A DNA stretch of 64,000 nucleotides. It comes from Patescibacteria group bacterium (GTDB lineage Bacteria; Patescibacteriota; Minisyncoccia; Moranbacterales; UBA2206). The notes beneath the pieces are model-generated. The model was given only the letters and a program-made list of their open reading frames with translations, made no database searches and was not told the DNA's origin. Below are positions 1 through 64,000 of this stretch, piece by piece. The DNA is taken from contig JAKLIG010000004.1 of NCBI GenBank assembly GCA_022709735.1, forward strand, positions 240-64,239, in the 5' to 3' direction. The translations under genes and the position numbers were made by a program. The first letter of the stretch is position 1; each line of letters starts with the position of its first letter.

Positions 1-3000
1 TCAACATTACCTTCTGAATTAGGTACAGCGGTTGCCGTAGTTTCAAACTCTGGATTGGCGTTGACTACATAGGTGACAGTGACAGAGTTGAGAGTAGGAG
101 TAGCATCTCCGTTGTCAGAGATAAGATAAGCTTTGTATCTAAAGTATTGATCATTGGTGTGATCACCCAAGGCTCCGGCTTCTAAAATATCACAAGTGAC
201 AGTGTCAGAGGCTTTGGAACAATAGGTGGAATTGGAGTCATCGAAGTAAGTATTAGTTTCTCCATCTGGTCCCATGAACTCTGACCAGTCAGTGCCGTTA
301 CTTGAGGTTTGCATTTGGAATCTGATGTTGGTGTTACTTGGGACAGTTTCATTCCAAACAAGTTGAGCGAGAGTGTTGGCGGAGTCATTGGAGTTGTAGG
401 TGGAGGAAGTAATATAAGGGGTTTGAGTTTGCACATTTCCGACAGAATAAAAAGTAGTAGAATAATTTTGGTTATTATATTCCGTAGAAATCCAGCCAGA
501 AGAAAGTTCCCCATTATAAACTTTTACTTCGTCTAAGCGTCCATCGTAATATTCTATACCAGGCCTATATCCAATATACAATGGAGCCGTCGTGTTTCTT
601 AAAAGTCCGGCAGTTCCATTCGCTGAATTATCAATGGAACCATTAAAATAAACTTTTAAAGCTCCGCTGTTATTATTATAGGTGAATGTCCATAAGGTCC
701 AAGTCTGTGAAGGAATTGAAGTTAAAGATCCTACATTCGACCATGAAGTGTTTCTAACATAAAAATTATATTTACTATTAAGCGTGTTTACAATATCAAA
801 TTCTGCCGTTTGATCTTCCGCATTATTATATTTTGATATCGCAGTTAAATAATTATTCGCGGGGCTATCATCATTCGCCCAAAAGGAAACACTCAAACCA
901 TCTGTTCCAGTTAATGAATCGCTATCAGAAACTGTTATTTTTTTACTTGCAAAATCTTGAGCTTTCCCCAGTTTTCCATCAACTTCATTTGGATTATTTG
1001 CACTTGTCTTTGATCCATTATTACCATTCGATGTTGAATCGCTTGTCGTTGAAGTTGTTGTATCTTTCATGTGTTGAACCATTACATATCCATTTGTCCA
1101 AACATTATTTCTCCCATAAGGATCACTCGCTGCATAAGCCGAAGCCGAAGAATTTCCGTAGTAAATATAGAAAGAAGTATTGGTCCCAGAAGAAAGTGAA
1201 TCGGCCTTGAAATATAGTTCGCCAGTATTAGCATTAGCATCAATCGAAACTAATTCGTAAGGAAGTTCAGTGCCGGATGAATTAGTTATGCGAATATCGG
1301 CGCCGTCTGATTTAACCGCTGAGAAAAAGTTTGCACCCAAATCAGCCAGATTTACATAAACTGGAAAATTGGTGAGTGTTGCTCCAACTTTAGCATGATC
1401 AATAGTAATTGATTTTCGTTTTAACCAATCAGAAAAAGATCCGAAATCATAACCACCAGGATAATTTATATAATTAAAAGAAATATCACTTAATAGTGGA
1501 TTGGCAGTGGGAGCATTATATGGTTTCGGAGATTGAATGGAATTGTTGGACGCGAGATTAACTCGGTATTGGATATATCGATAATTATCAAAAGCATCCA
1601 GGCTTGCACTATTAGCTAGCCCAGTTGACCAGCCTGTCCAGGTGCCATCAGGCGTCGCCGTGTTTCCTGCTCTGGCATCGACAGTGAGAGAAGGCGTACT
1701 AATAGAATCAGCAGTCGTAGTTTTGTTATATCCTAATGTAGTAAAGTTTCTTCCAAGAGCAAAATCCACCACTGAAGAAGTGTATGAAGCCGAGACATTG
1801 TAGTAGATGGAGCCGTTGGAACCATAGCCATTACCATATCCAATTGCGCCAGTAGCTGTGTTAGTTAAATTATATCCTGAAATCTTGGCAAATGTAAGAG
1901 AGATGCGACCGCCTGCTCCTCCTCCACCATAATATGTGCCGGAAAAAGTTCCTCCCACTCCTCCATTCGCTCTCACTGTTCCCGAACCGGTGATTGCTCC
2001 GGCAGAAATCCAAATAGAACCTCCTGAACCGCCACCGCCTTCATTGCCTTGTGAATTACTTCCTCCTGCATTTCCATTGGCCGTAATAAATCCGCCAGAA
2101 TTTAAAGTTAATGTTCCAGAAACAACCAATTTAATTGCTCCTCCACCATTGCCTCCTGCCAATCCATTTGTAGGAAGACTATAAGCTCCTCCTCCTCCTC
2201 CTGAACCCAAATCAGTTGGCTGAGTTAATGAAGCTTGACCATGTTGAACACCTCCAGTAGCTCCTCCGTCACTATTCCCACCAGCTCCGCCATGTCCGCC
2301 ACCAGCTCCGCTCCCTAATCCTCCGCTTCCTCCACCCGCTCCAGAAGTTTCACCATTATATCCTGTTGTATGTCCGTTTGTTCCGCCCGCTCCACCACCA
2401 AGACCAAAACCACTTACATCAATTTTACTTGTTCCATCAATTGTCAAATTAGCCATGGATAGATTGAGATAATATGTTGAAGTACTGCCTAAGTTAGCAT
2501 TGGTTGTGTGAGTAAGAGTTCCGCTACTCGAAATAGTCATCGCATAAGTAGAAGGAAGAATATATCGACTAGTGCCATCACTATAGAGAGTATCCATAGT
2601 AACTGTTGCTCCAGTGATATTGAAATTCTGGAGACTATTAGCAGTAAATGTTCCTGAATCAGTGGAAGTGCCACCGTTAAAATTAAGTGTAGTTAGAGCA
2701 TTAGCTGTTATTGTTCCAGTGTTGCTGTTAGTAGAAGAAAAAGTAAGGGTAGTAAGACTTGGCAGAGTTGTTGTCCCACCAGAGTTAGTAAAAGTAGATG
2801 CGAAAGTAAGAGAAGTGTATGTAGCAGAATTTTGGGAAAATGTTCCGGAATTAGTAAAAGCAGTAGAAAAAGTATTAGCACTGGAAGCAGTTATTTGTCC
2901 GTAGATATTAAATTCAGCGCTGGCACTAATAGTAAAGCCAGCTGTGCCTTCTAAAAAATTTAGATTATTAAAGTTTTTAACTCCATAAGTGGAAGAAATA

Positions 3001-4154
3001 GTTCTGGCGGATGGAGAATTATGTCCATTATTATTAAAAGTCAAATCGCCATAAGTAGCACTGTCTTGTTTAGTATAAATGGAACCGGAAGCAGCATAAC
3101 CATTGCCATATCCTATAGCTCCATAAGTAGTTTTAGTAAAACTAGAACTAGAGTCAGTTGTATAAGTCAGAGATATTCTACCCCCCGATCCTCCTCCGCC
3201 ATAATATGTACTAGAATAAGTTCCTCCTGCTCCACCTCCAGATTGGATCGTTCCAGAACCAGTAATGGTTCCGGATGAAATCCAAATAGAACCTCCAGAG
3301 CCACCTCCACCTTCATTATTATCTGAGTTACTTCCTCCTGCATTTCCATTAGCAGTAACAAATCCGCCAAAACTTAAAGTAAATGTCCCGGCAACAGAAA
3401 GTTTGATTGCACCTCCACCAGAACCTCCAGCCTGTGGACCAGCCCCGCCAGTATAACTTCCTCCACCTCCCCCTGAACCCAGAGCAGTTGGCTGATGAAT
3501 ATTAGCTTGATCATTTTCAATCCCGCCAACTCCGCTATCTCCAGATCTTCCTGCTCCACCATAACCTCCTCCACCGCCACTGCCAGCCGTTCCTCCTGTT
3601 CCCCCTCCAGATCCAGAAGTATTGCCATCATATCCTGCTACATGACCAGAAGTTCCTCCCGCTCCGCCAGATAAACCCTTGCCATTTGCATTAACATAAC
3701 CACCATTAGCTATACTCATATCTCCTCCGACTGAAAGTCTAATAGCATGAGTGCTGGCAGTAGTGTTCGCCGTATGCGTGATAGTTCCGCTTCCTCCAAC
3801 CGTTAAATTACCAGTAATAATTAATTGATTGGTAAACCCATTGGAAAGTGTAAGGGTAGAAGCAGCGCTTGATCCGATTGAAAGAGAATTGATTGTGACA
3901 TTGCCTCCGGAGAGATCAAGGATCGGCTGGTTGGCTGTCGCAATATTGATTGTTACATCATCAGTAGTTTGCGGATAAGTTGAATTACAACTATCCCAGT
4001 TAGCGGCCGTAGTCCACGCCGTTGATCCTGCGCCATTTTTCCAAGAGCAAGAATACGCATCGACTTTCTCCGACGAAAAAACAAAAGCCAAAAATATTAT
4101 AACTGTTGTTAATATAATTTTTGGATATATTAGTTTTTGTTTTTTTAAAAACAT
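1..4154 (-). CDS. Giant secreted/surface protein, 5'-partial in window (C-terminus lies beyond position 1). N-terminal signal/TM anchor, then two ~424-aa Gly/Ser/Thr-rich units (GGxGG...NGNAGGSNS..NEGGGGSGGSIWIS..ITGSGT..YYGGGG.GGRISLT), then DUF2341-like and LamG/concanavalin-like regions
   Basis: ATG at 4154 (minus) opens a frame that I translated by hand in segments with no stop seen, and the ORF track lists no ORF in that frame here; it presumably runs off the window edge, which would explain its absence from the track. Hydrophobic N-terminus MFLKKQKLIYPKIILTTVIIFLAFVFS. The repeated units show up as wrong-frame PPEPPPPSL peptides in plus ORFs 1936..2184 and 3265..3456. Confidence 0.7.
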   Translation of the reverse strand, partial: MFLKKQKLIYPKIILTTVIIFLAFVFSSEKVDAYSCSWKNGAGSTAWTTAANWDSCNSTYPQTTDDVTINIATANQPILDLSGGNVTINSLSIGSSAASTLTLSNGFTNQLIITGNLTVGGSGTITHTANTTASTHAIRLSVGGDMSIANGGYVNANGKGLSGGAGGTSGHVAGYDGNTSGSGGGTGGTAGSGGGGGYGGAGRSGDSGVGGIENDQANIHQPTALGSGGGGGSYTGGAGPQAGGSGGGAIKLSVAGTFTLSFGGFVTANGNAGGSNSDNNEGGGGSGGSIWISSGTITGSGTIQSGGGAGGTYSSTYYGGGGSGGRISLTYTTDSSSSFTKTTYGAIGYGNGYAASGSIYTKQDSATYGDLTFNNNGHNSPSARTISSTYGVKNFNNLNFLEGTAGFTISASAEFNIYGQITASSANTFSTAFTNSGTFSQNSATYTSLTFASTFTNSGGTTTLPSLTTLTFSSTNSNTGTITANALTTLNFNGGTSTDSGTFTANSLQNFNITGATVTMDTLYSDGTSRYILPSTYAMTISSSGTLTHTTNANLGSTSTYYLNLSMANLTIDGTSKIDVSGFGLGGGAGGTNGHTTGYNGETSGAGGGSGGLGSGAGGGHGGAGGNSDGGATGGVQHGQASLTQPTDLGSGGGGGAYSLPTNGLAGGNGGGAIKLVVSGTLTLNSGGFITANGNAGGSNSQGNEGGGGSGGSIWISAGAITGSGTVRANGGVGGTFSGTYYGGGGAGGRISLTFAKISGYNLTNTATGAIGYGNGYGSNGSIYYNVSASYTSSVVDFALGRNFTTLGYNKTTTADSISTPSLTVDARAGNTATPDGTWTGWSTGLANSASLDAFDNYRYIQYRVNLASNNSIQSPKPYNAPTANPLLSDISFNYINYPGGYDFGSFSDWLKRKSITIDHAKVGATLTNFPVYVNLADLGANFFSAVKSDGADIRITNSSGTELPYELVSIDANANTGELYFKADSLSSGTNTSFYIYYGNSSASAYAASDPYGRNNVWTNGYVMVQHMKDTTTSTTSDSTSNGNNGSKTSANNPNEVDGKLGKAQDFASKKITVSDSDSLTGTDGLSVSFWANDDSPANNYLTAISKYNNAEDQTAEFDIVNTLNSKYNFYVRNTSWSNVGSLTSIPSQTWTLWTFTYNNNSGALKVYFNGSIDNSANGTAGLLRNTTAPLYIGYRPGIEYYDGRLDEVKVYNGELSSGWISTEYNNQNYSTTFYSVGNVQTQTPYITSSTYNSNDSANTLAQLVWNETVPSNTNIRFQMQTSSNGTDWSEFMGPDGETNTYFDDSNSTYCSKASDTVTCDILEAGALGDHTNDQYFRYKAYLISDNGDATPTLNSVTVTYVVNANPEFETTATAVPNSEGNV
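1900..3720 (-). repeat. Intragenic tandem duplication inside the giant surface-protein gene: two ~0.5 kb homologous segments (about 1900-2450 and 3170-3720), offset ~1272 nt, ~80% nucleotide identity
   Basis: By-eye alignment of 1981-2160 with 3241-3420. The same wrong-frame peptide EIQIEPPEPPPPSL appears at 2005 and 3277. Confidence 0.75.
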
Positions 4155-4425
4155 CTTGTGTTTAATTTTTTCTTTTATTCTAATTTTTTCTTTTGAAATT
4201 AAGAATAACCAAAAACTAAGGCAAAAAATTATCCCTGTCCTAGGATTTTGTCTTTAGTCTTTTTTGACATAATTTAATCAGCTAAAAATTAAATTATTCC
4301 AAACTTTTAGCTACTCATATTTTAGCATAAATTTGAGAAAAAATCTTTCTAGTTGTGGATAAGTTTGAAGACAAAAAAACCTACTCTTTTTAAGCAGGTT
4401 ATTTTAGCAAATTTCTGTAGTTTTA

Positions 4426-6300
4426 TTATCCTAAAACCGCCTTAATTCTTCTCACTCCCGCGCTGGATGATTCTTCTTTGGTTATTTTAAATTTTCCAAT
4501 TTCGGAAGTATTTTTCACATGCGGACCACCGCAAAGTTCAATGCTGAAATCGCCGATTTTATATACTTTCACTATCTCGCCATATTTTGCCGGATCAAAA
4601 GAAATCTTGGCGATTTTCAGGGCTTCGTCTTTTTTCATTTCAATCATTTCGACTGGAATATTTTCTTGAATCTTTTGATTGACCAAATCTTCTATCTTTT
4701 TAATTTGTTCGGGCGTCAGTTTCTCGGGATAATTGAAATCAAATCGCAATCTTTCCGCATTAATGTTGCTACCTTTTTGATAAATCTCTTGACCTAATAT
4801 TTCTCTGATCGCTGCCAAAAGCAAATGCGTCGCCGTGTGATATTTCACAGAAATTTCTCCCGCATCCGCAAGTCCTCCCTTAAACATTCCGGCAGAGGCA
4901 GTTCTCGAGAGTTCTTGATGCTGCTTAAAATCTCTTTCGATAAAATCTTTTTCTAATTTTTTTCCTAAAGAATCGCTGGTTGACTTGCTTAATCCTACGC
5001 CCTTAAATAATTCTAAAAAAAACATGTCATGAGGATATCCATGCGTAGATTCAAGATTAAAAGCAGTTGCTGTGATTGGAGTACCTTCTGCTAATATTTT
5101 TTTATTCATAAATTCGTCAACTTTATCGCTTGAAATTCCTTTTTCCATCATAGATGCTAACAGAAATAATTTATATCTCTCTACTTCTTTATTTTTTAAT
5201 TTTAAAACCTTATTATCTGATAATAATTCATTAAATTTATCTTCTTCCTTTTCTAAAACACCTAAAATATTTTCTTTTAAAATTTCCGGATAAATATCTT
5301 CATAAATTTCTTGTACTACCTTTGCAATTTCATTTATAAAATTTTCTTTAATTCCAATCAGATGACCTTGCCGAATTGCCCGGCGAATTAGTCGGCGCAA
5401 AACATAACCGCGTTGAACATTGGAAGGAGTTATGCCGTCAGCAATAATAAATACGCTGGCTATTATATGATCAGCAATAATTCTAAATTCTTTTTTATTG
5501 TCTTCATATTTTTTTCCGGAAAGTTCTTCAATTTTCTGAATTATCGGCCAGAAAAGTTCTGTTTTATAATTATCATCCAGTCCATTTATCGCCACCAAGA
5601 CTCGCACCAATCCCATCCCAGTATCCACATTCTTTTGCTCAAGTTTTTCATAAGTTCCATCTTTCTTTTTGCCATATTCCATAAAAACATCGTTCCAGAT
5701 TTCTACCCAAAGATCATTGTCATCATTGAAAGATTCAGGAACATTTTCCGGATCTCCAACCCAATAAAAAATTTCGCTGTCTGGTCCGCATGGTCCGGTT
5801 TCTCCCGCTGGTCCCCACCAATTATTTTTTTTGGGAAGTTTTGCAATTCTTTTTTCCGAAACCCCGAGACTTTTCCAAATTTCATAAGCCTCGCTGTCGA
5901 AAGGCGCGTCTTTATCGCCGGCAAAAACGGAAACAGCAATTCTATTTTTATCTAGTCCCAACCATTCCGGCGAAGTCAAAAATTCATAGCTCCACTCAAT
6001 CGCTTCTTTTTTGAAATAATCACCCAGCGACCAATTGCCCAGCATTTCAAAAAAAGTATGATGCGTTGCATCGCCCACTTCATCAATGTCTCCTGTTCGA
6101 ATACATTTTTGGCAATTGGCCAATCTTTTTCCTTGCGGATGTTTTTCGCCTGAAAGATATGGCACCAAAGGATGCATCCCAGCAGTCGTAAAAAGCACCG
6201 TCGGATCATTTTCCGGAATCAAAGAAGCCGAAGGGATAATCGCGTGCCCATGTTTTTCAAAAAATTCCAAGTATTTTTGACGAAGTTCGCTAGCAGTCAT
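4426..6300 (-). CDS. alaS: Alanyl-tRNA synthetase, short form (catalytic + tRNA-recognition + editing domains; the C-terminal C-Ala domain appears absent)
   Basis: N-terminus MTASELRQKYLEFFEKHGHAIIPSASLIPENDPTVLFTTAGM; editing-domain motifs HTATHLL and CGGPHV; 624 aa versus ~870 aa in typical bacteria. Confidence 0.9.
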   Translation of the reverse strand: MTASELRQKYLEFFEKHGHAIIPSASLIPENDPTVLFTTAGMHPLVPYLSGEKHPQGKRLANCQKCIRTGDIDEVGDATHHTFFEMLGNWSLGDYFKKEAIEWSYEFLTSPEWLGLDKNRIAVSVFAGDKDAPFDSEAYEIWKSLGVSEKRIAKLPKKNNWWGPAGETGPCGPDSEIFYWVGDPENVPESFNDDNDLWVEIWNDVFMEYGKKKDGTYEKLEQKNVDTGMGLVRVLVAINGLDDNYKTELFWPIIQKIEELSGKKYEDNKKEFRIIADHIIASVFIIADGITPSNVQRGYVLRRLIRRAIRQGHLIGIKENFINEIAKVVQEIYEDIYPEILKENILGVLEKEEDKFNELLSDNKVLKLKNKEVERYKLFLLASMMEKGISSDKVDEFMNKKILAEGTPITATAFNLESTHGYPHDMFFLELFKGVGLSKSTSDSLGKKLEKDFIERDFKQHQELSRTASAGMFKGGLADAGEISVKYHTATHLLLAAIREILGQEIYQKGSNINAERLRFDFNYPEKLTPEQIKKIEDLVNQKIQENIPVEMIEMKKDEALKIAKISFDPAKYGEIVKVYKIGDFSIELCGGPHVKNTSEIGKFKITKEESSSAGVRRIKAVLG

Positions 6301-6331
6301 AAAAATAAGAAGTAAGAATTAAGAAGAAAGA

Positions 6332-6580
6332 TTATTTTATATTATAATTTAATTCTGTCTCAATTTTTTTATATTCCCAAGGTTTAATATAAGAACCAAA
6401 TAAATCATCCAGTTCTTGTATGGCTGAAGATATATAAGCTTTCCCGCCTTTATCCAATCTTTTTTCAATATCTCTTATCTTCCCTTTATAATCATACGCC
6501 TTCTTGGCTGCTTCCGTTTCTTTTATTCTGCCTTCTCCAATAACTAAAATAATAACGCTTGTTAATTTTGATGTAGCCAT
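6332..6580 (-). CDS. Hypothetical protein (82 aa)
   Basis: ORF only; no recognisable motif. Confidence 0.4.
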   Translation of the reverse strand: MATSKLTSVIILVIGEGRIKETEAAKKAYDYKGKIRDIEKRLDKGGKAYISSAIQELDDLFGSYIKPWEYKKIETELNYNIK

Positions 6581-6599
6581 ATATTTTAAAATTAAGAAA

Positions 6600-6869
6600 T
6601 TATAACAATGCTAACTTTCTTTTCAGTCCTTTTATTTCTTCCTCATTTTGGGAAAATTGAAAATTTACCGTACTAAATCTTTTTTCTTTTTCATTCAAAT
6701 CAATTCGCAGTCTTTCGCTATCCATTTTGAGTTTTCTAATTTCCGCGTCCAGCATATTTTTTTCTGCTACAAATTTCCTCTGATCCGTATCCAGTATAGA
6801 AAGTTGCATATTTATAGCATTCTTTTGCCGACCCTTGTCTTCATCGCTTGAAGCATTATTTCCGTACAT
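6600..6869 (-). CDS. Hypothetical coiled-coil protein (89 aa)
   Basis: ORF; charged heptad-like sequence. Confidence 0.4.
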   Translation of the reverse strand: MYGNNASSDEDKGRQKNAINMQLSILDTDQRKFVAEKNMLDAEIRKLKMDSERLRIDLNEKEKRFSTVNFQFSQNEEEIKGLKRKLALL

Positions 6870-6878
6870 AATTTTAAA

Positions 6879-7994
6879 TTATTTTATTACTCCGCCACCC
6901 AACACTTCTTGTTTTTTATTATAAAACACTATCGACTGCCCCGGCGTCACCGCCCGTTGAGACTTCTCAAAAACAATCCTGTATTCTTCTTTATTCTTGC
7001 TTCTTAATTCTTTCTTCTTGCTTATTGTAGCATAAGAAAGCGGATTTCGGTATCTTGCCCGCACCAAAAGCTTAGTCGGCATTTTCGGCTCATTGTCAAT
7101 CCAATTGACTTTTTCCAAGGTTGCGCTTTTGGAGAATAAGGCTGAATCTTTTTTGGTATTCGTGACGACAAGCTTATTTTTTGCAAAATCTTTATTCGAA
7201 ACATAATACGGTCCAGTCCCGCCAATTTTTATCCCTTTTCTTTGGCCGATCGTATAAAGTGGAAGTCCGAAGTGCCGTCCGATAATTTTATTTTTAAAAT
7301 CGAATATATTTCCTGCTTTGAGTCTTAAGTTTTTTTTCAAAAAATCTTCTACCGACGTATTTCCCAAAAAACAAATATCCTGCGATTCGGCTTTGTCAAA
7401 ATTTGGAAGATCAAATTTTTTTGCCAGTTTCCGCACTTCTTCTTTTTTATATTCTCCCAATGGAAAAATAATTCTCGCCAATTGATTTTGCTTCAATCTG
7501 TACAAAAAATAACTCTGATCTTTGTTTTTATCCTCTGCTTCAAATAAACGATAAGAAAAATTTTCATTGATATTTTTTTTATTTTCTCCCTTCTTGCTTC
7601 TTTCTTCTTGCTTCTCTATGCGAGCGTAATGACCAGTGGAAACATAATCCGCCTTAATTTTATCCGCTTCTTGAAATAATATTTTGAACTTCAAATTCTC
7701 ATTGCAAAAAACACACGGGTTGGGAGTACGGCCGGAAGCGTATTCTTTCAAAAAATATCCAACTACTTCTTTTTTGAATTTTTTCCGTACATCAACCGCC
7801 CTAAGCTCAATATTCAAAATCTTAGCAACTTTTTTTGCATCTTCTAGCGATTTATTATTTTCTCCATCCGTCTTCCAGAGCCTTAAAAATATTCCAAAAA
7901 CATCAAAACCCTGCTTTTTCAGCAGGGCTGCTGACACAGAGGAATCTACTCCGCCGGACATACCTATCAATATTTTTTTTCTTTTTTTTATCAT
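6879..7994 (-). CDS. mnmA: tRNA-specific 2-thiouridylase MnmA
   Basis: PP-loop ILIGMSGGVDSS; start moved to the internal Met (MIKKRKKILIG), since the upstream extension in the track overlaps the intergenic region. Confidence 0.85.
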   Translation of the reverse strand: MIKKRKKILIGMSGGVDSSVSAALLKKQGFDVFGIFLRLWKTDGENNKSLEDAKKVAKILNIELRAVDVRKKFKKEVVGYFLKEYASGRTPNPCVFCNENLKFKILFQEADKIKADYVSTGHYARIEKQEERSKKGENKKNINENFSYRLFEAEDKNKDQSYFLYRLKQNQLARIIFPLGEYKKEEVRKLAKKFDLPNFDKAESQDICFLGNTSVEDFLKKNLRLKAGNIFDFKNKIIGRHFGLPLYTIGQRKGIKIGGTGPYYVSNKDFAKNKLVVTNTKKDSALFSKSATLEKVNWIDNEPKMPTKLLVRARYRNPLSYATISKKKELRSKNKEEYRIVFEKSQRAVTPGQSIVFYNKKQEVLGGGVIK

Positions 7995-7995
7995 C

Positions 7996-8145
7996 CTATT
8001 TTTGCAATCTCTTTGCAATATCGAAAGCCTCCGAATTTTTTGCATTTTCTGTTATCTTTTTTCCTTCTGCGATCGTAAACCAAGAGAGTAAAAAACTTAA
8101 TACAATTACAACTAAAAAAGCTACATGACTGGGAACTTTTTGATT
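7996..8145 (-). CDS. Possible small membrane protein (49 aa, MSFNQKVPSHVAFLVVIVLSFLLSWFTIAEGKK...); below the ORF-track size cutoff
   Basis: Hand translation of the minus strand; single hydrophobic helix; lies between mnmA and the downstream ATPase gene. Confidence 0.3.
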   Translation of the reverse strand, partial: NQKVPSHVAFLVVIVLSFLLSWFTIAEGKKITENAKNSEAFDIAKRLQK

Positions 8146-8155
8146 GAAACTCATT

Positions 8156-10072
8156 CTATTCATCTTGATTTGTTTTAGTTTTTTGTATTAGATTCCTAAC
8201 TTCGCCTAAATTAATTTCCGGTTTTTTTCGGATAGATTTAAATTTCTTCGGCGCGATGTGCGCCATCTGGGAAAGACTCATTGGTTTATCCGAAGAAACA
8301 AGTGCGTTTGGTTGCAGTTCTTCTTTTTTATTCTCTTTTCTGCTATATTTTTCAGAATTTCTATTCTGCGCAATATAATTTTTCTTTTCCTCCTTTTCTT
8401 TCTGACTCACCGCTCTTGCTCTTTGATAATCCTTGAGGCATTCTTTGCAAAAAGTCGGACGACTTGGATCAGGCTGGAACGGCACTTGGATTTTTTCTTC
8501 ACAGCTACTGCAAACCGCGTCATACATTTTTTTTTCTTCCGTTTTTGGCGTAGCATTTACAATCACTGTATCATTTTTTGGCAAAACTGCATCATTATTC
8601 AGAGCTGACCTTTTTATTTCTGGTTTAGTGCTAATAATATTTTTTTCTTTCGGCTGTTGAATAATTTCTTTTCCATTTGCGCTTTCTTTTTCAAATTCTT
8701 CAAAATTAAACATTCCACTCCAGCGGGCAATTTTTTCCTCGACTTCCGCCCTGGATTTTCCGTAGCGCTCGCGCGAAACCTTCACAACCTTTTCCATATT
8801 ATCTTGGGTATCTGACAAATTAACTGGCGGAAGAGCAGTTGCTGAAAAAGCATCTCCGGCAATGCCATCAATCATAAGTTTGAGATACATCTGGTATTTG
8901 GATAAATTTACAATGTCATTCATCATAAAAACCGGCTCAAATTCTTTTTCCAGCGCTTCAGCGTCTTCCGCTCCTACTCGAAAAGATACGATTGTTCCAA
9001 CGTTTCCAAAAATTGCATCGCGCACTGTAGAATTTCCGTCAAAAATCAATTGATTTATATATTGGTGCGCTAAAATCAAAGCTAAGCGATATTTTCTTGC
9101 TTCCGACAAAATATTTGCAAAAGATTCAGTTGCAAAGTTTTGGAATTCATCCACATAAAGATAGAAATCTTTTCTTTCTTCTTCTGGAATTTCCACTCGT
9201 CCCATTGCCGCCAGCTGAATTTTAGTGACAATCATTCCGCCAAGGAGCCTCATTGCATCTTCGCCGATTCGCCCCTTGGAAAGATTGACAATCAAAATTT
9301 TCTGATTGTCCATAATGTCTCGCATATCGATTGTGGATTTTGGCTGACCAACAATATGGCGAATGACAAAAGACGACAAAAATTGTCCGACTTTATTTTG
9401 AATGGCTGCGACCGCTTCTTTTCTAAATTTATCCTCCCATTTGTCAAATTCATTGAGCCAGAAAGATTTTACAACTGGGTCTTTTATTTTTGGATAAACG
9501 CGCTTTCGATAATCCTTGTCGCTCATCATACGATTAACTCCAAGCATAGTTGAGCCGGGATAATCCAAGAGAGCCAGAATTGTATTGTTCAAAATATATT
9601 CCATTCTCGGACTCCAAACATCCGGCCAGATTTTCTTGAAAACTCCCATCATTCCGCTAGCAACCAGATTTTTTTTGTCTTCATCGACTGATTCTAAAAT
9701 ATTAAAAGCGATTGGAAAATCTTTGTCGGCCGGATTGAAATAAACCACATCGTTAATGCGGTCAGGCGGAACAGCGCGAAGCATTTTTTCCGCTCCTTCG
9801 CCATGTGGATCAACATAGCAAACTCCATACCCCGCCCGGATATCTTGAATTGCCATATTTTCCAACATATTGGATTTTCCCATTCCGGTTTTTCCAATAA
9901 CATACATATGACGACGGCGGTCGTCTTTTTTTATTCCAAAGCTTCTCTCCTGATTTCTGAAATTAGTTTTAGCAAAAAAGTTGATCTCGGACATTTTTTC
10001 AAAAATGGACGAGATCATCCTGAGCGAAGCTTCAATGTAATCATTGAAGCGAGTCGAAGGATCCCGTACCAA
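8156..10072 (-). CDS. TraG/TraD/VirD4-family (FtsK-HerA clade) P-loop ATPase, soluble, with C-terminal CxxC...CxxC zinc ribbon
   Basis: Walker A VIGKTGMGKS, Walker B LYVDEFQNF, C-terminal CSSCEEK...CKECLKDY; no N-terminal TM helices. Confidence 0.7.
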   Translation of the reverse strand: MVRDPSTRFNDYIEASLRMISSIFEKMSEINFFAKTNFRNQERSFGIKKDDRRRHMYVIGKTGMGKSNMLENMAIQDIRAGYGVCYVDPHGEGAEKMLRAVPPDRINDVVYFNPADKDFPIAFNILESVDEDKKNLVASGMMGVFKKIWPDVWSPRMEYILNNTILALLDYPGSTMLGVNRMMSDKDYRKRVYPKIKDPVVKSFWLNEFDKWEDKFRKEAVAAIQNKVGQFLSSFVIRHIVGQPKSTIDMRDIMDNQKILIVNLSKGRIGEDAMRLLGGMIVTKIQLAAMGRVEIPEEERKDFYLYVDEFQNFATESFANILSEARKYRLALILAHQYINQLIFDGNSTVRDAIFGNVGTIVSFRVGAEDAEALEKEFEPVFMMNDIVNLSKYQMYLKLMIDGIAGDAFSATALPPVNLSDTQDNMEKVVKVSRERYGKSRAEVEEKIARWSGMFNFEEFEKESANGKEIIQQPKEKNIISTKPEIKRSALNNDAVLPKNDTVIVNATPKTEEKKMYDAVCSSCEEKIQVPFQPDPSRPTFCKECLKDYQRARAVSQKEKEEKKNYIAQNRNSEKYSRKENKKEELQPNALVSSDKPMSLSQMAHIAPKKFKSIRKKPEINLGEVRNLIQKTKTNQDE

Positions 10073-10080
10073 TATATTAT

Positions 10081-11346
10081 TTATTCTATTGGCAAATTAG
10101 CCGGCGCACTGCCTAGCCTTCCAGATGTCCTGGTTATCGAAGGTGATTTCACGCCCATATCTGGAAAATGAAACATTGTCGCCAATTCCTTAGTTGAGAA
10201 TACGATTTTCGGCCCATCCATATTTCTTTTTATATAGCGATCATAAATTTTTCTTTTTCGAAAATCCGCTCTTGGCCCGGCAAAGAATATTATTCCATAA
10301 GTCTTGGTTATATCTGCAGGCTTTACTTGATTGAAATTTATATCATTAAACTGTTTTATCGCTCCAACAAAAGATGATATATTTGATCGGTCAAAATTTT
10401 CTCGGCGTCCGATAATTATCATCCGCATTTTAGTGCGAAAGAGATTTTTCCCTAAATTTTCTTCAGTGGCTTTTAGAAGATCTTTTTCTCCGGGGGAAAG
10501 ACGAAATTCTAATGGCCCTAATTCTTTTTTTTCTGCTGAAGAAAATTCAACCGGACCAGACATTCCGCTAAAAATATTCCCAAAAACATCCGCTAGATGT
10601 CCAAAAATACCCACAATTTCCGTTGCTTTTTCTCCCTTAAGTTTTTTTATCACCGAGTCATATTTCTTTTTTAATGGTTCTGGCAAGGGTTGAAGAACGA
10701 ATTGCAACCAAATATGTTGATCAGGAGGAAGCGCTCCAATAACTTCTGCCATAGCTGACATTGGATCTAACATTTCTCCAGTTACACTTTCTTCAAATCT
10801 ATCATAAGTTTTGATTGGAATCGGGTCTTCATTTACAAATTCAAAATCTGTCCCCCAAAGATCCCAATTTTTATTCGGTACGACTTTTGGAAAAGTTTGA
10901 GTATAATCAGAGACTTCTAAAACTTCCGCATCTGGATACTGGGCATAAACATGCGCTTCTACCAAATTCCTATATTTTTTTTGAGTGCGAATAAGAAAAC
11001 GCATTTTCCCCCCTTCTCCAATAATTTCCGCGCTAAAGCGATCATGCCAAAAAGCGCCCTTGATATATTCATCAAAAGCATTATAGGTTGTGAGCACTCC
11101 AGTGATGGCCGTAAAGATATTTTCCATCATTTTCGGACCTCTTTCAATTTCCCGCGGAGGAATTATTTCAAGATAGGCCCATTCTTGGCTTTTATGCCAA
11201 GAATTAGGAGACTGAACGCCCACAAAATCTATCCAAAGAATTTTGAAGACATAATAAAACATTATCGGGAGAATAATCCACCAAAAAAAACTGATAGCCT
11301 GCCCGATTGTTATAAAAACTGAATTGATGTCTGAAACGTTGTTCAT
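10081..11346 (-). CDS. Membrane-anchored hypothetical protein (N-terminal TM helix then large soluble domain); genomic partner of the VirD4-like ATPase
   Basis: N-terminus ...FITIGQAISFFWWIILPIMFYYVFKILWI; 9-nt gap to the downstream ATPase gene. Confidence 0.55.
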   Translation of the reverse strand: MNNVSDINSVFITIGQAISFFWWIILPIMFYYVFKILWIDFVGVQSPNSWHKSQEWAYLEIIPPREIERGPKMMENIFTAITGVLTTYNAFDEYIKGAFWHDRFSAEIIGEGGKMRFLIRTQKKYRNLVEAHVYAQYPDAEVLEVSDYTQTFPKVVPNKNWDLWGTDFEFVNEDPIPIKTYDRFEESVTGEMLDPMSAMAEVIGALPPDQHIWLQFVLQPLPEPLKKKYDSVIKKLKGEKATEIVGIFGHLADVFGNIFSGMSGPVEFSSAEKKELGPLEFRLSPGEKDLLKATEENLGKNLFRTKMRMIIIGRRENFDRSNISSFVGAIKQFNDINFNQVKPADITKTYGIIFFAGPRADFRKRKIYDRYIKRNMDGPKIVFSTKELATMFHFPDMGVKSPSITRTSGRLGSAPANLPIE

Positions 11347-11365
11347 GACATTGAAATAAAATTTT

Positions 11366-12436
11366 TTATTTTTTTATTGTATAAAGTTCGCCTTTCTTTT
11401 CAAAAATTTTAGAATTATTCAAATTTATGCTGATTGTTGTTTTTTTCACTTCCCTAATTTTCAAAACTTCAAAAATTATTTCTTCCTTTTTTAGGGGCTT
11501 TTTCTTATCCTCTAAAATATTTTTTATCACTTCCTGTATTGTTCCTTCGAAATATCCCCATTCTCTAAGCGCATAGATTCCCCGTCCAATCAAAACAAAG
11601 CGTTCATCTTTGATTAGTTCATTATGCACTGTTTGCGGATGAGCTTTTCTTTTGCCTAATTCGAATTTATCAATCAGCCCAGCAATTTCAACAAAGTGTA
11701 GCGGCCGTTTATGTTCTTTTAATATAAGATGAACTCTTTCGCGTGTTCCTTTCGGCGCTATTTCCGCCCAGTGCTTCATTCCCCACTTATCAAATTTATT
11801 TTTTTTGATATTAGCCGAGGCTTTGAGAAAATTTACTGTTTTTGGAGAAGTGAGATGAGGGAAAACAGAAGAAAGCCGGCTGGTAATTTCACTATCGGTA
11901 AAAAGTTTTTTTTCTTGGCTGATAATTTTTTCAGCTTCAACCAAAGTTTTCTTTATTTCCAAAATAGCATTTTCAGAAATTATCCAAATTTTTTCAAAAA
12001 ACTTTTTTTCTTCAGCTTCTATGATTTTTTTGGAACACAACGCAAAAAACTTTATAGCGTTAGCTTCCGCCTCTCCATCTGAATTGAATTTCTCAATTAC
12101 CTCACTGGTTTTAATTATACCATCATTTTGGCTAATTGTAAAAATAATTTTTTCTTCCGCCTCCAAAAAACTCTTGTCTTCAGTTTTTGTTGCGATATTT
12201 TTAAGCGCTTCAGAAATTATCTGTCGCACTCTTTCCCGAGTTATCCCATAATGGCGCCCGATTTTATCCAGCGTTTCTTTTTTTCCATTTAAAAGACCGA
12301 ATCTTTTCTGGATAATTTCTCGAGAACGCTGATTTAGTTCGGAAAGCAAGTTATCCGACAAACTCAAAAATAGCGGTTTTTTGCCGTTTCCAATTGCATT
12401 TTTTAAATTGATAGATTTTTCCTTGCCTTTAATCAT
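11366..12436 (-). CDS. DNA-binding protein with sigma-70 region-4-like HTH (N-terminal) and a C-terminal HARE-HTH-like winged helix
   Basis: GITRERVRQIISEALKNI (sigma r4-type HTH); C-terminal ...RFVLIGRGIYALREWGY resembles the RpoE-delta N-terminal HARE-HTH pattern. Confidence 0.55.
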   Translation of the reverse strand: MIKGKEKSINLKNAIGNGKKPLFLSLSDNLLSELNQRSREIIQKRFGLLNGKKETLDKIGRHYGITRERVRQIISEALKNIATKTEDKSFLEAEEKIIFTISQNDGIIKTSEVIEKFNSDGEAEANAIKFFALCSKKIIEAEEKKFFEKIWIISENAILEIKKTLVEAEKIISQEKKLFTDSEITSRLSSVFPHLTSPKTVNFLKASANIKKNKFDKWGMKHWAEIAPKGTRERVHLILKEHKRPLHFVEIAGLIDKFELGKRKAHPQTVHNELIKDERFVLIGRGIYALREWGYFEGTIQEVIKNILEDKKKPLKKEEIIFEVLKIREVKKTTISINLNNSKIFEKKGELYTIKK

Positions 12437-12537
12437 TTTATTTAATTCAAACTATTCTAGCATAGATTGGATATTTGTCAAGTTTTTCTTTATTATGCTA
12501 CATTTAAAAAGAACTTTTTGAAAAAAATTTTATAGCT

Positions 12538-13614
12538 ATGAAATATTTAAACGCGCTGAATAAAATTGAGGGCGTCGGAGCAAAAAGAATCCAAATTCTC
12601 TTGAATTTTTTTGGCAACGGCGAAAATATTTGGGAAGCGGATTTAGAAAATTTAAGAAAAAGCGGGATTGGCGAGAAATTGTCAGAAAGAATATTTTTGG
12701 AAAAAAATAGTATTAATCCGAAGGAAGAATGGGAAAAATTAGAAAAAGAAAATATAAAATTGATTACCCTTGGGGATTCTGATTATCCTGATTTGCTTAG
12801 GGAAATTCCCAATCCACCTTATATTCTTTATAAAAAAGGAGAAATAAATTTTAATTCTTCTCCGATGATATCTATTGTTGGTTCCAGAAAATATACGGCT
12901 TATGGTTCGCAAATTGCAATGAGTTTGGCAAAAGATTTAGCTAGCGCCGGAATTACAGTCGTTTCGGGAATGGCGCTCGGTATTGATACTTTTTCACACC
13001 GCGGAGCGCTGGATAATCATGGGAAAACCATCGCAGTTTTGGGAAACAGTCTGGATGATAATAATATTTATCCTCGAAATAATTTCAATTTATCCCGCGA
13101 AATAATAGCAAGTGGAGCGCTGGTTAGTGAATATCCGATCGAAACTTCAGCTGGACCGCTCACTTTCCCCGCTCGAAACAGAATTATCGCCGGACTAACT
13201 ATAGGAACAATTGTAATTGAAGCAGGCGCCAAAAGCGGATCGCTCATCACCGCCGATATGGCGCTGGAATATAATCGAGAAGTTTTTTCTGTTCCCGGTT
13301 CGATTTTTTCTCCCCTCTCGTTTGGCACTAACAATCTCATAAAAAACGGGGCTAGAGTGGTGACTGGGATAAAAGATGTTTTGGAAGAATTAGATCTTAT
13401 TAAGGAAAATGTCAAAAAAGAAATTATTCCAAAAAATCCCGAAAATAATGAAGAGAAAATTATCCTAAAAATTCTTTCCCCTGATCCTCTTCACATTGAC
13501 AATATTGCCAAACTCGCTAAACTTCAAACAGCTGTATGCTCCTCTGTGCTTTCCATGATGGAAATCAAAGGCTGGGTCAGAAACATTGGAGGGCAAAATT
13601 ATATTTTATTGTAA
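12538..13614 (+). CDS. dprA: DNA processing protein DprA (Smf)
   Basis: Rossmann-like DprA core GIDTFSHRGALD...VIEAGAKSGSLITA; classic adjacency to topA. Confidence 0.85.
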   Translation: MKYLNALNKIEGVGAKRIQILLNFFGNGENIWEADLENLRKSGIGEKLSERIFLEKNSINPKEEWEKLEKENIKLITLGDSDYPDLLREIPNPPYILYKKGEINFNSSPMISIVGSRKYTAYGSQIAMSLAKDLASAGITVVSGMALGIDTFSHRGALDNHGKTIAVLGNSLDDNNIYPRNNFNLSREIIASGALVSEYPIETSAGPLTFPARNRIIAGLTIGTIVIEAGAKSGSLITADMALEYNREVFSVPGSIFSPLSFGTNNLIKNGARVVTGIKDVLEELDLIKENVKKEIIPKNPENNEEKIILKILSPDPLHIDNIAKLAKLQTAVCSSVLSMMEIKGWVRNIGGQNYILL

Positions 13615-13697
13615 AGCGATTCGAATTTACGAATAAACATCCGAGTGTTTCGAATAATTCGAGTCATTCGAGTGAAGATTCGAATCATTCGAGTCGC
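13615..13697 (+). repeat. 83-nt hairpin-forming intergenic repeat, copy A (ATTCGAGT-type)
   Basis: ~84% identical to 29242..29325; the ends agcgattcgaat...attcgagtcgct are inverted repeats. Confidence 0.8.
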
Positions 13698-13708
13698 TAT
13701 AAAAAATT

Positions 13709-15949
13709 ATGAAATTAGTCATTGTTGAGTCGCCAACCAAAGCTAAAACTATTTCCAAATTTCTTGGAAAAGATTTTATCGTGAAATCTTCTTATGGTCA
13801 TGTTCGTGATCTTCCCCAAAAAGAAATGGGCATTGATATTAAAAATGGCTTTTCTCCGGAATATGAAATTCCTTCCAAAGCACTGCCTCGAGTTTCTGAA
13901 CTTAAGAAATTGGCAAAAAAATCAGAAAAAGTGATCTTGGCAACTGACGAAGACCGCGAAGGAGAAGCCATTTCTTGGCATCTCGAGGAAGCACTAGAGC
14001 TTTCCGAAAAAAATACCGAGCGAATAGTTTTTCATGAAATTACCAAAACTGCCATTGAAAAAGCACTGGCTAATCCACGCTCCATTGATTTAAATTTAGT
14101 TGATGCCCAACAAGCGAGAAGAGTTCTGGATCGCCTAGTCGGCTATGAGCTTTCTCCATTTCTTTGGAAAAAAATCAGGCGTGGCCTTAGCGCCGGGCGT
14201 GTTCAATCCGTGGCCCTTCGTTTAATTGTTGAGAGAGAAAGAGAAATTAAAAATTTCAAGCCGGAAGAATACTGGAATATAAACGCAAAATTAAAAACGA
14301 AAAATAAAAATCAGGAAGAGTTTGAAGCAAAACTTTCCAAAGAAAACGGAAAAGCGTTTGGAAAAATGGGAATAAAAAATCAAGAGCAAGCAGAAAAAAT
14401 TAAAAATTTTTTGGAAAAATCTGAATTTAAAGTAGAAAATATTTCTAAAAAAGAAATTCAAAAAAATCCCCTTCCGCCCTACACTACTTCCACTCTTCAA
14501 CAAGACGCCAATAGCAAGCTAGGCTATAGCGCCAAACAAACCATGGCAATTGCACAAAAACTATATGAAGGAATAGACATTGGAACATCTGGCTTGGTCG
14601 GACTCATCACTTATATGCGAACTGACAGTTTAAACTTGTCAATGGAATCGCTTATCTCGGCTCGAAAAACAATTGAAAAAAATTTCGGAGAAAAATACGC
14701 TCTTTCCAGCCCGCGTTTTTTCAAAAATAAATCCAAGGGTGCGCAAGAAGCCCATGAAGCTATCCGCCCAACTTTTCCCGAACATGATCCGGAATCTTTA
14801 AAAGGATACTTAGATTCCAAACAATATCATTTATATAAATTAATCTGGCAAAGAATGATCGCTTCTCAAATGGCAAGCGCTGTTTTGGACAGTGTGTCTG
14901 TCGATATTTCAGCTACGCAAAATAATTCGCAGGACAATTATACTCTTCGCGCCAATGGCTCAACTATTAAATTTGACGGGTATTTAAAAATTTACGGCGA
15001 TAAGATGCCAGTCGCGGAAAATATTTTGCCAGAGTTAGAAGAAAAAGAAAATCTGGATCTTATTGAGATAAAAAATGAGCAAAAATTTACCGTGCCTCCA
15101 GCCCGCTATAGCGAAGCTACTCTCATCAAAGCGCTGGAAGAAGACGGCATCGGCCGGCCGTCCACTTATGCGCCGACAATTTCTACTATTATCGAAAGAA
15201 AATATGTAGATAAGGATGAAAATCGAAGATTATATCCGCTGGAAATTGGAATGGTTGTCTGTGATCTTTTAGTAGAACATTTTGAAAAAATTGTTGATTA
15301 TAAATTTACCGCTAAAATGGAAGAAGAATTTGATGAAATTGCCGATGGTAAAAAAGAATGGGTGCCAGTGATAAAAGCTTTTTATGAACCATTTCATAAA
15401 AACCTTCAGGAAAAAACCAAGGAAGTAACAAAAGAAAGTTTTCAGGAAAAATTAGACCGAAATTGTCCGGAGTGTGGCGGAGATCTGATTGTAAAATTCG
15501 GACGGTTTGGAAAATTTATCGCCTGCAAAAATTATCCTAATTGTCGCTATACGGAGAAAACTGATGACGAGAAAAAAATCCAGGAAAAAATTGAAAAAGA
15601 AAACGGCAAGGAATTATGTGAACTTTGTGGCGCGCCAATGGCAATAAAAAGAGGAAAGTATGGAATGTTTCTGGGCTGTTCCAATTATCCTAATTGCAAA
15701 AACATCAAAAGAATTGAAAATAAAACAGGCGTAAAATGTCCGAAATGTGACGTTGGAGAAATTGTTGAAAGAAAATCCAAACGCGGGCGAAGTTTTTTCG
15801 GTTGCAACACTTATCCTAAATGCAATTTCGCTCTTTGGAACAAGCCGACTGGAGAAAAATGTCCCGAGTGTCAAAGCCTTTTAGTTTTTGCCGCAAAAAA
15901 TAAATCCAAGTGTTCTAATAAAGAATGTAGCTTTGAAAAAGAAAATTAA
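13709..15949 (+). CDS. topA: DNA topoisomerase I with four C-terminal C4 zinc ribbons
   Basis: TOPRIM N-terminus MKLVIVESPTKAKTISKFLG; zinc ribbons CPECGG..CKNYPNC, CELCGA..CSNYPNC, CPKCD..CNTYPKC, CPECQ. Confidence 0.9.
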   Translation: MKLVIVESPTKAKTISKFLGKDFIVKSSYGHVRDLPQKEMGIDIKNGFSPEYEIPSKALPRVSELKKLAKKSEKVILATDEDREGEAISWHLEEALELSEKNTERIVFHEITKTAIEKALANPRSIDLNLVDAQQARRVLDRLVGYELSPFLWKKIRRGLSAGRVQSVALRLIVEREREIKNFKPEEYWNINAKLKTKNKNQEEFEAKLSKENGKAFGKMGIKNQEQAEKIKNFLEKSEFKVENISKKEIQKNPLPPYTTSTLQQDANSKLGYSAKQTMAIAQKLYEGIDIGTSGLVGLITYMRTDSLNLSMESLISARKTIEKNFGEKYALSSPRFFKNKSKGAQEAHEAIRPTFPEHDPESLKGYLDSKQYHLYKLIWQRMIASQMASAVLDSVSVDISATQNNSQDNYTLRANGSTIKFDGYLKIYGDKMPVAENILPELEEKENLDLIEIKNEQKFTVPPARYSEATLIKALEEDGIGRPSTYAPTISTIIERKYVDKDENRRLYPLEIGMVVCDLLVEHFEKIVDYKFTAKMEEEFDEIADGKKEWVPVIKAFYEPFHKNLQEKTKEVTKESFQEKLDRNCPECGGDLIVKFGRFGKFIACKNYPNCRYTEKTDDEKKIQEKIEKENGKELCELCGAPMAIKRGKYGMFLGCSNYPNCKNIKRIENKTGVKCPKCDVGEIVERKSKRGRSFFGCNTYPKCNFALWNKPTGEKCPECQSLLVFAAKNKSKCSNKECSFEKEN

Positions 15950-15954
15950 AAAAT

Positions 15955-15965
15955 AGTGGTATAAT
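15955..15965 (+). promoter_or_regulatory. Extended -10 element TGgTATAAT 7 nt upstream of the rel ATG (possible leaderless transcript)
   Basis: tggtataat at 15957-15965; ATG at 15973. Confidence 0.3.
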
Positions 15966-15972
15966 TATATAT

Positions 15973-17451
15973 ATGCTAACTATTGAAGATGTAATAAAAG
16001 GAGCCAAGTTGAATATAGGCGTCCACAGAGAGGCGCTGATTAGAAGCGCTTATGAGATGGCGCTTTCTGCTCACGCCGGGCAAAAAAGAAAATCCGGCGA
16101 AGATTATATCCAGCATTCTCTGGGAACAGCTTTGAATTTGGCAAAAATTGGCTTGGGTTCAAAAACTATTTCAGCCGGACTTTTGCACGATGTGCCGGAA
16201 GATACCGAAGTAACAGTCCAAGATATAGAAAAAAAATTTGGTTCAGAGATAGCGAATATAGTTGAAGGAGTGACGAAACTTGGAAAAATAAAATTGCGCG
16301 GAACAAAAGAAGAGCTTTATTTGGAAAACCTTCGCAAAATGTTTTTGGCAATGGCGCAGGACATCCGAGTGGTGCTTATCAAATTGGCTGACCGTTTGCA
16401 TAATATGGAAACTCTGGAAAACCTAGAACCGGAAAAACAAGAAAGAATCGCCCGAGAAACTTTAGATATTTTTGCACCAATCGCCAATCGCCTGGGGATT
16501 GGAGAATTTAAAAATAAATTGGAAAATTTGGCTTTTAAATATTTGGAAAAAGAAAATTATGAATATGTTTTGAAACTATCCCAAGAACAGCATGAGCAAA
16601 GAAAAAAACATTTGGCTGTAGTTTCCAGAGAACTGCAAAAAGAACTCACTAAGGAAGGAATAGAAGTCATCAGCATAACTGGACGAACCAAGCATCTCTA
16701 CCGCCTTTTTCAGAAATTGAAAAAACATGATATGAATTTTGATAAAATTTATGATTTGGCCGGCATTCGAATTATCGTTCCAGAAATCGTAAACTGCTAT
16801 GAAACACTGGGAATTGTTCATCGAAAATACCGCCCAATGATCGGGCGAATCAAAGATTATATTTCCCTTCCAAAGCCCAATGGCTATCAATCAATCCACA
16901 CTACTATTTTCGGACCGGAAGGAAGATTTTTGGAAATTCAAATCCGCACAAAAAAAATGGATGATGAAGCAGAATATGGAATTGCCGCCCATTGGATTTA
17001 TTCTGAAGAAAAAAAGGGAATAAAGGATTTTCTTTTTAGAAAAAAAGACAAGGTGCCGGAAAAAGAACTTCTTTGGATAAAACAGCTTCGTGAATGGCAA
17101 AAAGAATTAGGGAAAGACAACAAGGAATTTGTCGAGGGTTTGAAAATTGATTTTTTCAAAAATCATATTTTTGCTTTTACTCCGCTCGGAGATGTAATTG
17201 ATCTTCCGGAAGAAGCTACGCCAATTGATTTTGCCTACAGAGTTCATAGCGAAATTGGCGACCGTGCTATGAGCGCCAAAGCCAACGGAAAAATGGTTTC
17301 ATTGGATTATAAAATAAACAATGGCGAAGTGATTGAAATAATAACCTCCCGAGATTATAAAAATCCCAGCCGAGATTGGCTTCGTTTTGTCAAAACCTCC
17401 GCCGCCAAATCACGCATTAAGAAGTTTATGAAGAAAAAAGGAATGATTTAA
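15973..17451 (+). CDS. rel: Small RelA/SpoT homolog: HD hydrolase + (p)ppGpp synthetase + TGS domains, no ACT domain
   Basis: HD motif HDVPEDT; synthetase region RTKHLYRLFQKL...GIRIIV; TGS region FTPLGDVIDLPEEATPIDFAYRVHSEIG. Confidence 0.85.
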   Translation: MLTIEDVIKGAKLNIGVHREALIRSAYEMALSAHAGQKRKSGEDYIQHSLGTALNLAKIGLGSKTISAGLLHDVPEDTEVTVQDIEKKFGSEIANIVEGVTKLGKIKLRGTKEELYLENLRKMFLAMAQDIRVVLIKLADRLHNMETLENLEPEKQERIARETLDIFAPIANRLGIGEFKNKLENLAFKYLEKENYEYVLKLSQEQHEQRKKHLAVVSRELQKELTKEGIEVISITGRTKHLYRLFQKLKKHDMNFDKIYDLAGIRIIVPEIVNCYETLGIVHRKYRPMIGRIKDYISLPKPNGYQSIHTTIFGPEGRFLEIQIRTKKMDDEAEYGIAAHWIYSEEKKGIKDFLFRKKDKVPEKELLWIKQLREWQKELGKDNKEFVEGLKIDFFKNHIFAFTPLGDVIDLPEEATPIDFAYRVHSEIGDRAMSAKANGKMVSLDYKINNGEVIEIITSRDYKNPSRDWLRFVKTSAAKSRIKKFMKKKGMI

Positions 17452-17486
17452 GATAGCTTATAGCTTTTAGAGATTTAATTAATTAC

Positions 17487-17516
17487 AAAAAAACGGACTT
17501 AAATCCGCTTTTTTAT
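17487..17516. terminator. Short bidirectional terminator hairpin (A-run, cggacttaaatccg, T-run) between convergent rel and a small minus-strand gene
   Basis: aaaaaaacggacttaaatccgctttttt. Confidence 0.45.
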
Positions 17517-17523
17517 TTTTAAA

Positions 17524-17577
17524 AACATTCTCACATTCCCTGCCTGCCGGCAGGCAGGTGCAGAATATCAGAATGTT
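17524..17577. repeat. Palindromic repeat element E1: aacattctca / perfect 20-nt palindrome CCTGCCTGCCGGCAGGCAGG (17539..17558) / tcagaatgtt
   Basis: Inverted termini plus central palindrome; core shared with E2 (34984..35003) and degenerate copies at 38836..38848, 54935..54950 and 62454..62475. Confidence 0.8.
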
Positions 17578-17595
17578 ATTTCTATAAAACAAAAC

Positions 17596-17784
17596 TCAAA
17601 CATTGCGATTTCTAAACCAGACATAAGTCACGAGAGCGAAAATCAAAACGATTGAAATTGAAAGCATCGCAAATGGTTCGACCCCGCTTAACTTTTCTGT
17701 GAGCCAGGAAAAATATGCTGGCAAATAAATATTGATTAGTTTGCCGTAAAATTCGGAAGTTATTTGAATAATTTTTTCTGACAT
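17596..17784 (-). CDS. Small membrane protein (62 aa)
   Basis: ORF with two hydrophobic segments. Confidence 0.4.
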   Translation of the reverse strand: MSEKIIQITSEFYGKLINIYLPAYFSWLTEKLSGVEPFAMLSISIVLIFALVTYVWFRNRNV

Positions 17785-17791
17785 AAAAGAA

Positions 17792-18223
17792 TTATTTTAT
17801 TTTAAACTCTATTTCATTCTCCTTTTTCCATTTTTCAATTTTGTAGTATTTTTCAATATCGCCAGCTTTATGAATAAATTTATGGACAGGTTTAATTTCA
17901 TCAATATTCTCAACTACATATTGCAATCCGTCGATTTTTCGCGCTTCTTCCTCGGCAACATCAACTTCATATACATAGATTTTTCTTTGTGAATCAAATA
18001 AATTAGGATTTTCAAAAGCAACAGTTTTATTGTCCGTATCAATACGAGTAGAACCATTTGGCTTTGCCGCCATTATAAGAGCATAAGCGTAGTCAGGAGT
18101 TAAATATATCGCTTCCAATGTTTCGTCTTTTGGAACAACAACATCTTCACAAGATTGAGCTTGATTTTTTTTAATATTTATTTCGTCCAGATCTTCCCTT
18201 TTAGAACCATGATAAAGTTTCAT
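17792..18223 (-). CDS. Hypothetical protein (143 aa)
   Basis: ORF only. Confidence 0.45.
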   Translation of the reverse strand: MKLYHGSKREDLDEINIKKNQAQSCEDVVVPKDETLEAIYLTPDYAYALIMAAKPNGSTRIDTDNKTVAFENPNLFDSQRKIYVYEVDVAEEEARKIDGLQYVVENIDEIKPVHKFIHKAGDIEKYYKIEKWKKENEIEFKIK

Positions 18224-18232
18224 ATAAAAAAA

Positions 18233-19141
18233 CTATTTTATCTTCCCTAAAATATTATCCAACTCTTCTTTCGAATAGTATTCAATCACAATCTGGCCGC
18301 CGCCGCCGGATTTTTTTATTTTTACTTTTGTTCCAAGAACGCCAGTAAGTTCGTCTTCCAAACTTTTAATTTCCGGATCAACTGCAATGTTTCTTTTGTG
18401 GGTGCGCACGGAAACTTCCTTAGTTTTGTCTTCCGTTTGGCGCACTGTCAAACCATTTTTGATTATGAGTTCATAAAAAGCTCTTTGTTTTTCAGGATTC
18501 GGAATTGCCAAAAGCAATTTGGCATGTCCTTCCGTAATTTTTCCTTCCGTCAGCGCTTTTTGAATTTCTATCGGCAAATTCAAAAGTCGAATTTTGTTGG
18601 CTACTGCGCTTCGGCTTTTCCCAAGTTTCTTAGCGACTTCATCTTGCGTAAGCCCGAATTCATTCGTAAGTTTGATGTATGATTTTGCTTCTTCAATTAA
18701 ATTCAAATCTTGTCTCTGGATATTTTCCACAATTGCCAGTTCCAATTTTTGTTGATCATCGGTTTCTCGAATAATGGCCGGGACTTTCAAAAGTCCGGCA
18801 ATTTTCGCCGCTTGAAAACGACGCTCTCCAGCAATGATTTCAAATTGACCACCGACTTTGCTCACTACTATCGGCTGGATTATTCCGTGTTCTTTTATCG
18901 AATCCGCCAGTTCGTTTAATTTCGCTTCGTCAAAAAATTTTCTTGGCTGTTGAGGATTAGGAATGATGCTAGAAATTTCTATTTCAACGATACTCTTACT
19001 TTCGTCTTTCTTGTCGTCTCTCGCCGAAATTGAAGATTTGCTTCCAAAATAATTAAAATCCTCTTCTGGTTTGTCAATTTTTTTATTTTTTTGAGGAATT
19101 AATGAGGACAATCCCCGGCCTAGACCATAATTCTGTGCCAT
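18233..19141 (-). CDS. parB: Chromosome partitioning protein ParB
   Basis: ParB box IQPIVV...GERRFQAAKIAGL; HTH GLTQDEVAKKLGKSRSAVANKIRLL. Confidence 0.9.
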   Translation of the reverse strand: MAQNYGLGRGLSSLIPQKNKKIDKPEEDFNYFGSKSSISARDDKKDESKSIVEIEISSIIPNPQQPRKFFDEAKLNELADSIKEHGIIQPIVVSKVGGQFEIIAGERRFQAAKIAGLLKVPAIIRETDDQQKLELAIVENIQRQDLNLIEEAKSYIKLTNEFGLTQDEVAKKLGKSRSAVANKIRLLNLPIEIQKALTEGKITEGHAKLLLAIPNPEKQRAFYELIIKNGLTVRQTEDKTKEVSVRTHKRNIAVDPEIKSLEDELTGVLGTKVKIKKSGGGGQIVIEYYSKEELDNILGKIK

Positions 19142-19160
19142 AAATTTAATTTTTTAATTT

Positions 19161-19952
19161 TTATATTGTAAAATCTTTTTTATTATTATTTTTCTCCATC
19201 TCCACTATTTCTTTTGCCAAATTTTTATACGCCCGCGCGCCTTTGGAAAGCGAATCAAAACTCAAAATAGATTTTCCAAAACCAGGCGCTTCCGCCAAAC
19301 GAATTGAACGCGGAATGATTGAATCAAAAACATGACCGGGAAAATGATCTTGAACTTCTTTGACAACTTGGCGCGCCAACCGATTTCTTTTGTCATACAT
19401 TGTGAGAAGCGCTCCCATAACTTTGAGTTCCGGCTGAAGATTTTCTCTTACTAAATCAATCGTATTTAAAAGTTGGCTTAATCCCTCCAATGCAAAATAT
19501 TCTGTCTGCACAGGAATAATTATTTCATCGCTTGCAACCAGCCCATTAATTGTGAGAAGTCCAAGACTCGGCGGAGAATCAATAATTATATAATCGTAAT
19601 TAGTTCTGATTTCACGAAGAACATTGTATAGCCTAAATTCTCGATTATCCAAATGCACCAGTTCAATTCCCGCGCCCGCCAAATCTTGCGAGGCCGGAAT
19701 AAGATCATGACCGAAAGTTTCTGTGCGCATAATTATTTTTGAAGGATGTTCGCCTAAAATCATTGAATGATACAGACTTTTTCCGATTTCCCTGATATTC
19801 AGTCCGAGTCCCGAAGAAGCATTTCCTTGCGGATCAAGATCCACTAGCAAAACAAACTTGCCTAACTCCGCTAGATAGGTCGCCAAGTTTATTGCCGAGG
19901 TAGTTTTCCCTACCCCGCCCTTTTGGTTGACGAGTGAAATAATTTTCGCCAT
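19161..19952 (-). CDS. parA: Chromosome partitioning ATPase ParA/Soj
   Basis: Deviant Walker A KIISLVNQKGGVGKTT; start set at MAKIIS (19952), because the track's longer ORF would overlap the tRNA gene. Confidence 0.9.
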   Translation of the reverse strand: MAKIISLVNQKGGVGKTTSAINLATYLAELGKFVLLVDLDPQGNASSGLGLNIREIGKSLYHSMILGEHPSKIIMRTETFGHDLIPASQDLAGAGIELVHLDNREFRLYNVLREIRTNYDYIIIDSPPSLGLLTINGLVASDEIIIPVQTEYFALEGLSQLLNTIDLVRENLQPELKVMGALLTMYDKRNRLARQVVKEVQDHFPGHVFDSIIPRSIRLAEAPGFGKSILSFDSLSKGARAYKNLAKEIVEMEKNNNKKDFTI

Positions 19953-19998
19953 AATGATTAAGTCTATTATACTATAAATGTATCTTATGACAAAATAT

Positions 19999-20082
19999 GC
20001 CTCGATGGCGGAATTGGTATACGCGCGCGACTCAAAATCGCGCGGGAGCAATCCCATGAGAGTTCGAGTCTCTCTCGAGGCA
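19999..20082 (+). tRNA. tRNA-Leu (anticodon CAA), class II with long variable arm
   Basis: Acceptor gcctcga/tcgaggc; anticodon stem cgcga/tcgcg with loop cuCAAaa; T-arm agttcgagtct; 84 nt. Confidence 0.8.
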
Positions 20083-20089
20083 CAAAATT

Positions 20090-20126
20090 AAAAACGGCCT
20101 CTGTGTTTTTCATAAAGACCGTTTTT
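20090..20126. terminator. Hairpin aaaacggcc...gaccgtttt between tRNA-Leu (+) and the convergent minus-strand gene
   Basis: Stem aaaacgg/ccgtttt followed by a T-tract on the plus strand. Confidence 0.4.
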
Positions 20127-20499
20127 ATAAAGTTTCATTGGCTTTCTCCCTTTCCTCCTTGCAACGATTACACATTGTATAATCGTCATCGCTTACAACA
20201 TGGAGATTGTTTTTTATTATTTCAATAATCCTTAAAAAGTTGCAAGAAGAACTTGAAATTTCAATAGAACTTTGCGCTTTTTGGCAAGTTCTCTCAAAGA
20301 TTTCCTCTCTTTCTTTTTTCCTATAAATTTTACAATTCATAATAACTGCATAATTTCCATCGACATACCCCATTGCCGCATCAGGATATCTTGGATCTTT
20401 ATGATATGTTATTACTATCCTCTTACCTCTTAAAATTTCTACGACTTTATCAACTGATTCGGTCACAAAAATTTCATGCCAGTGACTTTTCATAACCAC
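20125..20499 (-). CDS. Hypothetical Cys-containing protein (124 aa)
   Basis: ORF; C-terminal CNRCKEE. Confidence 0.45.
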   Translation of the reverse strand: MVMKSHWHEIFVTESVDKVVEILRGKRIVITYHKDPRYPDAAMGYVDGNYAVIMNCKIYRKKEREEIFERTCQKAQSSIEISSSSCNFLRIIEIIKNNLHVVSDDDYTMCNRCKEEREKANETL

Positions 20500-20590
20500 C
20501 TCCTATGGTTTTGATTGTTTTTATTAATATTATCAAAGAATTTTCATTATAAAAAACATTTTGCATAAAGTCAATTTTTGACAAAATGGT

Positions 20591-22459
20591 TTATTTTATG
20601 AACAAAGAAATGGCTTTCCCAATTCCGTCCTCATCCAATCCAGCTTCTTCCAAAATTTCTTCCCGCGTTCCGTGTTCCATGAATTTATCCGGAAGACCAA
20701 AGTTTTTCACAGAAACTTTCAAATTTTCTCTTGCAATAAATTCCGAGACTGCGCTTCCCGCTCCGCCGGAAATAACATTGTCTTCCACGGTAATAAAATA
20801 TTTATGAGTTTCGGCCAGCTTTTTTAAAAGCTCTTCGTCTAATGGCTTTATAAATCGCATATTTACCAAAGTTGCATCCAATTCTTTCGCAGCTTTTTTA
20901 GAATTTTCTACCATCGCGCCAAAAGCTAAAATAGCAATGTTCTTGCCTTCATGGATTATTTTGGCTTTGCCAATTTCCAATGTATTATATTTTTCCTGAT
21001 TATATTCGCCGTTCCCTCCACCTCGAGGATAGCGAACAACTGCCGGACCACTATATTTATATCCCGCCGAAAGCATGGCATAACATTCATTTTCATTGGA
21101 TGGCGCCATGATAATTAAATTTGGAATTATTCGAAGAAATGACAGATCGAAACTGCCATTGTGCGTAGCGCCATCCGGTCCAACAATTCCGGCTCTGTCA
21201 ATTGCAAAAAGAACATCCAAATTTTCCAAAGCGATGTCATGAATAATTTGATCATAGGCTCTTTGGAGAAATGAAGAATAAATTGATACAACTGGTTTTT
21301 CGCCTTGAGCAGAAAGCCCAGAGGCAAAAGTTACCGCGTGCTGTTCGGCAATCCCGACGTCATGAAAACGAGCGGGAAATTTTTTTCGAAACTCCGTTAG
21401 CCCCGATCCTTCGCACATCGCCGGAGTAATCGCGTGAAGCTTCTCATCTTTTCTCGCTTTTTCACATATCCAATCAGAAAAAACATCCGAATAAGTTATT
21501 TTTTTTATGCTATCCCCATTTTTTTTGCCCGTCGCCGGATCAAAAGGCGCCGTGGCATGCAAAGAAAATTCATCTTTTTCTGCGTGTATATAGCCTTTGC
21601 CTTTTTTTGTCATCACATGCAAAAATCTCGGCCCTCGAATTTTTTTCAAATTTCCCAAAACTTCCACGAGCGTTTTTACATCATGCCCGTCGATCGGCCC
21701 GTAATATTCAAAACCTAATTGTTCAAAAAGGTTAGATGGAACGATCATTCCCTTGGTTTGTTTTTCCGCTTGACGCATAAATTTTTGAACAACTGGAATG
21801 TGTCCCAAAATTTCTCTTCCTTTATTTCGAAAACGAACATAGGACGGCGAGGAAATCAAACGCGTCAAATATTTTTCCAATCCCCCCACATTAGGCGAAA
21901 TTGACATTTTGTTATCGTTAAGAATCACTAATAAATTAGCCCCGACATCCCCCGCATGATTTAGCGCTTCAAAAGCCATTCCGCCATTGAGTGCCCCATC
22001 TCCAATCACCGCCACTACTTGCGGAAAATTTTTTTTATTTTTATTAGCAATCGCCATTCCGCAAGCGGTGCTAATTGAAGTGCTAGTGTGCCCAACACTT
22101 ACTGCATCATATTCACTTTCTGTTACTTTTGGAAATGGCGCCAGTCCGCCTTTTTTTCTGATAGTGTGAAGCCTGTCTTTTCTGCCTGTTAAAATTTTAT
22201 GCGGATAGGCTTGATGCCCAACATCCCAGATTAAAAGATCACGAGGCGTATCAAAAACGCGGTGAAGCGCTACTGTGAGCTCCACCACACCTAAATTTGA
22301 ACCGAAATGCCCGCCAGTCTTTGAAACACTGCTTATCAAAAAATCCCTCACTTCACCGCAAAGTTCCGGCAATTTTTCTACCGGAAGTTTTTTGATATCA
22401 GCGGGAAAGTTTATAGAATCTAATAGTTTTTCGGCTTTATTTTCTTCCATATAAAACAT
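20591..22459 (-). CDS. dxs: 1-deoxy-D-xylulose-5-phosphate synthase
   Basis: GHFGSNLGVVELTVALHRVFDTPRDLLIWDVGHQAYPHKILTGR. Confidence 0.9.
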   Translation of the reverse strand: MFYMEENKAEKLLDSINFPADIKKLPVEKLPELCGEVRDFLISSVSKTGGHFGSNLGVVELTVALHRVFDTPRDLLIWDVGHQAYPHKILTGRKDRLHTIRKKGGLAPFPKVTESEYDAVSVGHTSTSISTACGMAIANKNKKNFPQVVAVIGDGALNGGMAFEALNHAGDVGANLLVILNDNKMSISPNVGGLEKYLTRLISSPSYVRFRNKGREILGHIPVVQKFMRQAEKQTKGMIVPSNLFEQLGFEYYGPIDGHDVKTLVEVLGNLKKIRGPRFLHVMTKKGKGYIHAEKDEFSLHATAPFDPATGKKNGDSIKKITYSDVFSDWICEKARKDEKLHAITPAMCEGSGLTEFRKKFPARFHDVGIAEQHAVTFASGLSAQGEKPVVSIYSSFLQRAYDQIIHDIALENLDVLFAIDRAGIVGPDGATHNGSFDLSFLRIIPNLIIMAPSNENECYAMLSAGYKYSGPAVVRYPRGGGNGEYNQEKYNTLEIGKAKIIHEGKNIAILAFGAMVENSKKAAKELDATLVNMRFIKPLDEELLKKLAETHKYFITVEDNVISGGAGSAVSEFIARENLKVSVKNFGLPDKFMEHGTREEILEEAGLDEDGIGKAISLFIK

Positions 22460-22479
22460 CCTCTATAATACGCCAAAAG

Positions 22480-23592
22480 TTAGTGCTGGGCAAGTTGACC
22501 GCAAGCGCCCTGAATATCAGTTCCAAGGCTTTTTCTAATAGTGCAATTAATCTTATTTTGAAGAAGATAATTTCTAAATTTAATCGCTTGCTCCGAGCTT
22601 GAAGAAATAAATTTATTTGTTTTCGTTATTTTTTGGTTATTGCTTCTTGTTTCTTGATTATTGCCTACCGGATTATATTTTATCAAATTCACATGCAATA
22701 GATGTTGTTTTCTAAAAGATTTAATATATTTTATCAAATCTCGCATATCTTTTTCGCTATCATTAATTTTGGAAAATAAAATATATTCCAAAAAAACTTT
22801 TCGATTGGATTTTTCAAAATATTTTTCCAGCTCATTTTTTAATTTTTCCAAATTTAAATTTTTATTGGCTGGCATAAATTTTTCTCTTTTTTTATCATCA
22901 GCGAAATGCAAAGAAATTGCCAAATTTATTTGTGGAAAATCTCTGGTTAATTTTTCCATTCCACCAGGAATCCCGACGGTAGAAACTGAAATAGAGCGCG
23001 AACCAAAATTCATTCCTTTTGGGTCAGTTAATATTTTGAGGCTTTCCCTAACTTCTTCCCAATTCAAAAACGGTTCTCCCATTCCCATGTAAACTATATT
23101 AGAAATTTTCAAACCCCTCCCAACCTCCCCTTTCAAAGGGGAGGTGGTTTTGGCATTAGCCAAAACCGGTGGGGTTTGTGTTTTCCAAAACAAAACCTGA
23201 TCTGAAATTTCTTCGGCCGTTAAATTTCTCTTAAATCCCCCGCTACCTGTTGCGCAAAATTCGCAGTTCATCGGACAGCCGACTTGGCATGAAATGCAAG
23301 CCGACCAAACGCCGGGTTTTGGCGAAATTAAAACCGTTTCAATTTTATTTCCGTCTTCCAATTTCAAAAGCGCTTTTATTGAATCCTTATTCTCTGAAAC
23401 TAAAACTTTTTCCGCTTCAAAAGACAGGATTTTTATTTCCTTATTCAATATTTCCCGCAAATCTTTCGGCAAATTAGAAATTTCCAAAAAACTCGAAACA
23501 CCGTCTTGATAGACAGCTTTTATAATCTGCCCCAACCGAAACTTCGGTTGGTTATTTTCTTTTAAAATTTGTTCGAGTAATTCAATATTCAT
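22480..23592 (-). CDS. rlmN: 23S rRNA/tRNA m2A methyltransferase RlmN (radical SAM)
   Basis: CISCQVGCPMNCEFCATG radical-SAM motif, MGMGEP, C-terminal ACGQL. Confidence 0.85.
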   Translation of the reverse strand: MNIELLEQILKENNQPKFRLGQIIKAVYQDGVSSFLEISNLPKDLREILNKEIKILSFEAEKVLVSENKDSIKALLKLEDGNKIETVLISPKPGVWSACISCQVGCPMNCEFCATGSGGFKRNLTAEEISDQVLFWKTQTPPVLANAKTTSPLKGEVGRGLKISNIVYMGMGEPFLNWEEVRESLKILTDPKGMNFGSRSISVSTVGIPGGMEKLTRDFPQINLAISLHFADDKKREKFMPANKNLNLEKLKNELEKYFEKSNRKVFLEYILFSKINDSEKDMRDLIKYIKSFRKQHLLHVNLIKYNPVGNNQETRSNNQKITKTNKFISSSSEQAIKFRNYLLQNKINCTIRKSLGTDIQGACGQLAQH

Positions 23593-23620
23593 AATTTAAT
23601 ACTAACATACACTTAATAAT

Positions 23621-23655
23621 AAAAAAATCTGCCCGGCTAGAAACCCCAGCCGGGC
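23621..23655 (-). terminator. Rho-independent terminator downstream of the dapB-like gene (gcccggct...agccgggc stem, then T-tract on the minus strand)
   Basis: 8-bp GC-rich stem; aaaaaaa on the plus strand is the minus-strand T-run. Confidence 0.6.
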
Positions 23656-23680
23656 ATAAAAATTAAACAGTTTATGTTTA

Positions 23681-24514
23681 TCAACCTTTAAGTGCCTCGA
23701 CCATTGAATATACTTTGCCTTTTTCTCCTGCCTCTATCTTTTTCTCAAGAAAAGGTAGCGCTTTCAACAATCCCATGGCGTAAGGCCTGCGTCCATTGAC
23801 TTTGTGAACAAATTTGAAAGACATGGTGCCATCTTCGGTAGCAAGATTATATTCATGCCAACCGTGTCCATCAATATATTGTTCCGGTACACCCATTATG
23901 GCCTGCCTGGCCGGGTCGCGAATCATTTCGAATTGATTTTTATTTTCAAAATGGAAGGGAATTCCCATCCCCCTAAATGATTCGGCGATAGCCTTTGCAG
24001 TCCCGCTTGTATCCGCCTTTCCTTTTTGGTGGCTTTCAGAAATGAAGAGATTGAAGCCTTCAAAAACTCCAGGGAATGTCTTGGCGCCATATTCCATCAT
24101 GGCCTGAAAGGCAACAATTTGTGCAGCCATATTGGGAGCAATCACTGCACAGATATTGGATTCCCGTATCATTTTAAAAATATTTTCCCTGTCGCCCCCT
24201 GTTGTTCCCATAACAAAAGGGATACTATGTCGGCAATAAAACTCAACGTTCCAATTTACGGCTTTGGGAAGGGTAAAGTCCACTGCATAAAACGGTTTGC
24301 TATCGGGCGTAATCATATCACTGATTTTTTTGTCCCGCTCGCTTGGTTTAACCAGATAAACATTTTGATTACCGATATCTACAACATGATCTTCTATTTC
24401 GGGTCCCGTTAACCCCCATGAATAAAGTTCGAGACCTTTTCTTCTATTTGCAACGATTATTTCCGCCACCATTCTTGCCATCTTGCCAGGCAATCCGCTG
24501 ATCATAACTTTCAT
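23681..24514 (-). CDS. DapB-family (4-hydroxy-tetrahydrodipicolinate reductase-like) oxidoreductase
   Basis: C-terminal motif ESHQKGKADTSGTA (compare DapB E.HH..K.D.PSGTA); N-terminal dinucleotide-binding GLPGKMA. Confidence 0.6.
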   Translation of the reverse strand: MKVMISGLPGKMARMVAEIIVANRRKGLELYSWGLTGPEIEDHVVDIGNQNVYLVKPSERDKKISDMITPDSKPFYAVDFTLPKAVNWNVEFYCRHSIPFVMGTTGGDRENIFKMIRESNICAVIAPNMAAQIVAFQAMMEYGAKTFPGVFEGFNLFISESHQKGKADTSGTAKAIAESFRGMGIPFHFENKNQFEMIRDPARQAIMGVPEQYIDGHGWHEYNLATEDGTMSFKFVHKVNGRRPYAMGLLKALPFLEKKIEAGEKGKVYSMVEALKG

Positions 24515-24605
24515 AACTTTTCCTCCTTTTTAGACTTAAAAGTTAACTTTCCTCATTTATGACATTTACATGATTGCTATAAAAAATAAAAAGAGCTGGT
24601 TTAAA

Positions 24606-24634
24606 ATAATATGCTTTTAAAAATAATTTGTCAA
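24606..24634 (-). promoter_or_regulatory. Near-consensus sigma70-type promoter for the dapB-like gene (-35 TTGACA, 17-nt spacer, -10 TATTAT), followed by an AGGAGG RBS
   Basis: Minus-strand reading ttgacaaattatttttaaaagcatattat; RBS aaaaaggaggaaaagttATG. Confidence 0.55.
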
Positions 24635-25035
24635 ATAAAAGATTCCAATTCCGCCAAAACATCCTCCGGCACATAAATATCTTTGCCTTTCGGACTCACT
24701 CCCGGATAAATCCACGCGGAAATTATTTTAGTCCTGGAATAACCTAACTTTATTTCGTTTATTTCGCATTTATTTTTTTCTTCTTTTTTTGTTCCATGTT
24801 CCATGCTCCATGCTCCATGTTTTTGTATCATTACCCACACTTCTTTTTTCGTTTTTTTTCCGTCTTTTCTTTTCATCACCGCTGTCGTTTTTGGCGCAAT
24901 GCCATTTTCAACTCGATCCGGTTTCCGGATAACATTTTTCACCATCGTCGGGCTTAGCCCATATTGAAGAAGCTTGAATTTAGAATGATTAGTCCAAAAA
25001 AATTCGCGGGTGTTTTTGACTGATTTAATATTCAT
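24631..25035 (-). CDS. Hypothetical basic protein (134 aa)
   Basis: ORF; contains a short tccatg x4 tandem repeat near 24800. Confidence 0.45.
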   Translation of the reverse strand: MNIKSVKNTREFFWTNHSKFKLLQYGLSPTMVKNVIRKPDRVENGIAPKTTAVMKRKDGKKTKKEVWVMIQKHGAWSMEHGTKKEEKNKCEINEIKLGYSRTKIISAWIYPGVSPKGKDIYVPEDVLAELESFI

Positions 25036-25042
25036 AGCCTTT

Positions 25043-25084
25043 CTAACATTCGACGTTAGGAATTTCCTAACATCGAATGTTAGG
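25043..25084. promoter_or_regulatory. 18-bp inverted repeat with 5-nt loop (each arm itself a near-palindrome) immediately downstream of glmS
   Basis: ctaacattcgacgttagg aattt cctaacatcgaatgttagg. Confidence 0.45.
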
Positions 25085-25089
25085 AGAAA

Positions 25090-26928
25090 TTATTCCACTG
25101 TCACACTCTTCGCTAAATTTCTTGGCTTGTCTACATCATATCCCTTTGCCACGCCAAAATAATAGGCGAAAAGTTGGAGAGGAATCACTGAAATAAATGG
25201 TGTCAGCATTTCCAAAGTTTTCGGAATATAAATTACATCATCAGCAAGTTTCAAAATTTCCTTGTCGCCCTCCGTTGCAATTGCAATTATTTTTCCTCCT
25301 CGCGCTTTGATTTCTTGCATTCCGGAAATATTTTTTTCATAAACGCTATCTTTCGGACAAATAAAAATTGACGGAAAATTCGAATCAATGAGCGCGATCG
25401 GCCCATGTTTCATTTCTCCCGTCGGATAGCCTTCCGCATGAACATAAGAAATTTCTTTTATCTTCAGCGCGCCTTCCAAAGCGATTGGAAAATTATATTT
25501 TCGCCCGACATATAAAAAATCCTTAGCGCTGATATATTTTTTAGCAATCTTTTTGATCTCTTTGGATTTTTTGAGAATTCCTTCAATAAGATGCGGAATA
25601 TTTTTTAACTCCTCGGAAATTCTCTTACTCATCACATTGGACATTTCTCTTTGACGCCCAAGCATCATTGTCCAAAGCGCCAAAACTAAAAGTTGCGTAG
25701 GAAAAGATTTTGTTGCTGCCACGCCAATCTCTGGCCCAGTTAATGTATGCGTTCCAGCATCAGTTTCGCGCGCGATTGTTGAACCAACAACATTCACGAT
25801 TCCAAGCGTGAGCGCTCCCTTGTTTTTCGCTTCGCGAATCGCTGCCAATGTATCAGCCGTTTCACCTGATTGAGAAATTGCAATAATTGCAGTCGTATCA
25901 TTCAAAATTGGTTTTCGATAGCGAAATTCGCTGGCATATTCCACTTCGGTCGGAATACCGGCATATTCTTCCAGCATATATTCGCCGACCAACCCCGAAT
26001 AATATGAAGTTCCACAAGCTACAATAATAATTTTTTTAATTTTTCTTAATTTTTTTTCTATTGGGCGGAGTCCTCCCAAAATCGGCAGGTTATCTTCTGA
26101 TAAAAAATGTTCAATTCTTCCGCGAAGACCATTTTGAATGACTTCCGGCTGTTCAAAAATTTCTTTGAGCATAAAATGATCGAATCCGCCTTTTTTGGAT
26201 TCCTCTATCGTCCAATCAAGTTTTGAAATTTCCTTGCTTACAATTTTATTTTTTATATTGCTTATTTCAAATCCACCTGAAGTAATTTCCGCTATTTCTC
26301 CATCATCTAAATAAATTATTTTGTCAGTGTGGCGAACAATCGCACTGGCGTCCGATGCCACAATAAATTCGTCTTTTCCAATTCCTAAAATCAAAGGAGA
26401 TCCGTTTCTGGCAATGATAATTTTTTCTGGTTCTTTTTTATTAATTATCGCTAAACCATAGGTTCCACGAACTAATTTCAATGCTTCCAACACTGATTTT
26501 TTAAAATCAAGTTTTTTATTAAATTCTTCAATTAGATGAGCCAAAATTTCTGAATCAGTTTCGCTTATAAATTTATGTTTTTTCTTTTGAAGTATTTTTT
26601 TAAGTTCTTGATAATTTTCAATTATCCCATTGTGCACTAAAAAAATATTTCCTTCGCAATCCCCGTGCGGATGGGAATTTTTGTCGCTGGGCTTTCCATG
26701 CGTCGCCCAGCGCGTGTGCGCGATACCAATGTTTCCGAGAAAATCGCGACTGCCAATTTTATTTTGAAGCTCCGCCACCTTTCCCACTGCTTTTATCGTG
26801 GTTATTTTTCCATTGTTTATTACTGAAAGCCCCGCGCTATCATAGCCTCGATATTCAAGTTGTTTTAATCCTTCCAAAAGAATTGGAACGACTTTTTGTT
26901 TGCCAATGTAGCCAATTATTCCGCACAT
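25090..26928 (-). CDS. glmS: Glutamine--fructose-6-phosphate aminotransferase
   Basis: N-terminal MCGIIGYIG; two SIS domains; C-terminal ...AKSVTVE. Confidence 0.9.
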   Translation of the reverse strand: MCGIIGYIGKQKVVPILLEGLKQLEYRGYDSAGLSVINNGKITTIKAVGKVAELQNKIGSRDFLGNIGIAHTRWATHGKPSDKNSHPHGDCEGNIFLVHNGIIENYQELKKILQKKKHKFISETDSEILAHLIEEFNKKLDFKKSVLEALKLVRGTYGLAIINKKEPEKIIIARNGSPLILGIGKDEFIVASDASAIVRHTDKIIYLDDGEIAEITSGGFEISNIKNKIVSKEISKLDWTIEESKKGGFDHFMLKEIFEQPEVIQNGLRGRIEHFLSEDNLPILGGLRPIEKKLRKIKKIIIVACGTSYYSGLVGEYMLEEYAGIPTEVEYASEFRYRKPILNDTTAIIAISQSGETADTLAAIREAKNKGALTLGIVNVVGSTIARETDAGTHTLTGPEIGVAATKSFPTQLLVLALWTMMLGRQREMSNVMSKRISEELKNIPHLIEGILKKSKEIKKIAKKYISAKDFLYVGRKYNFPIALEGALKIKEISYVHAEGYPTGEMKHGPIALIDSNFPSIFICPKDSVYEKNISGMQEIKARGGKIIAIATEGDKEILKLADDVIYIPKTLEMLTPFISVIPLQLFAYYFGVAKGYDVDKPRNLAKSVTVE

Positions 26929-27557
26929 AAATTTTTATTAATTATTTTAAAAACTTCTCTTAAATTAACCGCTCTAAAATCAAAATTGCCTTTGCCTGAA
27001 TATTTATGCCTTCCTTCCTTTCTGCCTAATAAAATTGTTACAACACTAGGAATTTTTTTCTTCACATTTTCGACGCTTTCCAAACGATCGTCAATAAAAT
27101 AAACAATTTCATTTTTTTTAATCAGATTCTTTATTATCTTCGATTTAAGACCGCTGGTTGAAATTGACTTTTCGAAATATTTATTTATTCCTGAATTTTT
27201 AATTTTTGTTTCTTGGAATCCAATTTTCGGAAAAGAAATTATATATAAATCTTTTTTTGAAAATCTATTGACAAATTTATAAACATCTTTAAAAATATAT
27301 TTCCTGGTGTTTTTTATAAAATTAGTTATATTTTTTTCTATTTTTCTGGCATTGATTGGAAAATTTTTGCCAATTTCCCTCACATGCATTTTCGAATTAT
27401 ATTTTTTGAAACTTTTATTTTTGTTAGCTGGATAATTATAATAATACTTATCATAAATTTTTTCATTGATTCCGTAAGATTTAAAAATTTTCTTGTAATC
27501 AATGACAAATTCCCTAGTATCAAATAACACGTCATCGAAATCTATAAAGATTTTCAT
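26916..27557 (-). CDS. HAD-superfamily hydrolase-like protein
   Basis: HAD motif I FIDFDDVLFDT and motif IV YFIDDR; start overlaps the upstream gene by 4 nt (translational coupling). Confidence 0.55.
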   Translation of the reverse strand: MKIFIDFDDVLFDTREFVIDYKKIFKSYGINEKIYDKYYYNYPANKNKSFKKYNSKMHVREIGKNFPINARKIEKNITNFIKNTRKYIFKDVYKFVNRFSKKDLYIISFPKIGFQETKIKNSGINKYFEKSISTSGLKSKIIKNLIKKNEIVYFIDDRLESVENVKKKIPSVVTILLGRKEGRHKYSGKGNFDFRAVNLREVFKIINKNLCAE

Positions 27558-28546
27558 TTTTTTATAATAGACATTAGAACCTTGGCCAATTTATCCGGAT
27601 TATGACGAATGAAAGAATGCTTCCTTGCATATAAGTCTTTTTTTGAAATATTTATCTTTTTATTCTGTAACAAATTTGATTCAGCTATTTTAAAATTTCT
27701 TTTTTTAATATTTTTATTTAAAAGAACTAGTGAGTTTTTTCCTTCTAACTTTTCATACAGCTCGATAGAATCCTTATTTGGCCTAGCAGAATTATATGTA
27801 ACAAAATTTATCCTGTCTTTCCCAATAAAGGAATTTATTTCCGAAACATATTTGTCCAAATCATAACCTATCGTCTGACCTTTTTTATTTGTAATGTTGC
27901 AATTGTAGATAACCTTGGCCTTTGAATCACGGATTGCTTTTGAAATTCCTTTGACTATCAAATTAGGCAGAATTGACCCGTAATGATCGCCCGGACCGAT
28001 AATTATAAAATCAGCTTTTTTTATTCTCAAAACAGCTTCCGGATAAGCTCTGACTTCTTTTTTAAAATATATTTTATCCAATCCAATTTTTCGGATCTCT
28101 TCGTTATGATCCAGATTATTTTCTCCAATAATTACTTTTCCATTTTTCAGTTTTATATGTATCTGCACGCTTTTATCGACTGCCGGAATAACTTCCCCTT
28201 TGATACTTAATATTTTTGAAGCTTCGATTATGGCTTTAGCAAAATCTTTTTTTATTTTTTCCAAAGCAGAAATAAATAAATTGCCGAAACTATGTCCCCT
28301 AAGCCTTCCTTCGCTGAAACGATAATTCATAAGTTTGCGAAGTATTTGACTGCAATCGGATAGGGCTAAAAGACATTGTTTAGCATCACCTGGCGGAAGC
28401 ACACCCAGTTCATCTCGAAGCATTCCATTTGATCCGCCATCATCTGCCATCGAAACAATCGCCGAAATATTTATCGGATATTTCTTGAGGCCGGAAAGAA
28501 GCACAAAACTGCCCGTTCCACCACCAATTGTAACGATATTTTTCAT
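27554..28546 (-). CDS. YvcK/GlmR/CofD-family (UPF0052) protein
   Basis: N-terminus IVTIGGGTGSFVLLSGLKKY...SMADDGGSNG. Confidence 0.75.
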   Translation of the reverse strand: MKNIVTIGGGTGSFVLLSGLKKYPINISAIVSMADDGGSNGMLRDELGVLPPGDAKQCLLALSDCSQILRKLMNYRFSEGRLRGHSFGNLFISALEKIKKDFAKAIIEASKILSIKGEVIPAVDKSVQIHIKLKNGKVIIGENNLDHNEEIRKIGLDKIYFKKEVRAYPEAVLRIKKADFIIIGPGDHYGSILPNLIVKGISKAIRDSKAKVIYNCNITNKKGQTIGYDLDKYVSEINSFIGKDRINFVTYNSARPNKDSIELYEKLEGKNSLVLLNKNIKKRNFKIAESNLLQNKKINISKKDLYARKHSFIRHNPDKLAKVLMSIIKK

Positions 28547-28551
28547 TTATT

Positions 28552-29232
28552 TTATATAAACTTATGCAAAATTTCTTCTGCTTTTTCCAAATCTTCCGGA
28601 TTTCCAATTGGATGCCACATACTCGCTTTTACAACTTTAATCTTGTGATCAGATGCCATTTGCGCTAAAGTTTGTGGCAATCCAAATTCTCCATTACCAA
28701 CTGAAACTAATTCGTAATCGAAAAAATTCTTATTCAAAATAAACACACCTGCAACAGCCAATTTATCCTTGGACCTTTTAGGCTTTTCGACAATTTCCAA
28801 AATATGTCCTTTCTTATCCTTTTTAATGATACCGAATTTGCTTGGGTCTTCAACTTCTTTGGCAAGCACTGCCAAATCATGTTCTAACATTTTTTGAATA
28901 TCTTTTTTATTATACAGATCATCACCATACATCACTAAAAATTTGTCTCGAAGAATGCTCTTTGCCAGATGAATCGCTCCGCCCGTACCATTCAAATTGG
29001 TCTGGAAAACATAAGTGATGCGCCTCCCGCCAAAATATCTTTTGAAGTGATGAAGAATATCTGCGCTTCGATAGCCTACGATAAAAATAATCTCTTTGAT
29101 TTTTTTAGGAAGAGCGTTTATTTTATGCTCCAAAATCGGCTTGCCTTTCAATTTCAACATCGGTTTGGTTGTCGCTGTTGTGAGCTTTCCCATTCTTTTC
29201 CCCCTGCCGGCTGCGAGTATGACTGCTTGCAT
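28552..29232 (-). CDS. Sugar-phosphate nucleotidyltransferase (GlmU-N/RmlA-like, no acetyltransferase domain)
   Basis: MQAVILAAGRGKRMG signature. Confidence 0.75.
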   Translation of the reverse strand: MQAVILAAGRGKRMGKLTTATTKPMLKLKGKPILEHKINALPKKIKEIIFIVGYRSADILHHFKRYFGGRRITYVFQTNLNGTGGAIHLAKSILRDKFLVMYGDDLYNKKDIQKMLEHDLAVLAKEVEDPSKFGIIKKDKKGHILEIVEKPKRSKDKLAVAGVFILNKNFFDYELVSVGNGEFGLPQTLAQMASDHKIKVVKASMWHPIGNPEDLEKAEEILHKFI

Positions 29233-29241
29233 TTGATTATG

Positions 29242-29325
29242 GCGACTCTAATTTACGAATTAACACTCGAATTATTCGAATGAATTCGAGTCATTCGGGT
29301 GAAGATTCGCATCATTCGAGTCGCT
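29242..29325 (+). repeat. 83-nt hairpin-forming intergenic repeat, copy B (ATTCGAGT-type); its last bases overlap the leuS stop codon
   Basis: ~84% identity to 13615..13697, same orientation. Confidence 0.8.
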
Positions 29326-32195
29326 TAAATAACAACATTTATAAGTCTTCCTTTTACAAAAATAAATTTTTTGATTTTTTTATCTAAAATATAATTTTTG
29401 ATTTTTTCCGATTCCATTATAATCTTTTTTGCTTCAACTTCTGAAATATCGGCGCTTACTTTTATTTTATCGCGCACTTTACCATTAATTTGCACAACCA
29501 TTTCGATTTCTTCGTCCTTTATGAGTTTTGGATCATATTTTGGCCAAGATTCATTAAAGATTGCTTTCTTATTTCCCAGTTGGCTCCATAACTCTTCGGA
29601 TATATGCGGAGCGAAAGGACTCAAGAGAAGTAAGAAGTAAGAATAATGAAGCAAGCTTATTTTTTCTTCTTTTTCAAATGCATTGGCCAAAATCATAAGC
29701 GAGCTAATCGCTGTATTAAATCTCATCGCTTCTATATCTTCAGTAACTTTTTTAATAGTCTTGTGAACTAAGGTGTCGAGTTTTGTATTTTGATTATTCG
29801 GATTTTGAATTTTATTTTGTAATTTCCAAACCCGTTCAAGAAATCTATAAATCCCTACAATCCCTTTTGTCTGCCAAGGTTTCATATCTTCCAGTGGTCC
29901 CATAAACATTTCGAAACACCGAAGCGAATCAGCCCCGAATTGACTCACAACATCATCCGGGTTGACCACATTGCCCTTGGATTTTGACATCTTTGTTCCG
30001 TCTTCCGCCAAAATTATCCCCTGATGGCGCAGTTTCAAAAATGGCTCGTCAAAATTCAGATAACCTAAATTATGCAAGACTTTTGTGAAAAATCTGGCAT
30101 AAAGAAGATGAAGAACGCTGTGCTCCGCTCCGCCGACATAGAGATCGACTGGTAGCCATTTTTCAAGATTTTTTTCCGAAGCAAATTCTTTTTTATTTTT
30201 CGGGTCGCTATAGCGAAGATAATACCAGCTTGAACAAACAAAAGTATCCATCGTGTCTGATTCCCGACTGGCTTTTCCTCCACAATTCGGACACTTCACA
30301 TTTTGGAATTTTTTACTGTATTTTAGCGGCGATTCTCCAGTCGGTTTGAAATCCACATCATCCGGCAAAACTACCGGCAAATCTTTTTCCGGCACTGGCC
30401 ATGCGCCCTGCCCGTCGAAGCCTTGGCGAAGTCGGGCGCATTTCTCGCAATAAATAATTGGAATTGGCGCGCCCCAATATCGTTGCCTTGAAACTAACCA
30501 ATCGCGTAGCTTGTAGTTTATTTTCTTCTGTCCTAATTTATTTTTTTCAAGCCACGCTGTTAATTTTTCGCGTGCTTGTTCGGAAGTAAGCCCGTCATAC
30601 TTTTCAGAATTAATTAGAAATCCATCAGCAACAAAAGCCATTAAATTAAATAATGAAAAATCATGCACATCTTTCGGCCTTAATTTCCCAAGCCTATCAG
30701 CCTCTGTTTTTTTAAACTTTAAAATACTTTCGGGAGTAAAGGCGCTAAATTCAGTATTCTCTAATTTATTCGTTATTTTTTCTCCATCATAACAACCGAA
30801 ATCAATATGAAATTTACCATTATCAGCTACATATAATTCAAATCTTTCGTCAGGATTTTTTTTAATTTCAAAACTTTCTTTTTTAAAATAATCTTTCCAA
30901 AATTCAATTTCATTTTTTTTAACCTGTATATCAACATCTACATGACTTCGAGTTATCATGCCATAAGCAATATCTAACCCCAAGCCACCATCAAAAATTA
31001 TTTTTTTATTATTTTCTTTAGCAAATTTAACAATTTTTTTAGCAAAACTAAAAATTTCCGAAGTTAAACTATCCGGTTTATCAAAAGCAATAACTGCTTT
31101 TATTGGCAATTTATATTTCTTTGCAAATTCAAAATCCCGTTCATCGTGAGCTGGAACGGCCATCACTGCGCCTGTGCCATATTGCGATAAAACATAATCA
31201 GCCACATAAAGTGGCAATGCTTCGCCATTAAAAGGATTGATAACTTTTATCCCCTTGAGCTCCACTCCCGTTTTGACTTTTGCTTCCATTCGATCAAGGT
31301 CAGTTTTTTTCTTTGTTTCCGCTAAGTATTTTTTTATTTCTTCATAATTCTTAATTCTTTCTTCACACTTCTTTATTATTTCATGTTCCGGCGCGACAAC
31401 CACATAAGTCATCCCGAAGACCGTGTCTATCCTTGTGGTATAAATTTCAATAAAATCATTCGAGTCTTCGATCTGCATTTTTAATTGTGTCCCTTCTGAT
31501 TTTCCAATCCAATTTTGTTGAAGTATTTTTGTTGACTGTGGCCAATCAATTTTTTCTAGTCCGCTTAACAAGCCAGAAGTTTTTCCCCTGTCCTCGATAA
31601 AATCAGTGATACGAAAAAACCACTGTTCCAAATCTTTTTGCGCCACTTCTGATTCGCAACGCTCGCATTTTCCATCCACGACTTGTTCATTGGCCAAAAC
31701 AGTCTGGCACTTCGGACACCAATTAACTTTCGCTTTCTTTTTATATGCCAAACCGTTTTTATAAAAAAGAAGAAAAAGCCACTGCGTCCATTTATAATAT
31801 TTCTGATCTGATGAATTGACTTCGCGCGACCAATCGTAAGAAAAACCCATTGAATTAATTTGGCGCTTGAAAGTTTCTATCGCTTTTTGAGTCGTTTTCT
31901 TTGGATGAATCCCGGTCTTTATCGCATAATTTTCCGCCGGTAGCCCGAAAGCATCAAAACCTTGCGGATGAAGCACATTTTTCCCATTCATTCGAAGATA
32001 ACGAGAATATATGTCAGTCGCCGTATATGACTCCACATGCCCGACATGAAGCCCTTCTCCGGACGGATAAGGAAACATGTCTAAAATAAAGCTTTTTTTC
32101 TGTTTTGAGCTATCTTGGGCCTTGCATAAATCAAGGTTTTTCGCCCAAAATTTCTGCCATTTAACTTCGATTTCCTTAGGGTTATATTTGTCCAT
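29325..32195 (-). CDS. leuS: Leucyl-tRNA synthetase carrying a ~150-aa insertion (aa ~375-522) with a nucleotidyltransferase-like signature inside the editing (CP1) region
   Basis: HIGH-region FPYPSGEGLHVGHV; KMSKS; editing-domain blocks TTRIDTVFGMTYVVVAPEH and GTGAVMAVPAHDERDFEFAKKY; insert contains IIFDGGLGLDIAYGMITRSHVDVDIQV. Confidence 0.9.
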   Translation of the reverse strand: MDKYNPKEIEVKWQKFWAKNLDLCKAQDSSKQKKSFILDMFPYPSGEGLHVGHVESYTATDIYSRYLRMNGKNVLHPQGFDAFGLPAENYAIKTGIHPKKTTQKAIETFKRQINSMGFSYDWSREVNSSDQKYYKWTQWLFLLFYKNGLAYKKKAKVNWCPKCQTVLANEQVVDGKCERCESEVAQKDLEQWFFRITDFIEDRGKTSGLLSGLEKIDWPQSTKILQQNWIGKSEGTQLKMQIEDSNDFIEIYTTRIDTVFGMTYVVVAPEHEIIKKCEERIKNYEEIKKYLAETKKKTDLDRMEAKVKTGVELKGIKVINPFNGEALPLYVADYVLSQYGTGAVMAVPAHDERDFEFAKKYKLPIKAVIAFDKPDSLTSEIFSFAKKIVKFAKENNKKIIFDGGLGLDIAYGMITRSHVDVDIQVKKNEIEFWKDYFKKESFEIKKNPDERFELYVADNGKFHIDFGCYDGEKITNKLENTEFSAFTPESILKFKKTEADRLGKLRPKDVHDFSLFNLMAFVADGFLINSEKYDGLTSEQAREKLTAWLEKNKLGQKKINYKLRDWLVSRQRYWGAPIPIIYCEKCARLRQGFDGQGAWPVPEKDLPVVLPDDVDFKPTGESPLKYSKKFQNVKCPNCGGKASRESDTMDTFVCSSWYYLRYSDPKNKKEFASEKNLEKWLPVDLYVGGAEHSVLHLLYARFFTKVLHNLGYLNFDEPFLKLRHQGIILAEDGTKMSKSKGNVVNPDDVVSQFGADSLRCFEMFMGPLEDMKPWQTKGIVGIYRFLERVWKLQNKIQNPNNQNTKLDTLVHKTIKKVTEDIEAMRFNTAISSLMILANAFEKEEKISLLHYSYFLLLLSPFAPHISEELWSQLGNKKAIFNESWPKYDPKLIKDEEIEMVVQINGKVRDKIKVSADISEVEAKKIIMESEKIKNYILDKKIKKFIFVKGRLINVVI

Positions 32196-32300
32196 AAAAT
32201 TACCTTCCTATTCTATCCCATTTTGTTATTTATTTCAAGAAATTCACAAAATAAAACAGCGCTTGCTAAATACTGCTGAAACGCTGTTTTTTGAAATATT

Positions 32301-32741
32301 TTATTCTATCATCATTCCTCTCCTCGTATGATGCTTCCTCGCCACTCTGATTCTGGCTGATTCTTTTTCAATCGCTGCCGCCACTTTGGCGAATTCACTT
32401 TCATCCATAGTAATTTTTTGCTTTTTGAGCTCTTCTGCTTTTTCTCGGGCTTCTTCCGCTTTTTTTAGATCAATCTCTTCCACTCTTTCCGCCGTGTCCG
32501 CCAAAACAATCAGCTCATTGTCATGAAATTCAATAAACCCGCCGGAGATAAAAAGAAAAATTTCTTTTCCATTTTTCTTAAACATCGCTTCTCCTGCTTC
32601 AAGGCTGGCGATATAACTTCGGTGATCCGGAAGAATTGTAATTTGCCCATCCGTTGTCGGCAAAGTTATTTGATCAACAATATCTTCAAGGGTAGTTTGT
32701 TCAGGAGTGATTATTTTTAGTTTAATATTTGAATTAGACAT
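32301..32741 (-). CDS. atpC: F-type ATP synthase epsilon subunit
   Basis: LKIITPEQT...ITILPDH...; position after atpD. Confidence 0.8.
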   Translation of the reverse strand: MSNSNIKLKIITPEQTTLEDIVDQITLPTTDGQITILPDHRSYIASLEAGEAMFKKNGKEIFLFISGGFIEFHDNELIVLADTAERVEEIDLKKAEEAREKAEELKKQKITMDESEFAKVAAAIEKESARIRVARKHHTRRGMMIE

Positions 32742-32760
32742 TTTACAAATTCAATTTTGT

Positions 32761-32862
32761 AATTTTTAATTTTGTAATTTTTAAATAAATTCTAATTTCT
32801 AATGTTTAAAAATTTAGATTTGAGATTTATTTATAAAATTAAAAATTCAAAAATTAAAAATT
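32761..32862. repeat. 102-nt AT-rich intergenic repeat, copy 1 (between atpD stop and atpC start)
   Basis: Identical to 36053..36154 except for about 3 substitutions. Confidence 0.85.
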
Positions 32863-32873
32863 TTTCTAGAAAT

Positions 32874-34301
<1,428 letters not shown>

Positions 34302-34307
34302 TTAATT

Positions 34308-34353
34308 ATTGAATATTGATTAATAAAAAATAATTTAATAATCAATATTCAAT
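34308..34353. promoter_or_regulatory. Perfect 15-bp inverted repeat (attgaatattgatta ... taatcaatattcaat, 16-nt spacer) in the divergent atpD / small-ORF control region, abutting a minus-strand ttgact -35 box (34354..34359)
   Basis: Read directly from the sequence. Confidence 0.5.
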
Positions 34354-34365
34354 AGTCAATTTTTG

Positions 34366-34434
34366 CTTTGTTTTAGCCAAATATCCGCTGATTAGGATTT
34401 GGCATTTGACTTTTTCACAATTTTATGATATCAT
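34366..34434 (+). promoter_or_regulatory. Conserved upstream element (34366..34400, shared with 37781..37815) plus promoter for small ORF P1: -35 ttgact (34406..34411), 17-nt spacer, extended -10 TGaTATCAT (34426..34434); RBS aaaaggagagg precedes the ATG
   Basis: Identical 35-nt block ctttgttttagccaaatatccgctgattaggattt at both loci; both are followed by ttgactttt. Confidence 0.6.
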
Positions 34435-34492
34435 CCAAAGTCAACTTAACAACTCAATACAAATAAACGTCTGATGAAAAGGAGAGGCTAGA

Positions 34493-34843
34493 ATGAAAAA
34501 AAGTTATTATGTATTAACTATTATGAAGGTTCCACGTAAGGATGTTGTAGGAAGCGTAGCAAATCGTAATTTTCGGTTCGATATAATGGGAATTGATAAA
34601 TCTTCCGGAAAAATTGAACGATTTTCATTCAGTTCAGAAAGAATTGTAGCATTACAATGCAATAATTGTTCTTCCGAAGATTTCATTAGAATTTCCATTT
34701 TAAACTTCCTGCAAGACTTCGGGCTTCAAATCGTTTCCTCCGAAACGATCAAGGAAATTTGGATGGATAGGTATGAAATTTTTGTATATAAACATTTTCT
34801 CATATCTAATTCTCCTGTTTCCCTGAAAGACATTACAGAGTAG
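34493..34843 (+). CDS. Small hypothetical protein P1 (116 aa), antisense insert between atpG and atpD
   Basis: Strong promoter and SD; no recognisable domain. Confidence 0.55.
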   Translation: MKKSYYVLTIMKVPRKDVVGSVANRNFRFDIMGIDKSSGKIERFSFSSERIVALQCNNCSSEDFIRISILNFLQDFGLQIVSSETIKEIWMDRYEIFVYKHFLISNSPVSLKDITE

Positions 34844-34874
34844 ACGCTAAAAAGTTGTGCCAGCAAGTAGCTGG

Positions 34875-34917
34875 AAAAAACCACTGATTCCGAACCTTGG
34901 ATGACGTGGCTTTTTTG
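34875..34917 (+). terminator. Terminator of P1: aaaaaaccactgattccgaaccttggatgacgtggcttttttg; homologous to the P2 terminator
   Basis: Imperfect hairpin followed by a T-tract; motif ccaCTGATTcc. Confidence 0.5.
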
Positions 34918-34948
34918 TTTTCTTTTTTATAAAAGAACTCCTATTTTC

Positions 34949-35033
34949 GTCATCCTGAACGCAGTGAACCTTTTTTGAGATTCCCTGCCTGCCGGCAGGC
35001 AGGTTCGCTCTGCTCAGAATGACGATTATTATT
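34949..35033. repeat. Palindromic repeat element E2: gtcatcctgaacgcag...ctgctcagaatgac with inner gaacc/ggttc stem and the perfect CCTGCCTGCCGGCAGGCAGG core (34984..35003)
   Basis: Termini shared with E4; core shared with E1; lies between convergent P1 and atpG, so it could serve as the atpG terminator. Confidence 0.8.
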
Positions 35034-35069
35034 TTGATTTTCAATTTTCTAAAAGCTATAAGCTAAAAG

Positions 35070-36029
35070 CTAATTTTCTAACGCCGCTCTTCCTGCTGAA
35101 ATTTCCGCGATCTCCTGCGTAATCTTCATCTGCCTAATTTGATTATACGCCAGCGTGAGATCCATCGCCATTTCTTCCGACGCTTCCGTCGCATTTTTCA
35201 TTGCAATCATCTGGGCTGATTCTTTGGACGCATTGGATTCCAGAATCGCATGATAAACCTGCATTTCAATGAGACGCGGAATAATATCCTTCAAAACTTC
35301 TATCGGGCTTGGTTCTATCTTATATTCCACTATCGGTTCAGAAAGTCCGTATTCTTTGGCCAAAACATCCATCTCGGCAATTTGCTTTTCCAAATCAATT
35401 TTTGATAGTGGCAAAATTTGGCGAACTTTTGTCTGTTGATTTATCGTTGAGACATAATCCGTATAAAAAATAACAACTTTGTCATATTTTTTCGCCAGAT
35501 ATTCTTGAATGACAATTTTTCCAATCGCCCTGACATCATCAATTTTTGGCAGATATGCCAGATCATTAAACGAGGCAATAATTTCATTTCCAGCTTTTCG
35601 AATGGCAACTTCTCCTTTTTTTCCGATGGTTATAAAATCAATTGCTAAATCTTTATTAGAAATTTTGGATTCTAGTTTTTTCGTTCCGATTCGATTTATT
35701 TTTAATTTTTCTGGATTATCCAATTCTTCTTTTATCTTTCTGGCTATTTGCGAATTGAATGATCCGCAAAGTCCGCGATTAGAAGTTATCACAATTGCCA
35801 AAATTCTTTTCACCTCACGAACTTCCAAAAGCCCTTCCTGATTTTTTTCAAACGAGCGGGCTAGATTAGTCAGAATGCTCCAAGCGCTGTGAGCATACGG
35901 CCGAATTGCCAAAACAGACGCAATTGCGCGCCGCATTTTTGCCGCACTCACCATTTCCATCGCCCGCGTAATTTTCCCGGTGTTTTTGATGGACTTTATT
36001 CGCCTTCTAATTTCTTTGCCACTTGCCAT
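35070..36029 (-). CDS. atpG: F-type ATP synthase gamma subunit
   Basis: N-terminus MASGKEIRRRIKSIKNTGKITRAMEMVSAAKMRRA; C-terminus ...AEISAGRAALEN. Confidence 0.9.
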   Translation of the reverse strand: MASGKEIRRRIKSIKNTGKITRAMEMVSAAKMRRAIASVLAIRPYAHSAWSILTNLARSFEKNQEGLLEVREVKRILAIVITSNRGLCGSFNSQIARKIKEELDNPEKLKINRIGTKKLESKISNKDLAIDFITIGKKGEVAIRKAGNEIIASFNDLAYLPKIDDVRAIGKIVIQEYLAKKYDKVVIFYTDYVSTINQQTKVRQILPLSKIDLEKQIAEMDVLAKEYGLSEPIVEYKIEPSPIEVLKDIIPRLIEMQVYHAILESNASKESAQMIAMKNATEASEEMAMDLTLAYNQIRQMKITQEIAEISAGRAALEN

Positions 36030-36052
36030 AAATTAATTACCAAAAATTTTAT

Positions 36053-36154
36053 AATTTTTAATTTTGTAATTTTTAAATAAATTCTAATTTCTAATGTTTA
36101 AAAATTTAGATTTAAGTTTTATTTATAAAATTAAAAATTCAAAAATTAAAAATT
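36053..36154. repeat. 102-nt AT-rich intergenic repeat, copy 2 (between atpA stop and atpG start)
   Basis: Near-identical to 32761..32862. Confidence 0.85.
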
Positions 36155-36155
36155 C

Positions 36156-37664
36156 TTAGTTGTTATTCTCATATACTTCTTTGAATTCCTTAATAGCTTT
36201 CTCTAATTTAGCAACGACATCATCATTTAATTCTTTTTTATCAGCAATTAATTTCAAAACATCTTTCGCGCTGGAATACATATATTTCTGAAAATCTTCT
36301 TCCCATTTTTTTATTTTTTCCACTGCGGTGTCATCTAAAAATCCATTTGTGAGAGCATAAAGAATTGCCACCTGATTTTCCATTGCCATCGGTTCGTATT
36401 GACCTTGTTTCAAAACTTCAACGGTTCGTCTTCCTCTTTCAATTTGTTTCCTTGTATTTTCATCCAGGTCTGATCCGAATTGCGCAAAAGCTTCGAGTTC
36501 TCTAAATTGCGCCAAATCTAATCGAAGTTTTCCGGCTACTTTTTTCATCGCTTTTGTTTGCGCTGATGAACCAACACGAGAAACGCTGAGGCCAACATTC
36601 AGCGCCGGACGAACTCCTTTATAAAACAAATCTGATTCCAAATAAATTTGTCCGTCAGTTATGGAAATAACATTAGTTGGGATGTAGGCCGAAACATCGC
36701 CGGCTTGCGTTTCAATAATTGGAAGAGCCGTGAGTGATCCTCCGCCAAAATCTTTGTTCATTTTCGCACTTCGCTCCAAAAGTCTGGAGTGAAGATAAAA
36801 AATATCTCCCGGATAAGCTTCGCGTCCTGGTGGGCGTCTTAGAATCAAAGAAATTTGGCGATAAGCCCAAGCGTGCTTGGAAAGATCATCATAAATTACG
36901 AGAACATCTTTGCCTTTGTCCATAAAATATTCTCCGAGCGCGCAACCGGAATATGGAGCGATAAAAGAAAATGCCGCTGGATCAGATGCGCCCGCCAAAA
37001 CCACTGTCGTATATTCCATCGCACCTTTCTTTTCGAGTTCCGCGACAATTCTTGCAATTTTAGATTCTTTTTGGCCAATCGCCACATAAATGCAAATCAT
37101 GTCCTGTCCCTTTTGATTGATAATCGCATCCACCGCAATGGCAGTTTTCCCAGTTTGGCGATCGCCGATAATCAATTCTCTTTGCCCTCGACCGATTGGA
37201 ATCATTGAATCAATCGCTTTTATTCCTGTTTGCACTGGTTGATTGACCGATTCGCGAGAAATTACGCCTGAAGCAATTTTTTCAATCGGATAATTTTTTT
37301 CTGTTTTAATGTCCCCCTTGCCGTCTATTGGTTCTCCCAGCGGATTAACCACTCTTCCAATCATAGATTCTCCGACTGGAATGGAAAGAATTTTTCCGGT
37401 TGATTTTACCGTGTCTCCTTCTTTGATGTTTTCATAGTTTCCCAAAATCATGGCTCCGATTTGCCCTTCTTCCAAGTTTAGTGCCACGCCGTAAATGCCA
37501 CCAGAAAATTCAAGCATTTCCGATGCCATGCAATCCGAAAGCCCGGAAATTTTTGCTACGCCGTCTCCAATTTCAATAACCGTTCCAACTTTTTCGGTTT
37601 GCGTCTTGGCTTCAAAATTCTCAATTTGCTTTTTTAACTGGTCGATAATGTGGTTTTTGTTCAT
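36156..37664 (-). CDS. atpA: F-type ATP synthase alpha subunit
   Basis: Walker A GDRQTGKT; length 502 aa. Confidence 0.95.
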
Positions 37665-37780
37665 ATAAATTTAATTTTAAATTATAAATTTGAAATTTGA
37701 AATGAATTTTAAATGTTTTAATTCTTAATTTAGTAATTTAGCCTTGATTTAAAATTTCAAATTTAGCCTTTAAAATTTTC

Positions 37781-37849
37781 CTTTGTTTTAGCCAAATATC
37801 CGCTGATTAGGATTTAGGGGTTGACTTTTGAGGTGGTTTGTAATACACT
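37781..37849 (+). promoter_or_regulatory. Second copy of the conserved upstream element (37781..37815) plus promoter for small ORF P2: -35 ttgact (37821..37826), -10 candidate tacact (37844..37849); RBS taaggagg precedes the ATG
   Basis: Shares the 35-nt block and -35 context with 34366..34414. Confidence 0.55.
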
Positions 37850-37904
37850 TCAATGATTTAATTGAAAACAATTAACTAATAAAATTTTAATAAGGAGGTT
37901 ACTG

Positions 37905-38189
37905 ATGAGCGAATTAGTAGGAAAATTAATTGCTGTTCTTTTTTTAAAACCGGATTATGAGGGCAACTTAACAAAAGAAGCGATTCAGGGAAAAGTTGTA
38001 AAGGTGGAAAATAATTTGCTTTTCCTTACGGATGTTTTTAAATTAACAACCAACATGGGTATTAGGGCGGAAAGATGCTACGACCAAGTCATTAGCACTT
38101 GCTCATTATTATTCGTAAAGATGGAAATAATTCCAGATGATAGATTTTTTCGTTATCCTTACTTCGAAGATTTTCATTTACAAAGATAA
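37905..38189 (+). CDS. Small hypothetical protein P2 (94 aa), antisense insert between atpH and atpA
   Basis: Strong SD aaggagg 7 nt before the ATG; no recognisable domain; no clear similarity to P1. Confidence 0.55.
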   Translation: MSELVGKLIAVLFLKPDYEGNLTKEAIQGKVVKVENNLLFLTDVFKLTTNMGIRAERCYDQVISTCSLLFVKMEIIPDDRFFRYPYFEDFHLQR

Positions 38190-38214
38190 AAGCCCATTCC
38201 ATCTAAAACCGCTG

Positions 38215-38250
38215 ATTCCATATTATTTGGATGACGCGGTTTTCTTTTTC
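38215..38250 (+). terminator. Terminator of P2: aaaaccgctgattccatattatttggatgacgcggttttctttttc; homologous to the P1 terminator
   Basis: ccgc/gcgg stem followed by a T-tract; motif ccGCTGATTcc. Confidence 0.5.
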
Positions 38251-38276
38251 TCAATTTTTTAAAAGAACAAATTTTT

Positions 38277-38402
38277 TGTAGGGGTTTGATTCATCAAACC
38301 CGCCTCGTGTAGGGAATGCGTATACGCATTCCTGAATTTTCATTTCTTCGGAACGCATATATGCGTTCCCTACATTTGGGCTTGATAAATCAAGCCCCTA
38401 CA
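38277..38402. repeat. Nested palindrome cluster: four perfect 20-nt palindromes (gggtttgattcatcaaaccc 38282..38301; ggaatgcgtatacgcattcc 38313..38332; ggaacgcatatatgcgttcc 38350..38369; gggcttgataaatcaagccc 38378..38397) framed by tgtagggg...cccctaca, directly after the atpH stop
   Basis: Each palindrome verified by reverse-complementing it. Confidence 0.8.
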
Positions 38403-38819
38403 TTATTTCACCAGCATTTTCTTCAAATTATTCAACTGGTTTATCACACTTCCATCCAACACTTCATCCCCAACTTTTATAATAATTCCGCCTTTGATGT
38501 TCTCATCGATTTTATTTTCAACAACGACTTCCTTGGCTTTGTATTTACTTTTCAAAAAATCTGTTATTTTCTTAATCATACCGCTTTCCAGCTTTTCTCG
38601 CGAGACGACCTGCGCCGTTACTATGCCATTCTCCCGATCATATATTTCTTCAAATTTCGCTATGATATTTTTCTTGAATTTCAGCTGATTATTTTTCGCC
38701 AAAACTTTCACGAAATTTTCCATCACATTATCAATCTCCTTTTGAGATTTTTTTTCAGTCATTTCATATAAAGTTTTCGCGTATTGCGTGGCTGTTATTT
38801 TCATTCGTTTATTTGTCAT
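38403..38819 (-). CDS. atpH: F-type ATP synthase delta (OSCP) subunit
   Basis: Position between atpF and atpA; start placed at MTNKRMKITATQYAKTLYEM, because the track's longer ORF runs into repeat E3. Confidence 0.75.
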   Translation of the reverse strand: MTNKRMKITATQYAKTLYEMTEKKSQKEIDNVMENFVKVLAKNNQLKFKKNIIAKFEEIYDRENGIVTAQVVSREKLESGMIKKITDFLKSKYKAKEVVVENKIDENIKGGIIIKVGDEVLDGSVINQLNNLKKMLVK

Positions 38820-38895
38820 CCTGAACTTGCCATGCCTCGCCGGCAGGCGGGTTTCAGGATCTATCATTGAGATGCTGAAATAAATTCAGCATGAC
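38815..38895. repeat. Palindromic repeat element E3: gtcatcctgaac...gatgctgaaataaattcagcatgac; fills the atpF-atpH intergenic region and overlaps the atpH start codon
   Basis: Termini related to E5; inner ccatgcctcgccggcaggcggg is a degenerate CCTGCC..GGCAGG core. Confidence 0.75.
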
Positions 38896-38898
38896 AGT

Positions 38899-39384
38899 TT
38901 ATTTAATTGCCCGATTTATTAAATCTTTATCCTTTTCGCTATCCATTTTCTCCGCGATTATTTTTTCCGTCGCCGATACAACCAGTCCGGCAATTTCTGA
39001 TTTTACCTCTGTTAGCATTTTTACTTTTTCTTGCTCAATGCTTTTCTTGGCTTCTTCTATCATTTTCACATTTTGTTCTTTCGCTTCCACAATTATATTT
39101 TCCGCATTTTTCTTAGCTTCGCCTTCTGATTTTTTGATTATTTCCTGCGCTTCTTTTCTGGCTTTCACCAAAACTTCTTTTTCCTTCTCCGTTATTTCCT
39201 CCAATTTTTTAGAAGCTTCTTCGCTGTCTTTGAGACCCTTTTCAATTTTTTTCGTCCGATCATTTAGCATCTTGAGAACTGGCTTATAAGCAAACTTCCA
39301 TAAAATCAAAAGCAGAATCAAAAAGTTCACAATTTGAGCAATTAATAATCTGACATCGATACCTAATTTTGATAATAATTCCAT
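38899..39384 (-). CDS. atpF: F-type ATP synthase subunit b
   Basis: N-terminal TM helix IAQIVNFLILLLILWKF, then long charged coiled coil. Confidence 0.85.
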   Translation of the reverse strand: MELLSKLGIDVRLLIAQIVNFLILLLILWKFAYKPVLKMLNDRTKKIEKGLKDSEEASKKLEEITEKEKEVLVKARKEAQEIIKKSEGEAKKNAENIIVEAKEQNVKMIEEAKKSIEQEKVKMLTEVKSEIAGLVVSATEKIIAEKMDSEKDKDLINRAIK

Positions 39385-39450
39385 AATTTTTTATTATAAC
39401 TTAGTTTTCAGCTTCAGTCCCGACATTTCATCGGGACTGTTTGTCAAAAA

Positions 39451-39732
<282 letters not shown>

Positions 39733-39765
39733 TCAAACTAAATTTAAAAAATTATTTAACAAAAA

Positions 39766-40518
39766 TTAATGCTCGGCTTCCATTGTGCCGATTTTCAAAA
39801 ATACAATCGTAAGCATTGAAAAAACCAGCGCCTGGACAAAACCGACAAACATTTCCAAAAACAAAAACGGGAGAGGAACAATATACGGCACGAGATTTAG
39901 CATCACGATGAGCAAAACTTCACCGGCAAAAATATTTCCAAACAATCGGAATGCATAGGAAATAATTCGGGACACTTCTCCGACAATTTCCAAAATTCCG
40001 ACAAATGTTCCGATGAAATATGGTTTATGAAATGGGCTGATAAAAAACTTTTTGGCATATTTTACCACTCCAATTGTCGCAATCCCCATAAACTGCACGG
40101 AAAAAACCGAAACTAGCGCGAGAGCTATCGTGACGTTGAGATCAGCTGAAGAACTTCGAAGAAACGGAATGAGAATTTCTTTTCCATGGAGATTTTCCCG
40201 AATTCCGATTGTTCCAAGTCCTGGCATAAGCTCCACCCAGTTGGAAAGAATCACAAAAATGAAAATTGTCATCACGATTGGAAAAAATTTTTCCGTTTGT
40301 TTTCGGTTTTGCGTAATGCTATCAGTTAAATTTAAAAAAGCTTCCATAACATATTCAACTATGTTTTGAAAGCCTCGCGGAACTTTTTTAAGATTATTTT
40401 TTAATATAAGTGATGCGATGAGAACTATAAGGGTGATGAAAACAGCTACAACCAGCGTGTTGGTTACGGGGAAACTTCCTATGTGGAATAATGGTTCGGC
40501 TGCAATTGAAATCTCCAT
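39766..40518 (-). CDS. atpB: F-type ATP synthase subunit a
   Basis: Polytopic membrane protein; ...RLFGNIFAGEVLL motif. Confidence 0.85.
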   Translation of the reverse strand: MEISIAAEPLFHIGSFPVTNTLVVAVFITLIVLIASLILKNNLKKVPRGFQNIVEYVMEAFLNLTDSITQNRKQTEKFFPIVMTIFIFVILSNWVELMPGLGTIGIRENLHGKEILIPFLRSSSADLNVTIALALVSVFSVQFMGIATIGVVKYAKKFFISPFHKPYFIGTFVGILEIVGEVSRIISYAFRLFGNIFAGEVLLIVMLNLVPYIVPLPFLFLEMFVGFVQALVFSMLTIVFLKIGTMEAEH

Positions 40519-40757
40519 TATTTTTTCTCTGAATTATTTATTATTTCAACTGATTTTTTGTACACCATATACGATGAAACTGCGATTGAAATTATTATTC
40601 CTAAAAGCAACATCCAAGGCGAGGTGCCCATTTTTTTATCCAAAAATCTTCCAATGAGCGCCAGCACTACCAGCGGAACAGCGATTGAGTAGCCAAGAGA
40701 CCAAGCCAAAGATAATGCTGACCAGGAATTTTCCTGACTTTTATTTTTGTCTTCCAT
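40518..40757 (-). CDS. AtpI/AtpZ-like small membrane protein; stop overlaps the atpB start (TAATG)
   Basis: Two TM helices; position at the head of the atp operon. Confidence 0.6.
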   Translation of the reverse strand: MEDKNKSQENSWSALSLAWSLGYSIAVPLVVLALIGRFLDKKMGTSPWMLLLGIIISIAVSSYMVYKKSVEIINNSEKK

Positions 40758-40839
40758 ATTATATTTTATCTCACTCTTATTTTCGTTCTTATTTCAGTAT
40801 TTCCTAAAATTTTAAAAAAGTCAAGAGTAGAAAATTTCT

Positions 40840-41544
40840 TTATTCAAGCCCTAATCCGGTCAAAAAATCATGAAGTTCCACACCCTTAATTTCTCGAAAT
40901 TCGCCCGGTTTTAGGCTTTTTATCTGGATATTCATGACTCTCACTCTTTTTAGATCAACTACAGCATACCCCAGCGCCGTGCACATTCTTCGGATCTGCC
41001 TTTTTTTGCCTTCAGTGAGAATTATCGAAAACATCGCGTCATTTATTTTTTGCATTTTGCACTCTTTAGTTTTATACCCGTCATCCAATTTTACCCCGCG
41101 CGCCATTTTGCTCAAAAAACTTTCTGACATATCTTTGTTCACGCGCACTGCATATTCTTTTTCGTGCTCTTTTTCCGGATTTAAAATCTTGTCCGTTATC
41201 CGACCGTCGTTTGTGAGAATAATAAGTCCCCATGAATCTTTGTCGAGCCTTCCAATTGGAAAAACTTTTTGTGGAATTTTTGCCACGTCCCTAATGCTTT
41301 TTTCTTTCCCTTGCGCGCTATGCGTGACAATTCCAACTGGTTTGTTATAGGCATAGTAAAATAATTTTTTTTGAAAGTCATCGGAAAGTTCCACTTCATC
41401 ATTTTCCAAAACCTTGTCGCCCAAAACTGCTTTCCGTTTATTTATTTTGACTTTTCCTAATTTAATCAGCTCGTCCGCTTCTCGCCGGCTGCAAATATTT
41501 TTCATGGCCAGATATTTATTTATTCTCATCGGATAATCATTCAT
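40840..41544 (-). CDS. RsuA/RluB-family rRNA pseudouridine synthase (S4 domain + catalytic domain)
   Basis: S4 domain MRINKYLAMKNICSRREADELIKLGKVKIN; catalytic motif FPIGRLDKDSWGLIILTNDG. Confidence 0.8.
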   Translation of the reverse strand: MNDYPMRINKYLAMKNICSRREADELIKLGKVKINKRKAVLGDKVLENDEVELSDDFQKKLFYYAYNKPVGIVTHSAQGKEKSIRDVAKIPQKVFPIGRLDKDSWGLIILTNDGRITDKILNPEKEHEKEYAVRVNKDMSESFLSKMARGVKLDDGYKTKECKMQKINDAMFSIILTEGKKRQIRRMCTALGYAVVDLKRVRVMNIQIKSLKPGEFREIKGVELHDFLTGLGLE

Positions 41545-41553
41545 ATTATTATT

Positions 41554-42384
41554 TTATATTCCAAAAAGCTTTTTAGCATTTTGGGTAGTTATTTTTTCAA
41601 CTTCTTCTAATTTTATATTTTTTACTTCGGCAATTTTCTCCGCTACATAGCGAACATTTAGCGGTTCATTTCGCTCGCCTTTTTTCGGCACTGGGGTGAG
41701 ATACGGGCAATCAGTTTCTAAAACGATGTCCCTTAAATCTATTTCTCTTATTAATCTATTATAACTTATGCCATAGGTAACCACGCCGTTGAGCCCGATT
41801 TTATATCCAAGCTCAATAAATTTTTTAGCAGTTTTATACCCTCCGACAAAACTATGAATCACTCCTTTCTTCTCGAGCTCGTTATTTTTTAGAATTTCTA
41901 ATAAATCATCATAAGCATCCCAACAATGAATAATAATCGGTTTTTTTACGGCGTTTGCTAATTTTATTCCTTGAAGTAAAATTTCTTTCTGCTTGGTTTT
42001 TAATTCTTCAACATCATCGCCTTCTTCAAAATGATGATAGTCCAATCCCATTTCTCCAATTGCTACCACTTTCGGATTTTTTGCCAGTACTAAATAATTC
42101 TCATAATTAAATTCTTCCCCATTGGTTTTTATTTCTATTTCCTCTAACTCATTGTCATCCTTATAATTGAAATTTCTCCTTTCTAAATGCAACGGATGTA
42201 TTCCAACTGCTGCCCAAACGCCAGTTTCATATTTTTTCGCAAATTCCACTGCTCGAACGCTCGTCGAATATTGCGATCCGACATTAATCATAAAAACACC
42301 CTTTTCTAGGGTCTTTTTAATAACTTCCTCCGCATCGTCTTTATAGGCAGAGAAATTCAAATGAGCGTGGGTGTCGATTAGCAT
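41554..42384 (-). CDS. tatD: TatD-family metal-dependent DNase
   Basis: N-terminus MLIDTHAHLNF... Confidence 0.85.
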   Translation of the reverse strand: MLIDTHAHLNFSAYKDDAEEVIKKTLEKGVFMINVGSQYSTSVRAVEFAKKYETGVWAAVGIHPLHLERRNFNYKDDNELEEIEIKTNGEEFNYENYLVLAKNPKVVAIGEMGLDYHHFEEGDDVEELKTKQKEILLQGIKLANAVKKPIIIHCWDAYDDLLEILKNNELEKKGVIHSFVGGYKTAKKFIELGYKIGLNGVVTYGISYNRLIREIDLRDIVLETDCPYLTPVPKKGERNEPLNVRYVAEKIAEVKNIKLEEVEKITTQNAKKLFGI

Positions 42385-42390
42385 AAGAGC

Positions 42391-42444
42391 GTCATCCTGA
42401 ACGAAGTGAAGGATCTCGAGATTCTTCGCTATGCTCAGAATGAC
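42391..42444. repeat. Palindromic repeat element E4: gtcatcctgaacgaagtgaaggatctcgag / attcttcgctatgctcagaatgac, a near-perfect 54-nt hairpin between metG stop and tatD start
   Basis: The two halves are reverse complements with a few mismatches. Confidence 0.8.
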
Positions 42445-42450
42445 AAAAAA

Positions 42451-43884
42451 TTATTTAATCCTCTGAAACAACGGTTCAACTTTCTTTGTTTCCAAAGCTT
42501 TTTTTATTTTCTCCGAAGTTTCCGGCATAAAAGGAATTATTAATTCTGAAATAACATTTAAGCGTCGTAGCAAAAATTGCATTATTTTCTGAAATCCTAC
42601 TGGATTATTTTTCTGCAGTTCCCAAGGTTTATTATCTTCAATATATTTATTATCTTCTTTTATTATATTCCAAATGATATTTAAAGCAGCAGAAAATTCC
42701 ATTTTTGTAAAACATGAGGTTATATCAATTTTCAAATCTTTATCATTTTGAACACCTTGGCTTAGTTTAATAACTCTTGAAACTAAATTCCCCAACCCAT
42801 TTGCCAAATCTGCATTATATTTCTCAATCAATTTCTCCCAAGTGATATCAAAATCTTCTCCAAAATTAGCGCCTGATAAAAGTAAGTACCGCGTTGCATC
42901 TGTACCAAATTTCTCCACCATTTCAAAAGGCGAAATTACATTGCCCAAACTTTTGCTCATTTTCTGACCATCAACTGTAATAAAGCCATTTACAAAAATT
43001 TGCTTGGAATTTGGAAGCCCGGCCGAAAAAAGCATCGCTTGCCACATTGCTGATTGCTGGCGAAGATTGTCCTTTCCACAAACTTGATATCCCGGCCAAA
43101 ATTTTTCAAAATTTTCTTGGTTTTCTGGCTTGCCATCCGTAGCTTTAGCGAAGGATGGCCAACCTAGAGTTGAAATATAATTGACCAGGGCGTCAAACCA
43201 AACATACATCACATGATTTTCATCTCCCGGTACTGGCACGCCCCACGGCATTTTGCTTTTTAGGCGCGAGATGCTGAAATCTTCCAATCCTCTTTCTACA
43301 AAACTTCGGACTTCATTAAATCTTTTTTGAGGTTTTACAAAATCTGGATTTTTCTTATATAATTCCAAAAGCTTATCCTGGTATTTTGAAAAGCGAAAAA
43401 AATAATTTTCTTCTTTAATTATCTCCAGTTCCATATTGGGATGAAGCGGGCATTTTCCATCAACCAATTCTGAATCTGTTTTTTCCAGCTCGCATCCAAC
43501 GCAATATTTTATTTTATAAATTTTTTTGTATATATCGCCGTTTTTCTCACAAAGTTTCCAAAATTCTTGCGCCGCCTTGATATGATTTTTATCGGTCGTT
43601 CGAATGAAATTATCATAGCTTAAATTAAGCGCTTGTTTTAACTTATCAAATTCCGGCGCTTTTTGGTCGCAATATTCTTGCACATCCAAACCTAGTGCTT
43701 CGGCTTTTCTGAAAATTTTGAGGCCGTGCTCATCCGTTCCAGTATTGAAAAAAACTTCATCGCCAAGATTCCGATGAAATCGCGCCAAAACATCGGCTTC
43801 AATTATTTCTTTGGCAAAACCAATATGCGGATCAGCATTTACATAAGGAAGTGTGGTAGTTATATAAAAATTATTTTTTTTCAT
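42451..43884 (-). CDS. metG: Methionyl-tRNA synthetase (short form)
   Basis: TTTLPYVNADPHIGFA (HIGH region); QKMSKSLGNV (KMSKS). Confidence 0.9.
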   Translation of the reverse strand: MKKNNFYITTTLPYVNADPHIGFAKEIIEADVLARFHRNLGDEVFFNTGTDEHGLKIFRKAEALGLDVQEYCDQKAPEFDKLKQALNLSYDNFIRTTDKNHIKAAQEFWKLCEKNGDIYKKIYKIKYCVGCELEKTDSELVDGKCPLHPNMELEIIKEENYFFRFSKYQDKLLELYKKNPDFVKPQKRFNEVRSFVERGLEDFSISRLKSKMPWGVPVPGDENHVMYVWFDALVNYISTLGWPSFAKATDGKPENQENFEKFWPGYQVCGKDNLRQQSAMWQAMLFSAGLPNSKQIFVNGFITVDGQKMSKSLGNVISPFEMVEKFGTDATRYLLLSGANFGEDFDITWEKLIEKYNADLANGLGNLVSRVIKLSQGVQNDKDLKIDITSCFTKMEFSAALNIIWNIIKEDNKYIEDNKPWELQKNNPVGFQKIMQFLLRRLNVISELIIPFMPETSEKIKKALETKKVEPLFQRIK

Positions 43885-44317
43885 TGTATTTTTCTATTAG
43901 TTCCTTAAATCTAAAACCATTAACAAGCATCCTTTTAGCATTTGGCCATACAAAATCATAATCATCTAGTTCATTTTCGGCTACCCATTTTAATTGTATA
44001 TTTTCTGAGCTTATCTTAATCTTATCATTTTCATTTTTTATAAGTCTTACAATACCGCTAACTGGAAATTTATCTTTTCTTTCCCAAACCTCGAAATCAA
44101 CAATTCCAAGAATTTCAAATTCTTTTAAACCTATTTCTTCAAAAATTTCTCTTCTGAAAGCTTTTTCGCTATTCCTTTCGCCTTTATCAAGTCTCCCTCC
44201 TGGCAAGCCCCATCTTCCAGGCCATTTACTAAATTCTCCTATAAGACATTTATTATCTCTAATAAAAACTGCGACTTGACTTATATGAAATTGCTCAAAT
44301 TTTTCATCGCCTATCAT
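43871..44317 (-). CDS. NUDIX hydrolase
   Basis: Nudix box GGRLDKGERNSEKAFRREIFEEIGL. Confidence 0.8.
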   Translation of the reverse strand: MIGDEKFEQFHISQVAVFIRDNKCLIGEFSKWPGRWGLPGGRLDKGERNSEKAFRREIFEEIGLKEFEILGIVDFEVWERKDKFPVSGIVRLIKNENDKIKISSENIQLKWVAENELDDYDFVWPNAKRMLVNGFRFKELIEKYNEKK

Positions 44318-44318
44318 A

Positions 44319-45011
44319 TTAATAAATAATTATTACTATCTCCCCTCTTATCTTATCCTTATTTTTTTCAAAATATTCCAAAACCTCACTGACATTTCCC
44401 CGCACAATTTCTTCAAACATTTTTGTAAGTTCCCGGCCTAAAATAACATTCTTATCAGGCGCTAAAATTTTCAATAATTCTAAATTCTTAATCAATCGAT
44501 GCGGAGATTCAAAATACATTACCGGAATTTCAAACGCCACTGCTTTTTTGAAAAAAGTTTCTCGGCCTTTTTTATGCGGAGGAAAACCTAAAAATACAAA
44601 TTGGGTAAGATCAATTCCTGCGACACTCGCTAATGCCGTAAGCGATGAAGCTCCCGGAATTGGAATAACCGCGATATTATTTTCTACTGCGCTTTTTACC
44701 AATTGATTTCCCGGATCAGAGATTCCCGGCGTACCGGCGTCTGTTATGAGCGCCAAATTTTTTCCGCTTTTCAATTCTTGAATTATCAAATTTAATTTAG
44801 GCACCGGTTTTGTGCTTCCGCCTTTTCTGATGTTTTGATAGAACGACATCGCCGGCGTAAAAATTTCGCAGTGATCCAAAAGTTTTTTGGAAGTTCGGGT
44901 ATCCTCGCAAACAACTAAATCGACTTTTTTCAAAGTTTCAATTGCGCGAAATGTGATATCGGCCAAATTGCCAATCGGGGTTGCCACTATATATAATACG
45001 CCATTATCCAT
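44319..45011 (-). CDS. rsmI: 16S rRNA (cytidine1402-2'-O)-methyltransferase RsmI
   Basis: LYIVATPIGNLADITFRAIETLKKVDLVVCEDTR. Confidence 0.85.
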   Translation of the reverse strand: MDNGVLYIVATPIGNLADITFRAIETLKKVDLVVCEDTRTSKKLLDHCEIFTPAMSFYQNIRKGGSTKPVPKLNLIIQELKSGKNLALITDAGTPGISDPGNQLVKSAVENNIAVIPIPGASSLTALASVAGIDLTQFVFLGFPPHKKGRETFFKKAVAFEIPVMYFESPHRLIKNLELLKILAPDKNVILGRELTKMFEEIVRGNVSEVLEYFEKNKDKIRGEIVIIIY

Positions 45012-45029
45012 AGTAAATTATTTTCCTAC

Positions 45030-46037
45030 TTATTTTTCCATCAAATCTGAAACAAAAAGACTTATCGCGGTTGCCGCCGGCACGGCGATAATCGCGCCTA
45101 ACACTCCAGCTAGTTTAAAGCCAATTAAGATTGCCACAATTGTTACTACTGGATTTAGCCCCACCGCTTTTTTCATAGTCAGCGGAATAACTACATGGCT
45201 CTCGATTTGTTGCGCAACTAGATACACCACGAAAGCCATCATCCCAACTGTTGGTGAAACTAAAAATCCCAAAATTATTCCGGGCACAGCTGAAATTATC
45301 GGCCCGACATATGGCACTACTTCTAAAATTCCGGCAAAAATTGCCAAAAGCAAAGGATATGGCACGCCTACCAAATATAATCCCACAAAATCTAAAATGA
45401 AAATTACAAGCATCAAAAACAATTGGCCGATCATCCATTTTCCAATTTTGCCCTCAATCCTGTCCGTGAGACTAGCCGCATATTCCTTCTTTTTTTCCGG
45501 CATGATAGAGACGATAAATTTTTTTATTCCGCTCTCTTCCATCACCATATAAAAAGCCATAGAAAAAACTACCACTACTGAAAGCAAGCCAGAAAAAACT
45601 CCCAACGTCTTGGAAAAAATATTTTTTGAAATATTTGAAAAACTGCTTTCTACATTATTAGCGACGCTTTGAACGATTCTATTTATGCCGGAATTTCCTG
45701 GAGAATTTATGGCATTTCCAAAGTCTCCAAAATATTGGGATGAATTTTTAGAAAAATCATTAAACTGGTTCACTATAGACGGCACCATGAAAGATATTAT
45801 CAGCGCTATTGCCGAAAACAAAACTGCATAAAGTAGCATCGCGCCAACTGCTCTTGGAACTTTTTTCTTTTGAAGATAATCCACCGCCGGATCAATTGAA
45901 GCGGCAATTATGACTGCAATAAAAAGCAAAATAACAATATCGCGTACCAAAAACAAAAACCACAAACCCAAAAGAATCACAATCGTTTTTATAACTATAT
46001 TCGTTGAAATTTCAACTTTTTTTGGTTCAATTTCCAT
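45030..46037 (-). CDS. AI-2E/PerM-family (UPF0118) membrane transporter
   Basis: Polytopic membrane protein with the typical family length and topology. Confidence 0.6.
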   Translation of the reverse strand: MEIEPKKVEISTNIVIKTIVILLGLWFLFLVRDIVILLFIAVIIAASIDPAVDYLQKKKVPRAVGAMLLYAVLFSAIALIISFMVPSIVNQFNDFSKNSSQYFGDFGNAINSPGNSGINRIVQSVANNVESSFSNISKNIFSKTLGVFSGLLSVVVVFSMAFYMVMEESGIKKFIVSIMPEKKKEYAASLTDRIEGKIGKWMIGQLFLMLVIFILDFVGLYLVGVPYPLLLAIFAGILEVVPYVGPIISAVPGIILGFLVSPTVGMMAFVVYLVAQQIESHVVIPLTMKKAVGLNPVVTIVAILIGFKLAGVLGAIIAVPAATAISLFVSDLMEK

Positions 46038-46040
46038 GCT

Positions 46041-47309
46041 TTACATTTTTAGCTCTTTTATTAATTTTTCTGCATTTTTATGTGGCCCAATAACCGCTAA
46101 ATTAAGCCTATCTAGGCGAAAAATATCTTTGGCTACTCTTAGTATATCACTTACACTGACTTTATCAATGAGAGCAAATTTTTCTTCCAAAGTTAAAATT
46201 TTTCCATAAGTTACTTCCTGATCAATGAAAAACATCGCCACTTCGTCTGATGATTCCATGCCCATAACCGATCGTCCTTTGACAAAATCCTTGGCTTTTT
46301 TGAGTTCTTTTTCACTTACTTTCTCCTGGGTTATTTTTTTATATTCTCCTAAAATAACTCGGATCGTTTCTCCCAAATTTTTATGTTCCACTCCTGCGCT
46401 AGTCGCAATATATCCAACATCTTCATAAGCTTCGCCTCCAGTTCGGACATAATATGCCAAGCCGCGCCTTTCCCGCACTTCCAAAAACATCCGACTAGAC
46501 ATTCCTCCGCCCAAAATAATTGAGAGAAGCGCTAGTGCGTAACGATCCTTATTGTTTCTATTATAAGCTCTGATTCCCAAAACTAAATGTGTTTGGTCGG
46601 TTTTTTTGAATTTGATTTTTACCTGCGGACTTTTTTGATTTTCTTTCACTTTGGAAATTTTTGCTTTTTTTCCGCTTGGCATTTTTGAAAAATATTTTTC
46701 AATTTCTCTGATTATTTTTTTCTCTTGAAAATTTCCCGCTACCGCCACAACCGTATCATCGGCTACATAAAACTTTTTCATATAATCAACAAAATCTTTT
46801 CGCTTGAATGAACTGACTGTTTTTTTATATCCCGCGATTTCCCGCCCCAAATTAGTTTTTGGATAAAGCATTTCCTCAAAAACATCTCCAACTTTTTGAA
46901 TCGGCGTATCTTCATACATATTAATTTCCTGAATAATCGGGCCTTTTTCTTTTTCAATTTCTTTTTCTTCAAGCTTGGAATTGAGATAAATGTCAGCTAT
47001 GACATCCAGCGCAATTTTAATATGTTTTTTATCAACTTTGGCATAATACATCGTCTTATCTTTGGAAGTAAACGCATTATATTCTCCGCCAATCGATTCT
47101 AATTCTTCAGAAATCGCCATCGCTGTCGGACGATTTTTTGTACCCTTAAAAAACATATGCTCAATGAAATGTGAAAGTCCGGCTTCTTTTTCTGTTTCGA
47201 ATCGCGATCCGACGCCAATCATAACTAAAACTGCCACCGTTTGAGTTTCTTTCATTGGCGCAGTAATTATTCGAAGTTCATTTTTGAGAGTAGTTTTTTT
47301 GAATTTCAT
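46041..47309 (-). CDS. M16-family (insulinase-like) zinc peptidase
   Basis: Inverted zinc motif HFIEHMFFKGT. Confidence 0.8.
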   Translation of the reverse strand: MKFKKTTLKNELRIITAPMKETQTVAVLVMIGVGSRFETEKEAGLSHFIEHMFFKGTKNRPTAMAISEELESIGGEYNAFTSKDKTMYYAKVDKKHIKIALDVIADIYLNSKLEEKEIEKEKGPIIQEINMYEDTPIQKVGDVFEEMLYPKTNLGREIAGYKKTVSSFKRKDFVDYMKKFYVADDTVVAVAGNFQEKKIIREIEKYFSKMPSGKKAKISKVKENQKSPQVKIKFKKTDQTHLVLGIRAYNRNNKDRYALALLSIILGGGMSSRMFLEVRERRGLAYYVRTGGEAYEDVGYIATSAGVEHKNLGETIRVILGEYKKITQEKVSEKELKKAKDFVKGRSVMGMESSDEVAMFFIDQEVTYGKILTLEEKFALIDKVSVSDILRVAKDIFRLDRLNLAVIGPHKNAEKLIKELKM

Positions 47310-47455
47310 TTACCCTGTTAAATAAGATTTGAACCTTTTTTAAGATACAACTTATTTTTTATAATTTAATTATATTTTTATAATTCATCCTTGTTTTTTA
47401 TTCAAATCTTAATTTTAAATTTTTATAAAAATTTAAAATTATTTAACAGGGTGAA
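47297..47455. promoter_or_regulatory. AT-rich intergenic region bounded by a 14-bp perfect inverted repeat (accctgttaaataa ... ttatttaacagggt)
   Basis: Read directly from the sequence. Confidence 0.35.
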
Positions 47456-48442
47456 TTATTTTTTATTTCTATTTATTCTTATTAATCCTGAATATGGGAT
47501 TATTTCTAGTCCTTTCTTCTCCAATTCGTCCAAAATTATATTCATTCCCAAAGAATCACTAGAAATATGTCCGGCGACAACTACATTGATATTAGCTTTC
47601 TCTGCTTCTTTCTTATGTTCTTCGCTCTGATGCATAGAAACAATTGTTCCTATCCCAGCGTTCGCCATAGCAGAATATATTTCCTTGGAACCTTCCGTCC
47701 CGCCCGTAAATTCTGAAACTGTCACTTTGCCACAGCGATTGCTAGCAGATCCCGAAAAAAGCATCGGTCCGGCGCCCTGCCTTTTTGCTTCTTGATATTC
47801 TGGAATTGAATTTATAACTTTCAAAACATCCTCAACATATTTCGGTTTGGCTTTTTCAATTTCTTTTGTCAAAAATTGCGCTGCCGAGTTATCTCCCGGG
47901 GTATGAATATTCATTAGATTTATTTTCATGAGCCTCGCTGCATCGACTGGCACAAAATGATTAATTGGATTTATACCTCTCGATACTTCGGATATTCTTT
48001 TATGAATAAGCTTTTCGGCAATGTTTATTGGCACTCCCAATTTTTCTATTAAATCAATTTGAAGATCCATCACCGCATCCAGATTGGCCAAGGTTTTTCC
48101 AATCGGATGATGATTGATTATGAGATCAACTCCGAGTTCTTTGGCCAGCATCACTCCGCCCATCGAAAGATCAATCCCGACCAGCGCTTTTTTTATATTC
48201 TTTACTCCTCCGGCATAATGAATTGCCGTATCCGCATAAGGATTGATTAATTTTTCTTTATCAAAATATTCCTTTTCTTCTTTTGGCAACTTTTCATAAA
48301 TTTCCTTTTGGTGTTTTAGGTATTCTTTTATTTCTTTTTCACTTCGGAAATCGTTTTTTATCCCAATTTTAAGGGCTAAATCAAATATTTCTTGGATTGT
48401 CATAAAATTTATTTTTAACTGTTTATAGGCTAACCTTATCAT
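47456..48442 (-). CDS. Nif3-family dinuclear-metal-centre protein (tentative)
   Basis: LIINHHP and VVAGHISSD motifs; true start may be the internal MTIQEIF. Confidence 0.5.
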   Translation of the reverse strand: MIRLAYKQLKINFMTIQEIFDLALKIGIKNDFRSEKEIKEYLKHQKEIYEKLPKEEKEYFDKEKLINPYADTAIHYAGGVKNIKKALVGIDLSMGGVMLAKELGVDLIINHHPIGKTLANLDAVMDLQIDLIEKLGVPINIAEKLIHKRISEVSRGINPINHFVPVDAARLMKINLMNIHTPGDNSAAQFLTKEIEKAKPKYVEDVLKVINSIPEYQEAKRQGAGPMLFSGSASNRCGKVTVSEFTGGTEGSKEIYSAMANAGIGTIVSMHQSEEHKKEAEKANINVVVAGHISSDSLGMNIILDELEKKGLEIIPYSGLIRINRNKK

Positions 48443-48496
48443 ATTCTCCAGGGTTTTTCAAGAAAAATTATCGGTTTTCAGTTGTATTAAAAAAAG

Positions 48497-49174
48497 ATGA
48501 AAAGGTATATTACTACAATTGTATTGCTCATTATATTCACGATCATTATAATCGCTGTTTCGCGTTTTTATTTTTCAAAAAATAAAACAAATGATAATGC
48601 CATTCCGCTTCAGAATAATAACGCCAATTTAAACAATCAAACTAGCCATGATCCATTAAATTCCGCAATATTAAATATTCCGCTAGACAAAGCCCTTTCT
48701 AGAATTACTAAAAAACCTTTTGGCATATATGTTAGCCCTGGAAATTCTCCAGTAACGCCGGAAAAATTTACTGGCTATCATACCGGAACCGATTTTGAAA
48801 CAACACCCGAAGAAGCGGATATCCCCGTAGAAATTCACGCGATTACTGATGGGAAAATTATAAATAAACTTTCTATTTCCGGCTATGGCGGAGTGATTTT
48901 GGAAAAAGCTGTTATTAATAATCAGCCGGTTATTATTCTTTACGGTCATGTTGACATTCGAGCGGAAAATTCTCGCATCAACATTGGCGATACAATTAAA
49001 AAAGGCGACTCAATCGCCATTCTTTCGCCTGGTTATAGCCCACAGTCCGGCGGCGAGCGAAAACATCTACATTTAGGAATAATTAAAGGTTCGACCGTTG
49101 ACTATCGTGGTTATGCTCAAAATCAAAACGAGCTTTCAAGGTGGATTGACGCGGAAAGTATATTGGGGAAATAA
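48497..49174 (+). CDS. M23-family metallopeptidase (LytM-like), secreted
   Basis: HTGTDF and HLHLGI motifs; N-terminal TM/signal. Confidence 0.75.
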   Translation: MKRYITTIVLLIIFTIIIIAVSRFYFSKNKTNDNAIPLQNNNANLNNQTSHDPLNSAILNIPLDKALSRITKKPFGIYVSPGNSPVTPEKFTGYHTGTDFETTPEEADIPVEIHAITDGKIINKLSISGYGGVILEKAVINNQPVIILYGHVDIRAENSRINIGDTIKKGDSIAILSPGYSPQSGGERKHLHLGIIKGSTVDYRGYAQNQNELSRWIDAESILGK

Positions 49175-49180
49175 AAAGTT

Positions 49181-50539
49181 TTAGTTTTTCAATTTTTCTT
49201 CAAAATATTTCGCCAATTCTGAAATTGCAATTCTTTCCTGTTTCATCGTATCTCGATCACGCACTGTCACGGCTTTGTCATTAAGCGAATCAAAATCCAC
49301 TGTCACACAATAGGGCGTACCAATTTCATCTTGCCGGCGATAACGCTTGCCGATGTTGCCGTTGTCATCAAACTCGCACATATAATTCATTTTAAGTACA
49401 TCAAAAATTTCTTTAGCTTTTTTGACAAGCTCCGGTTTATTCCTTAGAAGCGGAAACACGGCTATTTTGTATGGAGCCAAACTTGGCTTAATTTTCAATA
49501 CGACCCTATCCTTTTCTTCAGTATAAGCATCAAGCAAAACTGCTAATACCGACCTATCTACTCCAAAAGTCGGTTCAATTACATGCGGATAAAATTTTTC
49601 TTTGGCTTCTGCATCTTCATATGGCGAATCTGGAAAATGGTTTTTTAAGTCAAAGTCAGTGCGATAGGCCAGTCCATATAACTCTGATTTGCCAAACGGA
49701 TAATTGTATTCAATATCAATTGTTTTTTTAGAATAATGCGCTCTGTTTTGAGCTTCGCATTCGCATTCACCAAGATTTTCCTTTTTTAATCCAAGATTTT
49801 CTGTGCACCAAGACCACATCTCTTTCTGCCAATAATTAAATACGCTTTGCCACTCATTATCTTCCATCGGCTTTGGTATGAAATATTCAATTTCCATTTG
49901 TTCAAATTCTCTGGTTCTAAAAATAAAATTTCCCGGAGTTACTTCATTCCTAAAAGCTTTTCCAATTTGGGCTATGCCAAAAGGCAATTTTCTCCTAGTG
50001 GTATTTAAAACATTTTTAAAATCTACGAACATTGCCTGAGCTGTTTCCGGCCTGAAATATGCTACATTCGCCTTTTCTTCTGCAGGTCCAATAAAAGTTT
50101 TTAACATTAAGTTAAATTGCCTTGGTTCTGATAAATTTCCTTTACAATCTGGACATTTTATATTCTTATTAAATTTCTTATTTTTTTCATAATCAGAATC
50201 GATATGATCTGCTCTAAACCTTCTCTTGCATTTATCGCACTCTACTAGAGGATCAGAAAATTCCTTTAGATGGCCAGAGTTTTCCCAAACCTTAGTATTC
50301 ATAATTAAAGAAGCATCAATGCCTACCATATCGTCTCTTTGCTGAACAAATCTTTTCCACCAAACATTTTTGATATTATTTTTCAATTCAACTCCGAGAG
50401 GCCCGAAGTCCCAAGAGTTGGCCAGCCCGCCATAAATTTCACTCCCCGGAAACACAAATCCCCTTCTTTTACAAAGCGAAACAATTTTTTCCATTTTACC
50501 CGCCGAAGAGGAGGGTAACTCATTTTTTTCTTTTGACAT
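49181..50539 (-). CDS. glyQS: Glycyl-tRNA synthetase, alpha2 (eukaryote/archaeal-like) type
   Basis: FRNEVTPGNFIFRTREFEQMEIEYF (class II motif 2); N-terminal ...RRGFVFPGSEIYGGLANSWDFGPLG. Confidence 0.85.
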   Translation of the reverse strand: MSKEKNELPSSSAGKMEKIVSLCKRRGFVFPGSEIYGGLANSWDFGPLGVELKNNIKNVWWKRFVQQRDDMVGIDASLIMNTKVWENSGHLKEFSDPLVECDKCKRRFRADHIDSDYEKNKKFNKNIKCPDCKGNLSEPRQFNLMLKTFIGPAEEKANVAYFRPETAQAMFVDFKNVLNTTRRKLPFGIAQIGKAFRNEVTPGNFIFRTREFEQMEIEYFIPKPMEDNEWQSVFNYWQKEMWSWCTENLGLKKENLGECECEAQNRAHYSKKTIDIEYNYPFGKSELYGLAYRTDFDLKNHFPDSPYEDAEAKEKFYPHVIEPTFGVDRSVLAVLLDAYTEEKDRVVLKIKPSLAPYKIAVFPLLRNKPELVKKAKEIFDVLKMNYMCEFDDNGNIGKRYRRQDEIGTPYCVTVDFDSLNDKAVTVRDRDTMKQERIAISELAKYFEEKLKN

Positions 50540-50581
50540 AAATTTATCTTAAAAAATTAATTAATTATAAATTTTTATAAT

Positions 50582-53500
50582 TTATTTTTGCAGTAACGCT
50601 TTCATTTCTCTGTTAAAATTTAAAATTTCCTGCTGAATTACATTGATGATCATTTTCTCACTACTGCCCTGGATGTAATATCTTCCTTCTCTGGCCTGCT
50701 TCCCCCTATCTATATTATCAAAAATTGTTCTTTTTGGCGCATCTAAGTCGCTTTCATTATATTCAGTCCCATTTTCATTTTTAATTTTAGTGCTATCAAA
50801 TACTGATTTGGCATTTACGGAATCTGCTAAAGTTTTCGCCGGTGGCTTTAAATATAGATTATGAATTTTGGTAAAAATATTAACCAACTTCGAATCTATT
50901 TGTTTATAAAAACTCTTAGGATCAATTTCGATTTCTTTCATATATTTCTGGATTGAATCGTATTCATCTCCATAGCTTTTTATCACACTGCTAAATCTCT
51001 TCTGATTTTGTCTTTTCTCCGGTTGTTCTCCAGAACTTTCTGCGATGGTTTCATTTTCAACAAAATTTAAATTGTGATCTTCGGTCTTATCTAATATTTT
51101 TTTCTGAATTTTCACAAAATTAAATATCATCTCCCAAATTTTTTGGCCGTTAATTTCTAATTTTGTCATGCCATGATTTCTGCAAAAATCCTTGAAAGAT
51201 TCTATGTTTTTAATTTCTTCTGCAGAAATTTTTTCAATCACTTCTGGCGTAATTGAAGTATACTTATCCAACGCTTGTTTTGCCATATTTAAGTTGAAAA
51301 TTGAAACCACACACCTTTCAAGCGATTCCGCTCTATCAATTGAAAAAGCGCGAAATTCTGTTGTATCAGTTTTATTGTCAAAAATTTTTTCACAATCGTT
51401 GCCCTTGGCCCTTATATTTGAATATCTGTTAACTTGATTCACTTCCTCTCCAGCATTTATTCCTCCAAGATCGGCCGCCACTAGAGAATTTTGAATAAAA
51501 TTAGCATACCCGTCATTTTTGATTCCAAATTCTCCACCTAGAGTTATATGAAAACTTCTAGAGCCTTTTTCATAATCCGTATCTGCAAATGTATGTTCAA
51601 AATTCAAATCTACAAAATCTAAATCGCTTAAAAGCTTCATTTCCAAAAGTAAAAGATATGGATTATCTGTCGGTTTTGTAGCTATTTCATGAATAGCATC
51701 TCGCCCTTTGGCAATTCCGCTATAACAGGACAAAATTTCAATGTCTTTTTTATAATCGCTGGCGGTTCTTTTGCCATATCCTTCTGCAATAGATTTAGTT
51801 ACTTCATATTCCATGCCAATAGAAGTCCGGAGTCCTTCTGGAATATTTTCTTTTTTATACAAATCAATAACTGTATTATATTTTATCAATTTTTCATAGA
51901 CACTTTTCAAAATAGATTTGATGTCATTTTCCGTTTTAGCATAATAAGCCGTGTTTATTTCTCTGGCAATTAATAAAGTTAAAATCGTTTTGCCTTTTTC
52001 GCTGATTTCATTATCACTTACAAATTTTTTGAAAGTTTCCCCGATTGGAACCTCCTTGTCTACCATCTGGTCAAGAACTTCAAAATTACCCTTGCTTATT
52101 ACCAGAGAAAATACCTCGCCTAACTGCAAAACGGTACTTCTTTCGCTTTCTCTTGTTATTTTGTCAACCGAACCTGAATAAAATTCTTTTAGCCTTTCAC
52201 TATTTTCGGCTCCACCCAATATTGCCAAAGCAATGTTGGTTCCGAATTTTTTGAATGTCTGAATTACATCTTTATTAAGATAAGAAAAGCGTTTTTCATC
52301 TTCCAAAAACCATTCCTTTGTCCATGGGATAGGCTGAGTTATAAGTCCACGATCTTTCTCAATTTCTATAAGCGTTTCATTTTCCGCCAAATAATCACAG
52401 AAATTTCCCTTAGTAATAGGGAAATTTTCTATATCCTTTTCGTCAAACAGACCATTTTCAAGGCAAACTTTGAAAGCTGGAAGATATAGTGATTGACCGC
52501 TTGAATTGTGAATAATATTTTTTAAATTATTTGTTAGAAGATACTTATCAATATCACTTTTAAATATTTCTGTTAATTCTGCCGACTGTTTTTCATTAAT
52601 TTCCCCAAGACAAGCAAATTTATCATACATAAAAATATTACTTTCGTAGTGATTTTTATTGTCTAGGATGCCCAGCTGTTTTGCCCTAGAAAAAGATTCT
52701 GAATCATTACACCAACCTATCAATGATTTGACTTGTTCGTTTTCTGCAACTCCATAATTCCAGTTGATTGCTTCCCGCAAAATACCTAAATCATTATTAT
52801 CTAATGCAAATTGCAAAAATTTTTCGTCTTTCAATATGCAGGAAATTGATCCATATTTATAAACATTCAAATTATATTCTTCTGTCTGCTTACTTAATTC
52901 GCCTCCTAAAATACCAAGCTGTTTTGCTTTGGAAAAATTTTCTTGGTCATTATACCAGCCGGCTATAGATTTATAATTTTCGTCTTCTAAATCTCCGAAT
53001 TTTGATTTAATTGCTTTTTCTAAAATTCCTAGATCGCCGTTATCTAATGCAAATTGTAAAAACTTTTCATCCTTGAATATATTAGCAATTGCATCATAAT
53101 TGTATATATTTGAAGAATATTCTCTGGTCTGGTCATCTATTTCTCCGCCTAAAATTCCAAGCGATATTGCTTTTTCAAAAATTTTAGGATTTTCATACCA
53201 TTTTTTTATAAATGGTATTTTTGAATTAGTATATCCGTAAGAAATAGCTTTCAGCACATCAAAGCCGGTTTTTTTATGCAAATTAGCCAGCCAATAAATA
53301 AATCCTGGTTCATATTTTTTTGATAGAAAGAATAGGTTTTCTATCTTCTTCTTTTTATTACTATTTCCAATGTTTCCTTCTAAATCTTTTTCGGCGATTA
53401 TTCTTGATTCAAACTTTGGATCGATTCTATTTTTCAATATGCTGATTACAATTTCTGATAGATGATTCAAATCCTTAACTTCAAAATTATTCTTGATAAA

Positions 53501-54892
53501 CTTTACAAAATCAGGCCGGGAAGATAAAAATTTCAGATAAGCTGCCATTTCATGAATCCCTGCTAAACCTGAAATAGAGACCTTCAAATCATTTTCAAGT
53601 TTAAAATCCTTCGCTATTTCTTCCAAGAATGGCATTTTTTCTTTCAGATATTCGAGTGTTGATTTTTTTCTTAATCTTCCCTCGCTTCCATGCGTTAGGG
53701 GAAATCCGTCGGAGGCATACAATAAATATGAAATAATTTCCGATGAACTACTGAATTTTAAATTGTTGTCTTCAATAAATTTATTATTTATCTCGGTTTC
53801 TTCGATTTTTTTTCTCCCGTTTTTTACTAAATCGGCAAAGTAGGTAAATTCAGTAATATTTAATTCGGATCTGTTTTCCCCCTTTACTAAATTTATTTTA
53901 TTCAAAATATCTACAGCATATTTAGCATCTTCTAAATCTAAATTTCGCAATGATTCACAAAGATATGGATTTCTTAGGATATAATTCGACACAGAATCCC
54001 TAAACCAAGTCGTTTTAAAAAATGCTTGTTTTTTTAATTTTTTTGTTTTTTCAACTGCCGATAAAACAACATTCAAAAAATCATCGCCAAGATTCTGGAT
54101 AACTTCACAATAATCAGCCACTTCGTCTGCATACAAAAGATCATTTTCCTTAAGATTCTCCGATGCAGATAAAACCTTTTCAAAAATATCAATATTCTTT
54201 ATCCTATCAAAAAAATCATCATTTAGACGATACAGCACGACTCCGCATTCAAGCAACCGACTGACGATATAGGCTTCTTTTTCTGATTTTATTTTACTTC
54301 TAACTTCAAAAGCGCTCTCCAGTGTCTTAATATCTGGTTTTTTATTTCGCTCCTTAATTTTTTGAAACAATAAATTAAAACATTCATCCTTTTCAATAAT
54401 TTCGTCTATTGCCTGAAAAAACTCTTCGGAAAAATTATTCCCCTCTGATTTTATTTTGATTGAATAGCCCATTTCTAGAGCTTGAAACATCTCTTCTAAT
54501 ACAGGATATTTAGAAATATCTAAATTTTTATTTTCCAAACCTGTTTTTAAAATATCTATGATATATTGGTTATTTTCTTCATTAGCTAAATCCATTAACT
54601 CTTCCCAATTATCAATTGGACATTTTTTAGGATATTCCATAGGCTTTGGCAATTTGAATTTTTCTGGCACTCTCAAAACTGCATCGACTTCTTCTCTCTT
54701 CCGATGCATTTCAGACAATAATTCACTCTCAAAACCAGCCGGATCTGCTTGAAAATCGGATGTTATTTTTTCTTTTTTCAACTCTTCTTTTCCGATAAGA
54801 GAATTATTTTTAGTAAAAATATTTCCTTCAAAAGACATATGGTTAAAATTAAAAACCTCCTTCCAACAACTCAAAGACACTGTGTCTTCCAA
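50582..54892 (-). CDS. Giant hypothetical protein (1436 aa) with three ~70-aa internal tandem repeats (KQLGILGGEL..EEYNLNVYKYG..ILKDEKFLQFALDNNDLGIL) and a C-terminal region with GxExE / H.T.G motifs
   Basis: Single uninterrupted ORF; repeats seen in the translation. Confidence 0.7.
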   Translation of the reverse strand: MEDTVSLSCWKEVFNFNHMSFEGNIFTKNNSLIGKEELKKEKITSDFQADPAGFESELLSEMHRKREEVDAVLRVPEKFKLPKPMEYPKKCPIDNWEELMDLANEENNQYIIDILKTGLENKNLDISKYPVLEEMFQALEMGYSIKIKSEGNNFSEEFFQAIDEIIEKDECFNLLFQKIKERNKKPDIKTLESAFEVRSKIKSEKEAYIVSRLLECGVVLYRLNDDFFDRIKNIDIFEKVLSASENLKENDLLYADEVADYCEVIQNLGDDFLNVVLSAVEKTKKLKKQAFFKTTWFRDSVSNYILRNPYLCESLRNLDLEDAKYAVDILNKINLVKGENRSELNITEFTYFADLVKNGRKKIEETEINNKFIEDNNLKFSSSSEIISYLLYASDGFPLTHGSEGRLRKKSTLEYLKEKMPFLEEIAKDFKLENDLKVSISGLAGIHEMAAYLKFLSSRPDFVKFIKNNFEVKDLNHLSEIVISILKNRIDPKFESRIIAEKDLEGNIGNSNKKKKIENLFFLSKKYEPGFIYWLANLHKKTGFDVLKAISYGYTNSKIPFIKKWYENPKIFEKAISLGILGGEIDDQTREYSSNIYNYDAIANIFKDEKFLQFALDNGDLGILEKAIKSKFGDLEDENYKSIAGWYNDQENFSKAKQLGILGGELSKQTEEYNLNVYKYGSISCILKDEKFLQFALDNNDLGILREAINWNYGVAENEQVKSLIGWCNDSESFSRAKQLGILDNKNHYESNIFMYDKFACLGEINEKQSAELTEIFKSDIDKYLLTNNLKNIIHNSSGQSLYLPAFKVCLENGLFDEKDIENFPITKGNFCDYLAENETLIEIEKDRGLITQPIPWTKEWFLEDEKRFSYLNKDVIQTFKKFGTNIALAILGGAENSERLKEFYSGSVDKITRESERSTVLQLGEVFSLVISKGNFEVLDQMVDKEVPIGETFKKFVSDNEISEKGKTILTLLIAREINTAYYAKTENDIKSILKSVYEKLIKYNTVIDLYKKENIPEGLRTSIGMEYEVTKSIAEGYGKRTASDYKKDIEILSCYSGIAKGRDAIHEIATKPTDNPYLLLLEMKLLSDLDFVDLNFEHTFADTDYEKGSRSFHITLGGEFGIKNDGYANFIQNSLVAADLGGINAGEEVNQVNRYSNIRAKGNDCEKIFDNKTDTTEFRAFSIDRAESLERCVVSIFNLNMAKQALDKYTSITPEVIEKISAEEIKNIESFKDFCRNHGMTKLEINGQKIWEMIFNFVKIQKKILDKTEDHNLNFVENETIAESSGEQPEKRQNQKRFSSVIKSYGDEYDSIQKYMKEIEIDPKSFYKQIDSKLVNIFTKIHNLYLKPPAKTLADSVNAKSVFDSTKIKNENGTEYNESDLDAPKRTIFDNIDRGKQAREGRYYIQGSSEKMIINVIQQEILNFNREMKALLQK

Positions 54893-54934
54893 TTGCTAGA
54901 ACGAGGTTTAAAATACTCGCGGTTCCATCTAGCT

Positions 54935-54998
54935 TCCTGCCTCCTCGGCAGACAACTTATTCTTATTTGATTGTCTTTCAGGATCCAATCCCTGAAAG
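54935..54998. repeat. Degenerate CCTGCC..GGCAG core copy (cctgcctcctcggcag, 54935..54950) and 8-bp hairpin ctttcaggatccaatccctgaaag (54975..54998) upstream of the giant gene
   Basis: Read directly from the sequence. Confidence 0.4.
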
Positions 54999-55033
54999 TT
55001 TTCTTTGCTTTAATACTATATAATTTAGAGGGT

Positions 55034-55276
55034 TTAGTCAATTTTAGATGAAATAAACTTAAATCTCGGCACTTTTTTGCCCCCAACTTTCACTTTTTCC
55101 AAAAACATCTTTTTTGGCCGAATCCAAAGGGATTTTCTAGCGAAGTTTTTATTCAGCGAATAATAAACCACAAATTCTTCCAGTGTTTCGCTGTACCTGG
55201 TCGTGCCGATCACTTCATAAAATTTATTTTTATAATGCAAATATCTCCCTAGCTTCATATTTTTATTTCTTAACAT
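55034..55276 (-). CDS. DUF1653-like small protein
   Basis: GRYLHYKNKFYEVIGTTRYSETLEEFVVYYSL resembles the DUF1653 YRHYKG..Y.V......HSET.E..VVY pattern. Confidence 0.55.
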   Translation of the reverse strand: MLRNKNMKLGRYLHYKNKFYEVIGTTRYSETLEEFVVYYSLNKNFARKSLWIRPKKMFLEKVKVGGKKVPRFKFISSKID

Positions 55277-55298
55277 TTTATTACGTTTCGTATTTCGT

Positions 55299-56588
55299 TT
55301 ATTTCGTAGTTCGTAAAACTATTTTTCTTCTTATTAAACTGCCTTTTGGCAAAATTTTATCAAACTCAAAATAATATAATTTTTCATGTCCACCGTGCGC
55401 TTCTTGGACTTCTTCTTTTTTGTGGTTTAATATTTTCACAATTTTTACCGGAATATTTTTCTCTGGTGTTATAGCTTCAATTTTGTCATTTTTGAAAACA
55501 GCGTTATGGATTTTCAAAATATTTAATTTATTTTGGACAGATTTAAAATCTGTCCCTACATTATTATTTAAAACTTCCCCGACAAATTCCCAGCTTCCTT
55601 TCTTCATTTTACCGCCAAAATTATGCGGAGGCTCGTCCCCCAAAAGAAACCCTGTCCAATATCCGCGGTTGGTAAGATTATCCAATTCTTTTTTTTGCTC
55701 TAAGATTATTTTTCTAATTTCCCCTTTTGATTTTTTCTGTGCTATCGCATCAATTACTTTTCGATAAGCGCGCGTTGCAACCGCTACATAATAGGCGCTC
55801 TTCGCCCGCCCTTCAATCTTGAAGCTGGTAACGCCCGCTTTGATTAGCTCATCAATATACTCAATCAAATTCATATCAAAACTATTGAAAAAATATGTCC
55901 CGTGCCGATCTTCTTCGATATCCATCTCGTATTTATTCAGCTTCTCTTTTATTCTTACTTCTTTATTCTTACTTCCTACTTCTTCATATTCCCACCGGCA
56001 AGGTTGGGTGCAATCGCCAAGATTAGCACTACGATTGTTCATCCATTTCGAAAGAATGCACCGCCCCGAATAGCTCATGCACATTGCGCCGTGGATAAAA
56101 TATTCAAGCTCGATATCTTTGACTTTTTTCCTGATTTCTTTTATTTCAGAAAGACTAACTTCCCGCGCTAAAATTATTCTTTTGACTCCCGTGTCTCGCC
56201 AAAATTTCACCGCTTCAAAATTAGTGGCATTGGCTTGCGTCGAAAGATGAATGTCGGTTTTTGGCAGATATTTTTTCACTAAATTTATTATCCCCGGATC
56301 ACTTACAATTACTGCATTGACACCAACTTTGCTTAAGAATTTTAAATGCTTTTTAACTTTTTCCAAATGTTGATTATGCGCATAAATATTGAGCGTCACA
56401 TAAATTTTTTTGCCAAGATTATGAGCATATTCAACCGCCTCTAGAATATCTTTTTCGCTAAATTCATTAATTCGCACCCGAAGCGAAAAATCCGGCACAC
56501 CCAAATACACCGCGCCCGCGCCATATTGAAAAGCGTATTTCATTTTAGAAAAACTCCCTGCTGGTGATAACAATTCTACTTTTTTCAT
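55299..56588 (-). CDS. Peptidase U32 family protein (YegQ/RlhA-like)
   Basis: N-terminus MKKVELLSPAGS...; FIHGAMCMSYSGRC; C-rich LGDCTQPCRW. Confidence 0.8.
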   Translation of the reverse strand: MKKVELLSPAGSFSKMKYAFQYGAGAVYLGVPDFSLRVRINEFSEKDILEAVEYAHNLGKKIYVTLNIYAHNQHLEKVKKHLKFLSKVGVNAVIVSDPGIINLVKKYLPKTDIHLSTQANATNFEAVKFWRDTGVKRIILAREVSLSEIKEIRKKVKDIELEYFIHGAMCMSYSGRCILSKWMNNRSANLGDCTQPCRWEYEEVGSKNKEVRIKEKLNKYEMDIEEDRHGTYFFNSFDMNLIEYIDELIKAGVTSFKIEGRAKSAYYVAVATRAYRKVIDAIAQKKSKGEIRKIILEQKKELDNLTNRGYWTGFLLGDEPPHNFGGKMKKGSWEFVGEVLNNNVGTDFKSVQNKLNILKIHNAVFKNDKIEAITPEKNIPVKIVKILNHKKEEVQEAHGGHEKLYYFEFDKILPKGSLIRRKIVLRTTK

Positions 56589-56618
56589 AAATTTATCTTT
56601 TTGCTTTCGATTCTTTGT

Positions 56619-56674
56619 GTCATCCCGAACTTGTTTCGGGATCTCATTAGATGCTGAAACAAGTTCAGCATGAC
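56619..56674. repeat. Palindromic repeat element E5: gtcatcccgaacttgtttcgggatctcattagatgctgaaacaagttcagcatgac, between tgt stop and the U32 gene start
   Basis: 19-nt inverted termini (2 mismatches); related to E3. Confidence 0.8.
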
Positions 56675-56676
56675 AA

Positions 56677-57852
56677 TTAGTTTTCCCGAAGCGCCCCCAT
56701 TAAATCTGCATAAAACTTCAAATTATGAATAGAAGCCAGTCTCATTCCTAGCGGTTCTTTGGAAGAAAAAAGATGATGCAAATATGCCCTTGTGTGATGC
56801 GCGCAAAGTTCACAATCACAATTTTCCGAAATTGGCGAAAAATCATCTTTGAATTTTCCGTTGTTTATATTAATTGTTTCATAAAAAGTATTTTTTTGAA
56901 AATTGAAAATTGAAAATTGAAAATTGCTTTTTCGAAGAAAAAGTCTCCCATGTCTTCCTTCCCTCGTCGGGATAACGCAATCAAACATATCCCAACCGTA
57001 TGAAAAACATTTTACAATATCTTCCGGCGTCCCAACTCCTAGCGCAAAACGAAGAGAATTCTCCGGAATGAAACCGGCAGTTTCCCGAACCACTTCTTCC
57101 ATAATTTTTCCTTCCGCATCAATATGCCGAGCCCCAAATCCATATCCATCGAAACCAATTTTTACCAATTCTTCTGTGCAATGTTTTCTAAGATCCAAGT
57201 ATTCTCCGCCTTGAATAACTCCAAATATAAGTGGCCTATCTTCATTGGATATTTTTCTTTTTTTAATTTGCTTTTCATATTCAACTTTGCATCGCTTTGC
57301 CCAGGAAATCGTTCGCTCAACCGCCGATGCAATTTTCTCTCGCGAATAATCATTGGGTGGCGGATCATCCAAACATACCATCATATCCACTCCCAAATTA
57401 AATTGAATTTGAATCGATTTTTCTGGAGTCAAAATATGTTTTGAGCCGTCAGCTGGAGAGCGGAAAATAACTTCCTCGTCGGTAATTTTTCCAAGTTTCG
57501 GATTTTTGTGAATCAATGAAAAAACCTGATATCCTCCAGAATCCGAAAGCAAGGGAAGCGGCCAATTCATAAATTTATGTGCATCGCCTGCTTCTTTTAT
57601 AATTTTCATCCCCGGATTCAGGTACAAATGATAAGTATTAATAAGTATTGCTTCCAGGCCAATTTTTTTATCCAAAATTTCATTGTCAATTGAACGCACG
57701 AATCCGCGCGTCGCGTCCGGCATAAAAAACGGAGTCTTAATTTCTCCGTTTTTGAGCTTTATTATTCCAACTCTTCCATTTTCCCCGCCTCGTGTCGACA
57801 AGCGATTGTCTTCGCGAGTCGAGGCAGGCCTTTTTGATTTTATCTCAAACAT
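56677..57852 (-). CDS. tgt: Queuine tRNA-ribosyltransferase
   Basis: IKTPFFMPDATRG; LGVGTPEDIV; zinc site CDCELCAHH..H. Confidence 0.9.
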   Translation of the reverse strand: MFEIKSKRPASTREDNRLSTRGGENGRVGIIKLKNGEIKTPFFMPDATRGFVRSIDNEILDKKIGLEAILINTYHLYLNPGMKIIKEAGDAHKFMNWPLPLLSDSGGYQVFSLIHKNPKLGKITDEEVIFRSPADGSKHILTPEKSIQIQFNLGVDMMVCLDDPPPNDYSREKIASAVERTISWAKRCKVEYEKQIKKRKISNEDRPLIFGVIQGGEYLDLRKHCTEELVKIGFDGYGFGARHIDAEGKIMEEVVRETAGFIPENSLRFALGVGTPEDIVKCFSYGWDMFDCVIPTREGRHGRLFLRKSNFQFSIFNFQKNTFYETININNGKFKDDFSPISENCDCELCAHHTRAYLHHLFSSKEPLGMRLASIHNLKFYADLMGALREN

Positions 57853-57854
57853 TT

Positions 57855-59753
57855 TTATTTCATTACTCGATCCCCATCTTTTATAGAACTATCCTCTGGA
57901 AGATCAGTGCCTTTCCCCTCATAAATTGCCGAGAGATCTGCTCCAGTGAAAAGATCTTTCGCAGTTATAGTTGTTTTTCCTAAAAGTCCAACTTCTTTTC
58001 CTACTTGATTCGGTGCAGGTTTTATTTTTACTTGAAAAGCCACTTCAGGAGAATCAGAGAGAAGGCCAGTCCCCGACTTCATATTTCCGATAGTCCAAGA
58101 AATTGCGTTAGTTCTCGAATTATATTCAACTTTCGCATCTTCTGGAAAAATTTTTCCGGTCATTTGAGCGTTAGTCGGAAGAACAGCTGAAACCAAAGCA
58201 CTGGAAACATCATTAGAAACATTTTTCACTTTCCAATGAATTGTGTAGGTTGTTTCTTCTCCGACTTTCGGTGGAATCGGCCCAGAATTAGAAATATTTT
58301 TGTCATTATAATAGCCCTTTGTATCAATAACTAATTTAGAATTAACTTTCATATTAATCTCATTGCTAGAAATAATTTTATTCATAGAAATAGGCGTTGG
58401 CACATCCGGACTATCTATTTTGGCTATACTCTTAATTATAAAATTTTTATCATCTTCCTTTCCGATTGGGAAAATATCATTTACTTTTATAAAAAAGAAT
58501 ATTTTCCCTTCCTGATTCGCTTCTAAATTTTCTAGTTCTTTTATATCGGAAGCTTTCCAGGTAATAGTTTTGCTATCTATATCGAAACTCCCTTTTTCAA
58601 GCTTAAGTGTTCCATAATCCAAAACGGGACTATCTATTTTTTCCGTAATAATTACATCTCGAAGCCCGATGCTACCAGAATTTTTATAAGCTATTTCAAT
58701 TTCTAATGTATCATTAGCATTTACATTGAGATTTTTTTGCTTATTAACTGTTTGAGCTATCGTCAAAGGAGAAAAAACCATTTTAGTATCAACACTTTCA
58801 GAATTATATGCTACAAATTCTTTTTCCTCCATTGCTCCGATGGTTACCTTTGCTTTTTTAATATTATCCCTTTCTCCTTCTAGTTTTCCACTCGCAACTA
58901 TTTTTCCACTCTGTCCTCCACTTAAGATTCCAATATCCCAGATATTATTATCCTTAGATGTCTTGGGACTGGAATTAGAAAAAGTGAATTGATCAGGATA
59001 TTCTATTTTAACTGTTAAATTATTTATTGGTTCTGTTCCATCATTTTTATAATTAATTTGATAGTCCACGGCATCGCCGTTAGAAGCATTTTGCGGAGCT
59101 AAAATTTCCAAAGTAACCGGAGCAGAAACAACATTTATTCCTAATTGATTATTAGCTTGGAATTCACTGGAATATCCGGAAGGATTATACGAAAGAGTTG
59201 CTTTGAGATAAATAAGCGCTCCTTTGGGGCTATAAGTTTTTCCATTAAAAACAACTTTCCCCTCGCTTTTGCCCTTTATTGTTCCAATATTAAAGCTTCC
59301 GGAGGTAAGACTTTCCGCTTTGAAATCAGGATTATTTTCCGGCTTGAAATTTTCCGGATAATTTATTTTTAAAACCGCATTTTTTATCGTGAGCCGATTT
59401 TCATTTTTATACTTTATTTCATAAGTCAAAAGTTTTCCACTGTTTGCCTGACTGGGGCCGACAATTTCAATTGTGGCGTTTCCCGCTTGAAAAATCATTT
59501 GGCGAACTAGCATAAAAACCGCCATCGCAATGATTATGCCAAGAACAACAAAAAAAGCAATTACGCCTTTTTTTATCGCTTTCTTTTCTCCTTGCCCTAA
59601 TCCTTTCTTTTCTGCCCATAAATCCTCGGCGCTTTTTTCTGCCCCGTCTGCATTTTTGGCTCCTGCTGGATCATATTGGCTAATTTCATGTTCCGACAAA
59701 TGCTCCGGCAAATCCTTTTTGTATAATTTATTTTTAATATCGTCTAATGACAT
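57855..59753 (-). CDS. Single-pass membrane protein with large extracytoplasmic DUF11-like Ig-fold repeats
   Basis: TM helix VIAFFVVLGIIIAMAVFMLV; repeated ...YKN.G...N..V...P... Confidence 0.55.
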   Translation of the reverse strand: MSLDDIKNKLYKKDLPEHLSEHEISQYDPAGAKNADGAEKSAEDLWAEKKGLGQGEKKAIKKGVIAFFVVLGIIIAMAVFMLVRQMIFQAGNATIEIVGPSQANSGKLLTYEIKYKNENRLTIKNAVLKINYPENFKPENNPDFKAESLTSGSFNIGTIKGKSEGKVVFNGKTYSPKGALIYLKATLSYNPSGYSSEFQANNQLGINVVSAPVTLEILAPQNASNGDAVDYQINYKNDGTEPINNLTVKIEYPDQFTFSNSSPKTSKDNNIWDIGILSGGQSGKIVASGKLEGERDNIKKAKVTIGAMEEKEFVAYNSESVDTKMVFSPLTIAQTVNKQKNLNVNANDTLEIEIAYKNSGSIGLRDVIITEKIDSPVLDYGTLKLEKGSFDIDSKTITWKASDIKELENLEANQEGKIFFFIKVNDIFPIGKEDDKNFIIKSIAKIDSPDVPTPISMNKIISSNEINMKVNSKLVIDTKGYYNDKNISNSGPIPPKVGEETTYTIHWKVKNVSNDVSSALVSAVLPTNAQMTGKIFPEDAKVEYNSRTNAISWTIGNMKSGTGLLSDSPEVAFQVKIKPAPNQVGKEVGLLGKTTITAKDLFTGADLSAIYEGKGTDLPEDSSIKDGDRVMK

Positions 59754-59821
59754 GATTGTTTTAGATATTTTATTATTTGTTTTACCCTCTTATAATACTA
59801 AATTTTGCGATTTTTATCAAC

Positions 59822-60547
59822 TTACCCCACCACCCACCTCACCGCTTCCATCGCGATAATTTTCGGGTTGCGAAGATTTTGGCTTTCCGTTTTTATTTTT
59901 CCAAGATTTTCAATTTTATTATCCAAGAAAATTCGGATTAGTTTCACCGCTTCGTCAGTTATCCGAATTTTGTTATTTTGCATTCTCGCGCAAGCCGGGC
60001 AAATTATTCCGCCTCTTTCCGCATTGAAATAATTTTCTCCCGCCACCAATTTTTTGGCGCATTTGGCGCATTTTTTTGTCTCCATCTCATAGCCCAAATT
60101 TTGAAGAAGCTTGAAAACAAAACCCAAAGTCAGGATATCAAATTTCAAATTGCTCTCCTTTGTTTCTTTTGTTATCTTTTCCATCGCTATGAGATAGTTC
60201 AAGAGAAGCTGAAAAGTTTTTTCATCTTTTTCCTCTTGCGTCACCAAACGATTGAAAATTTTCAACGCTCCGAAAACTTTTTCCAAAGCAGAAATATTTT
60301 CTTTTATAGCAAAAAAAAGCTCAATTGGAATTGCACCGGTAATATTGCCCCGCCCTTTGCCTTTGGCCAAAAAAATTTCGCAGTATGTGATTGGCTCTAA
60401 ATTTCCGGCAAGTTTCGCATTGGGTTTTTTGACTCCGATCGCCCGCGCCAAAATCCGTCCGGCTTCCAAGGTATAAACCACATAAACCCGGTCAGTTTCG
60501 CCGGTGTCTATTTTATTCAAAATTATCGCATTATATTTATATTCCAT
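59822..60547 (-). CDS. recO: DNA repair protein RecO
   Basis: N-terminal OB fold MEYKYNAIILNKIDTGETDRVY; C-terminal zinc site CAKCAKK...CPAC. Confidence 0.8.
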   Translation of the reverse strand: MEYKYNAIILNKIDTGETDRVYVVYTLEAGRILARAIGVKKPNAKLAGNLEPITYCEIFLAKGKGRGNITGAIPIELFFAIKENISALEKVFGALKIFNRLVTQEEKDEKTFQLLLNYLIAMEKITKETKESNLKFDILTLGFVFKLLQNLGYEMETKKCAKCAKKLVAGENYFNAERGGIICPACARMQNNKIRITDEAVKLIRIFLDNKIENLGKIKTESQNLRNPKIIAMEAVRWVVG

Positions 60548-60644
60548 AACTTCATTCTACTATTTTCCTTGGAAAATAAAAAGACGCCCAGTGCAGTTGC
60601 AAAAAGAGCGTCTTTTGTTTTTCTTAAAAAACAACCTACTGAGA

Positions 60645-61013
60645 TCAGACGAGCCGGCAGATTTCCCGCCAAAGTTTTTCCAGAACTAATGGCTTCTCCA
60701 GAAAAACATCAAATCCAACATCAATGCATTCGTCCTCATGTTGCGGTATTCCCGAAATGCACACCGTTTTAATCGCCGGACTAATTTCTTTCGCATAGTT
60801 GAACAAATCAATCCCCGTTAATATCGGCATATTGAAATCAGTTATCAAAATATCACAACTCCTTCCGCCGTTATTAAGAAACGAGAGAGCATTTACGGGC
60901 TTACTGAAAGTATGAACATCAGCTCCTTTTCTTCCTGCTAAAAAATTTTTCAAAAGATTAAGGATTTTTTGTTCGTCATCAACCACACAAATTGTCAGAT
61001 TTTGTTTCTTCAT
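60645..61013 (-). CDS. Single-domain response regulator (CheY-like receiver)
   Basis: ICVVDDE...ILITDFNMP...KTVCISG. Confidence 0.75.
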   Translation of the reverse strand: MKKQNLTICVVDDEQKILNLLKNFLAGRKGADVHTFSKPVNALSFLNNGGRSCDILITDFNMPILTGIDLFNYAKEISPAIKTVCISGIPQHEDECIDVGFDVFLEKPLVLEKLWREICRLV

Positions 61014-61041
61014 TTCTTTCTCCTTTTTCCTTCGGTTTTTG

Positions 61042-61383
61042 TTAAGCAGTTATAATTTTATTGACTGCCGCTTCTAGTTCTTTGAAATTCAATATTCTCA
61101 AAACATTCTCATTCGTATTAATTTCGTCATTTTTTGATATCAAGATAATTTTGATGTCTGGCTTAATTTCTTTAACCTTTTCAATTAACTTGTAAGCTTT
61201 AATTTTGGTTTTATCTATATCCACAACCAAAAGATCAATTTGTGGTTTATTTTTAATGAAATTCAGAGCTTCTTTGGAATTTAGAAAACAATATACTTCA
61301 AGCCCTAAATCCTCTAAAAAAAGAACGGTTATAGATAACGATAAGCCATCACTGTCCACAACGACAGCTTTTTTCTTTTCCAT
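61042..61383 (-). CDS. Single-domain receiver-like protein
   Basis: AVVVDSD...LLVVDID...IILISKN. Confidence 0.65.
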   Translation of the reverse strand: MEKKKAVVVDSDGLSLSITVLFLEDLGLEVYCFLNSKEALNFIKNKPQIDLLVVDIDKTKIKAYKLIEKVKEIKPDIKIILISKNDEINTNENVLRILNFKELEAAVNKIITA

Positions 61384-61424
61384 AATGCCCCCTTATATAT
61401 TATTAAAGTTTAATAACTTTGTTT

Positions 61425-61454
61425 TTTAAAAAAACAAAAACCTAGCGTTCTAGG
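61425..61454 (-). terminator. Rho-independent terminator (cctagaacgctagg, then T-run on the minus strand) after gene 61494..62390
   Basis: Hairpin plus A-run on the plus strand. Confidence 0.5.
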
Positions 61455-61493
61455 CTTCTCAATATTTAAGCATACAATTAAATTCTAGTCAAA

Positions 61494-62390
61494 TTAAAGA
61501 GGCTTTTTTATTTTTTTTCGGAGGAAATATAGAAAAGCAAAATGCAAAACAATTGCAATAATTATTGAGCCATACAGAAACCATTCAAACTCCCGACATT
61601 TGTCAAAATAGTACCAGAATGCCACCGCCAGAATTGTCCAAAGCAACGCAATTTTCCAACCGTATTCTTCGCGCTTATAATTTTTTCTGGCGTCCAGCAC
61701 AAAAATAATTGCAAAAATCACAAGTACTAAAATCCAAACCCATTTCGGCCAGCTTTGACATCGGTTTTCCAATCCGGCAATTTTTTCATTTTCGCCAGCT
61801 TGATTTTCTGCTCCTGCCACTCCGGAAACAACTCTGCCTTCTTCGGACAAAATTTCACTTTCCGTTGTGGCAGTTGTCCCGCCTTCGGCTATTTCTGATT
61901 CAATTTTAAAATCGATATCGAAATTTGTTTCCAACCCTTGGTATTCATTGCCAGCATCCTCGTCAAATTTTATTTTAATTTTATACCGCTCACTTTCTTC
62001 TGTCTCCAGTCTATCTACATAAAGTTCTTCTTCATCCGCTTCTTCCAGCGTCCAGCGATCACCTTCACCGCCGATTCGATAATTATCGTCTGAATCACGA
62101 ATAACATATAATTTCAATTTTTTTGCTAATTTTTTGTCGCCATTAACATCGAAGGTAAAATATAAATTAGTATCGTCTGTCGTGCTTTCATTTTCCACCC
62201 TAATTGTTTTTGACTGTTCCCAGCCGGGATAAATATTGCTTTCATCAAAAATATCATCGCCATCAACATTCTCTCCGCTTAAAAATTCCACATCAATCTC
62301 ATCATCCGCCAGCGCAAAATTTGCCGGCACAATCAGAAAGATTGCTCCTAAAAAAATTACCGCTAAATTTTTGATAAAATATTTTTTCAT
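61494..62390 (-). CDS. Secreted acidic protein with three C-terminal TM helices
   Basis: Signal peptide MKKYFIKNLAVIFLGAIFLIVPANFALA; acidic domain; C-terminal TM helices. Confidence 0.55.
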   Translation of the reverse strand: MKKYFIKNLAVIFLGAIFLIVPANFALADDEIDVEFLSGENVDGDDIFDESNIYPGWEQSKTIRVENESTTDDTNLYFTFDVNGDKKLAKKLKLYVIRDSDDNYRIGGEGDRWTLEEADEEELYVDRLETEESERYKIKIKFDEDAGNEYQGLETNFDIDFKIESEIAEGGTTATTESEILSEEGRVVSGVAGAENQAGENEKIAGLENRCQSWPKWVWILVLVIFAIIFVLDARKNYKREEYGWKIALLWTILAVAFWYYFDKCREFEWFLYGSIIIAIVLHFAFLYFLRKKIKKPL

Positions 62391-62441
62391 TATTTCCTCT
62401 ATTTAAGAATTTATACTTTTAAAACATTCTGCTCCTTGATT

Positions 62442-64000
62442 TTATTTTTCATCCTTGCCTGCCGATGAGGCAGGTTCTTTTTTTGCAGATTTATCGTCAG
62501 ACTTTTCTTCTTCTTTTTTGCTTTCCTCTTTCTTTTTTTCTTCCTTTTTCTCCTCATCTTTCTTTTCTTCCGCTTTTACTTCTTCTTTTTTATTTTCCTC
62601 TATTTTAGCATCTTCCTTTTTTTCGTCATCTTTTTTTATTTCTTCTTTGTCTTTGACTCCTTTATCTTCTTTGATTCCCTCTGTTTTTGCTTCCTCTTTC
62701 TTTATTTCTTCCTGCGTCCCGCTTTTATCTTCTTTGGTTTTATTTTCCTCAATTTTAGTTTCTTCTTTTATTTCAGAAACAACTTCTTCTTTTTCTTCTT
62801 TGGGCTCCTCTTCTTTCTTATTTTCTTCGGAAATATTTTCTTCTACTTCTGCTGTTTCGCTAATTCCTTCTTTTGAATCATTTTGTGAATCATCTCCAGC
62901 TTGCTGGTCATCTAAAACTTCCTCGCTAGAATTTGCTTCGGTCCCACCAGTTTCACTTACACTGTCAGAAACAGAATTATCATCATTCGAAATAGTGCCG
63001 TCAGTAGTATTATCGCTGGCGATATCTTCAACTGGAACTTCCGGATTTTCAACTATTTCGTCTGCTACCAGAACAACTTCTTCTATTTTTTCTTCTTTCA
63101 AAAGACCTAGGGATTTCAAAAAACTTTCTTTGCAAATCGGTTTTCCATCCTTGAAGCAAGCCTCTTTGTAATATTTTTGCATATCATCCAGATCATTGCT
63201 CGAATTATTTTTTTCTCCCGGCGTCGGCACTGGATCTACCCAATTGCCAACACCATCTGGAATTCTCGCGTATGATTTTCCTTGCACCGCATTTGAATAA
63301 TCATGACTATCAATTAAATTTCCCGCACTGTCATAAAGCTGAACTTCATCATCGCCGGTATTATTCAGATAAAAATCGGCATAATTTTCAATTACTAAAA
63401 ATCGATTAGATGAAGGATTGATTGTCGTGCTCCCCGTGTCACTGTGCGCTGAATCAATAAGTCTTCGATGAGAGGCTGGTCCTTGATTATCAGTGATAAA
63501 CCAATTATTAACATTTACTGGTTCTGTCCCATAATTATAGATTTCCACCATTTCATCAAGTCCTACTGCTGGATATGGCACAAATTCATTGAGAACTATC
63601 ATATAAGAAATTTCAAATTCGTCGCTCTCCTCGGAAGCAGTAAGCGAATGCGAATCGGTTGCCGTTATTTTTACCTTGCAACTGTCAGAAATATCTGTTG
63701 GCACTGTCCAAGAATAGCTTCCGTCATTATCTGTTCCAGTTGCAATATTCGTCCACGGATCACTATCGCAAGCATAATCAATATCAATTAACATTCCTGC
63801 GGTCGCCGAAGGATCAGCAGATGAAGCTGTCCAAGTTATATTGTGCGATGATCCAACTTGCCATTCATCCCCCAAAGATGGGCTGGAAATTGAGATTACG
63901 GGCGGAACCCAATATCCAAATGTGAAAATATTTCCATCTGAAATTGCGTTACTAGTATAAAAAGAATTTGTCCCAGAAACTTTAGTCATTCCAATAGCAA
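62442..64000 (-). CDS. Lamin-tail-domain (LTD) protein with K/E-rich low-complexity C-terminus; probably 5'-partial (the frame stays open past the tracked ATG to the window edge)
   Basis: NEFVPYPAVG...EIYNYG.EPVNVNNWFITDN...RIPDG...PTPGEKN; no signal peptide after the tracked Met. Confidence 0.55.
   Translation of the reverse strand, partial: AIGMTKVSGTNSFYTSNAISDGNIFTFGYWVPPVISISSPSLGDEWQVGSSHNITWTASSADPSATAGMLIDIDYACDSDPWTNIATGTDNDGSYSWTVPTDISDSCKVKITATDSHSLTASEESDEFEISYMIVLNEFVPYPAVGLDEMVEIYNYGTEPVNVNNWFITDNQGPASHRRLIDSAHSDTGSTTINPSSNRFLVIENYADFYLNNTGDDEVQLYDSAGNLIDSHDYSNAVQGKSYARIPDGVGNWVDPVPTPGEKNNSSNDLDDMQKYYKEACFKDGKPICKESFLKSLGLLKEEKIEEVVLVADEIVENPEVPVEDIASDNTTDGTISNDDNSVSDSVSETGGTEANSSEEVLDDQQAGDDSQNDSKEGISETAEVEENISEENKKEEEPKEEKEEVVSEIKEETKIEENKTKEDKSGTQEEIKKEEAKTEGIKEDKGVKDKEEIKKDDEKKEDAKIEENKKEEVKAEEKKDEEKKEEKKKEESKKEEEKSDDKSAKKEPASSAGKDEK

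Follow-up and report, generated by a model that had tools for sequence, protein, structure and literature searches.

The window considered here is a stretch of 64,000 nucleotides from a Candidatus Moranbacteria genome, in which long hairpin repeats lie between housekeeping genes. A preliminary description had listed five copies, and the five sequences are indeed present; four of them, E2 to E5, form one real family, while E1 is a decayed monomer and not a full copy. The neighbouring genes named there (RelA/SpoT, atpG, atpF/atpH, metG/tatD and tgt/U32) were correctly identified. E4 (42391–42444), an intact dimer of the subtype that we call type A, lies 6 nt past the metG stop and 6 nt ahead of the tatD start, with units at 42391–42415 (+) and 42420–42444 (−) separated by the spacer TCGA. 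E5 (56619–56674), an intact type-B dimer, lies 2 nt past the tgt stop and 30 nt ahead of the U32 peptidase start; its units, 56619–56643 (+) and 56650–56674 (−), flank the spacer TCATTA. E3 (38815–38895), also of type B, occupies the gap between the atpF stop (38899–38901) and the true atpH start. Its left unit (38815–38861) holds a 22-nt GC-rich insertion in the loop (38830–38851), and is followed by a spacer (38862–38870) and a minus-strand right unit (38871–38895).

E2 (34949–35023), a type-A dimer, has atpG (stop at 35070) on one side and an antisense 116-aa ORF on the other. Its left unit is cut short (34949–34968) and followed by the filler CCTTTTTT (34969–34976), while the minus-strand right unit consists of GAGATTC (34977–34983), a nested palindrome (34984–35003) and TTCGCTCTGCTCAGAATGAC (35004–35023), which places the right edge at 35023 and not at the 35033 first given. 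E1 (17524–17577), between the convergent relA/spoT gene and a 143-aa ORF, had been credited with GTCATCC...GGATGAC termini; these are actually AACAT...ATGTT, the tag is degenerate (TCAGAATGtt in place of TCAGAATGAC), and this single type-A-like unit aligns only with the E2 right unit and the 20-nt palindrome, which it carries at 17539–17558. E3, E4 and E5 thus lie between unidirectional genes, 2–6 nt after a stop codon, and E1 and E2 between convergent ones. The two antisense small ORFs have no match in Pfam, NCBIfam, PHROGs or PADLOC. About 4 kb past the window a sixth dimer lies in frame within the IleRS gene, adding 22 residues at a point occupied by just one residue in the solved IleRS 8c8v. 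The window also encodes dprA and recO.

Searches bear out the grouping. The 12-nt terminus GTCATCCTGAAC, allowing two mismatches or fewer, has 12 matches in the window against 2.3 expected, a count reached in 0 of 100 shuffles, and eight of the 12 are the two ends of E2–E5. The 20-nt palindrome occurs exactly twice against an expectation of zero, and the copies align as a family, as had been anticipated.

Anatomy and folding of the units

Each dimer is an inverted pair of 25-nt units. Along each unit, an unpaired tag, YGTC, is followed by a stem of 8 positions beginning with AT, a loop of 5 nt, the other arm of the stem and an invariant C. The tag, CGTC or TGTC, starts all seven intact units as well as the truncated left unit of E2, and every intact unit has GTC directly ahead of the stem and C directly behind it. 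Mutagenesis of related motifs has shown that GTC 5' of the palindrome is needed for cleavage and C 3' of it for binding (PMC11893778). Over the 230 units from all loci among the matches listed, 155 have T and 52 have C immediately ahead of GTC; the second and third bases of the tail that follows the stem are TC, TT, TA or TG in 198, and CCA is found in seven, the first tail base being uninformative since C was imposed by the search pattern. The tags face outwards in E2–E5 and in the IleRS copy, and each dimer joins a CC-stem unit to a TC- or GC-stem unit. All five of these heterodimers are oriented the same way, which we treat as chance.

Two subtypes share this geometry. The type-B stem is Watson-Crick (ATCCYGAA/TTCRGGAT), while type A (ATCCTGAA CGAAG TGAAGGAT), in the same 8/5/8 register, has G.A/A.G in tandem at positions 6–7 of the stem and a C-GAA-G loop. 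Among the matches listed, type A pairs only with type A and type B only with type B. Type-B units fold as DNA hairpins of 8 bp and 5 nt beginning at AT, ((((((((.....)))))))), with −6.7 to −7.3 kcal/mol and z about −4; type-A units taken singly do not outdo shuffles under standard DNA parameters, and the type-A hairpin rests on the non-canonical G.A pairs and on covariation. In the 127 dimers among the matches listed, stem position 5 of the left unit is T-A in 97 and C-G in 23, and stem position 3 of the right unit is T-A in 58 and G-C in 48, neither position being forced by the search pattern. As whole elements, E1–E5 all fold much better than shuffles (z −4.1 to −7.7, the last for E5). The window has four occurrences of GTC, an 8-bp hairpin and C in combination, where shuffles give 0.045, and three of the four are units of E3 and E5. 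The fourth, at 13663–13686, belongs to a TTCGA-rich repeat found at 13656 and 29283, of which one copy resembles a CGTC unit and the second does not fold; it was rejected as a member of the family.

Insertion, inheritance and nested palindromes

E3 is absent from five sister genomes, where the gap between atpF and atpH is 0–3 nt and in three of which the genes abut (atpF-TAAATG-atpH). The site of E4 is empty in sister L129, whose metG and tatD genes overlap (metG-TAATG-tatD), and 64 kb of sisters L128–L130 contain neither A nor B units. Since the orthologous sites in sister Moranbacteria are empty, E3 and E4 are insertions. E2 has an orthologue at the corresponding position in the two closest relatives, L137 and L138, and is older than the E3 and E4 insertions. 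Presence and absence in sister genomes, a comparison suggested in the preliminary description, thus show that insertion was followed by vertical inheritance and decay: E2 is shared and its left unit truncated, and the tag of E1 has been lost. The direct repeat AAATAAAC flanks E3; none flanks E2, E4, E5 or the IleRS copy, and there is no consistent target-site duplication. A metagenome scan with the RluB-like protein returned two short contigs, and the one examined (L126) was not syntenic.

The sister genomes also locate the start of atpH. All five encode a 133-aa AtpH that begins MK(I/V)T, which corresponds to the ATG at 38802–38804 on the minus strand, so that the 154-aa ORF starting inside E3 is an over-extension; the true start lies 10 nt outside the element, and E3 does not supply the atpH start region as had been proposed. 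Gene callers carry atpH on into E3, and in IleRS they translate a 22-residue insert derived from the element.

The GC-rich palindrome previously taken as the core of the family is instead a separate palindrome, secondarily nested as a 20–22-nt insertion in otherwise normal units. CCTGCCTGCCGGCAGGCAGG (34984–35003) lies in the E2 right unit between GCGAA and GAATC. It is retained in the L137 orthologue and missing from that of L138, which has an unrelated 11-nt insertion at the same position. The variant CCATGCCTCGCCGGCAGGCGGG (38830–38851) lies in the loop of the E3 left unit, lengthening the unit hairpin, and is a 22-column gap in all other dimers of the alignment. Two places that had been read as degenerate cores (54935–54950 and 62454–62475) hold CTGCC-N5-GGCAG mini-hairpins and not GTCAT elements. 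One, free-standing at 54937–54951 where the DUF1653 gene is separated from a 1436-aa gene, resembles the nested palindrome; the other (62459–62473) is, as reported, coding, and falls in the final 11 codons of the gene with the LTD domain (stop 62442–62444). The pattern CTGCC-N1-7-GGCAG gives six matches at four sites in the window against 0.05 expected.

The independent insertion in L138 at the same position of E2 hints that folded units break at a set place, the loop/3'-stem junction. It is conceivable, if rather doubtful, that the CGTC hairpin is a specific insertion target and that the elements are still active in this reduced candidate-phyla-radiation genome. The palindrome is found inside CGTC units three times, units are identical at 25 of 25 positions between phyla, and new copies came to lie precisely where stop and start codons overlap, as well as in frame within IleRS. 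If this were true, a horizontally travelling Ssn-hairpin module would be actively remodelling the operons of organisms believed to rely on the uptake of DNA.

Relation to CGTC-tagged repeats and Ssn motifs

The family is not restricted to the window. Beyond the IleRS copy, the same dimers occur in at least 120 genomes or loci (nearly all bacterial phyla, among the matches listed), and viral contigs, considered as possible carriers, gave only six matches in 2.9 million. Units identical at 25 of 25 positions are found across Moranbacteria, Bacteroidota and other phyla beside unrelated genes, and the spacers vary freely between copies. Among the matches listed, 52 loci lie between unidirectional, 23 between convergent and 11 between divergent genes, often 2–30 nt past a stop codon, the same preference as reported for CGTC-tagged REPs (PMC3733652).

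These positions bear on the possibility that the repeats are host regulatory RNA hairpins (intercistronic stabilisers, attenuators or terminators) with a secondary role as DNA, which we consider improbable. Such a role has been proposed for REPs generally, all four dimers lie within or at the ends of transcription units right after stop codons, and as RNA they fold strongly (−24.6 to −35.7 kcal/mol). However, both strands fold about equally, and across phyla, among the matches listed, dimers are oriented at random with respect to transcription (28 in the same direction, 24 opposite); there is likewise no bias with respect to GC skew (37 against 34). No T-run expected of an intrinsic terminator follows the hairpins on the sense strand, where the 3' flanks are AAATAAACGA (E3), GCTCTTATG (E4) and ACAAAGAATC (E5). 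Furthermore, the sister junctions do without the elements, one copy lies inside the IleRS coding sequence, and identical units stand beside unrelated genes in unrelated phyla. At its gathering thresholds, Rfam matched one tRNA in the window and nothing else.

The resemblance to REP/BIME or RPE-like repeats that was first remarked on is right at the level of the family: the anatomy is that of CGTC-tagged REPs, at the usual REP sites. In their “HH heterodimer” form (Di Nocera, De Gregorio, Rocco 2013, BMC Genomics 14:522; PMC3733652), these repeats have the same anatomy as E2–E5: an unpaired CGTC or TGTC tag, a stem of 8–9 bp beginning at AT and a loop of 4–5 nt, mostly in heterodimers with tags outside and spacers of variable length. 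Their usual place is close to the stop of the upstream gene, with flanking ORFs that are unidirectional or convergent, and now and then a copy sits in frame within a gene, tRNA synthetase genes among them. The tail differs (CTC, CTA or CTT here, CCA in the published consensus), and the nested GC-rich palindrome is not described in that work, which covers four families in five phyla, mostly Alphaproteobacteria, and apparently names neither candidate-phyla-radiation genomes nor types A and B. The super-family includes Neisseria dRS3 and Rickettsia RPE-4 and RPE-6, which are classed as CGTC families (PMC3733652). Rickettsia palindromic elements, which we liken by description and not by sequence, are also short palindromes tolerated in frame in essential genes, as are the 22 residues in IleRS, although most of the present copies are intergenic.

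A second published description offers a candidate partner. Small nucleases of the GIY-YIG type that act on single-strand DNA, the Ssn enzymes, bind and cut NTS/SRM hairpins (Chenal et al. 2025, Nat Commun 16:2388; PMC11893778). These hairpins too consist of (C)GTC, an AT-initiated palindrome and C, and the present units match the NTS CGTCATTCCCGCGMAVGCGGGAATCYRG. Like these units, they are directional, present in many copies and rarely inside genes, and they typically flank a gene for a small single-domain GIY-YIG protein, of the cd10448 type and about 95–105 aa long; the dimer arrangement is not discussed in that paper. Two loci in our data have such neighbours. In Lutibacter (L013), an ORF of about 100 aa with a GIY-YIG domain (PF01541) is directly flanked by dimers, one unit of which is identical to the E3 right unit at 25 of 25 positions while another differs from the E5 left unit at two loop bases alone; in Tissierella (L060), a GIY-YIG ORF of similar size (about 100 aa, PF01541) is bracketed by type-A dimers. 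The published SRM string, HGTCWYN(0-2)YYVSBRHN(0-5)WNVSBRGN(0-2)RNCYNB, has no match in the window, because the stems here are AT-richer than those of the 29 genomes behind it; it is a search heuristic and not a definition, and calls for S, B or V where the units have T or A. The six-frame ORFs of the window with 8 kb added (72 kb) and of the Moranbacteria loci fetched, searched with a regular expression and a home-built GIY-YIG profile, include no GIY-YIG ORF and hence no ssn gene. These 72 kb also contain no transposase. By analogy with the characterised relatives, an Ssn nuclease is the putative partner of the Moranbacteria elements. A search of a protein database with an Ssn-like profile indicates a family of at least 7994 members; the best 120 matches are nearly all from Flavobacteriaceae and therefore carry no information on Moranbacteria.

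The architecture of two inverted hairpin units and a spacer is shared by REPINs, dimers that a RAYT (a REP-associated tyrosine transposase, present as a single-copy Y1 gene of the IS200/IS605 type) mobilises as non-autonomous transposons copied via single-stranded intermediates. REPINs are likewise vertically persistent and intergenic (Bertels and Rainey 2011; PMC3116915), copies of the present dimers within one genome share spacers in other genomes (L006, L014, L060 and L093), and a GTAG-tagged hairpin cluster at 38278–38401 indicates that a RAYT system may exist in the Moranbacteria genome. We nevertheless regard mobilisation of E2–E5 by such a system as very improbable. The tag of REPINs is GTAG, their partner is a Y1 (HUH) transposase and their sequences are largely lineage-specific (PMC3116915), whereas the tag here is YGTC and the units are identical across phyla; CGTC repeats show no association with any tyrosine transposase gene (PMC3733652), no gene of the window or its extension has a transposase domain, and the genes bracketed by identical units are GIY-YIG and not Y1. 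That the elements are ordinary MITEs, which would have arisen by deletion from a DDE-type insertion sequence and have GTCAT...ATGAC for their terminal inverted repeats, can be given hardly any credence, since, despite their short length, their inverted termini and the direct repeat around E3, the other four sites have no flanking repeat, each half is an autonomous hairpin with covariation, spacers vary while units stay identical, and no parent insertion sequence was found.

Taken as a whole, it is highly probable that E2–E5 are head-to-head heterodimers of CGTC-tagged REPs, equivalent to NTS-like Ssn-related motifs, which were inserted and would be acted on by Ssn. The mechanism that we propose is borrowed from characterised relatives. 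The elements would act as DNA, each unit folding alone when single-stranded during replication, repair or the entry of transforming DNA. A small single-domain GIY-YIG nuclease (Ssn) would then bind the unit, a step that needs the C behind the stem, and would nick it a few nucleotides 5' of the tag, a step that needs GTC. It would cut DNA only when single-stranded and only on one strand. A dimer with tags outside would present one cleavable unit on each strand. The sequences themselves show that the elements entered as insertions, were inherited vertically and decayed, and that the dimers were in turn targets of the second, GC-rich palindrome, which lands at the loop/3'-stem junction.

The finding is sound and largely ordinary: the family, its spread across phyla, the dimer form, the location at gene boundaries and the intragenic copies have been described before. 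What is new is the host group, Candidatus Moranbacteria, with copies between housekeeping genes, the two stem subtypes of identical geometry, and the nested palindrome. A secondary effect on the host may follow: the elements would be co-transcribed with the atp, metG-tatD and tgt-U32 operons, placing hairpins of −24 to −36 kcal/mol between formerly translationally coupled cistrons; cistrons that are coupled in relatives are here parted by strong hairpins.

The genomes of candidate-phyla-radiation organisms are tiny, and the uptake of DNA is believed to be something on which these organisms rely. The Ssn system has been proposed to control the recombination of incoming DNA. The hairpins would be relevant to this group for its small genomes and its reliance on uptake, with dprA and recO in the same window, and what had been unexplained hairpins of a candidate-phyla-radiation genome can now be assigned, very probably, to a family with a biochemically characterised partner, the Ssn nucleases.

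Unit structure and genomic setting

The hairpin elements E1–E5 of the preliminary description were all located where it had placed them (17524–17577, 34949–35023, 38815–38895, 42391–42444 and 56619–56674), with E2 ending at 35023 rather than 35033. They lie in a stretch of 36% G+C whose proteins are identical to Candidatus Moranbacteria metagenome-assembled genome proteins HRY82787–HRY82826. Independent assemblies of the same sequence come from two JGI digester metagenomes and from one Logan run. The genes of the window and of the ~8 kb extension past its end are housekeeping genes (relA/spoT, parAB, dxs, glmS, leuS, the atp operon, rsmI, metG, tatD, rluB, tgt, U32 peptidase, recO, dprA and topA), and no transposase domain was found among the annotated genes of either. 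Searching the window with the 12-mer GTCATCCTGAAC at up to two mismatches gave 12 matches against 2.3 expected, eight of them the two ends of E2–E5, while the 20-nt palindrome seen in some copies occurred twice with no occurrence expected. Folding of all elements was far above that of shuffled controls on either strand.

E2–E5 each consist of two inverted 25-nt units, a dimer, with the tags on the outer sides. A unit comprises an unpaired 5' tag, YGTC; a stem of eight positions, AT first; a 5-nt loop; a return stem of eight positions, AT last; and a 3' C. Type B (E3, E5) joins GTC ATCCYGAA CTTGT TTCRGGAT C to GTC ATGCTGAA YTTRT TTCAGCAT C, and each of its units forms a DNA hairpin on its own (−6.7 to −7.3 kcal/mol, z about −4). 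Type A (E2, E4) joins GTC ATCCTGAA CGAAG TGAAGGAT C to GTC ATTCTGAG CNNAG CGAAGAAT C in the same register, with tandem G.A/A.G at stem positions 6–7 and a C-GAA-G loop closure; standard DNA parameters give a type-A unit alone no folding credit. Pairing in type A is supported by covariation, because both variable pairs are kept in ATCCTGAA/TGAAGGAT, in ATTCTGAG/CGAAGAAT and in the recombinant forms ATGCTGAG/CGAAGCAT and ATTCTGAA/TGAAGAAT. The arrangement of GTC, an 8-bp hairpin and C has four occurrences in the window, compared with 0.045 in shuffles, and three of the four are units of E3 and E5. Selection for the hairpin acts at the level of the unit.

The fourth occurrence (13663–13686) is part of a TTCGA-rich 50-nt repeat with 90% identical copies at 13656–13705 and 29283–29332, one a short distance upstream of topA, the other between leuS and the adjoining gene. 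This repeat reiterates the motifs ATTCGAGT/ATTCGAAT, mimics a CGTC unit in one copy and has no fold in the other; it may be a protein-binding array.

Insertion, inheritance and decay

Five relatives with AtpA identities of 86–89% were fetched for comparison of the same intergenic sites. In all five, atpF and atpH are separated by 0–3 nt (abutting in three, e.g. AAATAAATGAAAAT in the sister locus L129) and AtpH is 133 aa long, whereas the window junction reads TAA-ACT-E3-AAATAAACGA-ATG; E3 is therefore a 94-nt insertion into a site empty in the relatives. It follows from the sister junctions and the 133-aa AtpH that the real atpH start is at 38804, not the ATG at 38867 within E3, which the preliminary description had thought supplied by the element. 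The metG–tatD site is likewise empty in L129, where the genes overlap as TAATG, against TAA-TTTTTT-E4-GCTCTT-ATG in the window, and no type-A or type-B unit was found in the sister loci L128–L130 (64 kb). At the E2 site, the relative L137 carries an orthologous dimer, 7 nt past atpG, that includes the palindrome (one mismatch) and shares the truncated partner; a second relative, L138, carries an intact type-A dimer between atpG and atpD, without the palindrome and with an 11-nt insertion between GCGAA and GAATC. By this comparison, E2 is older than E3 and E4. A further, type-B dimer lies in frame within the IleRS gene ~4 kb past the window end (4448–4506 of the extension L123, window-equivalent about 67885–67943). 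Its unit sequences are exactly those of E5, its spacer is stop-free, and it encodes CHAELVSASSEEIPKQVRDDNFC, which adds 22 residues; at this place, flanked by NLSG and SVHL, a single residue stands in the solved IleRS 8c8v.

A direct repeat, AAATAAAC, stands on either side of E3 alone among the dimers, at 38807–38814 (adjacent) and 38899–38906 (3 nt off). It may have arisen by duplication of the former stop/start junction, or by chance, the DNA being AT-rich.

Alignment of the copies with one another assigns the palindromic "core" of the preliminary description a different role, that of a nested second element. E2 is the same dimer as E4, except that its left unit is truncated and its right unit holds exactly 20 additional nucleotides, CCTGCCTGCCGGCAGGCAGG, between GCGAA and GAATC; E3 is the same dimer as E5 and as those of four other genomes, plus 22 nt in the left-unit loop. 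E1, which does not have the GTCAT ends once ascribed to it, aligns with the E2 right unit plus palindrome, terminates in TCAGAATGtt and is, on this alignment, a decayed monomer. The supposed degenerate cores at 54937 and 62459 are short CTGCC-N-GGCAG hairpins, which are enriched in the window (six pattern matches at four sites against 0.05 expected). As judged from these junctions and alignments, the elements have been inserted, inherited and have decayed.

The CCTGCCTGCCGGCAGGCAGG form of the palindrome is absent from the 120 other-genome loci among the matches listed. In L138, the counterpart (4637–4672) of the E2 right unit (window 34977–35023) bears the 11-nt insertion GCGGAGTCGAA at the exact site of the 20-nt palindrome in the window and L137, and the shared position suggests that GCGAA/GAATC marks a point at which the folded unit is broken repeatedly. 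The nested palindrome and this common insertion point are the sole features for which we found no counterpart in the literature.

Other repeats and cassettes of the atp operon

Every junction of the atp operon is invaded in this genome; the operon of L128–L130 is compact. A 113-nt AT-rich, internally palindromic repeat, in copies 96% identical (32753–32865 and 36045–36157), occupies the atpD–atpC and atpA–atpG gaps, which measure 3–44 nt in L128–L130; related sequences lie at 37673–37777 and 27285–27324. The atpG–atpD and atpH–atpA gaps hold cassettes (34287–35069 and 37665–38402), each with one antisense small ORF, a promoter-like block (34358–34414 / 37773–37829, 89% identity around an exact 29-nt core) and a terminator-like block (34897–34947 / 38227–38277). 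Such cassettes also occur in L137 (4426–4921) and L138 (4583–5370) and are absent from L128–L130. Their ORFs are mutually unrelated, with lengths of 116 and 94 aa (window), 135 aa (L138) and ~63 aa (L137, zinc-ribbon-like). Apart from one borderline match, TackOD1 for the L137 ORF (E 0.009), they matched no family in Pfam (all four) or in NCBIfam, PHROGs and PADLOC (the window pair). The arrangement resembles a site of variable cargo flanked by conserved genes and is reminiscent of the minimal mobile elements of Neisseria. Four GTAGGG-tagged hairpins, two nested inverted pairs, abut the atpH stop at 38278–38401, and another lies within the U32 peptidase gene (55535–55559, minus strand). GTAG-tagged repeats form the other REP super-family, typically linked to RAYT transposases.

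Relation to CGTC-tagged REPs and the Ssn nuclease

The CGTC-tagged REPs defined by Di Nocera et al. (2013; PMC3733652) have the tag CGTC or TGTC, stems of 8–9 bp with AT first and loops of 4–5 nt, and are found chiefly as HH dimers (tags outside), frequently heterodimers. They occupy gaps between unidirectional or convergent ORFs, close to the upstream stop, with some in-frame copies within genes, including tRNA synthetase genes; they have no dedicated transposase, and dRS3 and Rickettsia RPE-4 and RPE-6 are placed in the same super-family (PMC3733652). The window elements match this description point by point, bearing out the REP/RPE-like comparison drawn earlier, and by these shared features are members of the CGTC-tagged REP/SRM family. 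No earlier description of the family in this host group was found in the literature. That they are REPINs mobilised by a RAYT is unlikely, since the tag is wrong, no Y1 gene was found in the window and extension, and published work found CGTC repeats not associated with such transposases (PMC3733652).

A scan of species-representative genomes with GTCATCCYGAAC-N30-60-TCAGMATGAC returned at least 120 stretches. Hosts among the matches listed include Bacteroidota, Nitrospirota, Spirochaetota, Ignavibacteria, Chlorobi, Omnitrophota, Alpha-, Gamma- and Deltaproteobacteria, Campylobacterota, Bdellovibrionota, Firmicutes, Verrucomicrobia, Planctomycetes, Deinococcota, Elusimicrobia, Melainabacteria and numerous candidate-phyla-radiation lineages; because cultured isolates are among them, the dimers are no assembly artefact. 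Only six copies were in viral contigs. In the 127 distinct dimers among the matches listed, A pairs only with A and B only with B, the spacer is about 2 to 35 nt long, and the free partner tracks the pattern-fixed stem position (T-A 97 and C-G 23 at one position, T-A 58 and G-C 48 at another). Among the listed loci, 52 dimers are in unidirectional, 23 in convergent and 11 in divergent contexts, and 16 within crude ORFs; orientation is unbiased with respect to both transcription (28 vs 24) and GC skew (37 vs 34). A primary regulatory role as RNA is also improbable, given this random orientation, the near-equal folding of the two strands, the missing T-run, the empty sister sites and the copy within coding sequence. 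A DDE-type MITE is unlikely too: no duplication recurs consistently, the half-units are autonomous and the spacers vary.

The Neisseria NTS, CGTCATTCCCGCGMAVGCGGGAATCYRG, and related "Ssn-related motifs" in many phyla are bound and cut by ~94-aa single-domain GIY-YIG nucleases (Ssn, cd10448), which cut only single-stranded DNA and only one strand (Chenal et al. 2025, PMC11893778). Cleavage is set by the three bases 5' of the palindrome and binding by the C 3' of it, the motifs typically lie on both sides of ssn genes, and the Neisseria system reduces integration of transforming DNA (PMC11893778). Units matching those of the window are physically associated with GIY-YIG genes in other genomes. 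A ~100-aa PF01541 ORF (E 1e-17 to 1e-18), from a protein family with at least 7994 matches, occurs in 3 of the 120 other-genome loci among the matches listed; type-A dimers lie on both sides of it in Tissierella (L060), and type-B dimers flank it in Lutibacter (L013). One Lutibacter unit, GTCATGCTGAATTTATTTCAGCATC, is identical to the E3 right unit, and another, GTCATCCCGAA-TTTAG-TTCGGGATC, has the stem of the E5 left unit and differs in two loop bases only. No ORF with a GIY-YIG motif was found in the readable 72 kb of the Moranbacteria genome.

By analogy with these systems, we propose a model in which each unit, folded as a hairpin of single-stranded DNA, would be a target that an Ssn nuclease recognises and nicks, the dimer presenting one cleavable unit on each strand. 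From their position, the elements would be transcribed inside operons, where their strong hairpins may part once-coupled cistrons.

Follow-up and report, generated by a model that had tools for sequence, protein, structure and literature searches.

A nested cluster of GTAG-tagged hairpins, very probably REPs, adjoining atpH in a Candidatus Moranbacteria genome

To our knowledge, work on REPs and RayT has been almost wholly proteobacterial, and the systems are viewed there as lineage-specific and vertically inherited. A short palindrome that is abutted by the tetranucleotide GTAG has been defined as a REP (PMC8266576, PMC3733652). The GTAG families feature a TY loop, and two paired units whose tags lie on the outer sides are termed a head-to-head (HH) dimer (PMC3733652). 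RayT binds the folded single strand, with GTAG being required for cleavage, and for short, perfect REPs it tolerates changes in the stem better than changes in the loop or the tag; precedent for a strand-specific, GTAG-dependent activity comes only from the enzymes of E. coli, S. maltophilia, and Marinomonas (PMC8266576). Here, we describe a cluster of GTAG-tagged hairpins in the atp operon of a bacterium of the Candidate Phyla Radiation (CPR).

The cluster occupies positions 38277 to 38402 of the window, i.e., the whole stretch of 64,000 nucleotides that was analyzed, and its letters were found to be exactly those quoted in the earlier note. It is composed of four units, each consisting of TGTAG and a directly abutting 20-nt hairpin (Table 1), which are oriented + + - - and separated by spacers of 6, 17, and 3 nt, none of which recurs. 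The units form two nested HH dimers, the outer one comprising U1 and U4 and the inner one U2 and U3, with the GTAG tags pointing outward. This arrangement of directional units is indeed more ordered than a simple terminator, as had been stated before. The description of the cluster as four perfect 20-nt palindromes holds for U2 and U3 only, since the central dinucleotide of U1 and U4 (TC and TT, respectively, on the tagged strand) is noncomplementary and leaves 9-bp stems with a 2-nt loop. Likewise, the gtaggg frame is present but is not just an outer inverted repeat: a (T)GTAG head is present on every one of the units, which are therefore directional. Arm complementarity is 88% for the outer dimer and 84% for the inner dimer (25-nt inner arms). 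The differences between U1 and U4 and between U2 and U3 are mostly compensatory; specifically, U2 and U3 are distinguished by two base-pair exchanges, both of them compensatory.

Table 1. Positions of the repeat units, the atp genes, and neighboring features in the window
Feature	Position	Strand	Remarks
REP unit U1	38277-38301	+	TGTAGGGGTTTGATTCATCAAACCC; outer dimer, left member; TGTAG head plus GGGTTTGAT-TC-ATCAAACCC (9-bp stem, TC loop)
REP unit U2	38308-38332	+	TGTAGGGAATGCGTATACGCATTCC; inner dimer, left member; TGTAG head plus perfect palindrome GGAATGCGTATACGCATTCC
Inner-dimer spacer	38333-38349		17 nt, AT-rich, tgaattttcatttcttc
REP unit U3	38350-38374	-	TGTAGGGAACGCATATATGCGTTCC; inner dimer, right member; TGTAG head plus perfect palindrome GGAACGCATATATGCGTTCC
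REP unit U4	38378-38402	-	TGTAGGGGCTTGATTTATCAAGCCC; outer dimer, right member; TGTAG head plus GGGCTTGAT-TT-ATCAAGCCC (9-bp stem, TT loop)
Solo REP unit U5	55535-55561	-	TGTAGGGACAGATTTTAAATCTGTCC; from window scan for GTAG plus hairpin
atpI-like	40518-40757	-	
atpB	39766-40518	-	
atpE	39451-39732	-	
atpF	38899-39384	-	
atpH (F1 delta/OSCP)	38403-38804	-	PF00213; longest ORF reaches 38867
Lineage-specific insertion	37783-38405		623 nt; between atpH stop and ancestral spacer
ORF94	37905-38189	+	94-aa orphan ORF, convergent with atpH
Ancestral atpH-atpA spacer	37665-37782		AT-rich; imperfect palindrome with 51-nt arms; directly upstream of atpA
atpA (F1 alpha)	36156-37664	-	
atpG	35070-36029	-	
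atpD	32874-34286	-	
atpC	32301-32741	-	

Perfect 9-bp hairpins were found at 20 positions of the window, compared with 2.6 ± 1.6 (maximum, 6) in 60 dinucleotide-preserving shuffles of it, and four of the 20 fall within the 126 nt of the cluster. For the 25-mers of the units, zero matches are expected from shuffled sequence. A chance origin of the cluster is excluded. An assembly artifact was rejected as well, with 21.5 kb comprising the cluster and its surroundings being 100% identical to contig L001 of JGI sample 3300009776, an assembly that is perhaps not independent of the source of the window. The window has a G+C content of 36% and belongs to a Candidatus Moranbacteria (CPR) MAG according to the NCBI names of the AtpH and ORF94 proteins. 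In Rfam, no family matching the cluster was found, the only hit being a meaningless sub-threshold miRNA match. CRISPR repeats, integron attC sites, dif sites, group II intron targets, and DGR hairpins were rejected from anatomy alone.

The stop codon of atpH (TAA, minus strand) is located at positions 38403 to 38405, and the gap to the end of the cluster at 38402 is 0 nt, in agreement with the earlier description of the cluster as abutting this stop. The real AtpH product is likely the 133-aa form starting with MKITATQ, as judged from its homologues, which also have 133 aa. Between atpH and atpA lie 738 bp, which include the plus-strand ORF94. Most of this distance is due to a lineage-specific insertion (Table 1), whose edges were placed by blastn against the relative L197; the ancestral spacer next to it shows 94% identity over 103 nt to the entire atpH-atpA spacer of L197. 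The nearest AtpH match has 73% identity, versus 61 to 69% for the four relatives compared. Their atpH-atpA spacers measure 11 bp (L194), 48 bp (L196), and 116 bp (L197), and in L195 the two genes are separated by an unrelated 126-aa ORF; no GTAG units were found between atpH and atpA in any of the four. Inside the insertion, a promoter-like module with the pair TTGACT/TACACT is followed by ORF94, which has an RBS (AAGGAGG) 6 nt before its ATG, then by a terminator-like hairpin at approximately 38205 to 38250 with a T-rich run behind it, and finally by the repeat cluster at the atpH-proximal end. Since ORF94 is encoded on the opposite strand, the cluster lies between the convergent genes atpH and ORF94, a typical REP position. 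ORF94 belongs to no Pfam family, and its sole match among 5.8 billion proteins was ORF94 itself. A second reverse-oriented orphan ORF, ORF116, is present in the atpG-atpD spacer, and another palindromic repeat adjoins the atpG stop; ORF116 likewise belongs to no Pfam family, and ORF94 and ORF116 are not similar to one another.

A further solo unit, U5, which the earlier note had overlooked along with the directional TGTAG head and the 738-bp gap with its plus-strand ORF, is located in frame within a peptidase U32 gene. It covers approximately amino acids 343 to 352, within the U32_C domain, and encodes N-V-G-T-D-F-K-S-V-Q. Precisely at the U5 site, which is a variable loop of the C-terminal domain of this peptidase, the closest U32 homologue (P0122, 66% identity) is shorter by 9 residues. 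U5 thereby lends independent support to arrival by insertion. Stems like the GGACAG...CTGTCC of U5 are present in further genomes, and a scan of viral contigs for the U5-type pattern gave zero matches. Among solved structures, no sequence match was found for the U32 peptidase or for the RayT protein P0274. All five units of the window share (T)GTAG followed by a 9- to 10-bp stem. No additional units were detected in 8.4 kb beyond the window, so that five units at two loci were seen in approximately 72 kb; over this distance, their copy number in the genome looks low and falls well below that of an established high-copy repeat.

The occurrence of units elsewhere was determined by scans with type-specific patterns, using the U1/U4 type for genomes and the U2/U3 type for metagenomes. 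Among 185,579 species genomes, at least 120 stretches with U1/U4-type units were found, in MAGs of more than 25 phyla. The matches listed include Aminicenantes, Omnitrophota, Atribacterota, Elusimicrobia, Chloroflexi, Planctomycetes, Ignavibacteria, WOR-3, and Zixibacteria, from the CPR Roizmanbacteria, Collierbacteria, and a MAG labeled Patescibacteria group, and also an Altiarchaeota MAG; many matches per genome were seen in Aminicenantes (DRHQ01, WVZK01, and WVXO01) and Eubacteriales (CAYUXD01). Among the matches listed, the free pair is Watson-Crick in 140 of 152 (C-G in 85 and T-A in 55), the loop is TT, TC, or TA, i.e., strand-specifically T-first, in 140 of 152, and the commonest stem is that of U4, GGGCTTGATTTATCAAGCCC, with 45 copies. 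The metagenome scan yielded at least 120 stretches with U2/U3-type units on contigs of 31 to 56% G+C; among the matches listed, 162 of 188 units have exactly the U3 sequence and 178 of 188 are fully complementary at the unconstrained positions. In viral contigs, the pattern GTAGGGGNNNGATNNATCNNNCCC gave 98 matches, and all three free pairs are complementary in 67 of these (chance, 1/64), with highly diverse stems (GCGCGAT, TTTGAT, ACGGAT, CACGAT, and others); dense arrays of GTAG hairpin units were also seen there. The 31-mer of U1 is identical in a viral contig (L071) and a WOR-3 MAG (L136). The search for the 20-mers and the GTAGGG frame that had been proposed earlier thus proved decisive, as units are dispersed in genomes, metagenomes, and viral contigs. 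The simple terminator named as a fallback in case the sequences were unique to this locus loses its basis, since units occur in many other loci.

Within the 831 kb of listed genome loci, GTAG precedes perfect hairpins starting with GG 213 times, versus 31 times for the next unrelated 4-mer, and 71% of the units have a T immediately before the tag. Of the units in these loci that could be classified, a count that leaves out 60 units near locus ends, 79% are intergenic (33 of 156 being intragenic), versus 23% of the DNA. The intergenic units are located between unidirectional (85), convergent (26), or divergent (12) genes, and their orientation relative to neighboring genes is unbiased (47 same, 38 opposite). 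Dimers in the same loci are head-to-head in 51, head-to-tail in 33, and tail-to-tail in 10 cases. HH heterodimers of U2/U3-type units with AT-rich spacers of 14 to 20 nt are present at loci L216, L257, and L312, and many family members elsewhere consist of a single hairpin tagged on both sides, GTAG-hairpin-CTAC. Clusters with multiple stems also occur at L085, L138, L136, L033, and L058. Several unrelated stems in one cluster share just GTAGG...CC. Regarding the nesting in the atp locus, the simplest history would be entry of the inner dimer, U2-17 nt-U3, into the spacer of the outer dimer. Without the inner dimer, the outer spacer measures 9 nt, the common range elsewhere being 2 to 9 nt.

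An all-against-all clustering of the ORFs of the fetched loci revealed no protein family consistently located beside the units. When E. coli RayT (K-12 record) was used as a query against these ORFs, Y1_Tnp proteins were identified at L179, L153, and L124, with a weaker match at L096, and second-round RayT queries added L102 and L172. Of the blocks carrying units, 6 of 120 from genomes and 14 of 120 from metagenomes contain a Y1_Tnp gene, the metagenome loci with RayT homologues having been fetched solely for their U3-type unit. As a rough estimate, a single-copy gene is expected in far less than 1% of random 8-kb blocks, given a genome of approximately 3 Mb; therefore, the linkage between RayT and the units is real. 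At L179 (Endomicrobiales), the gene for a 144-aa RayT lies between inverted units whose tags point outward; one of these units, GTAGGGGTTTGATTTATCAAACCC, is of the U1/U4 type. At L102, a unit is located directly 5' of the RayT gene. A U3-type unit lies in frame within the RayT gene at 10 loci, the embedded copy having the same sequence as U3, and both stem types, U1/U4 and U2/U3, also occur within RayT genes. The RayT subfamily comprises 4,248 proteins at E ≤ 1e-10, many of which are named "REP element-mobilizing transposase RayT" by JGI. The tolerance of RayT toward stem changes fits a family that shares GTAGG...CC and a T-first loop and little else. A tblastn search with five RayT queries found no RayT gene in the 64-kb window or the adjoining 8.4 kb.

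The GTAG tag, the dispersal, the compensatory pairing, the linkage to RayT elsewhere, and the absence in relatives together identify the four palindromes, with high probability, as GTAG-tagged REPs, i.e., directional hairpin repeats that are cognate single-stranded DNA substrates of RayT-type (Y1 HUH, IS200-like) transposases. The units would have arrived when RayT cleaved and joined single-stranded DNA in its folded form. A more specific proposal, which we make tentatively and not without some doubt, is that the cluster represents the footprint of a RayT-REP system with the cognate REP in frame inside the transposase gene and spreading horizontally. In such a system, the embedded REP always occupies the loop after the HUH strand, its translation being V-G-N-A-Y-M-R-S or an equivalent peptide. 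By carrying its own substrate, the transposase gene would travel together with it, and this could explain the near-identical 24-nt hairpins in CPR, Aminicenantes, Omnitrophota, Chloroflexi, an Altiarchaeota MAG, and phage-like contigs. Spread would be horizontal and reach even small CPR genomes, in contrast to the vertically inherited proteobacterial REPIN-RAYT pairs. In the literature searched, there was no description of a REP inside a RAYT gene, nor any paper with the unit sequences or the peptides encoded by them.

The location of the cluster at exactly the atpH-proximal end of the insertion also suggests that it may have come with, or may border, a 623-bp ORF94 cassette, i.e., a promoter-plus-ORF module inserting in reversed orientation into atp spacers, with the REPs being part of the cassette border or of donor DNA, e.g., from a phage. 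Such a module would account for the reverse-oriented ORF116 in the atpG-atpD spacer with the palindromic repeat by the atpG stop, and for a 40-nt upstream motif plus TTGACT box that ORF94, ORF116, and ORF136 of L197 have in common, while a phage donor would fit the dense arrays of GTAG units in viral contigs. We nevertheless regard this origin as unlikely: the other end of the insertion is without a GTAG unit, the promoter module is shared by the ORF116 and L197 ORF136 cassettes, which lack GTAG units, hundreds of unit contexts are devoid of any such cassette, and ORF94 has no homologue among the proteins searched. An array of operator sites for a dimeric (helix-turn-helix) regulator of the atp genes, as considered in the earlier note, is extremely improbable. 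Four dyad-symmetric 20-mers in a symmetric layout are what one would look for in such an array, but the copies vary by compensatory changes that keep the pairing rather than the sequence, and the asymmetric GTAG head and T-first loop render them directional, unlike dyad operators. The site is located after a stop codon, no promoter-like site lies closer than approximately 110 nt, and the units recur in hundreds of unrelated contexts, including viral and coding ones, in more than 25 phyla. A Pfam survey of 49 window ORFs (best 25 of 83 families) revealed no transcriptional regulator near the cluster; the families surveyed include ParB HTH domains and receiver-domain ORFs at 60648 to 61013 and 61045 to 61383.

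A dedicated, locally evolved RNA element, i.e., a bidirectional terminator or mRNA stabilizer separating atpIBEFH from atpA, was the remaining alternative. On the atpH strand, the MFE fold of the 126-nt cluster is one nested hairpin of -72.2 kcal/mol, with a folding z-score of -10.2 as RNA and -8.5 as DNA, which bears out the earlier suggestion that a large hairpin or cruciform is possible. This high stability, the position directly after the atpH stop between convergent genes, and a terminator-like match at U2 on the plus strand, the sole one in the cluster, are in line with a function at the RNA level, and E. coli REPs have been reported to influence transcription and mRNA stability (PMC8266576). 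As the origin of the cluster, however, an RNA element is very improbable and largely refuted, since it is missing from the atpH-atpA spacer in all four relatives, identical units are present in unrelated loci, phyla, genes, and viral contigs, and the units lack an orientation bias to neighboring genes. Furthermore, a terminator scan of the atpH (minus) strand detected no U-tract after the hairpins and no terminator-like site; therefore, the cluster is not a canonical intrinsic terminator. The purpose-built intra-operon attenuator envisaged earlier is contradicted by the 11- to 116-bp spacers of relatives, which are without the element, and by the position of the cluster inside a lineage-specific 623-bp insertion. 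As a side effect acquired by REPs, an influence on the RNA is possible. When transcribed, the cluster would fold at the 3' end of the atpIBEFH message into a stable hairpin of considerable length, and this hairpin would be expected to hinder 3' exonucleases, hamper read-through, and shield atpH from ORF94 transcription; according to the predicted fold, the cluster may stabilize or insulate the atpH message. Being 0 nt past the stop codon, the hairpin might also reduce AtpH translation; Liang, Rudd, and Deutscher reportedly observed in 2015 that in E. coli a gene can be translated less when a REP follows within a few nucleotides of its stop codon. Our confidence in any specific RNA-level role is far less than that in the identity of the units as REPs.

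With the units read as REPs, the atp operon described here would hold no palindromic operator array and would instead have been invaded by small repeats and an orphan ORF. The CPR host, the near-identical units across phyla and viral contigs, and the REP inside many RayT genes go beyond the literature searched. If confirmed, the system would provide a tractable case for how REPs spread between lineages, for how RayT recognizes very different stems sharing only GTAGG...CC, and for whether an embedded substrate autoregulates or mobilizes the transposase gene. For annotation, note that the units yield spurious short ORFs and the recurrent peptides VGNAYMRS and GLINQTPT in metagenomic protein sets.

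With respect to known systems, the cluster agrees with the GTAG REPs of Di Nocera et al. 2013 (PMC3733652) in that GTAG abuts a perfect stem of 9 to 10 bp with a loop of 0 to 2 nt (TY). In both cases, units are mainly intergenic and downstream of genes, most dimers are of the HH type, and heterodimers are frequent; in-frame copies that occasionally lie inside genes and a Y1/RayT gene flanked by inverted units, here in other genomes, are shared features as well. The host differs, as it is a CPR bacterium here and no CPR hosts were listed by Di Nocera et al. (PMC3733652); the literature searched contained no paper on REPs or RAYTs in the Candidate Phyla Radiation. Further differences from known GTAG REPs are the cognate unit in frame inside many RayT genes and the presence, in a single cluster, of several unrelated stems with just GTAGG...CC in common. 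Whereas classical REPs are mostly lineage-specific, the same 24-mers are found here near-unchanged in over 25 phyla as well as in viral contigs; such near-identity across distant phyla is atypical for classical REPs, and the standard model gives no explanation for it. The "group 3" REPs of the Stenotrophomonas, Pseudomonas, and Marinomonas REPtrons (Corneloup et al. 2021, PMC8266576) are short and perfectly palindromic, like the units described here. With REPINs (Bertels and Rainey 2011, PMC3116915), the cluster shares two inverted REPs with a short spacer forming one long hairpin, a layout found in the inner pair, with its 17-nt spacer, as well as in the outer one. It differs from REPINs in that one doublet is nested in another and that neither the inner nor the outer doublet with its spacer has a second copy in approximately 320 loci, the longest match being at most 31 nt, i.e., one unit. 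Enterobacterial BIMEs are likewise clusters of inverted REPs in intergenic, operon-internal positions, but the ++-- order of the cluster is not alternating, recognizable linker motifs and tandem reiteration are absent, and the stems are perfect rather than bulged. Overall, the cluster is REPIN-like in form and not a BIME. The subterminal hairpins of IS200/IS605 elements and of miniature forms derived from them are comparable in that a Y1 HUH enzyme recognizes a single-stranded DNA hairpin with a short guide or tag 5' of it; here, there is no transposase or TnpB between the arms, the units are 24 to 26 nt long without left-end/right-end asymmetry, and, unlike in the IS200/IS605 setting, the enzymes associated with the units align with E. 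coli RayT and bear the name RayT at JGI.

In the Moranbacteria relatives, extra DNA has two hot spots, the atpH-atpA and the atpG-atpD spacer; it comprises orphan reverse ORFs (116, 136, and 72 amino acids) and a further ORF of 126 amino acids, and in one relative (L195), atpG ends in a fusion with a GIY-YIG endonuclease-like ORF. In such spacers, a conserved 40-nt motif, CTTTGTTTTAGCCAAATATCCGCTGATTAGGATTT, and then a promoter-like TTGACT box precede three small ORFs that lie in reverse orientation and are unrelated to one another: ORF94 (atpH-atpA) and ORF116 (atpG-atpD) of the window and ORF136 of a second relative (L197). The two motif copies of the window share 97.5% identity, and the motif could be one end of an insertion cassette or serve as a shared promoter or operator module. 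Directly upstream of atpA, an AT-rich imperfect palindrome shows 94% identity over 103 nt between the window and L197, the flanking genes of these two genomes being only 68 to 78% identical at the DNA level; either it serves atpA as a conserved leader or regulatory element, or the palindrome is a mobile element in its own right.

Palindromic elements of a second intergenic family, GTCATCCTGAACGAAGTGAAGGATCTC ... GAGATTCTTCGC..CTCAGAATGAC, are unrelated to the GTAG-tagged REP units. Within two copies of this family lies one and the same inner palindrome, CCTGCCTGCCGGCAGGCAGG, and one copy is found 45 nt past the stop codon of atpG, a placement that parallels that of the REP cluster behind atpH. 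Two perfect hairpins lacking the GTAG tag, ACCTCCCCTTTCAAAGGGGAGGT and GGTTTTGGCATTAGCCAAAACC, were observed side by side within a long minus-strand ORF (22480-23592).

Positions of repeat elements and extra DNA in the window and in fetched loci (L-numbers)
Feature	Location	Remark
40-nt motif	window 37776-37815, 34361-34400; L197 7876-7924	
atp spacers with extra DNA	window 34287-35069; L195 4406-4786, 7430-8135; L197 7090-8039; L194 4426-4921	
atpA-upstream palindrome	window 37671-37772; L197 4403-4505	
Second-family elements	window 42391-42444, 34947-35025, 17527-17575; L197 about 7985-8045	
Untagged hairpin pair	window 23123-23167	
GTGG-tagged hairpins	L153 5128-5150, 5827-5849, 5856-5878	flanking RayT homologue
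Embedded unit, U3-type stem	L218, L238, L240, L258, L264, L269, L272, L281, L293, L297	in RayT gene
Embedded unit, U1-type stem	L096, L172	in RayT gene
Embedded unit, third type	L302	in RayT gene

On putative viral contigs (L058, L033, L024, L017, and other IMG/VR contigs), GTAG hairpins form dense arrays with five or six different stems; L058 has 12 units within 11 kb. The units of L058 and L033 occupy short gaps separating co-directional genes, and their tag is always on the non-coding strand; over all viral loci, opposite orientation prevails over same orientation (31 versus 17), and genomes show no bias. In a Sumerlaeota MAG (L153), hairpins tagged GTGG rather than GTAG, GTGGCATGGGCATCTTGCCCATG, flank a RayT homologue, and the same 8-kb block holds several GTAG units, some with tags at both sides; therefore, several REP types coexist in one genome.

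Repeats also occur in frame within genes. The peptidase U32 homologue P0139 carries an insertion of approximately 150 residues in the variable loop that harbors U5 in the window protein (aligned to residues about 343 to 352). Because this insertion is composed of repeat-derived peptides (SVIPAEAEEPL, SVIPTEAEEPL, and VIPAKAGIY), the alignment suggests that the loop repeatedly tolerates palindromic repeats inserted in frame.

In a large subfamily of RayT, the REP-linked Y1 HUH transposase, the cognate REP itself is situated in frame within the transposase gene, as seen in fetched loci and in proteins P0272 to P0391; no description of such an arrangement was found in the literature searched. The embedded unit always lies immediately past the HUH strand (MPNHIHGIVII-VGNAYMRSL...), its GTAG strand being the coding one, and these genes often have additional units upstream or at their stop codon. 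VGNAYMRS is exactly retained in 84 of the 120 best homologues, and the loop residues flanking it are variable. Compared with E. coli RayT and with the unit-flanked RayT of the Endomicrobiales locus L179, the embedded segment constitutes an insertion.
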